NCBI GenBank assembly: GCA_964016885.1
Contig: OZ024744.1
Coordinates: 74,338,001 to 74,402,000 of the forward strand
DNA length: 64,000 nt
Direction: 5' to 3'
Source: Eledone cirrhosa
Lineage: Eukaryota
The position numbers and the translations under genes were made by a program. The notes beneath the pieces were generated by a model. The model worked only from the letters and a program-made list of their open reading frames with translations, ran no database searches and was not told the DNA's origin. Position 1 is the stretch's first letter. The number at the start of each line of letters is the position of its first letter. Below, piece by piece: positions 1 to 64,000 of the stretch.

Positions 1-364
1 CTTATTTTAAGATTCACTTCTTTAAAATCTTCAAATCTCAACACTTCCGGTTAGCGATCGCTTAAATAAACATTCATATATTTCTGTCACTAATTTCTTT
101 CCTAATGCATTTTATATATAATATATATATATATATATTTTAATATATCATGTATTAGGTTACTGATTACATAAGAGAGTGTAACGCAGACTTCGTTCAA
201 ATTCTGTGCATATTGTCAATTACGATTTCATTTGATGAATCATATATATATATATACTTGCGTATAAAATCAATATGCACACTACAAATACTAGCAGAAA
301 ACCACCCGAAGGGTGGTTTACAATCGGTACAGTATATGGAAGGAATAGATTAGGTTAACGCGTG

Positions 365-515
<151 letters not shown>

Positions 516-1046
516 AGAGGGACAGAGTGTGTTTGTGTATCTTATACATGTCACTAAAGAGTCGATAAAATATCGTTCCTAGGAAAATACACAACCTCAA
601 GCAACTTAAACATGAGGATCCTAACCAAAATTCCTGGCCGTCAAAACAGTCTGTGAATTAAAAAATAAATAAGTCAGGCCACTTCAATCGAATGAGATGG
701 TCATCATCACCAGATCAAATCCTTCGACTGTATTTACAGTTTCTGAATCGGAGAATAAATCAAACCATATAAATAGAACGATATGACCATCAGTCCCAGA
801 ACCAATTCTTCATCGGTGGGTTAACAGAAAATAGATACCTATTAAGAGAGATTTTGTTCCATCTTTCATCCATCCAACATGATAAGATAAAAATTAAAAA
901 CAATAATATCGCACACAAGCTGAACCTATTAAACAAGTAAATATCTGTAAAAATGGATAAAAAGACAGACCTAAGATACCGCTAGAAATACAGTCAATAG
1001 AGGTTGTCTAATGAGCTCATATATACATATGTATATATGTAGATAG

Positions 1047-1118
1047 ATACTCTGCTCTGTAAGAGCATAGAGTGCTCAACCGGCATACCGCCTATGGAAG
1101 CATCTTAGCTACCATCAG

Positions 1119-1124
<6 letters not shown>
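1047..1124. repeat. ~78 bp interspersed repeat, inverted copy at 63883-63960
   Basis: ATACTCTGCTCTGTAAGAGCATAGAGTGCTCAACCGGCATACCGCCTATGGAAGCATCTTAGCTACC is the reverse complement of 63883-63960, with one mismatch seen. Confidence 0.9.
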
Positions 1125-1150
<26 letters not shown>

Positions 1151-1260
1151 ATATATATATAAATATTAAGTTGTTAAACAATATTCGATGATTATGTCAA
1201 AGAATGAGTGTTACAGTAGATTGGAAGCACTCAACGTGAAAATAATTTTCAGGAGTTATT

Positions 1261-1576
<316 letters not shown>

Positions 1577-1774
1577 ATGTATCTGTGTATGTGGGGGGGG
1601 GGGGTAAGTATTTCCGTAGAAAAGGTAAAGGAAAGAAGAGTGCTCTATTGCTCTATGTATTGTGCAGAGCTATTTAATTACATAATAAACAACATAACAT
1701 AATAAACAACACATTACATAATAAACAACACAATATAATTATTTCATTACCAATAAAAATAAAAAAGTGAGACG

Positions 1775-2053
1775 GTATCACGCATTCATCTTCAGTTTAT
1801 TACATCATACTGTTATGCACATTTCAAAGATATCAAAGTCGATGTATGATAATTCTTTGATGCTCGTTTGTAGAAAGGCGGTCAAATCAAGTCCCATAGT
1901 ATGACGATCATATCAAAAACAAAAACATTATAACATTACTCCTAAATACCAATTTGATGACAACTTGCCAAATAATTGTTACACAACCACTTTCATGTCT
2001 TTAAAATGTGCATAACAGGATGATATAATAAACTGAAGATGCATACGTGATAC
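1775..2053. repeat. Imperfect inverted repeat (~56 bp arms) containing CTGAAGA half-hammerhead
   Basis: 1775-1830 is the approximate reverse complement of 1998-2053. Confidence 0.65.
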
Positions 2054-2183
2054 TGCTTGTTCTTTTTTATAATATTGACACACTGTCTGATAACATATAG
2101 GTACCCACATTGTGGAGTGCTTACGTCTTATTAAACTATACTCGGTCGATTGCTTAATCAACCAGCACTGATTACTTGGAATA

Positions 2184-2233
<50 letters not shown>

Positions 2234-2433
2234 TATTAAAATAACAGATTAAAGTTTAAGCAAAGAATCGCTGCTTTCACTCTTACTATACTATATATAC
2301 AGGATCGATCGACTTTCGTCAAATCGGACCGAGGAAACAATGTTTCCGTTGGTCTTTCCAGTTGCTAATACTATATATCTGTCGCAACTCAAAATATTAA
2401 TACATGAAGACATTCACATAATCAAAATATATG

Positions 2434-2497
2434 TTTTATTATATATATTTCGGAGGTACTGTGCTGTTTTTTCAGTACGTCCTCATCAGATAAAATA
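2434..2497 (-). ncRNA. Minimal type I hammerhead ribozyme motif
   Basis: Minus strand ATTTTAT-CTGATGA-GGACGTACTG...CAGTACCTCC-GAAA-TATATA-TA-ATAAAA; same family as 1359 and 48850. Confidence 0.85.
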
Positions 2498-2651
2498 CAT
2501 GAATTGATGTATGAATACCTCAACTGTCTTGATGGTTTAATTCCAGTCTTGGCAGTCATTTATTCATATTTTGAATAATATTAATAACCCCAGAAAACTT
2601 CTTTGTTGAGTGCTTTGAATCTATTGTAAAACTATATTCATTGAGTAATCA

Positions 2652-2996
2652 ATGGAGAGAGAGGTGCTGTACCCCAGCAAGTTTTATGAAAGGTGGGTGA
2701 AAGTGGCGAGAATGGGCCTTCTCTCTATATCAGCCTGTAGGTTGAGGAAAAGGAGGAGGAGAGGAAAGGAGTACAAGCTCTTCGTACTCCTGGAGATGAG
2801 GGTTGCACATTTTTTTCGGGGGTCTGTGTTACCCATATAAACTGTCTCCCTCTATTGGGGAAAATCGACTAACTTTTAAATTCCATCTGTGATAACATTT
2901 TACACGTTTTTATTGTATGTAAACTTCCCCCTTTGTATTTGTCCCCTTCTTTTGTGCCCCTGTGGCTAATAAAGAAATATATCTATCTATCTATCT
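2652..2996 (+). mobile_element. 3' end fragment of Tx1/L1-clade element ending in (TATC)n
   Basis: EREVLYPSKFYERWVKVARM matches the ORF2 C-terminus; 3' UTR nearly identical to 59660-59900; ends CTGTGGCTAATAAAGAAA + (ATCT)n. Confidence 0.9.
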
Positions 2997-3784
2997 ATAT
3001 ATAAATATATATAAATGAAAGGTATAGAAAGTATTGTAGCAAGAAGCCAACAGTATTCCATAACATATATGTGACTATAGCGTCAAAATGTGAAAATAGT
3101 TAACATAAGATATGGGAAAAATAATTCAAACTCAATTCAAAAAGAATCAGGATATAGATTTATCCAACAGAATTTAGTGAAATCCAGGGAAAAATCAATA
3201 GAGCCTTAACTCATGATAAAATAAAGTTTAAAATACTCATCCTTCAATTTGGGACAACTACAAATGCTCTGTATAGTCTTGAAAAAGACTATTTCACGAA
3301 AACTTTGAGTGGAGATAGCCAGATTCTCACTGATTAATATGCCAAAAAGGGAATTTAAAAGCAGGCTAGTTTAACATCATGCGTGATTATGAAAATAAAA
3401 CGCACATGTAGAAAACAGGGCTGGTGACGTCAGAATGAGATGAACAACAGTCAAAAACATTCCGATAAAGACTCTACAATAAGGAGTTCATATATATATA
3501 TATATATGTGTGTGTGTGTTCGTATGTGTGTATGTGTGTTTGTGTGTGTGTGTTTGTGTTTGTGTTTGTTTATAACTTTCTTGTTATCTTTAGTGCGTCT
3601 GTTTCTTTCTTTCTATTCTATTTGTATTTGGTAAATAGAGTTTAATAGGAAAAAAAAGAAAAAAAGAAAATTTCAATTGAGAAGATAGAATGGAATTTAA
3701 AATAGTAAAATATAAAGAAAAAAGGAAAAAATAGAAAAAGGGGAGGGGGGTGCAAGGACTCTAGAATCACAGAAGAATGAGAAG

Positions 3785-4084
3785 GAGGTGATTGAACTCT
3801 GGGCTTAGGGTGAGGCGGTGATGGAGCTGCACCTCACGGACAATGGCCAGCGACACCCGCTCAGATGGGCCACCGTCTTTCCGTACATGTGTAGGATTTC
3901 AACAGTACCTGATTCAAGTACGCCTGAGTTCTCGACGGCAACCAGTGCGAAGAGGAAGCGGCCGGACATTTCCTGCTATTTGATTATCTTCCTATCCTCT
4001 GCAAGGCGGGCCGCGGTACCGAGGTTTTGTGGCCGAATCGACTAAGTTGGTGACGGAGAACGTATCACAACTTGTGGCATCCCA
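3785..4084 (-). mobile_element. Degenerate C-terminal restriction-like endonuclease region of a CRE-like non-LTR element
   Basis: Minus-strand conceptual translation WDATSCDTF...AARLAEDRKIIK*...FLFALVAVENSG...VSLAIVR, resembling the CRE-clade RLE motif series (WDxT, AA..AE..K..KY, F.P.A.E..G, SxAIxRG); broken by stops and frameshifts. Confidence 0.65.
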
Positions 4085-4390
4085 TACACACATACACATC
4101 CACACATACACATCCACACATACAATAACATCCATATCTACACATGAATGCATGCAGACGTGCATACATATCTACCTAGTTGATGTGTAAATTCCAATGA
4201 GAGAGTCTTGTATCTATGTTAGAAACCGACTCTCTCTCTATTGGCAAACATTCGTGAAATTACAAAACCAGAAGAATAAACATACATACATACATAAACA
4301 CATACACACATGTATACATTCATACATACATAAACACATACATACATGTATACACACATACATAAACACATACATACATACATACATACA

Positions 4391-4908
4391 TGGTGGCTGC
4401 CAACTCGTTTTCGAGTACAGCCACTACTTTATATTTATGTAGGAGAACCCTTACCGATGCGCTGAACGAGTGTGACTTTTTAGTCCAGCCAGCGACTTGA
4501 AAACGCTGGTACAAACACTACACTTGTGACAATTATTGACACATAGTGCTGGGCTCATGGTACCATGTGACGACAAGTGCAGAGAGATCTCCAGATATAA
4601 AGCAATACCTGTGCCGTGAAGCTTTTATAGTGGGCAAAAGCACTGCACAAAGCCAGTCCCACTCTCTTAACCAAGATGATATTTACCAAAAAGAAGAACA
4701 AGTCAACATCATTGGATACCATCAGAGTTGCAGGTGTTATATCAGAGTTTTCCTTCTCCTAGAATTCTCCCTTAACAAAGGCTAAGGGGTCATCTCTCCC
4801 GGTAATTTTGGATGGCCATTGACTCTTAAGAGCTCCTTTGCCCTTTGACAGGTTTTGTTTTTAGTCCTGCAGGATGTCCAAAGTCACCCTCCTCACCAAG
4901 AAACCTTG

Positions 4909-4910
<2 letters not shown>
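4391..4910 (-). mobile_element. 3' fragment of RTE-clade element with C-terminal C2H2 finger
   Basis: Minus strand encodes CSVCTSVFKSLAGLKSHTRSAHR*, homologous to the end of 39217-39573; tail CTCGAAAACGAGTTGGCAGCCACC + (ATGT)n. Confidence 0.75.
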
Positions 4911-4939
<29 letters not shown>

Positions 4940-4957
4940 GTGTATGTATATATATAT

Positions 4958-5015
4958 TTTTTTTTTTTCTCTCGTGCAATGGCCATACTTGATAACGAGG
5001 GGGCAGCCATCATCA
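4958..5015 (+). mobile_element. Isolated RTE 3' terminal stem-loop/tail
   Basis: CTCGTGCAATGGCCATACTTGATAACGAGGGGGCAGCCATCAT matches 39714-39756; followed by (ATGT)n. Confidence 0.8.
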
Positions 5016-5225
5016 TGTATGTATGTATGTATGTATGTATGATCTTCTGGTTTTATAATTTCACAAATTGTATGTTTGTATGTATACATGTCAAGTCACC
5101 AGTTGGTGCTACTTGTAACATGTATTCCAGTACAACCTGTCCAATGGTCGGGTCGTTGGCGACTAAACATACATACATACATACATACATACATACATAC
5201 ATACATACATACATACATACATACA

Positions 5226-5253
<28 letters not shown>

Positions 5254-5256
<3 letters not shown>

Positions 5257-7400
5257 GATTATCAACTGCCACTACTCTCCTCATTCCCCAAAATAGCGAA
5301 ACCACTCTTGCTAAAAATTACCGCCCAATAGCCTGCCAAAACATCATGTATAAATGATATACTGGGTGCCTTAACCTGTTCTTACAGGATCACTGTGCCA
5401 CCAACAACATTATAACACCTGAGTAAGCTGGTGGAAAGAGGGAGGTGTGGGGTTGCATAGATCACTTACTAACTAATAAAATTATTCAAGAAAAAACAAC
5501 AAAGAATCGCAGAAACATGACTGTGGTGTGGCTGGACTATCAAAAAGCATTTGATAGTGTACCTCATGGGTGGATTGTTAAGGCTTTACAGTTAGCCAAA
5601 GTCCCACAACCACTGGTAGCTGCTGTTGAACGTCTGACCAAGAAATGGTACACCAATTTGACCTCTAGAGGTGAGAAGGAGCAAGTTAAGACTGATAAGA
5701 TACATTACCAGAAGGGCATCAGTGCTACGCTTCGTTCTCTCACTAAATCCACTATATTACCTACTCAGGAAACAAGGTGGACAAAGAAGTGGGTCCAGAA
5801 GTATCTCCCATCTTTTCTTTGTTGATGACATGAAGTTGTATGGGCCAAATATCAATGACATCAAGAAACAATTGGATCTCATTACACAATTTTCAACAGA
5901 CATCAAAATGAAATTTGGTGAGTCCAAGTGTGCATATTTGGCAGTAGAACGTGGAAGAGCTGTACCCTCTTCTAGAAATCTAGAGATGAACGGCATGACA
6001 ATACAAACTCTACAGTTAGGTGACAACTAAAGATATCTTGGACAGGATGAGAATGTCAGATATGATGAACCCATAAATAAGGAGAGAACCAGAACTGAAT
6101 ACCTCAGAAGAGTAAAGAAAATATGGTCATCAGAACTGTCAGCGTACAACAGGTTCATTGCCCATAATACTTATGCTGTGCCAATTCTAACGCCAACATT
6201 TGGCCTGCTGAACTGGTCATTGCAAGAACTAAGTGAGATGGATGTTAGAACTAGCAAACTTCTCAGTGTTACTGGGAACTTTAACATCAATGGTGATGTG
6301 GATAGGCTATACTTCTTACGCAAGGAAGAAGTATCATATGAGACCCGGATAGTAACACTGATGCTACATCTTCAACAGAGGAAAAAGGTTGGCAACCATC
6401 TTGCCCAGGTTTATGAGCATGAAGAAAAAAATATCATTAGGATAGCCACTGATCTGGAGGAGAGATATGGAATAAAGCCTGATATAAATCTCTCACCTAG
6501 AGAAATCGGAAGATCCTATTCAATGTTCAAACAAGATGAAAAAATTGACCAATTTACAGAAAAAGTTGTGCATGGATACTTGAGATGTAAAAGACAGACC
6601 ATAGAGGAGATAAACCACTCAAAAAGCCTGGCATGGAGTCCCGACAAGTTTATGACATCACACCTTGAGTGATATCTCTATGCAATACAGGAACAAGAAC
6701 TCCCTACCAAATATATGCTGCACAAAAGAGGAGGGCCATCAGCTGAAAATAAATGCAGGCTATGTAAAACAAAGATCGAAGATGTAAGCCACATTGTTGC
6801 CAGCTGAGAAAGAATGTCATCTCGCTACTACCTCCCCATGAGACACGATGGGATAGCTAGAACCATCTGGAACGCACTTCGGAAAACAAAATTAGAAACA
6901 AACGAGTAAGAATATATTGAGACAGATGGAACTAAGGAATACTGGTGAAACCTGAAAATAAAAACTGCCACCAAATTAAAGCACAACCGGCCTGATATTG
7001 TTTGGGACCACACATTGAAAACGTGTTCTGTTGTGGAGATTAGCTGCCCACTTGATGTAAACGTTGTCAGAGAAATACAGGAGAAGGACATCTACTGACC
7101 ATTGATGAGGAGTTTACAAATCCAGTATCCAAGATACACCTTTAGCTTCATACCCATCATTATTGGAGCTACGCGTTATATACCAAACCGCTTGGACCAA
7201 TGTATAACTGAAACTTGGATTTGCGAACAAAGAGCGCAGCTCCCTAATTCATAGTCTACAAATGGCTGCAATAGCTGGCAACTTCAAAATTTGCAAAACA
7301 TTCTTGCGATTCAAGGAATGACAATTTCTTTTCTTTTACAACCTTGCCACCAGGACGGTGGCCGGTTAAAAAATTACTCGAAATTAAGAGAAAGAGATAA
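5254..7400 (+). mobile_element. 5'-truncated, degenerate R4/Dong-like RLE non-LTR element (family C)
   Basis: NYRPIAC, WLDYQKAFDSVPH, HLFFVDDMKLY, CRLC..H..., RHD, HNRPDI and EISCP motifs over broken frames; flanked by (ACAT)n at the 5' end and CATACATACA at the 3' end. Confidence 0.88.
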
Positions 7401-7405
7401 CATAC

Positions 7406-7665
7406 ATACACGTGGGTCTCGAATAATCGTTCCTGCCCTCCCACTTATTAATCCCCCGCCCCCAGCCCCGCTTATTAAATTTTGCTGATATAACGAAGGC
7501 GAAATTTTTTTTTTTTTTTAATTCAATGGATACACCCTAAAAAATTATCGATGTTGCACCTGCCCACCCACTTATTCTAACTCCCTGCTTATTTCAAATT
7601 CCCAGTTTATTATACCTCCACCCACACTTATTCCACACCACCCTATTATTTGGAACTCCCGAGTA
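7406..7665. mobile_element. Possible MITE (Tc1/mariner-pogo-like non-autonomous)
   Basis: Imperfect terminal inverted repeats (TACACGTGGGTCTCGAATAAT ... ATTATTTGGAACTCCCGAGTA) and repeated CCC..CTTATT subterminal motifs. Confidence 0.45.
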
Positions 7666-7726
7666 TCAGTACATTCATTTATAAACTGACCATTCAATTG
7701 ATTAACTAACTCAATGCTGATCGTCG

Positions 7727-7777
7727 ACACAGTAGCTTGATCCACCATCGAGTGAATGGTGGATCAAGCTACTGTGT
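7727..7777. other. Perfect 22-bp hairpin with 7-nt loop
   Basis: ACACAGTAGCTTGATCCACCAT-cgagtga-ATGGTGGATCAAGCTACTGTGT. Confidence 0.9.
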
Positions 7778-7977
7778 AAAACTACCATCAAGATTGTTTC
7801 TTCACTATCTTAAAGTAAAAGTTGACACTTACTTTTCCTCTGAAAGATAGTATGAGAGACGATATTAGAACCTAAAATTTCCTTAATATCCACTTTCGCT
7901 TCGAGGAAAATGGTGAGAATAGACAGAAATTTGCAGATAACTGTTTCGAATTAAGTGTTTATTATTTTCTTCTAAAA

Positions 7978-8197
7978 GGGTGGTGCATTGGTAGAATCGG
8001 TAGAGCGTCGGCGGACAACATGCTTAGCAGCACAGAGTTGCGAACATTTACATTCTGAGTTCAAATCTCACCGAGGTTAGCTTCACCTATCATCATTTCG
8101 GGGTCGATAAAATAAAGCACCAGTAATGCACTGGGATTGATTTAATCGACTTTCCCTTGCTCTCTAAATTGCTGACCTCTTGCCTAGAGTAGAAATC
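7978..8197 (+). mobile_element. tRNA-derived SINE (Meta-domain-like; octopus OK-type)
   Basis: Box A-like TGGTAGAATCGG, box B GAGTTCAAATC, core TCATTTCGGGGTCGATAAAATAAAGCACCAGT, end GTAGAAA. Confidence 0.8.
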
Positions 8198-8299
8198 TGT
8201 ATTTCCCTCTAAATCTCAGAATTAAATGAAAAAATCGCAGAATGTAAAAGTATTTAAATCTCTATACCAAATAATGATATTATTATTATTGTTATTATT

Positions 8300-8478
8300 G
8301 GCGGTATCGGTAGAGGGTCTAACGCCATGCTTTGCGGAATAGAGTTATGGCCCTTTATGATCTGAGTTCAAATCCCGCCAAGGTTAACTTTTCCCTTCAA
8401 CCTTACAGGATCGATAAAGTAAAGAACCTGTAATACACTGGGATAATTGCTGGTCTTTTGCCAAAAGTAGAAACAATT
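8300..8478 (+). mobile_element. tRNA-derived SINE, same family
   Basis: GGCGGTATCGGTAGA...GAGTTCAAATCCC...GATCGATAAAGTAAAG...GTAGAAACAATT; a Tx1 element starts where its (ATT)n tail would be. Confidence 0.8.
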
Positions 8479-11400
8479 GGTCTGTTCAGACGTCTTTTTG
8501 TTCTCTCCCAGTAAGTTGCTTTATTTACCTGTTATAATGATTTGTTGTTAAATTTTTCTCGTGTAAGGGATATAAGCCCTTGGACTTTGCCCTGTGAAGG
8601 GCAATGTATAATATTTATAATATTTGGGCCTTTTGGCCCAAATATTTGAACATTTTACTTTTAAAAATTATATTTAAAAAAAAACATGGTTGCTGTCGTG
8701 TGACAACGGCATAACAGTTGGGAGGAAGGTTACAGAAATTGATACAACAAACACCACCACAAACAACGTGAACAAAGACAACAACACTGAGAACACTAAT
8801 TTTAAGAAAATTACCACACCAACTACAATAACAGCGTCAACCAAAATACAGACAACAGAAAAAAATGACAACAAATGCAACAACGATATTAACACCACTA
8901 ACAAGAAAATAAACAACAACACAATACAAATTGCACCGAAAACAACAACAACGGTGGCACCAAAAATACAACCAACTACAACAGTGATAACAGCAACAAC
9001 ACCAACAACACCGATTGTAGCAGTAGCAACAGCAACAGCACCAACAACTAGACCAGTAGCAACAGTAGCGGCAGCAATAATAGTGCCGCTGAAAAGGGGG
9101 CCACTTCTTTCGCAGGTGTGGGCGGAAATATGGAGACAGTGTTAGACACGGAGGAGGATATGGCAGTCGCAAGAGCCATGGTGACAAGAAATGACAACAG
9201 AGTTTCCCTGAAACCTCCACCCGATTTCTTCAAAGACCAGCAGCTGCGTACGGTGACTTATCGCACCGTAAGCAAAATATCACATAGGGTGGAGAGAGCC
9301 AAGGAAGCTCAAATCCAAAACACCTTGGGGTGCGTTTGGGCGCTTAAAACCCACATCACCCGAGGCAAAAAGTACGCCACAGTAGACGTACTTTTCGCCA
9401 CCCCCAAGAGGTGAAGTCTCACTCTTTGGAAACCATAAAGACTGAGTAGATAGTCTTGGTGTCCTCCTACTGCAGGCAGAAACTTGTGAGAGTCAAAGTG
9501 GCCCAGGTCCAGCCCAACGTGCCCATACCTGGGCTGGCCGAGACTGTACTTGCTGGAATCGAGGACAGGACCACCTTACTGCAAATACAGAGAATGGGAA
9601 GAGAGAACTGGTCAGGTATAGGCATGCAAATGCTAATAAAAACTGACCAGGAGTGCATCGAGGCCATCCCAGATATTATAGACCTCGAAGAATGTCTCCA
9701 ACTCCCTATAAGCGGGGAAGGAAGGCGCCCAAAGTGCTATCTCTGTGGGCAGAAGTGTCACCTCAGGGCCTTCTGCCCGCAGAAGACAGCCCAGAAGAGG
9801 GCTGCCCTCCTTGCGACGCCTGATCCGTTGCTACCAAGAGCAGGGAGGCAACAGAGGCAGAAGACCCTTCCATTGTCAATAGGGTGGCAACGTCCGTGGC
9901 ACTCATACCAAGGCCACGGACAACTAAAACATCGGAAGCAGTGGCGGCAACACCAATAGTCGAAGTAGCTACACCGGCGGCAAAATCGCCGGAGCGGGCT
10001 CCACTACCACCACCAACAGCAATGGAGCTCATGCCCCTCCAAGACGCCACGGAATCCGACATGGAGTATGAGGCGGGAGTGAAGTGGCAAACGGTCGCCA
10101 CAAAAACAAAAAAAAACAAAGAAAACCCTTAGCTTCACACTCCAAAAGCGAAGGCAGACAAAGAGGAGTAAAGGCTGCAAGGAGACTTGCAGCAATACCA
10201 CCACCATCACCATCACCACCACAAACATCAACACCAACAACAACCACACCACCACCAGCATTACCAAAAGCACCAACATCGCAAACACAACAAAGCACAC
10301 ACACCCAAAAGCAACAAAACTACTCCTCCCCCCCAAAAGTACACAGCCATAAACATTGCACACGAAGGAGTAATACAACATATAAAACAACAGACATTAC
10401 AGACTCAAATTACCACACCCCACCAATGTCACGAACATTTTCCAAAAAAACATAAACATTGTGGAAATTAAACTCGAAGACTACAAAAGATTAAAACAAA
10501 AATTCTCCAATTGCGTTGGGGATTTGAGGGGGCTTACTCTCCAAGAGAATCTAGACAGATATCGTCTTGGAGACACTCATGACCAGCCGAATGGACAGTT
10601 CTACTGTCCCTTCTCCACACGATCAAGGTAAGTGATCCCCTTTCTCTCTTACCCCGTTTCTCATCCAACATGGCCGTACTTAGAATAGGCAGTATAAATG
10701 TATGTGGCCTGGGGTCATCTTGGAAGCAGGGTGACCTGCTCAACGACCTCAGGTCACTAAACATAGATGTGGTGGCCATCAGCGAGACCAGAATCTCCGA
10801 AGCACGAACCTTCGCACCAGGGTGGGGGGAATTTGCCGTGCCCTCTTCCTGGACCCAGAAGGTAAGTCGGTGGTGCTAGACGTGACGGGCAGCGAAGGCA
10901 ATACTTTCAGGCTAGAAGCCGTCTACGCCCCAACAGGGGCAGGACGGCCAGATTTCTTCAGACGTCTAGAGACCTTTCTTTGAACGTCCCGCTCTTTAGT
11001 GTTAGTGGGCGATTGGAACGGTATCTTTGATGCACGCTGGGATTGTGTGGGGCTAGTAGACAGAGCAGGAGGGTGTAAAAGCCTCACCAACCTGCTCAGA
11101 CGATTTGAACCGTCTGAGAGGTATAGACTGGATTATCCCAATGTGCCAATGTGGACATGGGCAAACCGCATCTGGTCATCCAGATCGCATTCAGATAGCG
11201 TATTCTGTACGGAAACAGATAAGACTAGTATATTTTGTCCATAATTTAAAGTAGTCGACTACACGGACCACACATTTGTGATCTGTGAAGTTGAATTAGA
11301 TAGACTCCATAGGCAAGGACCCGGCGCGCAAAGCTTACAGAGACCGGATTAGCGAATTAGTTAAGCGTCCGTTGACGGGAGCGATCGTCAACAACAGCTG

Positions 11401-13773
11401 GTGGTTTACCCTGAAAAGGGCTATTAGAGTAGAATCGACAAGGTTTAGTAAAGGAGTAGTGATAGAAGGAAATACAGTAGAGGGATAGTTACTTAGAAAA
11501 CTAGAAGAGGCGTTTAGGACAGGCATCGCAACCGAGATGTTTGTGGCGAGATTGGCACTCGACCAATTCTTCAACGCAAAACACGAAGGCGGCGTTGTCA
11601 GAGCTAGAGCGCGTGCTCTGAAACACGAGGGGAAGAAAGTCGTCCAAAGGGCCCGGGTGGCAGGTGCATGACGTGGCAACAAAGCCACAATTCTGTCTTT
11701 GTCTGACCAAAACGGGTGCCTGTTGCACGAACCCGAGCAGATGTGTGAGGGGGGGGTATGGACTTCAGTGCATACCTGGGCGTACTGCCACGGCTCTCGA
11801 CAACGGCAGCACAGTGTTGCGAAAAGCCAATAACAGCCGGTGAAATAGGAGAAACCATGGCTAACTGCACGAGGGGTAAATCGCCAGGTTTGAATGGTCT
11901 GCCCTACGAGATTTATGCATTTAAACAAGACTTGTTCGGTGACCTTTTGGCAGACGTTTACTGCAACTGGCAGAAGTACGGCATCATTCCCAGTTTTGTG
12001 AGCCGAGGAGCGGTGGCGCTGCTGAGAAAAGACCAGAACATAACAATTTTATCGATAACTTCAGGCCCATAACTCTGCTATACGCAGAGTTCAAGATTTT
12101 GCCAAGGTGTTAGCAACGAGGTTCGCGCTGGTCGTCGAGGGCCTGGTGGGAGAGGCGCAGACTTGCACCATTCCGGACAGATCTATACACGACAACCTCC
12201 ACCTCATGCGATACATCGTAGAGAGGGTGGTTAAGGAAACTGGCACGAGTGGGGCCCTGATCAACTTGGATCAATCCAAAGCATTTGATAGGGTTAACAT
12301 CGGTACCTGGCGGCGGTCCTCGAGGCAGCCCGTTTCGGGCCCGTTTTCAGGGGTTGGAAAGCTGCGATGTACAGCGACATCTGCTCAGTTGTGAGGGTAA
12401 ATGATCACCTGTCGCAGCCGTTCAGCATCATGCGCTCGGTCCGCCAGGGTTGTCCCCTCTCGTCCCTCTTGTACATATTGGCTCTCGAGCCGTTCCTGCA
12501 GAAACTGGGGGCGATGAGGGACGGCCCACACGAACTAGCATGTGGGAAATACCAGTCAGCTTAGTACGTCACTGTAGTGGTGTCGAGCACCAGACACATC
12601 CAGATGATCGGCACCGCTCTCAATAATACGAAGCGGTGACAGGTGCAAATATAAACCAGGGAAAGTCGTGGGGCGTTGGACGGACGGACCGGTTAAATTG
12701 CTCGGGGTCTGGTTCGGACTCGGACCTCCAGATGGAGAAAAACTGGAGCGAAGTGACGAGCATGTTGGCCTCCCTCACTCAGAAATCGGCTGAGAGGAAG
12801 CTGTCACTGAGCGGAGGTGGCGAATGCGTACATCGCATCCGTCATCTGCTACAGCCTCACCGTCGTCCCTTGTCCCGTTCTATAGAGGACTAGTGGAGGG
12901 GACGAGTGACGACGTTCTCGTAGAGATCTGGGCGTCGAAGAAGATCAGCTGTTTGCTCTCTTCCGGTGAACTTTCAGCCAAGGGCTTATGGATAACCTCC
13001 AGAAATCCCTGGCCTGGCAGTGCTACCGGGGAGCTTTGCCGGTTCGAGATAACCTCTACAGGCACGGAAGTGCCGTCAACCGATCCTGTCCGAGATGCGC
13101 GCAGAGCGACGAAACCGTCGTGCACGCACTCGTTCAGTGCCCGAGCATTGCTGTCACGTGTAGGACCGATCATGTTATCGACTGAGTCCATTGTGCAGAT
13201 AGTCTCGCCGTTTTCCTTCGAGGAGGAAGAGCAGGGGGTTTTCATCTGCCTAGTGGCCATGGTGAAAGGGATTGTGTGGTGGACAAGGTTGAAAGGTTTA
13301 AAGATAGACACTCTCCTCTTCGGCGAATCCCTGATTAACATTTTCAAGTTTTACTTGAAGAGGGAAATCAGTGTGGAGAGACAAATGCTGTCTTCTAGCA
13401 AGTTTGTTGACAGGTGGGTGAATGTAGCGAGAATGGTCCGAGTGAACGGGACCGCTCTGAATATACGCTTATAGTTTGAGGAATGGGAACAAATTGAGAG
13501 GGGTGGCTTTCCCTGTTTGTCAGGCTGGCCGTGGTCTTTTGTGTGGTTTTCGCCACGAGTAACCCTCGGAAGTTTTCTCCCTGTTGGGGAATTTTTCATT
13601 GTTTGAATTTTCATTTTTGCTGTTTATATATATATATGTTTCTATGTCTTTTTTCTTTTTCGTTTCTTATATAAATAATAAAAATCTTTACACGCACAAA
13701 ACCCACATCGTACCGTCCTGTCCGTTCAGTAATGTTTTGCTTGATGTAAGCCCTTGTGGCCAATAAAGAAATC
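8479..13773 (+). mobile_element. Near full-length, degenerate Tx1/L1-clade non-LTR retrotransposon
   Basis: ORF1 remnants (Thr-rich N-terminus, YATVDVLF, CYLCGQKCHLRAFC zinc knuckle); ORF2 remnants (IGSINVCG, VAISET, GDWN APE motifs; KSPGLNG, DQSKAFD, VRQGCPLS RT; CPRC..H...C); many frameshifts and deletions; ends TGTGGCCAATAAAGAAATC + (ATT)n. Confidence 0.92.
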
Positions 13774-13791
13774 ATTATTATTATTATTATT

Positions 13792-13978
13792 GGGCGGTAG
13801 ATTGGCAGTATTGGGAGTGGGTCGGACGCCATGCTTTGACGTATAGAGTTACGGCCCTTGCCATTCTGAGTTCAAATCCCGCCGAGGTTAACTTTGCCTT
13901 TCATCCTTACGGGGTCGATAAAATAAAATACCAGTAATGCATTGGGTAATTGATGGCCTTGTGCCTAACGTAGAAACA

Positions 13979-13979
<1 letters not shown>
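13792..13979 (+). mobile_element. tRNA-derived SINE with (ATT)n tail
   Basis: GGGCGGTAGATTGGCAGTATTGG, GAGTTCAAATCCC, GCCTTTCATCCTTACGGGGTCGATAAAATAAAATACCAGT, GTAGAAACA(ATT)n. Confidence 0.88.
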
Positions 13980-14020
<41 letters not shown>

Positions 14021-14022
<2 letters not shown>

Positions 14023-16670
14023 AGTTGCATTTATCTTGCTTTATGTTCATACGAGTTATCACCAAGTCACAACCAGTGACCTCAAGAGACAACAAGGTCC
14101 GCCATGTTCAAGGAAGAACATACATACTCACACATGCATCTTTAGTGTTTAGACTTGTGATGTACTTATATTGACAGAATCTTCCTTAGTATATGGGCAG
14201 TTCCCATTATTACTATCTTTTGTATTTCTCCTATACGCGGGTTTCCTGGGATCTGCGATAAGTAATCATTAGACCCCTTAGGTATCATTCCCAGAGCGCC
14301 TACAACCACTGGTATTGTTTTAGTTCTCAATTTCCACATTTTTCCTATTTCTATCTCCAGGTCCTTATACTTGCTCAATTTTTCAAATGTTTTTATAGAT
14401 ACATTCTTGTCTATTGGAACAGACATATCAATTAGCAGACATAACCTCTTTTTAAAGTCCTTTAATATTATATCAGGTCTATTTCCATCTATTTTTCGGT
14501 CTGTTTGGATGCTAAAGTTCCACAAGATTGAGATGTGATCTTTTTCAAGTATGGGAGGTGGTTGATGCTCCCACCAATTCTTTTGATGGGGCAGGTCAAA
14601 ATGCTTACACATTATCCAATGTATGTATTGTGCAGCTCTGTCATGCCTGTTTAGGTATTCGGTTGGAGCTATAGGACTGCACATTGAAATTATATGGTCA
14701 ATGGTCTCTGGTTGTTTTTTTGCATACACGGCATAATGGGCTGCATCCATTTTTTTATTATGTTGGCTTGGTAATTTTTTGTTGGCAGACACTGATCTTG
14801 GGCTGATATAATCAGTCCTTCAGTCTCCGATTTCAGTCCAGAGGATGCCAACCACTGATGGGTTAAAGTTTTGTCAACATCAGGATTGTTAGCTCGCTCT
14901 GGGTATTTTCCATACAGAGGCTTTTCTTGCCATTTCTTAGCCAGTTTCTGTAGCAGTTCTTTCTTTGCAGTTACTTTTACCTGCTCTTCTTTTTCTGTGT
15001 TTTCCATTTCAGCAGTAAATGGGACTTCTGAAATTTGTAGTCCATTACTGTATCTTTGTGCATCTTTTGTAATGGAATATGATCTTTTGATGCTTTCGTG
15101 TTTCAAAACGAGTTTGATCATTCAATCATGTGATTCCCTTAGATATGTAGATAATCCAATTGTTGCAGTTTTCAACGCAATGTCTAACTGGATTAACCCA
15201 CGTCCTCCTTCTTTCCTAGGGAGATATATTCTATCTATATCTGCCTTAGGGTGATGCATTCAGTGCATGGTTAAGAATTTTCGAATTTTTGTATCGAGCC
15301 TACGGATCTCTGTACTTGACCAGTTGATGACATTGTAACTGTAGGTTACTACTGGTATGGCAAGCGTGTTTATGGCATCGATCCTATTCCTTGCATTCAA
15401 TTCCGTTCTTAAGATTGCTCTTACTCTGCGGTAACATTCCTTCCTTATCATTTCCCTCATTGTCGAGTGCTTGATTCCGTCTCCTTCACAAACACCTCGA
15501 TATTTGTCAGTTTTTTCTTGATCAAGTTCTCTTATAACGTTCCCCCGATCAAGATTAATGTCTGAACTCTTCAGCAGCTTTCCTCTGGTGAACGTTGCTT
15601 TGGCGCATTTATCTAGTCCAAACTCCATTTTAATGTCATCACTGAACTGCTCCACAGTGGATAATAGCCCTTGCAATTGTTCATCATTTTTTGCAAATAG
15701 TTTCAGGTCATCCATGTAGAACAGGTGATTAATGGTTTTGTCATAGACTTTATATCCATGTTTTGTTTCATTGAGCATTTTACTTAATGGTATAAGTGCG
15801 ATGCAGAATAAAAGCGGTGATAAAGAGTCACCCTGAAAAATTCCACAATTAATATTAACTTCTCCAGCTTCCAGTGATTTTGTTTCACTATTCAAAAGGA
15901 GTGTAGTTTTCCATGTCTTCATACTGAATGACAAAAACCTCCTGACAACGGGGGATATTTTGAAAATTTCTAAACATTTTTCAATCCAACTGTGTGGCAA
16001 ACTATCGAATGCTTTTTTATAATCTATCCAAGCAATCGATAGATTTTTGTGTCTATTATGACAATCTTCCAGTATCATTTTGTTAACCAGAAGCTGATCC
16101 TTACAGCCATATGAGCCTCGTTTACACCCTTTCTGCTCAATGGGAAATAGGTCATTTGTTATCAGGTGGTCATATGTGTATTCAGTTAGGACTGACGTTA
16201 AAATGTTATACATTGTGCTCAAGCAAGTTATCGGTCTGTAATTTTTGGGATTGTTTGTCTCATCATTCTTCGGAAGCAGGAATGTAATGCCGTTAACTAG
16301 CCATGATGGTATCTTTTCTGGCTCCTTAACTATTTCATTGTAAAGTTGGGCTAACAGCTCATGAGACTCTGTGAAGGCATTTATCCAAAAGTTTTGTATT
16401 TTGTCTTTTCCTGGGGATTTCCATTTGCTGGTTTTTCTTAGAGCCAAGCGCAACTGTTCAACTGTTATATTTTCCCATATTTGTTCCTCAAGGTGAGCTG
16501 TATCTTTCATTTGTCTGTCTATCCATGGGGCATGTATGTTATGAACTTTGTCTTCGGCCCAGATCTTTTCCCAGAATTCTTGTACTTCCTCCTTGGGTGG
16601 TATTGATTTAGCAGTTATTGTTGACTTACCAATTTTTCTGTAGAAGTTTCTTTGGTTGTTTTTGAACATA
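14021..16670 (-). mobile_element. 5'-truncated R4/Dong-like element family A
   Basis: ORFs 15260-16669, 14690-15121 and 14166-14792 are near-identical to the 28502-32152 protein; same 3' UTR; (ATT)n on both sides. Confidence 0.96.
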
Positions 16671-16685
16671 TTATTATTATTATTA

Positions 16686-16725
<40 letters not shown>

Positions 16726-17520
16726 CATTTGCATTTATCTTGCTTTATGTTTATACGAGTTATCACCAAGTCACAACCAGTGACCTCAAGAGACAACAAG
16801 GTCCGCCATGTTCAAGAAAGAACATACATATTCGCACATGCATCCTTAGTGTTTAGACTTGTGATGTACTTATATTGACAGAATCTTCCTTAGTATATGG
16901 GCAGTTCCCATTAGTACTATCTTTTGTATTTCTCCTATACGCGGGTTTCCTGGGATTTGCGATAAGTAGTCGTTAGACCCCTTAGGTATCATTCCCAGAG
17001 CGCCTACAACCACTGGTATTGTTTTACTTCTCAATTTCCACATTTTTCCAATTTCTATCTCCAGGTCCTTATACTTGCTCAATTTTTCAAATGTTTTTAT
17101 AGATACATTCTTGTCTATTGGAACAGACATATCAATTAGTAGGCATACCCTCCTTTGAAAGTCCTTCAATATTATATCAGGTCTATTTGCATCTATTTTT
17201 CGGTCTGTTTGGATGCTAAAGTTCCACAAGATTGAGATGTGATCTTTTTCAAGTATGGGAGGTAGTTGTTGCTCCCACCAATTCTTTTGATGGGGCAGGT
17301 CAAAATGCTTACACATTATCCAATGTATGTATTGTGCAGCTCTGTCATGCCTGTTTAGGTATTCGGTTGGAGCTATAGGACTGCACATTGAAATTATATG
17401 GTCAATGGTCTCTGGTTGTTTTTTGCATACACGGCATAAATGGCTGCACCCAATTTTTATTATGTTGGCTTGGTAATTTTTTGTTGGCAGACACTGATCT
17501 TGGGCCGATATAATCAGTCC

Positions 17521-17522
<2 letters not shown>
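16726..17522 (-). mobile_element. Short 5'-truncated R4/Dong-like element family A
   Basis: RLE domain ORF 16870-17388 plus 3' UTR near-identical to 31500-32293; (ATT)n on both sides. Confidence 0.96.
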
Positions 17523-17580
<58 letters not shown>

Positions 17581-17583
<3 letters not shown>

Positions 17584-19265
17584 CTTGAATCTCAGTCATT
17601 GATGTTAGTTAACTGGAAAGTCCGTTGGAATGAATATCAAGCCACTACCTGCAGCCTCAGATATTCAGGACGTATCGGAGGGTTCTTGCTGTTCCCAGCA
17701 AGCATGCCTTTTGAAGCGTTCCAAAAAGCGTGAAGCGGCCGATTTTCTTTAACCATCCCTGGAAACTTTTGGAGATAGTCCCCAGTGCGCCTATGACAAT
17801 CGAGATCACTTTGACTTCATGGCTGTTCCAAATCCTTTTTACCTCCCACTTTAAGTCCTGGTATCGGTTAATTTTCTCCCTCTCCTTCTCTTGCACTCTC
17901 GTGTCGAATGGGCAGGCCACATCCACAATCAGACACGATCTTTTTTCTTTGTCCACAACCACCAGGTCAGGTCTATTGTGTTCCAGTTTCTTGTCCGTCT
18001 GTATCCTAAAATCCCACAGCACCTTCACCTGATCGTTCTCCATCACCGCCTCTGGCTTATGCTCATACCATTTCTCAGAATGTGGTAAATTGTTTACTTT
18101 GCACAGGTGCCAGTGGATTACCCTGCCCATCACATCATGTCTCCAGCCCTTATAGTGGGTCTGGGCTAAGTGTTTACACTCGGATACAATGTGAGCCACA
18201 GTCTCCTCTCTCTCTCCACAGATCCTGCACAGTGGGCTAGCCTCCTCCTTGTAAATATGGTGTTTCAACCACTTCGTTTTGAGGGCCTGCTCCTGAGCAG
18301 CCATTAACATTCCTTCTGTAGCCTTTTTAAGGTCTCCTCTTCTCAACCAGTTCCATGTCTGTGGATCGCTAAATTCAGTTTTCTCAAAGAAGGTACTATG
18401 AAGGGATTTTTCCTGAAGGCTGCTCTTCCTCCTTGATGTTATTTCCTCCTTGGACATTCCCTGGCCTATTGTCCCCTCCTTCAGTACAGTTCTGAGCATT
18501 GGCTCTTACTATCAGTCACGTATTTGTGTAGGTTGTTTTTCTCCATCTGAACACAGTCCTCTATGCTGATAAGACCTCTTCCACCCTCAGATCTCCTTAG
18601 GTAGAGTCTATCGACATCACTCCTCTTGTGGAACATGTTGTAGATAGTCAATAGCTTCCTAGTCTTCCTATCCATTTCTTTTTGTTCAGCAACATTCCAT
18701 CTCAGAATTCCCGCACTGTACCTAATAATAGACACAGCTCGGGAATTTACTGCGCTTATGGCATTTCTGCTGTTCAGATGTGACTTCAATACGCTCCTTA
18801 CTCTCCGAATGTATTCAGTTCTTAACAATTCCTTCATTTTTTTGTTCTTTATGCCATCAGCCTCCAGAACGCCCAAATACTTGTATCCTTCCTCAGAGTC
18901 AATTTCCTTTATCATCTCACCTGTTGGTATCTGGATTCCGTTACTTCTGCTCAACCTACCCCTCCTCATCACAATGACTCCACTCTTACTAATACCAAAC
19001 TGCATACATATATCACTGCTGAAAATACGGACAGTGCCAACAAGCACATCCAACTCCTTCTCACTCTTCCCGAAGAGCTTAAGATCGTCCATGAAGAGGA
19101 GGTGATTGATGGTAAGCCCTCCCTTTCCCAACCCGTATCCTGATCTCACTTTTCGCAGTACACTGGTCAGGGGCATCAGGACAAGGACAAACAACAGAGG
19201 GGACAGGCTATCTCCCAGGAAGATACCTCTCTTGATCTTCACGCTTCCCAAGGATTCTCCAGTTG
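17581..19265 (-). mobile_element. 5'-truncated R4/Dong-like element family B
   Basis: ORFs 18481-19251 and 17657-18499 (one frameshift) near-identical to the C-terminal half of 33450-36842; (ATT)n on both sides. Confidence 0.96.
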
Positions 19266-19497
19266 TATTATTATTATTATTATTATTGGCGACCTACGTA
19301 GTAAATCGTATTATCGTGAGCTCCGCAAAGGTTTGTTATTTCCGTTTGTTAAAAATTGCCATTTATGGAAAATGTTTATTGTTAACCATATATAAGCGCA
19401 CATACATTGTTTTCCGAAAAGGACACCCAAAAAGATTGGGGCCTTGTGCCCAAAATTTAAACTTTTATGATTATCAAAAAATTTCTTTGAGAAAAAA

Positions 19498-21457
19498 ATG
19501 GCTAATTCACCTCTGCACCAAGCAGCTGAAAGCCTTTCTCACAAATTAACACCTCACACCGACACCACCATTGTAAATGTTACTACGTTTGCCAACACTA
19601 CAAAAAATATAAGCAGTAGCAATATTTTAAATTTGTCTCAGGCAGACATTCATTTCCCGCCATTACCAATGACTGCAGGTGTTAAAGCCTCCACCACAAC
19701 CGCGACAACAGAAACAAAAGAAGAAAAAAATAAATTAAATCCTGATGTCGAAATGAAATCAAGCAAAATGGACTCTTCCCCACCAAAGACGACCGACGTT
19801 ACCATCACCACAACTGAAGCTAAAATTAATATTAACACAAATAACGATAGCAACAACAACAACAATGATATTATAAAAACCACGCTCAGTTTTGCCAGAG
19901 TAGCAAAACAGTTCGAAGCATTTACGGTAACTCAGGAGGATTTAGAAAATGCCAAACAAATGGTAAAGAAAGATGGATACAGGGTCAGCCTCACCCCCCA
20001 CCTAATAAAATGGAGCATCGGTGCCTATGCACCGTGTCGTATCGAATAATAAATGTAAAATCGCGCCGAATGGAACGGGCATCCGAGTCCCAAATCAAAA
20101 AAGCTTTGGGACATGTGTGGGCAAGAAAAACCCACATCAGACGTGAGCAGAAGTATGGAACCGTGGACGTGTTCTTTGAAACACCAGAGGAGGCTAGAGA
20201 ACGCTCCATGGCTCCATTAAGAAGTGACGACTTCACACTCGTCCCAAGCTATTGTGGCCAGAGACTAGTAAAGATCAGGGTGACCCACGTTCCACCGGCC
20301 ATCGAAATTCCCTGGATAATAGCGGCCGTCCTCGCCGGCATCGAAGCCAACACAAAAATAACAGCAATAGCAAAAGAAAAGCAGGAGAACTGGTCCGGAT
20401 CTGGGATGGAGCTCCTGATCCAAGCGGACCAAAAAAGCATTGAGGAGATCCCAGAGGTAATAGACCTCACTGACGGCAGCCACCTCACGGTAATTGTCGA
20501 GGGCAGAAGACCTAGGTGTGTGGTTTTTGGTGAAGGAACCCACCTAAGGGCTTTCTGCCCTCAGGCTAAAAGATTGAGGCCACCTCTCCTACCCACCCCA
20601 GTGACACAACCATCAACACCACCAGTAGCAGAGATGGCAGCAACAACTGTAGCAGCAACAACAGAAGCAACTATAACAGCAACAAACCCAGCAACAGTAG
20701 CAAAACCAACACCACCACCACCACCAGCAAAACCAACACCACCACCACCCAACACTTCAGAACTAGCACCAGCGGGTACACCATCCACCACGCCACAAGC
20801 AAAACTAACGCCTGTGGAGGATTTTACACTCCCCGGCCTATCACAACTGGAGACAGATTGTGACGACGAGGAGTGGGAAACGATATCCGGAAAAAAAAAA
20901 GAAACCAAAAAAGAAAAAATTCTCTTCCTTCCCCCTCCAAAAACAAAATACAGAGGGAAACAAATAAATTAAGAAACAAAAAAGTTAGGACAGATATGCC
21001 ACCATCCACACCAGCATCACCAACCCCATCAACCCAAACACCAACACCATCACCATCATTAACCCCAACACCACCATCACCTACACCACAAAAGTCACCA
21101 AAATGCGAAACAGAAACAAACCCACAACAAACGCAAACAAAACAAATCAACCAAAACGATACACACTACACAGCATTAAATTTGAACAACAAGCAATTAT
21201 TACACTACATCCAACACAACACCAGCATCACAGAAAAAGACTACACAACAACCCCAACATTCACACCACCTCCACACATACAAATCACTCGCATCACACA
21301 GAAAACGTACATGACACTAAAACAAAAATTCCCCAAAGACATCGGAGATTTCCGACAAGCACTCTCCAGGAGGATTTATAAGGACATCCTTCCTGAGGAG
21401 GCCACAAGCAGTGAAAAGGATGGAAAAACCGTCCTTTCCCTACGAGAAGTAAGGTAA
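19498..21457 (+). pseudogene. Tx1 ORF1 (gag-like RNA-binding protein) split over three frames
   Basis: ORFs 19498-20049, 20010-20972 and 20873-21457 each show homology to ORF1 pieces at 8686-10631; RRM-like YGTVDVFF and a degenerate knuckle CVVFGEGTHLRAFC; frame breaks at a C-run (~19995) and an A-run (~20891). Confidence 0.85.
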
Positions 21458-21491
21458 GTGGTCTTTCCCATCTTTTCCACTCCTTTTCAAC

Positions 21492-24400
21492 ATGACCTCA
21501 CTCAGAATAGGCAGCATAAATGCGCGTGGCTTGGGGTCGTCATGGAAGCAGGGCCACCTGCTCAATGACCTCAGGTCACTAAACATAGATGTAGTGGCCA
21601 TCAGCGAGACCAGAATCTCCGAAGCACAGGCTTTCGCACCGATCTTCGGCGGCTACGATGTGTACGCATCTCCCAGCCGTCCGGGATCGGGCGGAGAAGT
21701 TGCTGTGCTTTTTCGGAGAGGTTTGGATCTTGCCATACGGGCCATCTTCCTGGACCCAGAAGGTAAGTTGGTGGTGCTGGACGTGACCAGCGGAGACGGG
21801 CAAGCTTTCAGGTTAGTGGCCGTCTATGCCCCGACAGGAGCAGGGCGGCCTGATTTCTTCCGGCGTCTGGAGACCTTTCTTGGAACGTCCCGCTCTTTAG
21901 TGTTAGTGGGCGACTGGAACGGGATCTTAGATGCACGCTGGGATTGTGTGGGATTAGTGGATAGGGAAGGAGGGTGCAAGAGTCTCACCAACCTGCTCAG
22001 ACGTTTTGAACTGTCTGACAGGTACCGAATGGATTTCCCGAATGTACCAATGTGGACTTGGACAAATCGCATAGGGTCATCCAGATCATATCTAGATAGA
22101 GTATTTTGTAGGGAAATAGATAGGTCTAGCATAGGCTGTCCACAATTCAAGATAGTCAGCTACACGGACCACAAATTCGTGATCTGTGTGCTTGACTTAG
22201 ATAGGCTTCATAGACGAGGACCCGGCTACTGGAAGCTACACGCGTCCTTACCAGCGCGCAAGGCCTACAGAGACCGGATTAGCGAACTAGTTAAGCGGGC
22301 GTTGACGGGGGCCATCGTCAACAAGAAGTGGTGGTTTGCTCTGTAAAGAGCAATTAGAATAGAGTCCATTAGGTTTAGTAAGACTTTAGCAGTAGAGAAA
22401 AATAGAGCATAGGGAGAATTAGTTAGAAAATTAGATGAGGCGCTTAGCAAAGGCATCGCGACCGACGTACTTGCGGCGAAATTGGCCCTTGACCAATTCT
22501 TCAATGCAAAGCACGAAGGCTGCGTTGTCAGAGCTAGGGTGCGTGCTCTCAGACACGAGGGGACGAAAGCCGTTCAATGGGCCCGAGTGGCGGAGGCGCG
22601 TCGTGGCAACAAGGCCACGATCCGGTCTTTGGTGGACCACGACGGGCGCATGCTACTCGATCCCGGGAAAATGTGTGAAGCTTTTCAGCGACACTTCGCT
22701 CAACTGTTCGGGGGCAGTGGCGGGCCGGATCGAGGGATGGACTTTAGTGTCTACCTCGACGGACTGCCGCGGCTTTCGGCCACTGAGGCGGAGTGTTGCG
22801 AAAAGCCAATAACAACCGCTGAAGTACGGGATGCAATGACTAGTTGCACAAGGGGTAAATCGCCTGGTTTGGATGGTCTGCCCTATGAACTTTACGTACA
22901 AATGCCAAACTTGTTCGGAGGCCTCTTGGCGAACGTCTACTGCAACTGGCAACAGAACGGGAGAATTCCCAGCTCTGTGAGCCGAGGAGCGGTGGCGCTG
23001 CTGAGAAAGGATCCGAACAAGGGGGATAACATAGATAATTTTAGGCCCATAACTCTGCTAAACACAGAATTCAAGATTTTGGCCAAGGTGCTAGCAAAGA
23101 GGTTGGCGCTTGTCGTTGGTGGTCTGGTGGGAGAGGCACAGACATGCGCCATTCCCGACAGATCCATCCACGACAACCTCCACCTCATGCGATACATCGT
23201 AGAGAGGGTAGCTAGGGAACCTGGCACGGGTGGGTCTTTGATCAATTTAGATCAGTCGAAAGCCTTCGATAGGGTCGACCATCGTTACCTAACGGCAGTC
23301 CTGAGGGCGGCTGGCTTTGGGCCCGTCTTCAGAGGCTGGATCGCTGCCGTGCACAGCGACATCTGCTCTGTAGTGAGAGTGAACGGTCACCTTTCGGAAC
23401 CGTTCAACATCATGCGCTCGGTCCGCCAAGGATGTCCCCTCTCGTCCCTATTGTACGTATTGACTCTCGAGCCATTACTGCACAAACTGGAGACGTTGAG
23501 GGGGGTCCCGCGCGAACTAGGATGCGGAAGATCCGTGTCAGCATATGCCGACGATGTCACCGTAGTGGTGTCGAACGCCAAACACATCGAGGCGATCGGC
23601 ACTACACTAAGAGAATACGAAGCGGTGACAGGAGCAATGATCAACCAGGAAAAGTCAGTGGGCCTGCAGCTCGGCACCTGGAAAGGCAGGTCCATGCCGT
23701 CCAACAGCGTCGTCGGGCGCTGGACGGACGGACCGGTTAAATTGCTAGGGGTCTGGTTCGGTCCAGACCTCCAGACGGACAAAAACGGGGACGAGGTGAA
23801 GAGCAGGGTGGCCTCTCTCACCCAGAAATGGGCCGAGAGGAAGCTATCCCTGAAAGGTCGAGCGGCGGTGGCGAATGCGTACATCGCATCCGTCATCTAC
23901 TACCGCCTGACCGTCGTACCTTGTCCTAAGCCCCGCCTGACTGCGCTGGAGCGTTTGCTCTTTCGCTTTTTGTGGAAGGGACGTGCTCCGATGGTCAGGC
24001 GGTCCATCTGCTGTCAACACCCGCTACGTGGAGGGCTGGGCATGCCGTGGTTGATGATGCGCAGACACGCGCTCAGGCTACGACATCTCCACCTCTTCCT
24101 CGACGGTGATCAGGTGTGGTCGCCGTTTGCAAGACACGTTTTTCCCCAGCTCGTCTCCTTGACGGAGCTACAGTCCTGGGTCAAGCGAAGACCGAGAGGG
24201 AGCGCTTGGAGACTGGAATGTCTTCAGGCGCTCACAGCCCTCGACCAATCGGGCAATGTGATCGGTGGAAACTCCACCTTGGCGTTCTATAGGGGATTAG
24301 TGGAGGGGAAGAGCGACGACGTACTTGGAGAAACTCTAGGCGTCGACGAAAATCAACTAGCCAATCTCTTCGGAAGGACTTTCGGGCCGGGGCCTATGGA

Positions 24401-24911
24401 CAACTTCCAGAAATCCCTGGCCTGGCAGTGCTACCGAGGAGCTTTGCCAGTTCGGGATAAACTCTACAGGCATGGAGGTGCCGTCAGCCGGGCATGTCCG
24501 AGATGCGCGCAGGGCGACGAAACCGTCCTGCACGCACTCGTCCAGTGTCCGAGCATTGCTGACTTGTGGGTTTATGTCGAACACCTGCTGTCACGTGTAG
24601 GACGGATCCAGCTATCAGCTGAGTCCATCGTGAGGATTGCCCCGCCCCCTTCCTTTAGCCTGGAAGGGCAGGCAGTTTTTATCTGTCTGGTGGCCATGGC
24701 GAAAGAGATAGTATGGTGGACACGTTTGAAAGGGCTGAAGACGAGCACTTACCTCTTCGGTGATTCCCTGATTAACTTTTTCAAATTTCATTTGAAAAGG
24801 AAAATCAGGGTAGAGAGGGAAGTGCTCTCTTCCCAGCATTTTGTTGAAAGATGGGTGAGAGAAGCAAGTATGGCCCGAATGAATGGGCCTTCTCTGAGTA
24901 TGTGTCTGTAA
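21492..24911 (+). pseudogene. Tx1 ORF2: AP endonuclease + reverse transcriptase + CCHC finger, two in-frame stops
   Basis: INARG, VAISET, VYAP, GDWN, SYLDR, TDH (APE); FRPITLLN, DQSKAFD, QGCPLS, YADD (RT); CPRC-x7-H-x4-C; single frame with TAA at 22344 and TAG at 22410. Confidence 0.93.
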
Positions 24912-25153
24912 AGTAAAGGTGGAAAACTGGGAGAGGGCACTTGCCCTGGTGGTCAGGGCCACTGTGGTCTTTTAATGGGCTTTCTCCACAAATGTCCCTT
25001 GGAAGTCTCCCCCCTATTGGGGAATTTTTCTTTGTTATTTTATTTCAACCTCTGTTTTTTTACACGCAGAAATGCCCATTTGTACCGTCCTGTATTGTCC
25101 TGTACTGTCCTTAATGTCTACTTTATGTGAACTCTTGTGGTTAATAAAGAAAA

Positions 25154-25193
<40 letters not shown>

Positions 25194-25326
25194 TAATAAT
25201 TGTAATATTATATATAATAACACATTCCTTCAAATTTAGTTCCTTTACTTTTAAGTAAATATATCTTGCTGACTCATAATTAAAATAAACGTTATTTCTT
25301 TTGAAGTTAGACTTATGATTAATATA

Positions 25327-25506
25327 ATTGTTTCTACCTGTGGTACAAGGCCAGCAATTACCCCAGTGCATTACTGGTACTTTATTTTATCGACCCCGTA
25401 AGGATAAAATGCAAATTAACCTCGGCGGAATTTGAACTCACACCGTAAAGGGCCATAATTCTATGATGCAAAGGATAGTGTCTGACGCTCTACCGATACT
25501 GGCAAT
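25327..25506 (-). mobile_element. tRNA-derived SINE
   Basis: Reverse complement of the 13792-13979 family (TTTTATCGACCCCGTAAGGAT, GGAATTTGAACTC). Confidence 0.85.
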
Positions 25507-25660
25507 GGTGCCTAATTTTGGCATGATACCAAAAATTTCGGTGGACAGGGAAATGCAAGAACCGATCAAGTACTTAACTGGTATTTTACTCAATCGACTA
25601 GAAAGTTATAACTAAATACAATAAACCATCGTGTCCCGCACTCTAACGTTTATATTAATA

Positions 25661-26253
25661 ACTAGCATTAAAGCCCGGCGTTGCTCGGGGTCAGTAAGTT
25701 ACCAAAGTTAGGTTGCACCACCCATTTTATGGCAGCACTTTTTTGTCTGCCAGGCACTGGGTGAATGAATTGCAGACCTGGACTGCCGAAGCATGAGCTG
25801 CGCCAGCAGTTACAATTGTAATTTCGCCTATGGATATTATCTCTGTGCAAAGAAGTGTTGGAATTTATTGTTTCACAGTACTTGCGCAACACGTGCGTAG
25901 ACGATGCCAGCCGAACAACAGAGCTGCGATGGAGTTGTTCTGCATAGTTGTCCAATGTGTGTTTTCTAAATTTAAAACAGTAGGGAGGGGTGAGATATGG
26001 GGGGGAGAGTTAGCTGCTGTTTCTAGCAGGTTTAGTGACCTCATAGAGTATATTATTGTGTATAGTAAATAAATTGATACTTCTTTCTTCCACGTTCGTT
26101 GAGAGATGTTTTAAAAAAGATTTATCGCTGTTTTTTTGTTGTTGAATAAATTTATCTGTTGTTTTTGAATAATTGTTGTTTCGTATGAAATGTAATAATC
26201 TTTGTTGTCATGGAAGTAAATAAATGTTTGACCGTTCCACACTCAAAAACAAA

Positions 26254-26313
<60 letters not shown>

Positions 26314-26626
26314 CGGCGTTCCTAAAGGAAGTTTGTAAGTTTAAGCGTATATAAGAGAAAGTTGCAGCATGTATGTAGTTTTATCGAATTTTAAGGGGAG
26401 TAGAGAGAGGTAAGCAGATTCTATTAGAGGTGTAAAGCGTCATGTATTTAGTTTTATCGATTATTTCCGTAATTGTGGGTGAGTTTGAAATAAATACATA
26501 GTCGTTGACCTAAGTTAGACCATTTACAACATTCTTACAGACATTCAGTCGAATCGGTTTGAAATTGTGCAAATGTATAAAATTGAAACATACATACAGA
26601 CACAAAAATCTGCCTTTTATAGATAA
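25661..26626 (+). mobile_element. Non-autonomous Helitron/Helentron-like element (Lep1/DINE-1 style)
   Basis: Starts ACTAG followed by hairpin CCCGGCGTTGCTCGGG; ends ...GAATCGGTTTGAAA...ACATACATACAGACA...CTTTTATATAGAT; internal (CT)n. Confidence 0.6.
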
Positions 26627-26674
26627 TGATGATGATGATTATAACAATGATTTCTCATTAACGGACAGGAGGAT

Positions 26675-27366
26675 GTAGATTGCTGCACGGCAAGAATGGA
26701 AATCCTGCGAAGACAGAGATATGCGTCCTCTCAAGTAAATCTGCTCAGTGCACTCATCATGTGAGTGGAGTTCCACTGAAGCAGATGAAGTTGAAGTATC
26801 TTAGGGCCGTTTTCACGAGTGATGGAAAGCAAGATGTTGAATTAAATACAAGAATTGCAGGAGCTGGTGCAGTAATGCGTTCAGTAGCAAGGGATGTAAG
26901 AGAAAGGCCAAACTCTTCAGTTCGGTCTTTGTGTCAACCCTTAACGATGGTCTTGAATCTTGTCTAATGACCGAAACAATACGATCGCAAATACAATCTG
27001 CAAAAATGGGGTTCCTCCGAAGGTTCTAAGGTAATAACGTTACTCGATGGAGTGCATTAGTCTAAGGTCAGAGAATCTCCAGGTAGAGCTGCTTCTTCTC
27101 CGAATTGAGAGATCACAGCTCTGATATTATGGACATGTGATTTGAATGTCTCAGGAAAGAATCGCTGGAAAAATATTACGGGCAAAACCAACCGCAGGTA
27201 ACCTTAGGGTGGACCCCGAGCAATATGGTTGTATAACATCCATGACCTTGGCTCGTGACGCTTGAGGATCCAGCCGGATCAGTTGGAGACCGTTGCTTCT
27301 CACAAGAGTTGCTGAAATGCGTGGCTGGAGAATCGGCCCCAGCGATCCTCTCAGAAATAAGTGAAC

Positions 27367-27370
<4 letters not shown>
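26675..27370 (+). mobile_element. 5'-truncated degenerate RTE-clade (Rex3/Expander-like) element with (AAT)n tail
   Basis: KYL.AVFTSDGK..VELNTRI.GAGAVMRS; MTETIRSQIQSAKMGFLRR; LLLRIERSQL*YYGHV; ends in (AAT)n at 27368-27421. Confidence 0.8.
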
Positions 27371-27422
<52 letters not shown>

Positions 27423-27425
27423 TAA

Positions 27426-30400
27426 GGGAAGAAGACGCACGAGGTGGTAGAACGTCACGAAATTGCTCCCGTAAGTTTTTTGATTTTTAACATATTTAAA
27501 TCAATTGTGAAAGAACAATTCTTAGCACAAATGTTGCATAAAGGCACCGAATGAGGTCCCATAAAGTTTCGGATCCATATTATATTGTTGTATCGCTCAA
27601 ATATTCAATTTTGTATTATATATTTTGTATTCAAAAAAAGAAAATGGTTATAAATGGAACAAAACACCCTCTGTCTACACTATATAGAACAGCGGCAATT
27701 TCAATTTCACCAACACCAGAAACTTGATACACTACCTATCCCATCACACTAAATATAACGGCAACTTCACCGGCATCATAATAATAATTACTATTATTAT
27801 TGTCTCAAATTTAAAAAAATGTTTAATTCAAATTTTACGGGAATATGTCAACACAAAATATAATGAAAATATATATTAAACATACGAACACAAACTCATA
27901 GATACTATATCAGTAACCACAACACCACCACATCCATCATCGCCACCACTCATTCAATGCTACTGACACTATTCCCCTGTTAACTTGAGAGAGAAAAGGG
28001 AAGGTGGTGGTAGCACTAGACAAGAGAGAGGCTAGCAAAAGATATAAATAGATTGACTTGGTAACCTTGCCACGGACAAATGTCTACATCAACAATTATG
28101 GGACTGCTGGCTCACCCCTTCCTCACCAACAATATAAAAAGCCCCGGCACCACCACCGACATAGCCAGCAGCAATAACAGCCAACTACAACAAAAAGTAT
28201 ATTATATTATTGTAATGCACTGGGTGATTGCTGGCCTGGAGTGGAGACAATTATTAATAATTTCATTCTTAAGCCACGCAATGCTCACATTAAGGAACCA
28301 CTCATGATAATAACAATTTAAAAAAAACAACAAAAAGAAAACCCCGTGACCAAGAAATACCGGGATGGCGGCCGGCGGGGAATAGCCATGTCTCTAGGGG
28401 AGAACGACCCCTCTAGTCTTGGTTGACACTCGTTCTAGAAGTGGTAACACGAAAAGATTACCCCTTGGCGGATAAGGATAAAACGCGACAAAATAAAGTA
28501 GATGTCTAATGATGAAATCTCATACCGGATCGGCCGTCACCCGGGTAAAAAAGGGCCGCGTCCCTCAGAGAGGAACCAGACTGGGGTCGAAAAATCAGCT
28601 AATGGTTCAAACCTTCCCATCACTTCGGAGCTGGAGACCTCCCATAACCGGAATACTCCTACTGTTGGCCCTCCATGCTCACCACCAAGAAATCCAAAGA
28701 AAAAGAGAGAAAAATGGTCAAGGGAAGATAATAAAGAAGTCCTTGAGGCTTTCTACACTGCCATGTACTACCCATCAAATACATCGAATACAGAGCAAAC
28801 ATATATCAACTGGAAAAAGAAACATCCCGAAAACAGAGGCTATATTGACAGTAACAAACTAGCCAATATACGAAGAAATATTGTAAGAAAAAAGTTACTA
28901 ACTGATATAGAAATTGATCAGATCAAGCTAGTAGCACAAAGTCAGCGAAGAGAAAATGAAGCATGTGTCAGTGAAAACGAGGTAAAATGTAACACTTCGA
29001 ATCCCAGAGTTGGGGCGGAATCACTGGCAACAGAACAAATTAAAGAAAGGAGCGAAAAAGTGGAGGGAGTGCATGCTCAGGATGAAACGCCAAATGAAAA
29101 TAATGAGATCGTAAATGATAAAGAAATGAATGAGAATGAACTTGCCAACTTGAAGGATGAAATTATGATCGAATGGATGAAAATGAAAGAATCTGACATG
29201 GGGGAACGAGACACCCTCCCTAAGATCCAGAACTCCAAACAGAACCAAAAGATAATACACAAGACAAACATAATTCTCAAAAACATTATCATCACAAACA
29301 AACTAAGCATTACTGACTTAAATCATCTCTATTATGCATCGGCTAAAGTCACCACTCACTTATGTGGAGTGAAGATGAAAAAACAAAGGAATTCCCACAA
29401 GAAATCTACTTGGCAAGATAACATCAATCGCCAAATAAACCTTCTCCGATCTGACATAGAAATTTTAACAAACTATAAAGTAGGTGAACATGTTAAACAA
29501 ACTAAACTTAGAAAATTGAAAAAAAAGTACAGTATAAGATCAACATGTGACATAGACATGCTGATAGAAACAATCAAGCAAAAAGTGTCGGCCAAAGCTG
29601 CTCGTATAAGGCGCTTTGAAAAACGATCTAGATTCTATAAGGACAATAATATGTTCAAAAACAACCAAAGAAACTTCTACAGAAAAATTGGTAAGTCAAC
29701 AATAACTGCTAAATCAATACCACCCAAGGAGGAAGTGCAAGAATTCTGGGAAAAGATCTGGGCCGAAGAAAAAGTTCATAACATACATGCCCCATGGATA
29801 GACAGACAAATGAAAGAAACAGCTCACCTTGAAGAACAAACATGGGAAAATATAACAGTTGAACAGCTGCGCTTGGCTCTAAGAAAAACCAGCAAATGGA
29901 AATCCCCAGGAAAAGACAAAATACAAAACTTTTGGATAAATGCCTTCACAGAGTCTCATGAGCTGTTAGCCCAACTTTACAATGAAATAGTTAAGGAGCC
30001 AGAAAAGATACCATCATGGCTAGTTAACGGCATTACATTCCTGCTACCGAAGAATGATGAGACAAACAATCCCAAAAATTACAGACCGATAACCTGCTTG
30101 ACCACAATGTATAAAATTTTAACATCAGTCCTAACTGAATACACATATGACCACCTGATAACAAATGACCTATTTCCCATTGAGCAGAAAGGGTGTAAAC
30201 GAGGCTCATATGGCTGTAAGGATCAGCTTCTGGTTAACAAAATGATACTGGAAGATTGTCATAATAGACACAAAAATCTATCGATTGCTTGGATAGATTA
30301 TAAAAAAGCATTTGATAGTTTGCCACACAGTTGGATTGAAAAATGTTTAGAGATTTTCAAAATATCCCCCGTTATCAGGAGGTTTTTGTCATTCGGTATG

Positions 30401-32293
30401 AGGACATGGAGAACGACACTCCTTTTGAATAGTGAAACAAAATCACTGGAAGCTGGAGAAGTTAACATTAATTGTGGAATTTTTCAGGGTGACTCTTTAT
30501 CACCGCTTTTATTCTGCATCGCACTTATACCATTAAGTAAAATGCTCAATGAAACAAAACATGGATATAGAGTCTATGACAAAACCATTAATCACCTGTT
30601 CTACATGGATGACCTGAAACTATTTGCAAAAAATGATGAACAATTGCAAGGGCTATTATCCACTGTGAAGCAGTTCAGTGATGACATTAAAATGGAGTTT
30701 GGACTGGATAAATGCGCCAAAGCAACGTTCACCAGAGGAAAGCTGCTGAAGAGTTCAGACATTAATCTTGATCGGGGGAACGTGATAAGAGAGCTTGATC
30801 AAGAACAAACTTACAAATATCTAGGTGTTTGTGAAGGAGACGGAATCAAGCACTCGACAATGAGGGAAAGGTTAAGGAAGGAATGTTACCGCAGAGTCAG
30901 AGCAATCTTAAGAACGGAATTGAATGCAAGGAATAGGATCGATGCCATAAACACGCTTGCCATACCAGTAGTAACCTACAGTTACAATGTCATCAACTGG
31001 TCAAGCACAGAGATCCGTAGGCTCGATACAAAAATCCGAAAATTCTTAACCATGCACAGAATGCATCACCCTAAGGCAGACATAGATAGAATATATCTCC
31101 CTAGGAAAGAAGGAGGACGTGGGTTAATCCAGTTAGACATTGCGTTGAAAACTGCAACAATTGGATTATCCACATATCTAAGGGAATCACATGATTGGAT
31201 GATCAAACTCGTTTTGAAACACGAAAGCACCAAAAGATCATATTCCATTACAAAAGATGCACAAAGATACAGTAATGGACTACAAATTTCAGAAGTCCCA
31301 TTTACTGCTGAAATGGAAAACACAGAAAAAGCAAAGCAGGTAAAAGTAACTGCAAAGAAAGAACTGCTACAGAAACTGGCTAAGAAATGGCAAGAAAAGC
31401 CTCTGTATGGAAAATACCCAGAGCGAGCTAACAATCCTGATGTTGACAAAACTTTAACCCATCAGTGGTTGGCATCCTCTGGACTGAAATCGGAGACTGA
31501 AGGACTGATTATATCCGCACAAGATCAGTGTCTGCCAACAAAAAATTACCAAGCCAACATAATAAAAAATGGGTGCAGCCCATTATGCCGTGTATGCAAA
31601 AAACAACCAGAGACCATTGACCATATAATTTCAATGTGCAGTCCTATAGCTCCAACCGAATACCTAAACAGGCATGACAGAGCTGCACAATACATACATT
31701 GGATAATGTGCAAGCATTTTGACCTGCCCCATCAAAAGAATTGGTGGGAGCATCAACCACCTCCCATACTTGAAAAAGATCACATCTCAATCTTGTGGAA
31801 CTTTAGCATTCAAACAGACCGAAAAATAGATGCAAATAGACCTGATATAATATTGAAGGACTTTCAAAGGAGGGTATGCCTGCTAATTGATATGTCTGTT
31901 CCAATAGACAAGAATGTATCTATAAAAACATTTGAAAAATTGAGCAAGTATAAAGACCTGGAGATAGAAATTGGAAAAATGTGGAAATTGAGAACTAAAA
32001 CAATACCAGTGGTTGTAGGCGCTCTGGGAATGATACCTAAGGGGTCTAACGACTACTTATCGCAAATCCCAGGAAACCCGCGTATAGGAGAAATACAAAA
32101 GATAGTACTAATGGGAACTGCCCATATACTAAGGAAGATCCTGTCAATATAAGTACATCACAAGTCTAAACACTAAGGATGCATGTGTGAATATGTGTGT
32201 TCTTTCTTGAACATGGCGGACCTTGTTGTCTCTTGAGGTCACTGGTTGTGACTTGGTGATAACTCGTATAAACATAAAGCAAGATAAATGCAA
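27426..32293 (+). mobile_element. Full-length R4/Dong-like RLE non-LTR retrotransposon family A
   Basis: Bounded by (AAT)n on both sides; single intact ORF. The 5' boundary assumes the shared leader belongs to the element; the minimal start is ~28340. Confidence 0.9.
28502..32152 (+). CDS. R4/Dong-like polyprotein (Myb-like N-terminus, RT, CCHC, restriction-like endonuclease), 1216 aa
   Basis: KWSREDN..KLANIRR..LLTDIEI; NYRPITCL, WIDYKKAFDS, GIFQGDSLSP, FYMDD; CRVC-x8-H-x4-C; RHD, NRPD, IDMSVP, EKLSKY; uninterrupted. Confidence 0.97.
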   Translation: MSNDEISYRIGRHPGKKGPRPSERNQTGVEKSANGSNLPITSELETSHNRNTPTVGPPCSPPRNPKKKREKWSREDNKEVLEAFYTAMYYPSNTSNTEQTYINWKKKHPENRGYIDSNKLANIRRNIVRKKLLTDIEIDQIKLVAQSQRRENEACVSENEVKCNTSNPRVGAESLATEQIKERSEKVEGVHAQDETPNENNEIVNDKEMNENELANLKDEIMIEWMKMKESDMGERDTLPKIQNSKQNQKIIHKTNIILKNIIITNKLSITDLNHLYYASAKVTTHLCGVKMKKQRNSHKKSTWQDNINRQINLLRSDIEILTNYKVGEHVKQTKLRKLKKKYSIRSTCDIDMLIETIKQKVSAKAARIRRFEKRSRFYKDNNMFKNNQRNFYRKIGKSTITAKSIPPKEEVQEFWEKIWAEEKVHNIHAPWIDRQMKETAHLEEQTWENITVEQLRLALRKTSKWKSPGKDKIQNFWINAFTESHELLAQLYNEIVKEPEKIPSWLVNGITFLLPKNDETNNPKNYRPITCLTTMYKILTSVLTEYTYDHLITNDLFPIEQKGCKRGSYGCKDQLLVNKMILEDCHNRHKNLSIAWIDYKKAFDSLPHSWIEKCLEIFKISPVIRRFLSFGMRTWRTTLLLNSETKSLEAGEVNINCGIFQGDSLSPLLFCIALIPLSKMLNETKHGYRVYDKTINHLFYMDDLKLFAKNDEQLQGLLSTVKQFSDDIKMEFGLDKCAKATFTRGKLLKSSDINLDRGNVIRELDQEQTYKYLGVCEGDGIKHSTMRERLRKECYRRVRAILRTELNARNRIDAINTLAIPVVTYSYNVINWSSTEIRRLDTKIRKFLTMHRMHHPKADIDRIYLPRKEGGRGLIQLDIALKTATIGLSTYLRESHDWMIKLVLKHESTKRSYSITKDAQRYSNGLQISEVPFTAEMENTEKAKQVKVTAKKELLQKLAKKWQEKPLYGKYPERANNPDVDKTLTHQWLASSGLKSETEGLIISAQDQCLPTKNYQANIIKNGCSPLCRVCKKQPETIDHIISMCSPIAPTEYLNRHDRAAQYIHWIMCKHFDLPHQKNWWEHQPPPILEKDHISILWNFSIQTDRKIDANRPDIILKDFQRRVCLLIDMSVPIDKNVSIKTFEKLSKYKDLEIEIGKMWKLRTKTIPVVVGALGMIPKGSNDYLSQIPGNPRIGEIQKIVLMGTAHILRKILSI

Positions 32294-32316
32294 ATAATAA
32301 TAATAATATTAATAAC

Positions 32317-32388
<72 letters not shown>

Positions 32389-32394
32389 GAATAA

Positions 32395-35300
32395 GGGAAG
32401 AAGACGCACGAGGTGACGGAGGTCATGAAATCGCTCCCGTAAGTTTTGAATTTTTAACATATTTAAATCATTTGTGAAATAACAACTCTTAGTACAAATG
32501 CTACGTAAAGCACCTGGCTTGAGCCCCAAAAAAATTCGGACCCAAAATATATTGTTATAAGGCTCAAATATTCAAATATTCAACTTTGTATTGTACACTG
32601 TATATCCCAAAAAAAATGGCTATAAATGGAAGAAGAAGACCCCCCCCCCCTCCTCTCCTCTGGCTACACTATATAGGACAGCTAAACTCACCAACACCAG
32701 AAACTAGATACACCACCCACCCCATCATCTGTGTACACTAAACACAACAGCATTTTCACCTTCACCGCCACCGCTCACTACGGCCATCATTACCACCACT
32801 ATCCCATCACCGCCGCCACCACCCCCTGACTCCTTCACTGCTGCTGCCACCGCTACAGCACCATCACTACAGTAATACGGTCGCATCACCGCCACCACTG
32901 CCTCGGTATCGACATCACCACCACCACTGTCTCAGTATCGCCAACGCCGCCAGTCTCTGCTGGCTACCACTTCCACATTATAGAATTCCTACTACTAACA
33001 AAGAGGAAGGCATCAAAATATATAGATAGACTCAAAAGAAAAAAGAAAAAACAAACAACAAAAGCAGCACAGCAACAACAGTAAAAAACGAGAAAAACAG
33101 AGAAAAACAAAAACAAAAAAAGAAACCCCAAAAACGTAAAGAAAATAAGAATGAAGAGAGAAGCAGGCGGACGGACAGAGAAGAGGGGGGAAAAAGTAAA
33201 ACTTAAAAAACAAAAACTAAGTCAGACATTCGAATACTACATTACAATGAAACTTATGCTTATTCATTTTTGGGGCCCTTTCTGCCCGTGTGTTTGTTTG
33301 TTTATGTGTGTCCGTATACAGCGTGGTGATAATGCCACACAAGGGCCAAGTGGGATGGCGGATCCACAGATGGCTATGTAAACATACATTCGCCAATCCT
33401 CGATAAGAGTGTTTAAATATCGAACATAAACAGTTCGAATAACGGTGAAATGGAGACTAGAACGTCATGTGACAGACTCTCACCCAACAGGTGCCCCCTG
33501 GCTCAGCAGCAGGAACCTGACTGTCAACCAAATACTGCTGATGTTGGAGGAAGAAGAAGAAGGAAAGGGGCCAGAACCAACTGGACGAAAGAATTGAATA
33601 GAACTGTTATGCAATGCTACCTGAAAAGTAACCCCAAGGAGAGGGGCTACAGGAGACGGATGCATAACATCTGGAACGAGATTGGTTTATTTAAATTAGA
33701 TGAACAAAAATTGGCCGGGCAGGCTCGGGTAATAAAAACTAATGGGTGGATAAGCGAGCTGGAACTGGAGGAACTGAGCAGAGAGAACGGCTTGGAGATG
33801 GCGGGTGTAGTATGCCAGACAAGCGAGCCGGCGGGAAATGAAGGTGAGGAGGTCCTGAGAACGGAGGAACCACCCGAAGCAGACAATGATCTGAATACTG
33901 AGATAAATAATACCTGGAACAGAGATACGGCCACTGAGGAGATGAATGCTGACGGGCTAGGACAAGATTCGGTTGACATCCTAAATTTAGTGGTAGATGA
34001 GTTGAACAATGATAGTGGGAGACCTATGAACCTAAGATTTGTAGACAGGAAAAAGTTAAAAGAAACAACAGCTAAGGTAAACAAAGTCATCCCATACCTT
34101 GAGGCGAGGAGTCTTCACCAGTGCAACAATATCCTCAAAGCAACAGCAAATACGGTGAGGAAACTACTTGGTATAAAAGCGAGAGGAAACAACAGACAAG
34201 AAAGAGCAGAGCCGTGGTGGAAGAAGCGACTGAGTGGGCAAATCGGGGAAATGAGAAATGACATAGGAAAGCTTGAGTCACTACTGAATGGGACACTAAA
34301 AAACATAGGCACTAAAAATAGACTGGAAATAAAATACAAAACTAAGAGTAAAAAGCTAAATATTATCATAGAGGAATTGAAGCAACGCATTGTAGCAAAG
34401 AGCGCCAAAATCAGGCGATACGAGAACAGAGTCAGTCAGTATAAACAGAACCGCATGTTCGACAACAACCAGAAGATGCTGTTTGGACAGCTTGAGGGGA
34501 AAGAAAGAGGCAACGACTTGATCCCTGGGGCGGAACAAGCTAAAACATTCTGGAGAGGAATATGGGAGCAGGATGTTAGACACAATGCCCAGGCAGGGTG
34601 GATTGAGACAGTACAGAGGGAAATCGGTGAGCAGGCACAGCAACAGACTGATTTGAGTATCACAGTTGAAACTCTTAAGGGGCAAGCCAAAAAACTAACC
34701 AACTGGAAATCACCAGGCCCAGATGGTGTGCAGGGGTATTGGATTAAACATTTAACATCCCTCCACCCGAAGCTGACGGCCATGTTCAATGACTGCTTGG
34801 TGTCGGGTGAGGTGCCAGAGTGGTTGACAAAAGGTACCACAGTTCTGATAATGAAAGACCGAATCAAGGGTAATGATGTTACCAACTATAGACCTATCAC
34901 ATGTCTGCCCGTAATGTGGAAACTGTTGACGAGCATTGTGTCTGAGGAAATCTACCATCACCTCCACACAAACAACTTGTTGCCGGACGAACAGAAAGGA
35001 TGCCGAAAAAAGTCACGTGGTACAAAGGACCAGTTGCTTATTGATAAGATGGTAATGGGGAATTGCAGGAGGAGACACACTGATCTTGCCATGGGATGGA
35101 TAGACTACAGGAAGGCATTTGACATGGTGCCTCATTCCTGGATCACCAACAGCCTGGAGATCTTCAGGGTGGCAGATAACATCAGACAGTTGCTGGGCAG
35201 GAGTATGGGGTCCTGGGAGACAGAGTTGACATCAACTGGAGTATCCTTGGGAAGCGTGAAGATCAAGAGAGGTATCTTCCAGGGAGATAGCCTGTCCCCT

Positions 35301-36918
35301 CTGTTGTTTGTCCTTGCCCTGATGCCCTTGACCATTATGCTGCGAAAAGTGAGAGCAGGATACAAGTTGGGAAGGGGAGAGCTTACCATCAATCACCTCC
35401 TCTTCATGGACGATCTTAAGCTCTTCGGGAAAAGTGAGAAGGAGTTGGATGTGCTTGTTGACACTGTCCGTATTTTCAGCAGTGATATATGTATGCAGTT
35501 TGGTATTGGTAAATGTGGAGTCATTGTGATGAGGAGGGGTAGGTTGAGCAGAAGTAACGGGATCCAGATACCAACAGGTGAGATGATAAAGGAAATTGAC
35601 TCTGAGGAAGGATACAAGTATTTGGGCGTTCTGGAGGCTGATGGCATAAAGAACAAAAAAATGAAGGAATTGTTAAGAACTGAATACATTCGGAGAGTAA
35701 GGAGCGTATTGAAGTCACATCTGAACAGCAGAAATGCCATAAGCGCAGTAAATTCCCGAGCTGTGTCTATTATTAGGTACAGTGCGGGAATTCTGAGATG
35801 GAATGTTGCTGAACAAAAAGAAATGGATAGGAAGACTAGGAAGCTATTGACTATCTACAACATGTTCCACAAGAGGAGTGATGTCGATAGACTCTACCTA
35901 AGGAGATCTGAGGGTGGAAGAGGTCTTATCAGCATAGAGGACTGTGTTCAGATGGAGAAAAACAACCTATACAAATACGTGGCCTATAGTAAGGAGCCAA
36001 TGCTCAGAGCTGTACTGACGGAGGGGACAGTAGGCCAGGGGATACCCAAGGAGGAAATAACATCAAGGAGGAAGAGCAGCCTTAAGGGAAAATCCCTTCA
36101 TAGTACCTTCTTTGAGAAAACTGAATTTAGAGATCCACAGACATGGAACTGGTTGAGAAGAGGAGACCTCAAAAAGGCTACAGAAGGAATGCTAATGGCT
36201 GCGCAGGAGCAGGCCCTCAAAACGAAGTGGTTGAAGCACCATATCTACAAGGAGGAGGCTAGCCCACTGTGCAGGATCTGTGGAGAGAGAGAGGAGACTG
36301 TGGCTCACATTGTGTCCGAGTGTAAACACCTAGCCCAGACCCACTATAAGGGCTGGAGACACGATGTGATGGGCAGGGTAATCCACTGGCACCTGTGCAA
36401 AGTAAACAATCTACCACATTCTGAGAAATGGTATGAGCATAGGCCAGAGGCGGTGATGGAGAACAGTCAGGTGAAGGTGCTGTGGGATTTTAGGATACAG
36501 ACGGACAAAAAACTGGAACACAATAGACCTGACCTGGTGGTTGTGGACAAAGAAAAAAGATCGTGCCTGATTGTGGATGTGGCCTGCCCGTTCGACACGA
36601 GAGTGCAAGAGAAGGAGAGGGAGAAAATTAACCGATACCAGGACCTAAAGTGGGAGGTGAAAAGGATTTGGAACTGCCATGAAGTCAAAGTGATCCCGAT
36701 TGTCATAGGCGCACTGGGGACTATCTCCAAAGGTTTCCAGGGATGGTTAAAGAAAATCGGCCCCTTCACGCTTTTTGGAACGCTTCAAAAGGCATGCTTG
36801 CTTGGAACGGCAAGAACCCTCCGATACGTCCTGAATATCTGAGGCTGCAGGTAGTGGCTTGATATTCAATCCAACGGACTTCCCAGTTAACCAACATCAA
36901 TGACTGAGATTCAAGGAA
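32395..36918 (+). mobile_element. Full-length R4/Dong-like RLE non-LTR retrotransposon family B
   Basis: Bounded by (AAT)n on both sides; intact ORF; begins with the leader homologous to 27426-27970. Confidence 0.9.
33450..36842 (+). CDS. R4/Dong-like polyprotein (Myb-like N-terminus, RT, CCHC, restriction-like endonuclease), 1130 aa
   Basis: NWTKELN..MQCY..EQKLAGQAR..WISELELE; NYRPITCL, WIDYRKAFD, GIFQGDSLSP, LFMDD; CRIC-x8-H-x4-C; RHD, NRPD, VDVACP; uninterrupted. Confidence 0.97.
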   Translation: METRTSCDRLSPNRCPLAQQQEPDCQPNTADVGGRRRRKGARTNWTKELNRTVMQCYLKSNPKERGYRRRMHNIWNEIGLFKLDEQKLAGQARVIKTNGWISELELEELSRENGLEMAGVVCQTSEPAGNEGEEVLRTEEPPEADNDLNTEINNTWNRDTATEEMNADGLGQDSVDILNLVVDELNNDSGRPMNLRFVDRKKLKETTAKVNKVIPYLEARSLHQCNNILKATANTVRKLLGIKARGNNRQERAEPWWKKRLSGQIGEMRNDIGKLESLLNGTLKNIGTKNRLEIKYKTKSKKLNIIIEELKQRIVAKSAKIRRYENRVSQYKQNRMFDNNQKMLFGQLEGKERGNDLIPGAEQAKTFWRGIWEQDVRHNAQAGWIETVQREIGEQAQQQTDLSITVETLKGQAKKLTNWKSPGPDGVQGYWIKHLTSLHPKLTAMFNDCLVSGEVPEWLTKGTTVLIMKDRIKGNDVTNYRPITCLPVMWKLLTSIVSEEIYHHLHTNNLLPDEQKGCRKKSRGTKDQLLIDKMVMGNCRRRHTDLAMGWIDYRKAFDMVPHSWITNSLEIFRVADNIRQLLGRSMGSWETELTSTGVSLGSVKIKRGIFQGDSLSPLLFVLALMPLTIMLRKVRAGYKLGRGELTINHLLFMDDLKLFGKSEKELDVLVDTVRIFSSDICMQFGIGKCGVIVMRRGRLSRSNGIQIPTGEMIKEIDSEEGYKYLGVLEADGIKNKKMKELLRTEYIRRVRSVLKSHLNSRNAISAVNSRAVSIIRYSAGILRWNVAEQKEMDRKTRKLLTIYNMFHKRSDVDRLYLRRSEGGRGLISIEDCVQMEKNNLYKYVAYSKEPMLRAVLTEGTVGQGIPKEEITSRRKSSLKGKSLHSTFFEKTEFRDPQTWNWLRRGDLKKATEGMLMAAQEQALKTKWLKHHIYKEEASPLCRICGEREETVAHIVSECKHLAQTHYKGWRHDVMGRVIHWHLCKVNNLPHSEKWYEHRPEAVMENSQVKVLWDFRIQTDKKLEHNRPDLVVVDKEKRSCLIVDVACPFDTRVQEKEREKINRYQDLKWEVKRIWNCHEVKVIPIVIGALGTISKGFQGWLKKIGPFTLFGTLQKACLLGTARTLRYVLNI

Positions 36919-36928
36919 TAACAATAAC

Positions 36929-36960
<32 letters not shown>

Positions 36961-37194
36961 GAAGAAGAAGAAGAAGGAGGAGGAAGAGGTGGTGGGGGCA
37001 TGTAGCTTATACCGACATCAGTTAATTGATACATCATTTAATTGGTATATTATGCAATCGACCACGGAATAATAAAAGGAAATGTTGGCTTCGGTGGGAT
37101 TTGAACTCAGAAAATAATGAGCCATATCCAAATACTACAAAGAAATTTGTCTGACGCTTTAACGTTTCTATCAATCCAATACCAGTATAATAAT

Positions 37195-37392
37195 GATTTC
37201 TTCTATAGGAACAAAGCTTGGGAAAGTCGGTTAAATCGACCCCAGTACGTTACTGGTGATGTATTTATCGACCCCGTAAGGACGAAAGACAAAGTTGGCC
37301 TTGACGGGATTTGAACTCAGACTGTAAAGGACCGTAACTCTATGCTACAAAACATGGTGTCCGATCCTACCGATACTGCCAATCCACCGCCC
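37195..37392 (-). mobile_element. tRNA-derived SINE (a second, more degenerate copy lies at ~37000-37160)
   Basis: TTTATCGACCCCGTAAGGA, GGGATTTGAACTCAG, CCGATACTGCCAATCCACCGCCC. Confidence 0.85.
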
Positions 37393-37525
37393 TCATCTCC
37401 TATATAACAATTTTCATCATAACAATAAGAGACTATAATTTACACTATGCGAAACTGATCTGGTTAAACTCTTTGGAATATATATATATATATGTATGTA
37501 TGTATGTATATATATATATATTTTA

Positions 37526-39756
37526 AATCAGCAGTCTGTCGTCAATGAACATTTCCTCAATCTCATTCCAGAATGTTCTGTGAAATTAGATCTCGCAGAA
37601 CCTCCGAGGCTTGTGGAGGTTGCAGTGGCTATCTCGAATCTGAACAGTGGAAGGTCTCCAGGTATGGATGGCATACATGCTCAGCTCCTACAATATGGTG
37701 GTGAGAGACGCCTTCAACATCTTCACTCTTTGTTTGGCAGGATATGGGCTAATGAATCCGTACCTGAGGACTGGAGGGATGCAGTAATGGTGGTCTTGTA
37801 GAAGGGAAAGGGTAACAGGAATGATTGTGGGAACTACAGAGGTATATCATTGATTTCTGTCGTAGGGAAAGTTTTATGTAGGGTGCTTCTGGACCGTCTG
37901 CTGACACACATTGCAGATTGTGTTCTTCCTGAAAGTCAATCTGGTTTTCTTACTGGACGCGGCACTACTGATATGATTTTCTCAGCTAGACAGCTCCAGG
38001 AAAAGTGCATGGAACAATGTTTGGATCTGTATCAGGTTTTTGTCGATCTGACAAAAGCTTTCGATACTGTTAACAGAAATGCATTATGGAAGGTTCTCCA
38101 GAAACTTGGTTGCCCTGATAAGTTCCCTGCTTTAGTTAGGTCATTCCATGACGACATGAAGGATTGGGTTAATGTCGGAGGTAATATGTCGGAGCCTATC
38201 TCAGTAAAAAATGTAGTGAAACAGGGTGATATTCCAGCACCGTCCCTGTTTGCCATATACTTTGCAATGGTTTTCTATATTGCATTTAGGAATTGCGGGC
38301 ATGGTGTTTACATCCGATATCGAACATCAGGCAGCATATTTAACATCAGGCGCTTTGCTGCAAAAACAAAAGTATTTACATCAATCATAAGAGACCTCGT
38401 GTATGCAGATGATTGCGATCTTGTAGCGCACACAGAGAGTGATATGCAGCACATTTTGAATGTATTTTCTGACGCCGACACTGCCCTAGGATTGACTGTC
38501 AGTTTCAAGAAAACCGTCGTAATGTACCAACCTGCCCCTGGTAAGCAGTACACTGAACCAAATATATATGTGTATGGTAAACGACTTGGAGTGGTTGATC
38601 AGTTTGTCTACCTGGTAAGAAGTGTCAATCGATACGGCAACCTTGATAGTGAAATCCCACTCAGGATTAAGAAAGCAAGTGATGCTTTCGGAAAGCTAGA
38701 AAGGCGACTCTGGTCGGCGAGACATATGCAAGAGACAAAGGTAAAGGTGTACAAGGCATGTGTGCTCTCTTCTTTATGCCTGCGAGACCTGGGTCACATA
38801 TCGACACCACCTTAAGCAATTGGAGCGTTTCCATCAGATGTGTCTCAGACGGATCCATGGCATTCACTGGAGGGACCACATCAGTGGTGTCGAGATTTTG
38901 GAAAGCTCTATGTGTGACAGTATAGAAGCTCTTGTGATTAAGGAACGACTCCGTTGGAGTGGTCACCTTGCCAGGGTGAAGGATTCTAGAATACCAAAAC
39001 AACTCTTTTATGGAGAGTTAGTTAAAGGAAAACGACAGCCACATAAACAAAAAAGAAGTATAAGGATTCCTTGAAAGCCTCTCTGAAAGACGCTAACTTC
39101 TCTGCTGATACATGGGAAAATATTGCTGCTGATCGTAATAAATGGAGACAGACTGTATATGAGGGGAAAGTTGCCTTTGAGGCATCTTAATCGCATACGA
39201 GAAAGTAAAGCGGTATGTGAGGAAGGGCATTGCTGTTGCACTTCCAGACGGCGAAAGTCCTCCTATGGTGCTGACATACAGCGTCTGTGCGAGACTCTGC
39301 CTAAGCAAAGCTGGACTCGAAAGTCAACTTCGTAGTCATAAAGTAAGACCAGTGGTTGACTACCAGGCTGCTGTTGGAGATGCTACTCATCATGCTTGCC
39401 AAGCATGTGGTAGAGAATGTAAATCAGCAGGAGGGCTCAAACGACATGCAGAAGTAAATGAACTCCAACCACAGCCGGCTATTCCCAGTGAATGTTTTGG
39501 TTGCCGACTCTGTGCAAGACATTTTAGATCATTGGCTGGGCTAAAAAGCCACATTCGATCGCAGCGTTGTTAATTGCTATAGTGTGTGTGTGTATAGATA
39601 TGTTTATGTGTGTGCGTGTGTGTATATATATATGTATATTATTATTGTTGTTGTAGTCGTTATTATTATTGTTGTTATTATTATTATTATTGTTATTATT
39701 ATGTTTTTTTTCCCTCGTGCAATGGCCATACTCGATAACGATGGGGCAGCCATCAT
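37526..39756 (+). mobile_element. 5'-truncated degenerate RTE (BovB-like) element with three C-terminal C2H2-like fingers
   Basis: SPGMDGI, LPESQSGF, FVDLTKAFD, VKQGDI, YADD, LLYACETW, RLRWSGH; 39217-39573 has three CxxC...S.AGL.SH repeats; 3' tail GGGGCAGCCATCAT. Confidence 0.92.
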
Positions 39757-39778
39757 ATATATAACTAAAGCAGGGAAC

Positions 39779-39779
39779 T

Positions 39780-39862
<83 letters not shown>

Positions 39863-40031
39863 ATATATATATGTGTGTGTGTGTATGTGTGAATATGCTT
39901 ACATATTCATATACATACAGAAACACACACGCACATACATATATATATATATACATACTTTCATATATATATACATATATACATACATACCCACATACAT
40001 ACATATATATACATCATATATATATATATAT

Positions 40032-40107
<76 letters not shown>

Positions 40108-40556
40108 CACTCGGCATTCTGATTCATCTGACAAGACAGCGAATCTTCAAAAGAACTGAAAGGGTATGAAACAAATATATATATATACAATTCTCGCAAA
40201 AATAAATACACAATACACAAGACCAACAACAGCAGCAACAACGATAACGATAACAGCAACTAAAATGGCGACGACGACAACAACGACATACTTCAACAAA
40301 AAAACAACAAGAACAAATGTTAAACATAAGCGGCAAAAGTGATTTTCTTTTTAAATTTTTGCCCCTATATATGTGTATATAATAATTATGAGTGAAATAG
40401 GGTAGCGATAAAAGGAAAGAGGAGGTGGGTATATGTGAAAGGTGAATGGTGAAGGGTGAAGGGAAAGATCGTGCGGGTTGACTAGGGCGGGGCAGAAAGA
40501 ATGAACGGGGAGTATAAAGAGGCAGATAGATGTAACAGGAAACAGAGAGAGAGAGA

Positions 40557-40641
<85 letters not shown>

Positions 40642-40786
40642 CGAGAGAGCGAGAGCGAGAGAGAGAGAGAGAGAGTGAGTTAGAGAGAGAGAGATATTTA
40701 GAATGAAAAATGGCAAAGGAAAGCTAGCTAAATAGATAGATATGTTTTAGATAGATATATAGTTAAACAGATAGTTAGACAGATAA

Positions 40787-40876
<90 letters not shown>

Positions 40877-40947
40877 TAGATAAATAGATAAATAGATAAA
40901 TAGATAGAAAGATAGATAGACAGCCAGACAGATAGATTAGATAGATT

Positions 40948-41011
<64 letters not shown>

Positions 41012-41581
41012 TAGAGAGCGACAAAGAACGGGGGCAGAGAAGAGAGCCATAGAATGAAGGGAGGGAATAGTATGAGAAGGTGCATATGCTGTCTGTGGAC
41101 AATGTAATTGAGCTGTAAAGAAAACAAATATAATTCTTTATAGTTTACATATTGTCTCAAATGCTTAAAGAGACTAACTGAATATATAAAAAAGTGGAGA
41201 GGAGGAGATGAAATACATAAAACAAACAAACAAACAAACAAACAAACAAATAAACAAACAATCAAATAAATAATAAAATAAAATGAATAAATAAATATAG
41301 TTGTAGTAAAACAGAAGAGGCTGAGGTGAAGGTGAAAGGAGGAGGTGAAAGAAGAAAGAGAGGGGTGTTAGAGAAGGAAGTGTATGAGGTGGATTAAACG
41401 TGGTGGCTGGGGGTTGAGAAATATGTCTGTAATATGTAGGTATGTGCATCTATATTATCTATCTATCTATCTATATATTTATATATGTAGACTTACAGTG
41501 AGACGGATGCGTACATATACAGAAACACACATGTATGTATGTATGTATGTATGTATGTATGTATGTATGTATGTATGTATG

Positions 41582-41610
<29 letters not shown>
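39779..41610. repeat. Microsatellite field: (TA)n, (CA)n, (GA)n, (GATA)n, (AAAC)n, (ATGT)n
   Basis: Direct observation. Confidence 0.95.
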
Positions 41611-41612
<2 letters not shown>

Positions 41613-41618
41613 GTATGC

Positions 41619-41753
41619 GGTTAAACCACTGGGAGTAAAGGATCCCTAGTCTTTGTCAGGGCATTCTTGTAGAAGATAACTCAGTAAACTGGGATAACTC
41701 CGACATAAAACCTGCAGCTAAGTAGTTACCGATGATGAGGGGGCAGCCATCAT
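41619..41753 (+). mobile_element. SINE-like fragment carrying the RTE 3' tail
   Basis: Non-coding body ending GATGAGGGGGCAGCCATCATGTATG, the same terminus as the RTE copies at 4958-5015 and 39714-39756; preceded by (ATGT)n. Confidence 0.6.
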
Positions 41754-41788
41754 GTATGCATGTATGCATATATGTCTGTGTGTGTGTG

Positions 41789-41847
<59 letters not shown>

Positions 41848-41852
<5 letters not shown>

Positions 41853-42166
41853 GTTGTCCCCCGGTATTCGCGAGGGCTACATTCCAAGAGTACCTGCGAA
41901 GACTGAAAAACGACTAATATTGGACGCGGTTCTTAAAAATGCGTATAAACGTCAAAACATAACATAACGTAAAATATTGACCGGCAAATACGGTATATTG
42001 TTATTATATAACATTAAAAAGCAGGAAAATATATATATTGCGACGAATAAAGCCATAAAAAAATTGCGGAAGATATTACGTTCCGCGAATATGCGGTAGT
42101 TCCACAAACTATTATTAGTTTTAAGGAAAATTCCACGAATATCGGGACCGCTAATTCCGGTGGTAC

Positions 42167-42171
<5 letters not shown>
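41848..42171. mobile_element. Degenerate Tigger/pogo-like MITE
   Basis: TA..AGTTGTCCCCCGGTATTCGCGAGGG start; repeated CCGCGAATA motifs and ...CCGCTAATTCCGGTGGTACATTA end; TA flanks. Confidence 0.55.
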
Positions 42172-42236
<65 letters not shown>

Positions 42237-42239
<3 letters not shown>

Positions 42240-42355
42240 CGTTTCTGAATTTGTTTAGCAAGATTCTTTATCTGAAATCGTGTGTTGAAACCGATATTGT
42301 TATACTTCGGGAGGGTCATGTTGCCATTATTGGCAACATGACCCTCCCAAAGTAT

Positions 42356-42361
<6 letters not shown>
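42237..42361. mobile_element. Miniature hairpin copy of the Penelope-like element at 49488-54730, inside (TA)n
   Basis: 42237-42326 matches 49491-49580, then folds back into TATTGGCAACATGACCCTCCCAAAGTATAACAAT (the pLTR end). Confidence 0.92.
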
Positions 42362-42420
<59 letters not shown>

Positions 42421-42421
<1 letters not shown>

Positions 42422-42613
42422 GAACCAGTAAGACCCCGACAGCTGAGCTCAAGCCGTTTCGACGGCTAATTCTGGACGTCCAGAATTAGCCGTCGAAACG
42501 GCTTGAGCTCAGGTGTCGGGGTCTTACTGGTTCCTAATACCCACTCTACTACCTCAAGTTTTGAGTACTTTGGTGCGTTATGGTCCACCTGGTTCCTTAC
42601 CACATTTCCTTCG

Positions 42614-42616
<3 letters not shown>
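42421..42616. repeat. 114-bp near-perfect palindrome (42421-42534) at the 5' end of a small repeat family
   Basis: Centre CTGGAC|GTCCAG; family copies at 47885-48015, 54781-54916 and 63805-63850; (TA)n flanks. Confidence 0.88.
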
Positions 42617-42693
<77 letters not shown>

Positions 42694-42741
42694 AATAATT
42701 AAGTCAAATATTAAAAATTTGGCTTCGTTTATTAAAGGTGT

Positions 42742-42796
42742 ACTGCTATATATATTTCGGTGACAGCCATCCTTGGCTGTGACCTCTTCAGGCAGT
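42742..42796 (-). ncRNA. Minimal type I hammerhead ribozyme motif
   Basis: ACTGC-CTGAAGA-GGTCACAGCCA/agga/TGGCTGTCACC-GAAA-TATATA-TA-GCAGT; all helices pair. Confidence 0.88.
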
Positions 42797-42955
42797 CCGA
42801 ATTGGTGCGGTAGAGACAGGTACACATGTAGTTGAAGTGTTTAACTCCGTCAATACTCCGATATGCCCAGTTCCTGGTTGGGTTGTTATTTCTCTGAGGA
42901 ACTGGAATCATATCTGCATACTAATGTATCGCTAAACAGCCAACATGTACTCAAA

Positions 42956-43017
<62 letters not shown>

Positions 43018-43124
43018 ATATATATATAATTAGATTCACGTTCTTAAATTATAGGATAAAAATATTTATCTATAGTTACATGACTCTCCTACACTCACGT
43101 ATATATGTGTGGTGTGTGTGTGTT

Positions 43125-43174
<50 letters not shown>

Positions 43175-44655
43175 TAATTCTACACTAATATTTAACCCTT
43201 TAACGACCGCCACACGACCAATATAAATACGCTATTTTTCAAAATTTATCTAGCGTCTATAATAACGGTCTTATCTGTTTTAATGTATCCTTGTTAACTT
43301 ATATCACTTTTGATTTGAATTTTTCCTCACTGCTGTTAGCGAGCTTATACTAGTAAGAATAAGCTAAGGTACATCAATATCTTAACACCAAATATTATAA
43401 AACTTTGTGTCCTTGAAATACGTATAATAAAATAAATATGGTATTGTAAATGATATTTTCCATTTATTAATATTTATATTATTAATATTAGTAATATATA
43501 TATAGTGATAAAACACCGGGATGTTATATCCGCAGTAAGTAGAACACTCAGTCCATATGACAAATTAGGTACAAATTAGGTAGAAATGTAAACAACTAAT
43601 AATTGTAAATTATTTCTATTTATATAATATTTATACATGCACAATTATTAATTTATATAGATATTTATATACTTATAACCTATTGTATTAGCAATCCATA
43701 CTCGAGGGGGCGCGTTTCACCTAAGCGATTCTCAACTCGTTATGAGAATCCGTTGTGAGGAATATGGGTTGATAATTTGTTGTGGAATTAAATTCATATA
43801 TATATGGGGTGCGTGTTATGAAAGAAATCACTATATTCATTGAAATTTTAACTTATTTGTAAGGTCCATCGGCTCCAACACACACACGCACACAAATATA
43901 AATATATCGCATTAAAATACACAGACAACCCCTACCTCCACTACCTTCGAAAGAATTTCTAAACAATTTAGAAGAAACTAAGATAGACACCATTCGCACA
44001 AAATTAGGCAGAAAATTAGAAATGTGATTAGTTAATAATGACATATCCAGTCGAAGTGCCCATTCGCTTCCTACAAGAAATTTATAAACATTGCAAAGTT
44101 GGAGTAACAAGGTATTCTTTCAGTGCATTCAATCTTGTTAGAATATTTGCGATCGGTATATCGTATCAGTAATGGACAAATGAATAGAAACATTGTTTCC
44201 TTGGTTCGATTTGACGAGGTCCACCTCACTCAGCAAGCGAATGAGGTCTGAGATTTTGGCGATCGATCAGAGCGAGAATAGAAAATGTCATTCTTTTGTT
44301 TACTGAGCATTTATATTTCTTTCATAAATGAAGTACTAGATAAAAAAATCTACAGTATAAAACAATCATTAACAATAATTACTCCCTCTAAGAGACAAAC
44401 AGACCAAACCATAAAATAGGTACAAATATATAGGAACAATAATTACTCCCTTGAAGAGACGAACATATATATATATATGATTATTATTAATTTTTCTTAA
44501 TATTAATCAACATTTGAAAAGATGGCTTTTGCAGACCCATCGAAACCGGTCATTTTGTATACCCTTTATTATTTCCTTACCTTATAAAATTATATGTTTT
44601 TTCACAAAAAAGTATTCTGTCTCTTATATATTCCATGTGCCATTACCAACCTCAA

Positions 44656-44738
<83 letters not shown>

Positions 44739-44789
44739 CACACTGATATTAAATAAATGGAAACTATATTTATAAAACCATATTTTAAT

Positions 44790-44845
44790 CTATTATATAT
44801 ATTTCAATGGTACCAAATCTTTGGTATGCTTTCATCAGATAAAAT
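44790..44845 (-). ncRNA. Hammerhead motif with degenerate stem II
   Basis: TTTTAT-CTGATGA-AAGCATACCAAA/ga/TTTGGTACCATT-GAAA-TATATA-TA-ATAGA. Confidence 0.6.
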
Positions 44846-46034
44846 ACAAAGTTTGTTTTATAAATTTTGACATAATCAAGAAAAGATACCTTAACGGTTC
44901 AAGTTTTCCTTGGATAGCTAAGGGATAAGAGAAGAAAAGTCAGATATTTCAAATTATTAAGATGAGTATGCAAATGAGGTTGAGGTATAGGGTTAATAAA
45001 AACGTTATTTTAACGCTATGCAGAATTTAAATAATTAGGATATATATATATGTATGAGTAGGAAGAAGAAAAAGGAAGAAGAGCTTGTATTTACGTTAAT
45101 TTAAAAGGAATTAACGATTTGGGGGAATGGTGGAATATGATTCCAGAATTTAAATTTATTTAGCTATATTATGAGTTATAATATTGTATATATAATCAAT
45201 TAGATTATATGAAGAATTATGGTTGTAAGTATATTTTTATCTTATTACATTACAATAGGTTATAAGTATATAAATATCTATATAGATTAATAATTGTGTA
45301 TGTATAAATATTATAGAAATAGAAATAATTTACAATCATTAGTTGTTTACATTTCTAATATGAGTTACGAAGGATGTTGATTTTGCATTTTACATAAAAA
45401 AAACTGGTATTTCAAGTTGTGAGAGGAGAACAATTTGTAGATTCGAATATTTTGTTCCAACATTGAAAATGTTTTCAGATTATTGTTAATTTAGCGAAGT
45501 TATATAGTTTATTGTACATATTATATTACAATATCATGTTTATGTTTGCACGATTGAAAAGGGAAAGATAACTCCAATCTTGTTTGTTAACCGTTAAATT
45601 TGATGAATGATTTACTCAGAAAATATATAGAGAAAATTATATATTATTTCGTGTGAGATTAATTATTTTAGTCGAAAGATGTGTGAAAGTTTGAAGATCA
45701 AAGGGAGAGGAAAAACGTAATGTACATTTCGAAGAACTATCGTAAAGAGGATACATTTTCAGAATGTCAATTAAAGATTATCAATCTACATCTAAAAAAA
45801 ATATATTTAGAGGGGTATCATTAGGAAAAAATGTCAAAAGTAAAAAAAATATAAAAATATATATTAAAAAAATTAAAAAATGAATGATAAAAGGTAAAAA
45901 TAGTAGAAATATTAAAAAATTAAGAAAGAAGATCATTTAAAAAAATTTACATTTAAATTTTTAAAGAAAATAGGATCCTTTTGAAGGTGTATAAGATATA
46001 GTCAAGTGTAATGAATATCATAAATTAAAAATAC

Positions 46035-46811
46035 TTCTGAAAGTGGAATTTTGGCGATGTCTGCAAGAAGAAAATAATTCTGTTTTAAGATTAATAGAGT
46101 TTTGACAGTTAATTATATAAAAAATTTCATCGATACATAAGTTACAGAGCCTTGAGAAAGCCATATTTCGGTATGCAGGTGCTTTCGAAATCGTTCCCCA
46201 AAATATAGAATAGTCTATATTGCTGTCTTTTAAGTTCCAAATTAAATGTGAATGTGAAGTGGAAGATTTTTTATCGGATCTCTTAAATGTGTGTTTATGG
46301 TTATACCAGCGTTCTTTGAATTTTGTAGAAGTGGCACCAATATAATTAAATACTTTGTCTCTAGTTTTAACTGTGCATTTATAAATGAGGTTTTTGTCTA
46401 AGAAATTATTTTGTAAAGGGCAGTTTGATTTAATTCTACAGTTACATTTTCTGGAGATGTTGTTCGGAACGATACTATTATTCTGAATATTGTTGTTAGA
46501 AATATTATTATTGCTATTTTGGTTAGTTTGGTTAGGGTTGAAATTTAAGTTTCTATTATTAATTCTATTTATATGTTGTGCATATGTTCAGAGTAGGATA
46601 GTTTTATAGTGTGTCTGTTAAAATTAGAGTGGTATCTGTGGGCTTTAGGAAAACACATATCTAGTGCTTTAAAGAATAGCTTTGCTTTAATGCTTAATGA
46701 GAATGGGGGAGAGTACCAAATAATATTTCTAGTTCTAGTTTTTTTGTTTGGTTTAGTGTTTAAGTTAAATTGTTTATAATTATTATAATTAATTCTAGGA
46801 TGATTTGTCAT
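46035..46811 (-). pseudogene. Penelope-like linker + GIY-YIG endonuclease remnant (mostly missed by the ORF track)
   Basis: Manual translation from 46446: CNCRIKSNCPL...LIYKCTV...YIGATSTKFKERWYNHKHTF...IWNLK...CNLCIDE...INLKTELFSSCRHR. Confidence 0.85.
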
Positions 46812-46831
46812 GTTATAGTTATCTGATGTAC

Positions 46832-46888
46832 TTTATCTGATGAAAGCGTACCAAAGTTTTGGTACGCTTGAAATATATATATAATAGA
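46832..46888 (+). ncRNA. Minimal type I hammerhead ribozyme motif
   Basis: TTTAT-CTGATGA-AAGCGTACCAAA/gt/TTTGGTACGCTT-GAAA-TATATATA-TA-ATAGA; perfect stem II. Confidence 0.82.
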
Positions 46889-47087
46889 ATAAATATGGTT
46901 TTATAAATATAGTTTCCATTTATTTAATACCATTGAATATTATACTCCAGAAAACATGTCGTCGAGTGCTCTGAATAAGTTAAAAACATTTATATTTGTT
47001 GAATTACCAACAAATTGAATATCATTTTTGCTTATATATATATACATGCATATATATATTTATACACACACACACACACACATATAT

Positions 47088-47218
47088 ATTAAAATAACAG
47101 ATTAAAGTTTAAGCAAAGAATCTCTGCTTTCACTCTTAAATGATCTTCTGTTTCAGAACATCCCGTTAAGGGTGAAAGCAGCGATTCTTTGCTTAAACTT
47201 TAATCTGTTATTTTAATA
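47088..47218. repeat. Foldback hairpin (~53 bp arms); one arm also at 2236-2285
   Basis: TATTAAAATAACAGATTAAAGTTTAAGCAAAGAATC.CTGCTTTCAC and its reverse complement, separated by ~25 nt. Confidence 0.85.
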
Positions 47219-47495
47219 AATATTTGCGCTAGGAGGGTTCTTATATATTTGATATATATATATTTATCCTTATCGAGCCCTCTTTGTATTTTAGTCTTCA
47301 AATTTATTATTATTACTATTATATATATATAATATTAGGGATACTATTTATGGTTATGTATATATTAAAACTTTTTATAGTTATGTATATTTTAAACCCT
47401 AAACAATGAAGGTCAGTAATTTATTACTACCTTATTACCAGTAAGATAAATAGCTCAATGTAATAACATCAGTTGTTCTACAGAGCAGTTATATA

Positions 47496-47856
47496 GAATT
47501 CACAAGAATCAAAGCTATGTTCAAAGCATTTATTCACTTACAATTGTTTCAAAACTATGCTTGGAGTCTTCGGAGCATTTTTCAATGTTTGTACACATAA
47601 TTAACCTCCTTTCCAACGCAAGAGACATACAGATACATATATATATATTGATGTACAGTGGAGTGGCATATATTAACATCAACATATATGTATGTATCAA
47701 TATATATATATGTATCTGTATGTCTCTTGCGTTGGAAAGGAGGTCAATTATGTGTACAAACATTGAAAAATGCTCCGAAGACGTCAAGCCTAGGTTTGGA
47801 TAAAACAATTGTAAGTGAATAAATGCTTTGAACATAGCTTTGATTCTCGTGAATTC
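47496..47856. repeat. Long inverted repeat (~155 bp arms) with a degenerate hammerhead in each arm
   Basis: 47496-47652 is the approximate reverse complement of 47696-47856; arms contain CCGAAGA...GAAA-CAATTG-TA. Confidence 0.85.
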
Positions 47857-48236
47857 TCTCTCTCTCTCTATATATATATATATCAAAGAAGATGTGGTAA
47901 GATACCACGTGGATCATAATGCACCACAGTACTCAATACTTAATGTAATACAGTGGGTAATAGGAAAAGAGTCGAAACGGCCGGAGCTCAGCCGTCGCAG
48001 TCCTTTCTCTTTTCCTATATATATATATATATGTGTGTGTGTATATGCGTGTGTGTTATATGTGTGTGTATGTGTGTATGTGTGTATATGTGTGTGTGTA
48101 TGTGCGCGCGCGTGTGTGGGTGGGTGTATTTTTGAAAGACTCATAATGTCATTTTGAACAGTCTATTTTCATCTAAATTCTTCGCTATGTGAAAAAGATG
48201 GTTTAACAACAATATTCATACACAGACACACACACA

Positions 48237-48368
<132 letters not shown>

Positions 48369-48610
48369 CACATGTATTCTGATATGAACTTATAGATATA
48401 CCAAGTAGATCATATCGTACGTTGCTAATATATGGAATTATGTACGATAAATTAAAAATAGATTTCTTAACAGAAGCAAAGGCTAGTCACCTTGATCACA
48501 AAGGGTTGTAAATTTAGAACAATTTTGTCTTAGAAATTCGGAGTTTAATATCAGTCTAGTAGAGTACAATAAATTCGTGTTCATTGATTCATCTATCTAC
48601 CGGTATCTAG

Positions 48611-48701
<91 letters not shown>

Positions 48702-48849
48702 ATATAATTAAAAGTTTAATATGGTTCAATGAATTTATCAATGAATAAAGTTTCACAATAGATTAGAAGCACTCTACAGTTGGGTTTTCTGGAGTTATTA
48801 ATATTACTTCAAAATATTAATAAATATAGACATTCATGTGATCAAATAT

Positions 48850-48914
48850 ATTTTATTATATATATTTCAGAGGTACTGAGCTATTTCAACAGTACGTCCT
48901 CATCAGATAAAATA
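48850..48914 (-). ncRNA. Minimal type I hammerhead ribozyme motif
   Basis: ATTTTAT-CTGATGA-GGACGTACTG...CAGTACCTCT-GAAA-TATATA-TA-ATAAAAT. Confidence 0.82.
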
Positions 48915-49723
48915 AGTCGATGCCTGACATACCTTGACTATGTTGATGGTTATAATTTAGTCATGGCAGTGATGAGTTATGACAAAACTCCATATTTATA
49001 TACCTTAAATTGAAACATGAAAAATTACATATAATACAGAGGGTGCGTATGAGAATGTGTAAAAAGATATATAAATAACTAATAATATATAATACATAAA
49101 CGTATATAACTGTTAAAAATTTAAATAATAATAATATATGCATACCTCAATTATTGCAAATAGTGGAAGTGAGAGGTCGAGATAGCAAATCATGAGGAAA
49201 GAGAGAAAAAGAAAGAGATTTGATCGTAGGAACGAGAGAAGGGAGAAATGATCAAATGATAGAGAGAGGAGAAAATAAGTTTAATAGTATAAACAAAGGG
49301 AGGAAGATATGCATTGTAACGTATAAATAGCGTATAATTAGATAAGTGGGAAAGAATATTTAGGCACATGATGCGTAACCGTTTATTTTCAAATCTTAAG
49401 TTAATTAGAAATAGTCAATTAATAAAATGACATAAGATTTTAGACTATAAAATTTGAAAGGATATATACATATATATATATATATATATATTTCGTTTCT
49501 GAATTTGTTTAGCAAGATTCTTTATCTGAAATCGTGTGTTGAAACCGATATTGTTATACTTTGGGAGGGTCATGTTGCCAATAAGAAACACACGCACCAG
49601 TTGCTTTCACTTCAATTTATTATATATTTATAAATTTATAAATTTATAAATTTACAAATCTACAAACTTATAAATTTCTGGTTGGTTGGTTGGTTCCACA
49701 ACCAGATAGTTGTTTATATATAT

Positions 49724-49768
49724 AGTCATAGTCCTTTCGTCACACACTCTGTGACCTCTTCAGTGACT
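49724..49768 (-). ncRNA. pLTR hammerhead motif (inverted copy)
   Basis: Reverse complement of 50189-50233. Confidence 0.7.
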
Positions 49769-50188
49769 GGGGATTCCTTTCTTCTCTTCGTTTCTGTGCC
49801 TTTTCTTTCTTCTATCCTACGCCATTTTGTTTCTGTGTGTGTGTTGTGTGCTCAGTTTGCGCATGTGCCACATCCGGGTGTCTGTGTGTGTTTGTGTTCA
49901 TTTTTCTATTTGTTTATTTATTTATTTATTTATTGTTGGTTGGTTGTTTGTTCTATGTGTGTGTGTGTTTTCATTTTCAGGAGAAAATGAAAACATACAC
50001 ACACATAGAACAAACAACCAACCAACAATAAATAAATAAATAAACAAATAGAAAAATGAACACAAACACACACAGACACCCGGATGTGGCACATGCGCAA
50101 ACTGAGCACACAACACACACACAGAAACAAAATGGCGTAGGATAGAAGAAAGAAAAGGCACAGAAACGAAGAGAAGAAAGGAATCCCC

Positions 50189-50233
50189 AGTCACTGAAGA
50201 GGTCACAGAGTGTGTGACGAAAGGACTATGACT
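50189..50233 (+). ncRNA. pLTR minimal hammerhead motif
   Basis: AGTCA-CTGAAGA-G-GTCACA/gagtg/TGTGAC-GAAA-GGAC-TA-TGACT; extra G before stem II, very short stem III. Confidence 0.72.
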
Positions 50234-50384
50234 ATATATATAAACAACTATCTGGTTGTGGAACCAACCAACCAACCAGAAATTTATAAGTTTGTAGATT
50301 TGTAAATTTATAAATTTATAAATTTATAAATATATAATAAATTGAAGTGAAAGCAACTGGTGCGTGTGTTTCTTATTGGCAACA

Positions 50385-53300
50385 TGACCCTCCCAAAGTA
50401 TAACAATATCGGTTTCAACACACGATTTCAGATAAAGAATCTTGCTAAACAAATTCAGAAACGAAATATCGTAAGCCTTAGCCAGGCTAACAAGATACTG
50501 AAAACCACCATGTTCTGTTGTCTACGAAAAACCATAACATCTCGACAACTACACTTCATAAAACTGTGCACCACTTCTAGAATCTACACCAACACCATCA
50601 ATACCAACGTTAGAAGATTACAACTCACCAAAAAACAAGCAGATAGGCTAAAACGAACTTTAATTCTAAACATAAAAAAGAAGATCTATAGAGAATTAAG
50701 TCATCAAGAAAAACTAAAGCGTAACCTAATACAAGAAATATCTAAAATCACCACACCAGCAGAAAAACTAACATTTATAAGCCTTATACGCCCCGAAGAA
50801 CAGTACATTACTCAAGAATGTGATAACCACTTTAACAGAAAATTAAAGTGGCTTAAACAGGCAAAGCTAAATCGGGATACTATAGAGTATACCAATAGAT
50901 ATCCCGACAAAATTGACGGTATCAACATGGCCGACACCTCATTATCTGAAGAGTTCAACAACGAAAATACCAACATTTATGGAAACACGGAAATAGATAA
51001 TAATGAAATGTCTGTATTACGTCTGCCACCCAAATTTGCGACATTCAAGAGGGTAAATATGATTAGTTGTCTGTCAGAAATAGAAAAATCATTTACAAAA
51101 CTACGCTGGAGCATCAAAAACAAAAGCAACAATATACGCACACACATATACAACACACATCCCAACAACAACAGACACACAGACACAAACAACAATAACA
51201 ACAACAACAACAATAGCAACATAGCCAGATACAACAACAACAATAGCAACATACCCAGATACAGCAACAACAGACACGCAGACACAAACAACAATAACAA
51301 CACACACAGCAACGATAACACACACGGAGACAACAATAACAACAACACACACATCAACAACAATAGCAACATACCCAGATACAACAACAACAGACACGCA
51401 AACACAAACAACAATAACAACACACACAACAACGATAACACACACACACACGGAGACAACAACAAAACACATCAACAACAACACACATCAACAACAACAA
51501 CACACACGCATTCAATGCCTCTCACCACCACCACAATCTTAACAAACACACAGACACAGAAAACAAGTAATGACAGTAGCACAGAAATCAGAGAAATAGG
51601 AGAAAGTAATAGGATTAAAAAGAAAAGGAGATGGGAGACTAAGGACAAAGAGAATAACCAAGACGAACACACAGACACACAAAATAGGGTAGATAACAAC
51701 ATTGAGCCAGTGGAAAGAGACAGGAGTAATTATGAGAGACATAGAAACAACCATGAAGCTGAGGCTGCTGGTGGAAATAGAAATAGAAATAACACAACTA
51801 ACAATAATAATAGCACTAGTACACATAAAGCAGCAGCCTGGAACTCTCCGTTTTATAACCCCTCCGATAAATCATTCGACCTACGACGAGTCCACGCCAC
51901 GACTTTGCCATTTAACAAACGCACGCAGTTGCCGTCGCAGGTCGATGAACAAACAGAAGCACAATTTAGTATAGCTAAATCCGAACTTAGAAATATTATA
52001 GAACAGTATAGCAAGAAGCATAATAGAATAGAGGCCCAGCAACTGGGAGAAGAATCTGCAAATGGCTTGCGTAAGCTCATGCAGCGCTCGCGTAATGGAG
52101 AGATAGCATGTTTTCCAACAGACAAGTCTGGCAGAATGTCGGTTGACAGCCTGCCAAACTACATCCAGGCAATGCAACCCCACATCACTAACACAAGAGA
52201 GGTAACACCACAGGAGCATGAGGATAGAGAAAAAGCCCTCAATGCCCATATGGTGATGTAGACGAATATAATGCAGCCCAACAAAAGGACTGCCAACAAC
52301 TTCCAGGCCTGGAACAATGACGTGCCGGCGTTGTATGGGCTTCGAAAAGACCATAAAACGGGCTGGGACCCTGTCACGGGACCACCAACACGACCAGTCT
52401 GTGGGGCTAACATTGCTAGTAACTACAGACTGTCCTACTTCCTCTCCCTGATCATACGCCCCATCATTGAGATGTCCCCAGATGTGTGTGACAGCACGGA
52501 GGACCTCCTCAGCAGAATCGGCGCGGGTAACCGATCTGGGAACCTAACAAACTGCATAATAGGCAGTATGGATGTTGTGTCCCTGTATCCATCTATTGAC
52601 GTGGATTTTGCTGTGGAGAAATGCGTAGAAATGATCAGCGAGAGCAAGGTTGAGTTCCGTGGGATTGATACCAGTGAGCTGGGACTTCTACTTAAGCTTA
52701 CCCATAGTAATAGTTACCTAGACACTTATGACCTTAGCAACCTGTGCCCTACAAGACCAGCAAGAGGCAGACCACCTACCATTACCTCAATGGCCAAGAA
52801 AACCCACACAGATAGATGGAACGGGTGGACCAGAGCCATACGGACACCCGAAAACCACGATGAACTGAAGAAAATGATTGCACATGCGGTAGGGGCCAGC
52901 ATGAAATTAACCCTTAAGGAACATATGTTCAAATTTAATGGTAAAACATATGCCCAAGAGGAAGGAGCAGCCATTGGTGTTAGCATTGCAGGCGACATAG
53001 CTAACTTATTCATGGTATGGTGGGACAGTAGACTTAAACAAAAACTTAATGAACAATTAGAAGACAGCTTAACCCTGATAATGTACTCCCGCTACGTAGA
53101 TGATATAAACATCGTAGTTAAGACACCCCCACTAAAGAACAGTCAGGAACTAGAGAAAAACACAATGGAAAGCATCCAGCAAATAGCAAACTCCATCCAC
53201 CAGAGCATTAGAGTTACTATAGACTACCCAAGTAGACACCCCAACCATCGATTACCTGTACTAGACACAGAGCTCTGGTTAGATACCATTAACAACCAAA

Positions 53301-54223
53301 AACAAATCCTCCATTCCCATTATGCCAAACCCATGACTTCCAAACATCTGATCCACCGAAACTCGGCCATTTCGGACCATACCAAAATCAACATACTGAT
53401 TGCGGATTTGGTACGGGTGATGAGAAATGTGTCCCGCATGTGCAACCCCGAAGAACTAGAGAGACACATACAACACTTCATCCACCGTATGCAGTTCTCT
53501 GGCTACAATCAGAGAGATAGAATCAGAGTGTATAAAGGAGCCAGAACCAAATGGGAAAAAATGGTAAATAATGACATAAATGGGACCTGCCCCTTGTATA
53601 GGAGCAAATTTTGGAATAGAATAGAAAGAACTAGGAACAAGGCCAATAGAATAAACTCATGGTATGATAGCAATAAATACCAGAGTGTAATGTTCATCAA
53701 TACAACCCCTAGAGGCGAACTAGCCTACAAATTTAGAAGGGCCCTAAATAAACATAATCTCAATATTAAGATAGTAGAAAGACCTGGTACCTCCGTAAAA
53801 ACACTTATTAGCAAGACATACCCGTTCCAAAGACCCTCATGTATAGATAAGAAATGTATAACCTGTAAAATAAGCCCCCATATTAACTGTAAAACTAGAA
53901 ATGTAGTGTATAGCATAAGATGTACTGAAGGACAATGTAGAAACAAAAATATAGTGTACATAGGTGAGACAGCTCGTAGTATAGGGGAACGAATAAATGA
54001 ACACTGGCGAGACCTCCAAGATAATAAAGAATCATCTGTGCTCTACCAACATGCTAAGATAGAACACAGGGGTAGATTAGAGAGCATAGAAATAAAAATA
54101 GAATCCACACACAGAAAAGACGCAATGTTTAGGCAAATTACAGAGGCAGTAAGCATAAAAGAATTAAAACCAAAATTAAATAGAAAATACGACTGGAGCA
54201 GCAACATCACAACTTACAATTAA
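50385..54223 (+). pseudogene. Penelope-like RT + GIY-YIG polyprotein with a single in-frame TAG (52259-52261)
   Basis: ORFs 50360-52261 and 52271-54223 are in the same frame; DKS, LYGLRKDHK, RPV, SMDVVSLYPSI, GAAIG, RYVDD, LPVLD; C..C..C linker, VVY..C..C..YIGET.R..ER..EH, RQITEA, LN.K..W. Confidence 0.93.
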
Positions 54224-54511
54224 GGACAAAATGAAAACACACACACACATAGAACAAACAACTTACAATTGAAAACACACACAAAATGAAAACACACACA
54301 GGAGAAAATGAAAACACACACACACATAGAACAAACAACCAACCAACAATAAATAAATAAATAAATAAACAAATAGAAAAATGAACACAAACACACACAG
54401 ACACCCGGATGTGGCACATGCGTAAACTGAGCACACAACACACACAGAAACAAAATGGCGTAGGATAGAAGAAAGAAAAGGCACAGAAACGAAGAGAAGA
54501 AAGGAATCCCC

Positions 54512-54556
54512 AGTCACTGAAGAGGTCACAGAGTGTGTGACGAAAGGACTATGACT
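54512..54556 (+). ncRNA. 3' pLTR minimal hammerhead motif
   Basis: Identical to 50189-50233. Confidence 0.72.
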
Positions 54557-54724
54557 ATATATATAAACAACTATCTGGTTGTGGAACCAACCAACCAACC
54601 AGAAATTTATAAGTTTGTAGATTTGTAAATTTATAAATTTATAAATTTATAAATATATAATAAATTGAAGTGAAAGCAACTGGTGCGTGTGTTTCTTATT
54701 GGCAACATGACACTCCCAAAGTAT

Positions 54725-54780
<56 letters not shown>

Positions 54781-54783
<3 letters not shown>

Positions 54784-54916
54784 AAATAGGTGTCGAAACG
54801 GCTTGAGTTCTGCCGTCGGGACCATCATTTTTCCTATTACCCACAATACTACCTTAAGTATTGAGTACTCTGGTGCGTTACGGTCCATCTGGTTCCTTAC
54901 CACAATTCCTTCGTTA
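54781..54916 (+). repeat. Small (TA)n-embedded repeat, same family as 42485-42616
   Basis: GTCGAAACGGCTTGAG...TTGAGTACT.TGGTGCGTTA.GGTCCA.CTGGTTCCTTACCACA.TTCCTTCGTTA. Confidence 0.85.
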
Positions 54917-54935
54917 TATATATATATATATATAT

Positions 54936-57002
54936 GGTTATACTTGGGGAGGGTCATATTTGTGTAATATTGCCAGAATTAATAACAGAACACACTCACT
55001 GTTTGGTTGGTTTTCACTTTTCGCTTCTGTGTCTTTTATATCGGTAATCTAATTTATTCGGTCCTCAATGTTGCCATTGACTGACCGACGGTCAAAAATA
55101 ATACAGATACAATATAGACACAAACACATATATATAGTTTATCAAAGTTCTTTCGTTGCACATCTGCAACACCGTCAGTGGTGCTATTGTTTCCTCCCGT
55201 TACATTGTATGTCTACGCCATCTTTATTTAGTCTGTTTATATATTTATTTATTTATTTATTTGTTTGTTTATTTTATTTTGTCTTCTTTGCGCATGCGTT
55301 TGCGTGTGTGTATAGTGTTTTGTTTGATGTGTGTTCGTGATTGGTTGACTGTGTATTGGTTAATTTATTCTATCTTTACTAGTGTGTGTTTATATGTGTT
55401 TGTTGTTATTGTGCTAGTGTATTTATTTATTTATTTATTTATACTTCTCTTAGGTCAGTGTTGTTTGTTTGGGTGTTGTTGTTATTCCATTCATTCTTTC
55501 TGTTTAGTCTTGGCCTTCTAAGTTCTATTTCACTGGCCTCTCTGATTTGCCTATCTGCTGGGTCATTTCTATGTTTAGATATTATTCTAATTTCTATGTT
55601 GTCTATGTTACCGTCGTGTTGTTGTCTGGCATGTTCGTATAGTACTGAACCGTTTTTTCGTCCTTTTAGTTCCCCCAAGTGTTGGTCTATCCTTTCACCT
55701 ATGCTACGAGCTGTTTCGCCTATGTATGTTGTTGTCATGTTTCTGCAAGTACCCTCTGTACATCTTATGCTATAGACTACGTTTCTAGTTTTACAATTTA
55801 TCCGGGGGTTTACCTTAGGGCCTTTCTACTCTGGTTAGCTAATTTTCCTCTAGGGGTAGCATCCACAAACATGACACTCTGGTATCTCTGGTTGTCGTAC
55901 CAAGAGGTGGCTTTCCCTATCTTATGTCTAGCCCTATCTAAGCTATTCCATGATTTGCTCCTGTATAATGGGCAAATCCCTTTCATGTCCAGTTCTATGA
56001 GGGTCTTATACTTCTCCATGGCTCCTTCGTATACTCTGACTCTGTCTCTTTGGTTGTAGCCAGAGATCCGAATGCGGTTGATGAAGTGTTGGATGTGTCT
56101 TTCCATTTCTGTTGGGTCGCACATGCGGGACACATTCTTCATCACTCGTACCAAATCAGCGATCAGAATGTTAAACTTAGCACTACTGGACATTGCTGAG
56201 TTTTTGAGTATCAGGTATTTGGAGGCCATGGGTTTAGCATAGTGTGAGTGGAGAATTTGGGCTCTCTCGTCTATAGTGTTAATCCAGAGTTCCGTGTCTA
56301 ATACAGGTAGTCTATTGTTAGGGTGTTTGGAAAAGAAGTCGATAGTTACAGTTATACTCTGGTGTATGGAATTAGCTATCTGCTGGATGCTTTCCATTGT
56401 GCTACGTTCTAAATTAAACTTGTTAGTGCTCTCTAGTTTACGTAACGAGAGTACATGATGAGGTCTGTGGAGCTCTCATTAAGGAGATCTTTAAGTCTCC
56501 TTTCCCACCATACCATGAAAAGGTTGGCAACATCACCAGCTATGCTGACGCCAATGGCTGCTCCCTCATTTTGGGCATAGATCTTCTCGTTGAACTTGAA
56601 TATGTGGCCCTTCAGGGTAGTTTGGTACTAGCCCCTATTGCATGTGCGACCATTTTTCTTACCTGATCATTGTTTTGGGGGGTCTGTATAGCTTTGGTCC
56701 ACCCAATCCACCTTCCCATGGGAGTCTTTTTTGTCATTGAGGTTATGGTGGGGCGTCTACCTCTTATGAGTCTACTAGGGCATAAACGTCTAAGGTCATG
56801 GCTGTCTAGGTAGTCAGTGTCGTAGGTAAGTCTAAGTAGGAGGCCCAGTTCGTCTGTGTCGACGTCGCAGAACTCCACCTCACTCTCAATGATCATCTCC
56901 ACACATTTTTCCACAGCAAAATCAATGTTAATGGATGGGTACAGTGATACCACATCCATGCTACCTATTATGCAGTTGGATAGGTTCCTGTTTTTGTTGC
57001 AC
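54936..57002 (-). mobile_element. 5'-truncated, frameshifted Penelope-like element, related second family
   Basis: ORFs 56612-56959, 55810-56397 and 55439-55738 are homologous to 52271-54223 (MDVVSLYPSI, RLPVLDTELW, YIGETARS); pLTR with degenerate hammerhead at 55141-55184 (CTGACGG..GTTGCA/TGCAAC-GAAA); ends ATGACCCTCCCCAAGTATAACCA + (TA)n. Confidence 0.92.
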
Positions 57003-57004
57003 TC

Positions 57005-59900
57005 ACTGATTCTGTAGACGGATTAGCACTTTAGTTAAACAGCACTTGACAGGGGCCATTGTCAACAACAGATGGTGATACTCTCTCAAGAGGGCAGTTA
57101 GATTAGACTCGTTAGTTTTTAGTAAAGAATTAGCGTTAGTTAGAAATAGAACCGAGAAGGAACTGGTAGATAAAGTAGAAGAGGCAATTAGAAGTGGCAA
57201 CGTAGCCAGCGTGCTAGCAACGAGAACGGCCTTGGGCCAGTTCTTCGACGCAAAGCACGAGGGCTGCGTTGTCAGAAGCAAAATACTTGCTCTGGGAAAC
57301 GAGGTAGCCAAAGCTGTTAGCTGGGCCCGAGTGACGGAGGCAGAAAGTGGCAACAAGTCCACGATTCGGTCTTTGAAGGACCAAAACGGACGCGTGATAC
57401 GTGAGCCGAAGCAGATGTGTGCGGCCTTTCAGCGGCACTTTGCTCAACTGTTCGGGCGGGGCGGCGCTCCGGGAGGCGCTATGGATTTCGGTCCATACCT
57501 CGACGGCCTACCGCGACTCTCGCCCAGCGAGGCAAAGTTCTGCGAAAAGCCGATTTCAGCCGCTGAGATAGGGGACGCGCTGAGCCAATGCGGCAAACGC
57601 AAATCTACAGGTCTCGACGGTCAACCCTACGAATTTTACGTAGCAATGCCGGACTTATTCTCGGCTCTCCTGGAAGCGGTCTACTGCAACTGGCAACAGA
57701 ACGGGAGAATTCCAAGTTTTGTAACCGGGGGCGTAGTCACACTAGTCAGGAAGGACGAGAATAAGGGGGTTGACATAGGCAACTTCCGGCCCATAACTCT
57801 GCTAAATACAGAGTTACAGATTTTGGCCAAGGTGTTGGCAAAGAGGCTGGAGCTTGTCGTCGAGAAGCTGGTGGAAGAAGCGCAGACATGCGCAATCCCG
57901 ACCAGGTCCATACACGACAACCTCCACCTCATGCGATACATCCTAGAGAAGGTAGGGTGTAAACCCGGCTTCGGTGGGGCCCTGATCAACTTGGATCAGT
58001 CTAATGCTTTCGATAGGGTTGACCATCGTTACATGGATGCGGTGCTCGAGGCGGCAGGCTTCGGACCCGTGTTCAGGGGCTGGATTGCTGCAATGCACAA
58101 CAGCAACATCTGCTCAAGGGTCAAGGTGAACGGCTACCTCTCGGAGCCGTTCCATATTACGCGATCCATTCGACAGGGATGCCCTCTCTCCTCCCTTCTG
58201 TACGTACTGACTCTCGAGCCACTACTGCGAAAGTTGGAGCTATTGCAGGGCATTCTTCTGGAACCGGACTGCGGAAAGCGGCGCCGGCCTACGCCGACGA
58301 CGTGACAGTAATGGTGTCGAGAGCCTCGCAAATCGAGGAAGTCGGCACCTTACTGAAGGAATACGAAAGTTTCACAGGAGCGAAGCTGAACCGGGACAAG
58401 TCCATCGGTTTGCAACTCGGATCGTTGAGAGGCAAAGCGATGCCTTCCGATGGGTCGTCGGACGCTGGACGGAAGGACCGGTAAAGCTGCTCGGGGTCTG
58501 GTTTGGTCCGGACCTCCAGGTGGAGAAGAACTGGAATGAAGTGACGGCCAAGGTGATTGCACTCACCCAGAAGTGGGCCGAATGCAAACTATCCTTGCAA
58601 GGTCGAGCGGAGGTGGCGAACAGTTTTATTGCGTCCGCCATCTATTACCGCTTGACCGTCGTGCCTTGTCCAGCCAAAACGCTCGTCAAAATAGACCGCG
58701 CACTCTTCCAATTCCTTTGGAAGTGGCGGGCTCCTTTGGTGAGAAGATCCATCGGCTGCCAACACCCTTCTAACGGAGGGCTGGAGATGCTGTGGTTGAC
58801 GATGCGCAAACACGCGCTCAGGCTGCGGCATCTCTACGTATTCCTCACCGGACAACCGGTGTGGGCTCCGTTCGTGAGGCGAGCCTACCCACGACTCGTC
58901 TCGCTGACCGAGCTGCAGTCCTGGGTCAAGCAAAGACCGAGGAAAATGGGCGACTGGCACATCGAATGTGCTCAGGCGCTCACAGCCCTCTGGTAGGCGA
59001 ACCCGGCGATCAGTGGAGACTCCACTTCGTCATTCTATAGAGGGTTGATCCGCAGCAAGTGCGACGACGCAATCGGTGAAACTCTAAGAGTAGAGGAAGA
59101 TGAACTGGCCAGTCTGTTCGGTAGGACCTTCCGCCCGGGACCGATGGACAACTTCCAAAAGTCCCTGGCCTGGCAGTGCTACCGATGAGCTCTACCAGTT
59201 AGAGACAAGCTCTACAGACATGGGCGCCCGGGCAGGGACCCTGCAAAAAAGATCTGTCCGAGGCGTATGCGAGACGAAGAAACCGTCGCGCAGGCATTCA
59301 TACACTGCCCGGGCGTCACCGACCTGTGGGGCTATGTAGAACGACTGTTGTCGCAGGTGGGACCAATCCGGTTGACCACCGAGTCCACTGCCATGATCAA
59401 ACTGCCACCCTCCTTCAAAAACGAAGGAGAGGCTGTTTTCCTTTGTGTGATAGCTATGACTAAAGAGGTTGTATGGTGGACAAGGTTGAAAGGGCTGAGG
59501 TCAGACACCTTTCTCTCCGGCCAACAAATGATTCTTTTTTTCAAATACCACTTTGGAAGAAGAATCAGCATGGAGTACCCCAGAAAGTTTTATGAAAGGT
59601 GCGTGAAAGTGGCGAGAATGGCCCAGGTGAATGGGCCTTCTCTCTATATCAGCCTGTAGGTTGAGGAAAAAGAGGAGGAGAGGAAAGTGGTACAAATTCT
59701 TCGTACTCCTGGAGATGAGGGTTACACATTTTTTTCGGGGGTATGTGTTACCCATATGTAATGTCTCCCCCTATTGGGGAAAATCGACTAATTTTTTTAA
59801 ATTGCATTTGTGATAACATTTTACACGTTTTTATTGTATGTAAACTTCCCCCTTTGTATTTGTCCCCTTCTTTTGTGCCCCTGTGGCTAATAAAGAAACA
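57005..59900 (+). mobile_element. 5'-truncated degenerate Tx1 ORF2 + 3' UTR ending in (TATC)n
   Basis: ORFs 57211-58305, 58520-58996 and 59267-59659 are homologous to 22482-24911; the terminus is locally duplicated at 59941-59978. Confidence 0.93.
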
Positions 59901-59937
<37 letters not shown>

Positions 59938-60189
59938 CTCTGTGCCCCTGTGGCTAATAAAGAAACATATCTATCTCTCGTAGTATAAATTCTTCCTTTA
60001 TTGTTCTTTTCCTCCATTCTTCACTTTTCTCTTTCGGTACTGACTTGTTTCATTTCTTTTACCCTTCTCTTCTTTATATTTTCATTCTTTATTTCTTTCC
60101 TTCAATTATTCATAGATTCTTTCTTGTTACTATTTTTATTTTATTGCATGTATTTCTTTCTCAGTGTTTTATTACTTCTTCCTTGTAAA

Positions 60190-60404
60190 GGGCGGTAGAT
60201 TGGCAGTATCGGTAGATAGACGGAAGCCATGCTTTGCAGCATCGAGTTACGGCCCTTTACCGTCTGAGTTCAAATCCCACCGAGGTTAACTTTGTCTTTG
60301 ATCCTTACGGGGTCGATAAAATAAAGCACCAGTAACGTACTGGGTCGATTTAATCGATTTTCCCCTCCCCCGAAATTACTTGCCTTGGGCCTATACTAGA
60401 AATC
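60190..60404 (+). mobile_element. tRNA-derived SINE
   Basis: GGGCGGTAGATTGGCAGTATCGGTAGA, GAGTTCAAATCCC, ATCCTTACGGGGTCGATAAAATAAAGCACCAGT. Confidence 0.88.
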
Positions 60405-60474
60405 ATTTTTTTTTTCCTTGTAATCTTTAACTTCTCTCCTCCATATTTTGTTGTTTATTTTTTTCTCGCCAAAT

Positions 60475-60560
<86 letters not shown>

Positions 60561-61009
60561 TGGCGTAATGCCTGCTGATCAATCTTGGCTAGCTTTGTTC
60601 CAAAGACATACGTCAGTTTGGCGGTTGTGTTCATCGATTAATGCTGTGTTGTATTGGCAGGCTTATTTCTTTTTACTGACAATTGAAGTCAATGACTCTT
60701 CTATGTGCAGTTTATTCATTCATTTGTGCGTTTATTTATTTATTTAATTAATTATTTAATTAATTATTTAATTAATTATTTAATTAATTATTTAATTAAT
60801 TATTTATTTATTTATTTATATTTATTTATTTATTCCTAGACTGTAATTCATATCACTGTTAAAATTAAGATTGTGTTTTTATATTTTAATTTAAGAACAT
60901 ATCATGTAATCTACCTTGGAAAAAGTAAATGTCTCTTCGTTGGGGATCTACAAAGTTACAAAATAAAGGCATACTGTAATAAGTTTGAGTCAAAATCAAA
61001 TAATATAAA

Positions 61010-61862
61010 GGAAAAATAGGGGATTAGTGGAGGATAATTGCGACGACGTTCTCGGGGAAAATCTAGGCATCGAGGAGGACGAACTGACCAATCTGTTCGG
61101 GAGTATTTTCCGCCCAGGGCCTAATGGATAACTTCCAGAGGTCTCTGGCCTGGCAGTGCTACCGAAGAGCTCTGCCAGTTCGAGACAAAATCTACAGGCA
61201 CGCTCTGGCAGAGATCCTGCTAATAGGACCTGTCCAAGATGCGAGCAGGACATCGAACTCGTTCTACACGCAGTTGTTCAGTACCCAGGGGTGACCGACC
61301 TGTCGAATTATGTTGAACAGCTACTGTCACATGTGGGACGCATCCAGTTGTCAGCCGAGTCCATCGTGAGGATCACCCCGCCGCCTTCATTTAAGAATGA
61401 GGTTCTGTCTGGTGGCTATGGCTAAAGAGGTAATGTGGTGGACGAGGTTAAAAGGACTGAGGGCAAACACCTGTCTCTTCGGACAACAACTCATCTCCTT
61501 CTTTAAGTACCACTTCAGAAGGAAGGTGGGAGTGGAGAGAGAGGTGCTATATCCCAGTAAATTCGCTGAAAGGTCGGTGAATGTGGCGAAAATGGCCCGA
61601 GTGAATGGGACTTCTCTGTATATAAACCTGTAGGTTGAGGAAGACAAACAGAGGGAAGACGGGAACACCTACAAAACGTGTTCCTGGTGTTGAGTGTTGT
61701 TCTATCCCCGTGGTGTAAAACAACCCCGCAGTAACGTTACCCCTATTGTGGATTTCGATTGTTTTATTTTTATATATTTTATTGTTATACATTATTATTG
61801 TTAAAGATTTTATATAAAACCCCGTAATATCCCATTTTTGCACGCTCCTGTGGAAAATAAAG
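61010..61862 (+). mobile_element. 3' fragment of another Tx1 family ending in (TATC)n
   Basis: RTCPRCEQD.E.VLHAVVQ, MAKEVMWWTRLKG, EREVLYPSKF; distinct 3' UTR ending CTGTGGAAAATAAAG + ATATCTATCT. Confidence 0.9.
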
Positions 61863-61908
61863 ATATCTATCTATCTATTTATCTATCGATCCATCCATGT
61901 CTCTCCCC

Positions 61909-61967
<59 letters not shown>

Positions 61968-61969
61968 AG

Positions 61970-63062
61970 TGGAAGCTTAGTAAAGTCGAAGCTTTGGGTG
62001 TGGCCAAGCGATCGACCTACAATTAGGAATGAGCAGCAAAGCACTCCATGAGGTCTGGTCTGAGTAATAACATACGCTTAGACAGCTTGACAAATTGGAA
62101 ATTGCGGCAGGCAGACCTAGCCACATAATACCCAAAACAACGAAGAAACTAATCAGGTTAAGCAACTGACCTGGACATATCGAATGATATTTTGCAATAC
62201 GTTCGATAGGTTTCTATGAAATCCGATTTCATCCATCCAGCCTACGTAACATGATGGTACCACAAGATGGTACCACAAAGAGGAGGATGAAGTTAGTAGT
62301 AGCAGTAGTGGTTTCTGCATCTTTTTTCTTTTAGTTTTGGTTTTCTCAAATTATAATCGAACTAGGATTCACGTCGTCAATAGGAAATTTCGTTCTATGC
62401 CTCAAGCCGGTGTGGACTGGAACACTGAACTGCTATCAGTCGTAGCTCCCAGTGTTCCACTGTCACGTGTTTTTTTTCAACAAGGGAAGTAATCCCCGGT
62501 TTTTGGCCGGTAAATTCAAAGTGTGAACAAAGGAATTCAATTCCGTTCCACATTCCGAATGAAAAGCTCTCGACTAAACGTTATTAAACAAACATAAATA
62601 ATTAACCAATCAATGGAATTGTCTAATTAAATTAATTAGTTAATCATTAAGTCTAGGAGATAATAACACAAGTGGAAGGAAGCTTATTAAAATCGAAGCT
62701 TTGGCTGTGGCCAAGCGAACGACCTACACTATAGGAATATGTAGATATATCTTAGTCATACCATTACCCATATCATCCGTATCAGGCGTTTCCAATGTGC
62801 AGGTCATATCATGAGGCAATGAACCTGCGTCCAAACCTTTACTTTGTGCGCCCATTAATGTTAAACGCAAACGCGGAAGTCCTCTTAAGACATTAAAAAG
62901 AGTAATTAAGGAAGATACGGTAGAGAACAGAGGCTGTTAAAGTTGGATCGTTTGAGATAGAAAGGTTTTATGATGGCACCACAAAGAGGAGGATGAATTT
63001 AGTAGTAGCAGTAGTGGTTTCTGCATCTTTTTTCTTTTAGTTTTGGTTTTCTCAAATTATAA
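61970..63062 (+). repeat. Two-block duplication with ~707 bp period; degenerate RTE-like 3' end at 62750-63015
   Basis: Block A 61970-62030 ~ 62679-62740; block B 62267-62356 ~ 62973-63062; second interior reads IRIRRFQCAGH..KRKRGSP..EDT. Confidence 0.7.
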
Positions 63063-63683
63063 CTGTTTGTTTATTTGTTCTTTTTGTTAATTTAATCATA
63101 AAACTGTTCCTTTATTTAGAAGCGATATATTCACTAATATCAAATGTGCTTTTCACTCATGTGTTTTGAAACAACGCGGCCTACTATTAAGCAATAAACA
63201 ACAAATCAAAAAGTATATTTGCAAAAATGTGTACATTATGAAACGCCGAAAGATAACACTTCTTTTTGGCATCGAGAAACGGTGTAGACAATTAAGTATA
63301 TTTAAACCATTTGTTGGTGAATAGACATAAGTAAAAACGTGAAAAAATATCTTAAAAATCAAATACGAATTTTACTGCATCGATTTCTGACATAGGCACA
63401 TGTCTAAAAATGTTGAAGCGGGTAAGAGAGGAACAGGTGATTAATAAAACACTAGTACTTCCGTGGAATCTTAGTATTTTGTGAAAGCCGATTGAAGGAA
63501 GATAAAGTGTTCCTCGGTGGGACTTGGAATGAGAACGCAACGAGCCGGAAATATACTGTGTAAGTTAACATATATACAGCTTAAGGTTAATATGCTTTCA
63601 CGAAAATGTTATAGAGTACACCGAATTTTATTTTATTTTATGTGATCATGTGATCACTACTATTTCAGCGTCAATTGTGAAGA

Positions 63684-63797
63684 CGGAAGGTTAGTAGTTA
63701 GGGTGATTGGTTAACGCTCATAAAGACATGAGTTCTATTTCCGGCGACGTGTTGTGTTAATGAATGATACATTTTATTTCACGTTGTTCCAGTCCAC
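63684..63797 (+). mobile_element. Degenerate tRNA-derived SINE head of a second family
   Basis: TTAGTAGTTAGGGTG (box A-like), GAGTTCTATTTCC (box B-like), GTTGTGT..ACATTTTATTTCACGTTGTTCCAGTCCAC. Confidence 0.55.
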
Positions 63798-64000
63798 CGT
63801 TCCAGTCCAGAAATAGCCGTCGAAACGGCTTGAGCTCTGCCGTCGGGGTCATACACTTTAATATATATATATATGTATATGCGTGTGTCTGCTGGTAGCT
63901 AAGATGCTTCCATAGGCGGTATGCCGGTTGAGCACTCTATGCTCTTACAGAGCAGAGTATGATAGAATAGAAAACGAAAAATCAGTGATGCATCTGAACT

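Follow-up and report, generated by a model that had tools for sequence, protein, structure and literature searches.

Why retroelements of different clades should lie end to end in one trinucleotide repeat, each clade keeping a direction of its own, is the question raised by the 64,000-nucleotide stretch of Eledone cirrhosa DNA analysed here (the window). The reading that best accounts for the data, to which a probability of about 0.8 is given, is that Dong/R4-like and Tx1-like LINEs sit in (AAT)n in fixed opposite directions and stack there as their insertions likely add repeat.

The preliminary description had seen a single stack of about 28 kb. Inspection of the window recovered all the listed elements and tracts, in the order and orientation given, but divided them between two stacks with 2.2 kb between them: stack 1 (8278–25193; 16.9 kb) with seven insertions and stack 2 (27368–36960; 9.6 kb) with two, all tracts being read on the plus strand. 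Stack 1 opens with an imperfect (ATT)7 (8278–8299), which is likely its original target; the 80 nt to the left of it had no match among the fetched loci. Downstream lies an old SINE copy (8300–8475, plus strand; 87% to its closest fetched copy), with tRNA-type A/B box-like motifs recognised by eye, which is joined by a single ATT (8476–8478) to Tx1a, a full-length, decayed APE-type LINE (8479–13773, plus; 86–88% to its closest copies); a tRNA scan found no tRNA. There follow (ATT)6 (13774–13791), a young SINE copy (13792–13978, plus), (ATT)14 (13979–14021), a 5′-truncated DongA of 2.6 kb (14022–16668, minus; 97.3% to the full DongA copy), an imperfect (ATT)20 (16669–16729), another 5′-truncated DongA of 0.8 kb (16730–17520, minus), whose 96.4% identity to the neighbouring DongA indicates that it was inserted separately and is no recent duplicate, (ATT)20 (17521–17582), a 5′-truncated DongB of 1.7 kb (17583–19265, minus; 96.2% to the full DongB copy), (ATT)7 (19266–19287), Tx1b, a full-length APE-type LINE (19288–25154, plus), and, at the right edge, (ATT)13 (25155–25193). 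Since the (ATT)7 at 19266–19287 is flanked by the 5′ ends of DongB and Tx1b, it cannot be the 3′ tail of either. The gap between the stacks (25194–26649) holds a SINE on the minus strand (25320–25506) and a repeat with (CT)26, presumably Helitron-like, and is followed by an old 3′ fragment (26650–27367, plus; 80% to its closest copies) that is putatively RTE-like, judged by its motifs. Stack 2 consists of (AAT)18 at its left edge (27368–27422), a full-length DongA (27423–32292, plus; 99.8% to its closest copies), an imperfect (AAT)31 (32293–32387) and a full-length DongB (32388–36916, plus; 99.5% to its closest copies), after which (AAC/AAT)15 passes, from 36959, into (AAG)6 and GAG units (36917–36989). 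In the window, all five Dong copies of families A and B read on their sense strand into (AAT)n and both Tx1 copies read into (ATT)n, just as had been described.

The full DongA copy carries an intact ORF of 1216 aa (28502–32152) with an RT, a CX2CX8HX4C finger, read off the translations, and a PD..D..K nuclease motif, and the full DongB copy has an open frame of 1141 codons (33417–36842); RPD..D..K is present in both proteins, which are 36% identical. The RT matches Pfam RVT_1, and the best solved relatives of the Dong protein are R2 proteins (residues 449–1162). A single ORF with an RT, a CCHC finger and a C-terminal PD..D..K nuclease, together with (TAA)n at both junctions, corresponds to the Dong/R4 clade, and no named Dong or R4 sequence occurs among the 120 relatives listed. 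[quoted passage not shown] Full-length Dong 5′ UTRs measure about 1.0–1.1 kb and start directly at tracts (27423 and 32388), and a 5′ leader of about 390 nt is common to both elements; 27423–27771 and 32388–32760, at one point considered a separate element, are both Dong 5′ leaders. The long ORF is intact in 29 of 30 copies of DongA and likewise of DongB, and the DongB tail has an AAC-containing start that is identical across copies. In Tx1b, ORF1 is in pieces and ORF2 (21453–24911) contains EN, RT and zf-RVT domains and two in-frame stops, with Pfam matches to Exo_endo_phos, RVT_1 and zf-RVT and with L1 EN as the closest solved structure of the nuclease; other Tx1b copies have an ORF2 of 1152 aa, and the long ORF is intact in 15 of 24. 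ORF1 followed by an ORF2 with N-terminal APE, RT and zf-RVT is the layout of the Tx1 group; among the 120 relatives listed there is no named Tx1 reference, and the nearest named match is a hypothetical protein of Argonauta hians (68%).

Genome-wide, the junctions bear out the opposite fixed polarity of Dong and Tx1. Among 431 distinct tracts from all fetched loci, a tract-first collection that includes the window copies and is blind to junctions without a tract, all 163 Dong 5′ junctions touching a tract face (AAT)n and all 102 such Tx1 junctions face (ATT)n, while SINE 5′ junctions lie on ATT in 34 of 34; truncated 5′ junctions at tracts number 111 for Dong and 14 for Tx1. In the best-matching copies, (AAT)4+ stands at the 5′ end in 30/30 DongB and in 26 of the 29 scoreable DongA (1/30 lies at a contig edge), the three DongA ends that have no adjacent perfect tract counting against targeting. 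When DongA was picked by its 3′ end (30 loci, the locus edge cutting one and an (AAG) spacer occurring in another), AAT repeats preceded all ten truncated 5′ ends inside the locus. Tx1b copies begin at (ATT)5–25|GG in 23 of 24 cases, six partial loci (L055–L060) being excluded from that count, and 33 of 39 Tx1 copies picked by their 3′ ends are full length, every one of the 33 beginning at ATT|G after a tract; the 5′ tract reaches at least four units in 23/24 and 34/39 copies, respectively. The case for targeting is weakest for truncated Tx1 copies: among six picked by the 3′ end, a 5′ tract of at least four units occurs in one and two units in another, and the remaining four abut another element of the stack with no spacer. 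In older Tx1a copies the 5′ tract is short (three units or fewer in 6/22), and the Dong 5′ junctions display mild microhomology and no preferred phase (17/14/13 of 44). As evenly spaced samples of the genome, 400 kb from contigs C1–C3, contain 36 perfect tracts of at least four units, which puts the chance of a tract at a strand-specific junction at about 0.07%, the junction pattern is not due to chance. Most of the 5′ flanks are the microsatellite and orientation is not random, and the earlier proposal that the repeat is a true target thus stands.

The proposal that insertions split and regenerate this target is likewise in agreement with the data: total repeat increases with insertions, and the summed tracts amount to about 90 units in stack 1 and 65 in stack 2 against a maximum of 36 in any one of the 431 tracts, which points to regeneration. 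In the 400 kb samples, 8 of the 10 tracts with at least 10 units adjoin stack elements, and, judged by divergence to the closest copies, old copies lie next to near-identical young ones. No empty-site allele was seen; no run carried half of the words of 25200–27360, and the four runs set against this interval bridged nothing, repeat copies swamping the comparison. The fixed opposite directions probably arise because the strand that Dong nicks and primes on is not the one used by Tx1; under target-primed reverse transcription, priming would take place on the AAT strand for Tx1 and on the ATT strand for Dong, and new repeat would come from the element's own tail, from target duplication, of about 15 nt if the SINE duplication is a fair proxy, and from slippage. 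The repeat probably grows with every insertion, so that later copies stack there. The seeds are probably of several kinds: native tracts, as in stack 1, the tails of LINEs and, occasionally, the end of a SINE or an RTE tail, the last in stack 2.

As a rule, stacks are unlikely to begin, as originally suggested, at (ATT)n/(AAT)n targets made by SINE and RTE tails. Four or more ATT units occur at only 1 of 31 random SINE 3′ ends and, among the 30 closest copies, at four, three of those four also having a 5′ tract; both SINEs of stack 1 have an ATT tract on their 5′ side, and so do, with at least three units, 17 of the 26 SINEs that abut a Dong or Tx1 end, whereas up to seven of the 26, possibly outermost, do not, as tail seeding would have it. 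Tx1a also frequently starts directly behind a SINE 3′ end. Nevertheless, in loci L093 and L135 the SINE came later, because its duplication copies the neighbouring LINE end, and in L131, the sole candidate that could be read, other stacks exceeding their loci, the far-side duplication expected from SINE seeding is absent. The SINE itself has no long tail and a duplication of about 15 nt that begins ATTAT, in Tx1 phase (the script is crude, 4/30 calls being below 8 nt and some lengthened by neighbouring SINE ends). Its 3′ end matches that of Tx1a at 31/45 nt, a value equalled in 0/2000 shuffles, and that of Tx1b not significantly on its own (p 0.09); RTE and DongB gave no such match in the shuffle comparison. 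The tail in common with Tx1a and the matching ATTAT target phase are those of a LINE-partnered SINE, likely, on this sequence evidence, carried along by the Tx1 lineage and less strict in its site choice, which favours ATTAT. The RTE part of the suggestion may hold for one stack and not as a rule: none of 29 other RTE copies ends in (AAT)n, even of three units, and the family tail is (GAA)n, with (GAA)2+ in 24/30 copies, yet stack 2 seems to sit within the tail of an RTE, with the RTE end on its left and on its right the (AAG)6/GAG units, likely the displaced rest of that tail. Similar joints occur in L088, where an RTE-family end runs into (AAT)25, and in L010, where an RTE-like piece is followed by (GAA)n and (AAT)31. 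Occasional seeding by a SINE end or RTE tail may therefore occur.

The absence of any targeting, the tracts being element-encoded tails and the stacks products of passive survival, tandem duplication or mis-assembly, is hardly credible, and the 5′ junctions, as counted above, contradict it. It has in its favour that the window is very repeat-rich and that 3′ tracts are partly element-encoded, as the constant start of the DongB tail indicates; against it, 39 tracts lie between the 5′ end of a Tx1 and that of a Dong, as 19266–19287 does in the window, tracts occur at varied truncation points, the phase is exact, neighbours differ by 2–4% and in length, and the pattern recurs on many contigs. Another alternative, possible if on the unlikely side, is that the RNA, and not nuclease convergence, sets the polarity and much of the specificity, nucleases of weak specificity nicking AT-rich DNA and only those nicks being extended whose 3′ end pairs with the (AAU)n or (AUU)n tail of the element. 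The flanking repeat is indeed the family's own tail in every family examined, including a Tx1 copy at 57019–59900 that ends in (TATC)n and a third Dong-like copy (5256–7400) with (ACAT)22 on one side and a short ACAT run on the other; the SINE, whose tail is short, lands at any ATTAT site, whereas Tx1b, with its long tail, needs tracts; and tail-target annealing improved the accuracy of SART1Bm according to PMC7265360. The same account, however, calls the nuclease the primary determinant, an endonuclease domain swap having moved SART1 specificity to that of TRAS1, and the fixed ATT|G phase of full-length Tx1 copies belongs to the 5′ end, where the tail plays no part. This alternative replaces the nuclease step only and is compatible with most of the preferred reading, that of oppositely directed LINEs stacking in a repeat they likely extend. 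The convergence of the two endonucleases on opposite strands, part of the preliminary description, may hold, and annealing of the RNA tail would fix polarity equally well. A stronger version, in which APE and restriction-like nucleases are independently specific for complementary (AAT)n strands, so that each clade produces the target of the other, most long AAT tracts in this genome are due to the two and promoters are traded in the stacks (the shared Dong leader), is tentative, with the odds leaning against it.

These observations extend the targets listed for Tx1-type LINEs by ATT and provide a natural Dong/Tx1 pair on opposite strands of one repeat, apparently active to judge from intact ORFs and copies 97–99.8% identical. 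With sister families on TATC (Tx1) and ACAT (Dong-like) within the same window, the roles of nuclease and RNA tail in target choice become directly testable. Stacking may explain the long AAT tracts and TE hotspots of octopod genomes, the latter reported in PMC13282606 in passages that give no cause. Insertions into such stacks would presumably escape short-read insertion callers, and this could be relevant to the small number of new Dong insertions given for O. bimaculoides in PMC9115989.

Precedents for both habits are published, and what is new here, as far as the literature found goes, is a Tx1-type element on ATT; no ATT/TTA-targeting Tx1 and no octopus target analysis was found there, and Repbase, Kojima and Fujiwara (2004) or the supplements of PMC4494074 or PMC13282606 may name one. 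A (TAA)n target is described in PMC7998251 and PMC3812793 for the R4-clade elements Bombyx mori Dong, DongAg, DongBg and Darwinula Dong1/2, and is reported for most insects, molluscs and cnidarians, while in Octopus vulgaris Dong-R4 is described as active, with 5 families and 1129 recent insertions (PMC13282606). The present elements share with these the single ORF, the RT with C-terminal restriction-like nuclease and the (TAA)n target, and differ in that two lineages 36% identical have target and 5′ leader in common and that the target is also that of an APE element; Bombyx Dong has an HDV-like ribozyme (PMC3774820), whereas here the descriptor and Rfam, which can miss diverged ones, gave none. 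Kibi on (TC)n, Koshi on (TTC)n and, in crocodilians, Tx1 families on (TTCC)n/(TTTC)n (PMC4494074) are similarly APE-type, two-ORF, L1/Tx1-like and microsatellite-inserted, and the flanks found here are far above the 20% taken there to indicate a target preference; the unit here is ATT, absent from those named in the text of PMC4494074, to which a figure may add more. The host, moreover, is octopod-like, and most young copies are full length (33/39). TRAS1 and SART1 are APE elements of one clade. As two families inserted in opposite directions into one tandem repeat, (TTAGG)n (PMC7265360), they resemble the present pair, but their repeat is telomeric, whereas the pair described here combines two nuclease classes in a repeat that is dispersed and regenerated. 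Finally, Keno (APE, Tx1 clade) and Utopia (RLE), for which PMC4640811 describes parallel evolution of a U2 snRNA gene target, likewise bring one APE and one RLE element to a common target; theirs is the same site with the same 3′ flank in a gene, whereas the elements described here occupy opposite strands of a microsatellite, a target likely of their own making.

Every element and repeat tract named in the preliminary description is present in the window, and together they group into two stacks of retroelements separated by a gap of 2.2 kb. Stack 1 (8278–25193, read on the + strand) consists, from the left, of (ATT)7, a SINE, one ATT, Tx1a, (ATT)6, a second SINE and (ATT)14, followed by DongA(-), (ATT)20, DongA(-), (ATT)20 and DongB(-), and then by (ATT)7, Tx1b and (ATT)13; stack 2 (27368–36960) comprises an RTE-like end, (AAT)18, a full DongA, (AAT)31, a full DongB, (AAC/AAT)15 and, finally, (AAG)6.

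The DongA protein (1216 aa) and the DongB frame (1141 codons) share 36% protein identity, both contain RT, a CCHC finger and a PD..D..K motif, and both match R2 proteins of known structure; Tx1b carries RT, zf-RVT and an APE domain that most resembles L1 EN, and the closest named relative of its ORF2, among the matches listed, is an Argonauta protein (68%). The Dong and Tx1 labels are putative clade assignments made from this architecture. Long intact frames are found in 29 of 30 DongA and 29 of 30 DongB copies, and an ORF2 of at least 1100 aa in 15 of 24 near-full Tx1b copies; the window Tx1b ORF2 contains two stops. The DongA and DongB 5′ leaders are alike over ~390 nt (76% by blastn; 27423–27771 vs 32388–32760), and one DongA ORF elsewhere in the genome (L023) bears a leader 88.7% like that of DongB, pointing to a possible leader exchange between the families. 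In many DongB copies (L075–L090), 5′ UTR positions 167–493 are tandemly duplicated, twice in some, and a short SINE 3′-end fragment (window 28210–28260) is fixed in the DongA 5′ UTR of all near-full copies.

The 5′ junctions of these families identify the repeat as their target. Among the best-matching copies, which for DongA and DongB take in those of the window, (AAT)4+ stands at the 5′ end of 26/29 scoreable DongA and 30/30 DongB, and Tx1b starts at (ATT)n|GG in 23 of 24 copies, the remaining one having a 5′ inversion. In a second sample, copies were chosen by their last 195 bases, so that the choice was independent of the 5′ end; here, 33 of 39 other Tx1 copies are full length (29 with the Tx1b front, 4 with another), all 33 with an ATT|G start behind a tract, and the six truncated copies show a tract (one), two units (one) or direct fusion to a stack element (four), while AAT repeats precede all 10 truncated DongA 5′ ends visible at 30 loci likewise picked by the 3′ end. 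Across 431 distinct tracts from all fetched loci, where only junctions with a tract are countable, 5′ junctions lie on AAT for Dong (163/163) and on ATT for Tx1 (102/102) and SINEs (34/34); the 3′-side junctions (187 Dong, 110 Tx1) include two exceptions to this polarity, both internal fragments. Two 5′ ends flank 39 tracts, and truncated 5′ ends at tracts number 111 for Dong and 14 for Tx1. Forty evenly spaced 10-kb pieces of the genome contained 36 tracts of 4+ units, a chance of ~0.07% per junction; 10 of them reach 10+ units, and 8 of these adjoin Tx1, Dong or SINE. Given these counts and this background, the proposal that the repeat is a target and not a mere tail stands, the 5′ flanks being the repeat and their orientation fixed rather than random; targeting with fixed opposite polarity is real, well supported and genome-wide.

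The 33 of 39 young Tx1 copies that are full length represent an unusually high share for a LINE, and in the Tx1 copies at L214, L219, L227 and L237 the front half is of another type, with the join close to the boundary between ORF1 and ORF2. At L194, L203, L212 and L231, a truncated Tx1b lies head-to-head with a truncated DongB, the two sharing 1–3 bases at the join with a minimal tract or none, which suggests deletions within stacks, during or after insertion.

Target-primed reverse transcription starts from a nick in the complement of the element's sense strand; the priming strand would accordingly be AAT for Tx1 and ATT for Dong. As far as the sequence goes, the nucleases and the RNA tails could each account for this polarity. 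A Tx1 relative in the window ends in (TATC)n and a third Dong-like copy sits in (ACAT)n; thus, the flank always equals the tail. The latter copy (5256–7400) belongs to a decayed family, 28–38% identical to A/B, flanked by (ACAT)22 on one side and a short stretch of ACAT on the other, and ACAT is likely another target. Relatives of Tx1 that share the 3′ end motif and carry TATC tails occupy 57019–59970 and 61016–61900, the last ~25 bases and tail being repeated at 59940–59975; Penelope-like RT and GIY-YIG frames lie at 46018–46587, 50351–54223 and 55473–56988, with inverted-repeat copies around 49488–50469 and 54299–54732. Target choice is most likely led by the nuclease and assisted by the tail, and convergence of the two nucleases is plausible. 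For SART1/TRAS1, the text consulted names the nuclease as the main determinant, annealing helping accuracy (PMC7265360).

The preliminary description had SINE and RTE tails seed the targets, which does not hold as a rule but may apply occasionally. The SINE lacks a long tail: among 31 random SINE 3′ ends, one has 4+ ATT units and 28 at least one; the closest SINE copies have duplications (median 15 nt) starting mostly with ATTAT. The SINE 3′ end matches Tx1a at 31/45 nt (0/2000 shuffles as good), with p 0.09 against Tx1b and no match to RTE or DongB, and the SINE is likely a passenger of Tx1 with a loose ATTAT preference. Of 29 SINEs at LINEs, three lie within LINE bodies; 17 of the 26 adjoining a LINE end have a 5′ tract, in two the duplication copies the end of the neighbouring LINE, and up to seven could be seeds. 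RTE tails are (GAA)n (two or more units in 24 of 30 copies), with (AAT)3+ in the window copy only (n=30). Since stack 2 is bordered by the RTE end (left) and (AAG)6 (right), and comparable RTE-type contexts occur at two other Dong loci, this stack probably grew within an RTE tail. As a source of seeds, SINE and RTE ends are the exception.

The self-renewing character proposed for the target is borne out by the summed tracts, ~90 units in stack 1 and ~65 in stack 2 vs 36 in the longest single tract among the 431; these sums exceed what splitting alone gives, so repeat is added, and net growth is well supported. Element tails, target duplication and slippage, their contributions pooled, would be the sources. 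Ordered by identity to the closest fetched copies, where figures for truncated copies are lower bounds, the layers run from RTE (80%), Tx1a (86–88%) and the first SINE (87%), through the second SINE (97%), the truncated Dongs (97.6–98.5%) and Tx1b (97–99%), to the full DongB (99.5%) and DongA (99.8%). The left edges hold old copies, the young ones being later additions.

The octopus papers, in the parts consulted, report that Dong-R4 and L1-Tx1 are active and that TE hotspots exist, and give no insertion targets for these elements (PMC13282606, PMC8967140, PMC9115989, PMC4758252), and no ATT-targeting Tx1 was found in the published text searched, a search of text as distinct from Repbase, figures and supplements. 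As far as the consulted parts of the sources go, several components have precedents: insertion of Dong in (TAA)n, as seen here for DongA and DongB, is published, molluscs included (PMC7998251; PMC3812793), as is microsatellite targeting in the Tx1 clade (PMC4494074); opposite insertion into one repeat is known from TRAS/SART (PMC7265360), and APE/RLE convergence on one site from Keno/Utopia (PMC4640811).

Follow-up and report, generated by a model that had tools for sequence, protein, structure and literature searches.

Two retrotransposons of the R4/Dong type, here called A and B, lie one behind the other in the 64,000 nt of Eledone cirrhosa DNA that were analysed (the window), and although their proteins are only distantly related, both open with closely similar leaders. 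This raises the question of where such a leader came from and what it does, in a field in which the expression of RLE retrotransposons outside transcribed loci is poorly understood. R4/Dong-type elements are of the kind known to cut their own RNA out of host transcripts. The answer that we consider likely from comparison of the sequences is that the shared leader, a homolog of Tx1 5' UTRs that has been exchanged repeatedly, is a captured internal promoter, which would have replaced self-cleavage by an HDV-like ribozyme whose predicted relic, probably disabled, precedes each ORF.

Two distant families behind one leader

A and B each have one ORF, in which RT is followed by a CCHC finger and a restriction-like endonuclease, without an AP endonuclease (features listed in Table 1). 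An RVT_1 domain is present in both, zf-RVT is weak in B, and Exo_endo_phos is found in neither; the CCHC and PD..D motifs are seen in the translations. Arrays of (AAT)n flank both ends of A and B in the window and precede most copies elsewhere. Anatomy and insertion target together place both elements, probably, in the R4/Dong clade; the relatives returned by a homolog search with the two proteins are unnamed or uninformatively named.

Table 1. Features of the two Dong elements and of the Tx1 5' UTRs used for comparison, in window coordinates
Feature	Position	Strand	Remark
(AAT)n target array ahead of element A	27368..27422	+	
Core of the A leader, homologous to Tx1 5' UTRs; closes with A-run-ATGG (ATG 27644)	27426..27647	+	Tx1-only profile E 5.7e-7; likely, putative internal promoter
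Conserved motif inside leader core of A	27465-27475	+	
Decayed Thr/Pro-rich sequence past orphan ATG, completing the shared 5' block of A	27648..28210	+	
Fragment of SINE 3' tail, fixed in younger A 5' UTR; end approximate	28212..28255	+	
HDV-like nested double pseudoknot in A, predicted relic of ancestral 5' ribozyme	28348..28436	+	
Dong A ORF, 1216 aa: RT, CCHC finger, PD..D restriction-like endonuclease motifs	28502..32152	+	
(AAT)n array separating A and B	32293..32387	+	
Leader of B, homologous to Tx1 5' UTRs (ATG 32616), with decayed peptide downstream	32395..32760	+	Tx1-only profile E 7.1e-12
Unit of ~325 nt of B 5' UTR including A-run-ATG; one copy here	32554..32880	+	
Conserved HDV-like fold in B, adjoining start codon at 33450; predicted non-cleaving	33389..33449	+	
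Open frame of Dong B (1141 aa between stops) with RT, a zf-RVT-like CCHC finger, and motifs of a restriction-like endonuclease	33417..36842	+	
(AAT)n array past B	36917..36960	+	
Tx1 element a 5' UTR, comparison, behind ATT-type site	8479..8690	+	Tx1-only profile E 3.9e-14
Tx1 element b 5' UTR, comparison	19285..19500	+	Tx1-only profile E 1.8e-9

An earlier, sequence-only reading of this DNA held that the two elements start alike while the rest of them is distant or unrelated, and this is borne out. (AAT)n precedes both starts, 27426 in A and 32395 in B, the motifs given in that reading are present, and both elements have the expected ATG, at 27644 in A and 32616 in B. The leaders are 73.2% identical over 381 columns (E 1.5e-60), rising to 84% in the first 225 nt (183/218 aligned columns), with a local score (z=96) that none of 200 shuffles reaches; the best other match between A and B at the DNA level is 53 nt long. 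As to its extent, the alignment holds well to 27771 and is patchy further on, as that reading had it, but older copies clearly share the patchy part as well, and the block common to them exceeds 350 nt, reaching an (AAT)n relic ~880 nt into old A.

The ORFs tell of a much older separation. Their proteins are 36% identical, and 39/125 four-fold sites agree (31%, with 26% expected at saturation), so that the leader, whose identity the sequence-only reading had proposed to set against silent divergence, is far more alike than these sites. Conserved 5' termini are described across divergent L1 families in fish, frog, and lizard (PMC5381506), which might suggest that A and B simply inherited the leader from a common ancestor and conserved it without exchange. 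However, four-fold sites near saturation beside a leader 84% identical, a protein that in A stands at 55-66% and in B at ~40% to the same 22 relatives elsewhere, and leader clades that cut across ORF type, with chimeric junctions present in many copies (see below), make this very improbable.

The leader core has 1854 exact matches in the genome, against 0 for a control. Among the first 70 by position, 67 run into a Dong ORF (31 A, 36 B) and the remaining three are interrupted by unrelated sequence; none is a solo copy with its own 3' end. Matches of an older leader version continue into B sequence in 29 of 30 cases, and among 60 copies with an ORF start no other 5' end was seen. In these samples, two outcomes that would have spoken against the earlier reading, a leader that is mostly on its own and most full-length Dong copies lacking it, did not occur. 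Many elements pile up in the AAT arrays of this genome, and the leader could for that reason be imagined as an independent short (AAT)n-inserting element, ahead of Dong by chance; given that no AAT array closes the leader, together with the counts just given, this is hardly credible.

In many young B copies the ~325-nt unit with A-run-ATG is repeated in tandem 2-4 times. The 5' UTRs of A and B also accumulate other scraps, such as SINE pieces, and the SINE 3'-tail fragment of younger A is missing from the older copies L143 and L161. A GTAAG motif was considered as a used splice donor and rejected: the 15 commonest continuations, which comprise 197/201 distinct leader contexts, are all unspliced or point variants.

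Kinship of the leader with Tx1 5' UTRs

The proposal that the leader derives from a Tx1 5' UTR and ORF1 start is supported in its first part and tentative in its second. The two Tx1 copies in the window, at 8479 and ~19285, do share the layout of the Dong leaders: the leader ATG follows an A-run, lies at the same distance as the Tx1 ATG, and is succeeded by low-complexity sequence. An ORF1 start is suggested by this position and composition; the orphan peptide gave only low-complexity matches to Tx1 ORF1 and no significant protein match.

Homology of the 5' UTR part is supported by profile searches. A Tx1-only profile built from 18 old Tx1 5' UTRs matches, in the window, exactly the two Dong leaders and the two Tx1 5' ends, and nothing in the reversed window or reversed loci; nhmmer gives large bias terms on DNA so rich in A and T, and the profile is partly ascertained because its seed was first chosen with a leader motif. 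In the reciprocal search a Dong-only profile left the window's two Tx1 UTRs undetected and matched 50 non-Dong sites in the collected loci. Direct pairwise similarity of the leaders to the window Tx1 UTRs is weak for the 8479 copy (z 4-5) and absent for the 19285 copy; it is through other Tx1 families that the leaders are linked convincingly to Tx1. Outside an A or B context the leader core motif has nine matches, against 0 in the control: two truncated A and seven non-Dong 5' ends, two of which have sense Tx1 ORF1 similarity downstream. A query with one of these non-Dong 5' ends brought up an old Tx1 family: of 30 loci, 15 have sense Tx1 coding sequence downstream, three are old Dong leaders, and 12 are unclear.

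The leader might instead be native to Dong, its likeness to Tx1 having arisen because both converged on core-promoter motifs of the host in an AT-rich setting, or because Tx1 received it from Dong. At 54-65% it is only modestly identical to Tx1, its DNA is AT-rich, and a direct Tx1 donor with this exact leader was not found, the best match being 65%, that of the oldest leaders to the column majority of the old Tx1 family, which is no higher than what the living Tx1 a reaches (66%). Among the matches inspected, the leader 5' tip is seen on Dong alone: pattern and DNA queries taken from that tip and from the oldest leaders returned only Dong (6/6; 17/17 Dong-type UTRs), with 403 further matches counted only, and a short tree does not put the Dong leader clade within a particular Tx1 family. 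However, the similarity is colinear across ~165 nt and thus extends beyond one motif, and it grows with Dong age, scores to the old Tx1 family rising from 57 to 94 and from 72 to 104 (27-41 for reverse complements). Furthermore, the layout is common to several Tx1 families that are only 46-66% alike, and its ATG opens ORF1 in Tx1; the Dong ATG stands orphaned, 800-900 nt ahead of the ORF. A third RLE family in the same genome has a different 5' end, with 0 profile matches in 20 loci. A native leader is therefore quite improbable, and homology to Tx1 5' UTRs remains the supported reading.

Leader exchange and the folds ahead of the ORFs

The suggested exchange of leaders between the two Dong families is supported by tree, AU test, and chimeric junctions. 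The leader tree needs five A/B label changes, at least three of them forced, and monophyly of the leaders on A bodies is rejected (AU test p=1.2e-4). Three chimeric A/B junctions have 126, 58, and 5 exact copies, the loci inspected were chimeric as expected in 12/12 and 15/15 cases, and the A-to-B junction maps to ~28023. On these comparisons, leaders have passed repeatedly back and forth between A and B, in a tentative order that is taken from ORF divergence rather than from rooting. Neither this two-way exchange nor the HDV-like folds described next figured in the sequence-only reading.

HDV-like folds are predicted at element positions 923 (A) and ~995 (B). In A, the fold comprises P1 with a first G.U pair, P2, P3, a 7-nt L3, a one-pair P1.1, and a non-canonical joiner, as judged by the spacing of the canonical HDV joiner. 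It is the sole strict match to the HDV topology on both strands of the window (0/300 shuffles), by a descriptor written after the A candidate was seen; a first descriptor requiring the canonical joiner matched neither A nor B. P2 covaries, with G-C/G-U/A-U in 31/4/53 of 88 copies, and the joiner is non-canonical in the covarying register, while an alternative register keeps C in 86/88. The B fold fails the strict descriptor: P2, L3, and a P4 hairpin are present, P3 is mismatched, P1 is poor or partial, P1.1 is absent, and an A occupies the expected place of the catalytic C in 101/102 copies. The B fold is 93% conserved from old to young copies, compared with 87-90% for the ORF. Neither fold is unusually stable, and an Rfam search gave no ribozyme match in A or B.

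In silkmoth Dong an HDV-like ribozyme at the 5' end self-cleaves (PMC3774820), and the folds in A and B are probably disabled relics of such an ancestral 5' ribozyme, that of B being predicted not to cleave; the A fold could still cleave, because P1-P3 are intact. No ribozyme structure was found at the exact 5' end of A or B, and no leaderless full-length ancestor of either among the copies examined. A 75%-diverged copy (L333), 5'-bounded near the fold, was considered as a pre-capture A and rejected; its best relatives are ordinary leader-bearing or truncated A.

The intact pseudoknot pairs of A bear on a further possibility, namely that the leader is a Tx1-derived passenger: the elements would be co-transcribed from their flanks, with the leader carried along or aiding 5' integration, much as these 5' UTRs have gathered SINE scraps. 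However, both families begin at one and the same base although their flanks are unrelated, with the 5' tip retained in 149/201 leader contexts, which is not expected from read-through without processing, and 0 of 30 A copies start at the predicted cleavage site. In addition, the first 110 nt of the leader are best conserved (82%, compared with 70% for the following 118 nt), and new leader versions have spread as subfamilies at least three times. The passenger explanation is thus unlikely, and a promoter role, though putative, is likely. The leader as a structured RNA gave no Rfam match and a folding z near 0.

A possible history and its relation to known systems

L1 elements have established internal promoters (PMC5381506), and the same is assumed here for Tx1. 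The ancestor of Dong B could have ended up downstream of a Tx1 5' end and in the same orientation, by insertion into the AAC/AAT-rich 5' coding region of Tx1 or by a template jump, and a read-through RNA of the two would then have been copied as a single unit. A would next have received this block: since both use AAT in the same orientation, it probably inserted into B at an (AAT)n relic of the 5' UTR; a diverged A version would later have returned to B, and a young B version moved once more into A. Since the leader region holds 12-15 upstream ATGs, the relic fold adjoining each ORF may be retained for internal translation initiation, and ribozyme-driven translation is treated in a review (PMC12203849). 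Taken as a whole, it is conceivable, if somewhat short of probable, that an RLE lineage switched from ribozyme-processed co-transcription to autonomous transcription through a promoter captured from a neighbour of the L1/Tx1 clade that inhabits the same microsatellites, that this promoter passed at least three times between anciently separated families, and that the dead ribozyme was kept for translation initiation.

If true, this would provide a testable answer to how such elements are expressed, namely a promoter borrowed from another clade in the same microsatellite. The exchange between A and B shows that a putative promoter can pass recurrently among target-sharing families, and its leader versions form a datable series. 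In an annotation of Octopus vulgaris, Dong-R4 has the largest number of recently active insertions of all LINE groups (1129 of 2533; PMC13282606, Table 1), and leader capture may explain this activity if its families carry the same leader. The folds of A and B are naturally occurring ribozyme variants with which cleavage and translation functions could be told apart. A literature search found no account of such a capture, and Repbase reports, subscription papers, or octopus annotation supplements may describe these 5' ends; the capture would be a variant of known promoter replacement, and the predicted HDV-like fold just before each ORF is new here.

A and B resemble Dong of Bombyx mori as described in PMC3774820 in a single ORF that holds RT, a CCHC finger, and motifs of a restriction-like endonuclease, in a TAA-repeat target, and in an HDV-like fold upstream of the ORF, which is predicted in A and B. 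However, the Bombyx ribozyme is 5'-terminal and self-cleaves (PMC3774820), whereas in A and B a Tx1-type leader sets the 5' end and the fold comes 900-1000 nt further in, without the catalytic C in B. In L1Tc of Trypanosoma cruzi, Pr77 likewise combines an HDV-like ribozyme with an internal promoter in the 5' region of a non-LTR element, but there both functions are active within the same first 77 nt (PMC3383444), and in A and B they would be separate modules of different origin.

Serial gain of new 5' UTRs is also reported for mammalian L1, including tandem monomers as in young B, but the swaps described there stay within L1 lineages, and the module discussed here would have crossed from an L1/Tx1-type to an RLE element and moved between families 36% identical in protein (PMC5381506). 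The hybrid R2/R1 SIDEs of Drosophila are likewise cross-clade chimeras of elements sharing a target locus, and the U12 and tRNA additions to R2 likewise give an RLE element foreign RNA at its 5' end (PMC3414825). SIDEs are non-autonomous, with the R2 ribozyme as the donated part (PMC3414825), while A and B are autonomous, with intact ORFs and more than 1800 leader copies, and received a putative promoter. Finally, in an SVA subfamily whose transcription starts from the MAST2 promoter and in the 5' extensions of SINEU, a master copy likewise adopted upstream sequence by 5' transduction and founded a subfamily; SVA and SINEU are non-autonomous and the MAST2 promoter is that of a host gene (PMC4494074), whereas here an internal promoter would have been captured, one that each full-length copy takes with it.

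The Dong elements and their shared leader

Elements A and B lie head to tail among (AAT)n arrays in a 3.0-Gb animal assembly, both intact and single-ORF, and both carry RT, CCHC finger and restriction-like endonuclease (RLE) motifs with no AP endonuclease, an anatomy that by its motifs is that of R4/Dong. The two families begin at a common start base. The sequence-only reading had claimed that they share a closely related leader upstream of only distantly related ORFs, and this is borne out: the two leaders are 73% identical across 381 aligned columns (E 1.5e-60), and A and B have no further long alignment at the DNA level. When leader identity is compared with synonymous divergence, as that reading had proposed, the first 225 nt show 183 of 218 columns identical, versus only 39 of 125 matching four-fold sites in the ORFs, close to saturation (26% expected). 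The A protein has relatives at 55-66% identity, and the B protein is about 40% identical to the same 22 tested relatives of A. By these values, the A/B split is old and the leader is far younger than the split.

Features of the window
Feature	Position	Detail
Third RLE family	5259-7170	
SINE-like repeat, ~190 nt	8279-8478, 13774-13981, 25320-25506, 37220-37393, 60163-60404	inserts in ATT arrays
Tx1 elements (a, b)	starts 8479 and about 19285	
Stack of 5'-truncated Dong copies	13979-19290, minus strand	two A, one B; one AAT array
Element A	27426-32292	ORF 1216 aa
Candidate HDV-like fold, A	28348-28436	
Element B	32395-36916	open frame 1141 aa
Candidate HDV-like fold, B	33389-33449	
Penelope-like element	49548-54732	RT and GIY-YIG; one stop at 52261 breaks frame

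AAT arrays are shared landing sites in the retrieved loci, and the stack of truncated copies stands back to back with a Tx1 element. Many old Dong B copies have the whole SINE-like repeat within their 5' UTR, and a fragment of the repeat's tail is fixed in young A. The Penelope-like element has flanking repeats of ~430 nt in direct and inverted arrangement. Two sequencing runs labelled as two other organisms (X5 and X6) contain pieces nearly identical to B, and X6 also contains the first 130 nt of the leader.

Attachment to Dong and exchange between families

The leader is part of the Dong elements. Its 23-nt core has 1854 exact matches (control 0), and the first 70 in positional order comprise 31 that continue into an A ORF, 36 that continue into a B ORF and three interrupted by unrelated sequence, with Tx1 following none of them; with 67 of these 70 leading into Dong, the leader is not a sequence that occurs mostly alone. 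Sampling in reverse, with 30 A and 30 B copies chosen by a pattern for the N terminus of the ORF (1303 and 2753 matches), gives leader sequence in 22 and 16 copies, respectively; the remaining 8 and 14 end at scattered points, mostly directly on (AAT)n, and none has an alternative 5' end. At three loci (L006, L012 and L021), the 5' junction carries a short duplication of the leader's first 8-20 nt, which is what template jumps at the close of reverse transcription would produce.

Exchange of the leader between A and B, also proposed from the sequence alone, has occurred repeatedly. Along a tree of 71 leader rows the A/B label switches five times, at least three of these being forced by well-supported branches, and a constraint that keeps the A-body leaders in one group is rejected (AU p=1.2e-4). 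Three chimeric junctions have been amplified. The first, in 126 exact copies, has an A-type 5' block followed by a stump left from an older B leader, and in all 12 copies inspected the ORF behind it is a B ORF at 90-94% of window B. In the others, an A body carries the leader of a young B, one junction having 58 copies on 10 contigs and the other 5 copies; the 15 inspected lie in varied flanks, and all combine a B-type 5' end with an A ORF at 94-99%. Of the leader versions observed, the oldest are on B copies with ORFs at 84-88%; among A copies with a leader, the oldest observed is at 92%. ORF divergence, which gives an unrooted order, suggests transfer from B to A, back to B and again to A. 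In old copies an (AAT)n relic closes the common block shortly before A's own proximal UTR, an arrangement consistent with A nesting in the UTR of B by insertion; the alternative is template jumping.

Young B carries a tandem 325-nt unit containing the ATG, in up to four repeats, with two units within 1.5 kb in 9 of 21 position-sampled copies. At G000:C5:88763443-88773423, three B-leader/A-body junctions lie ~4.97 kb apart, a spacing that suggests a tandem array of full-length chimeric elements. At L330 (G000:C1:124824426-124827454), a B ORF is joined mid-RT to the 5' part of an A ORF with no AAT array between.

Relationship to Tx1 5' UTRs

Compared directly, the leader resembles one of the window's two Tx1 UTRs weakly (z 4-5) and the other not at all. 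Outside the A/B context the leader core motif has nine matches (control 0), two in truncated A and seven in other 5' ends, two of the seven being followed by sense Tx1 ORF1 similarity. Searching with one of these 5' ends recovers a family in the ATT orientation that is old and decayed. Of the 30 loci, 15 show, within 1.7 kb, similarity in the sense direction to ORF1, endonuclease or RT, 3 are old Dong B leaders and 12 are unclear. A profile of 18 old Tx1 UTRs, containing zero Dong sequence and grown from a seed originally chosen by a leader motif, finds four places in the 64-kb window, namely Tx1 a (E 3.9e-14), leader B (7.1e-12), Tx1 b (1.8e-9) and leader A (5.7e-7), and none in reversed sequence; a reciprocal Dong-only profile does not detect the window's Tx1 UTRs. 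By profile comparison, the leader is thus homologous to Tx1 5' UTRs. Older Dong leaders are, by identity to the old Tx1 family's column majority, nearer to that family (oldest B leader 65%, window B 59%, window A 54%).

This homology upholds the UTR part of the suggestion that a Tx1-type 5' UTR and ORF1 start had been captured, but the peptide after the leader ATG has no significant match to Tx1 ORF1, and pattern and DNA searches found no direct Tx1 donor. Eighteen leaders form one clade (97/99), to which the tree gives no definite place among Tx1 families. Transfer probably ran from Tx1 to Dong, since the layout is common to several distant Tx1 families in which the ATG is used, and the ATG is orphaned in Dong.

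The target of the third RLE family is (ATAC)n. Its 5' end differs from the Dong leader, and 20 loci give no profile match. The window copy and loci L389, L399 and L401 are 31-38% identical in amino acids to A and B; copies of the family begin at a fixed 5' end of their own, with a repetitive AT-rich UTR behind it, and their first bases are similar to those of Tx1 b.

Ribozyme-like folds, a putative promoter and known systems

Dong of Bombyx mori self-cleaves by an HDV-like ribozyme located at its 5' end (PMC3774820). Rfam and folding checks find no HDV-like fold within the leader; a candidate lies just before the ORF in each family. That of A is the only match in the window, on both strands, to a strict HDV-topology descriptor (0/300 shuffles) composed after the candidate was seen. 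Its joiner is non-canonical, P2 has G-C in 31, G-U in 4 and A-U in 53 of 88 copies, and the predicted cleavage site is not the start of any of 30 A copies. The B candidate has P2, L3 and a P4 hairpin, with P1 partial and P1.1 absent, and fails the strict descriptor; it is 93% conserved from old to young copies versus 87-90% for the ORF, 101 of 102 copies have an A where the catalytic base is expected, and the fold is directly followed by ATG in young copies and by GTG or GAG in older ones. The folds may be relics of a 5' ribozyme, and might have a role in translation.

Overall, we consider it probable that a Tx1-homologous, repeatedly exchanged leader serves as a captured promoter and that ribozyme cleavage has been lost. 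The leader would have been captured by 5' transduction or a template jump, and its putative promoter activity is suggested by the L1-clade UTR homology, the fixed start in unrelated flanks, a conserved first 110 nt and the way new versions have spread. The leader could instead be a Tx1-derived passenger, with transcription still from the flanks; we regard this main rival as unlikely.

In literature other than Repbase and octopus-annotation supplements, we found no description of autonomous RLE elements whose 5' UTR derives from Tx1, nor of leader exchange between families this distant. The terms 'UTR', 'promoter' and 'chimer' are absent from the main text of PMC13282606, and Dong is named merely as a family in the available text of PMC8967140 and PMC9115989. 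The shared leader itself is a real observation; already known, from the available text of each source, are 5' UTR replacement within L1 (PMC5381506) and non-autonomous R2/R1 hybrids (PMC3414825), and the repeats of young B recall the rodent L1 monomers described in the former.
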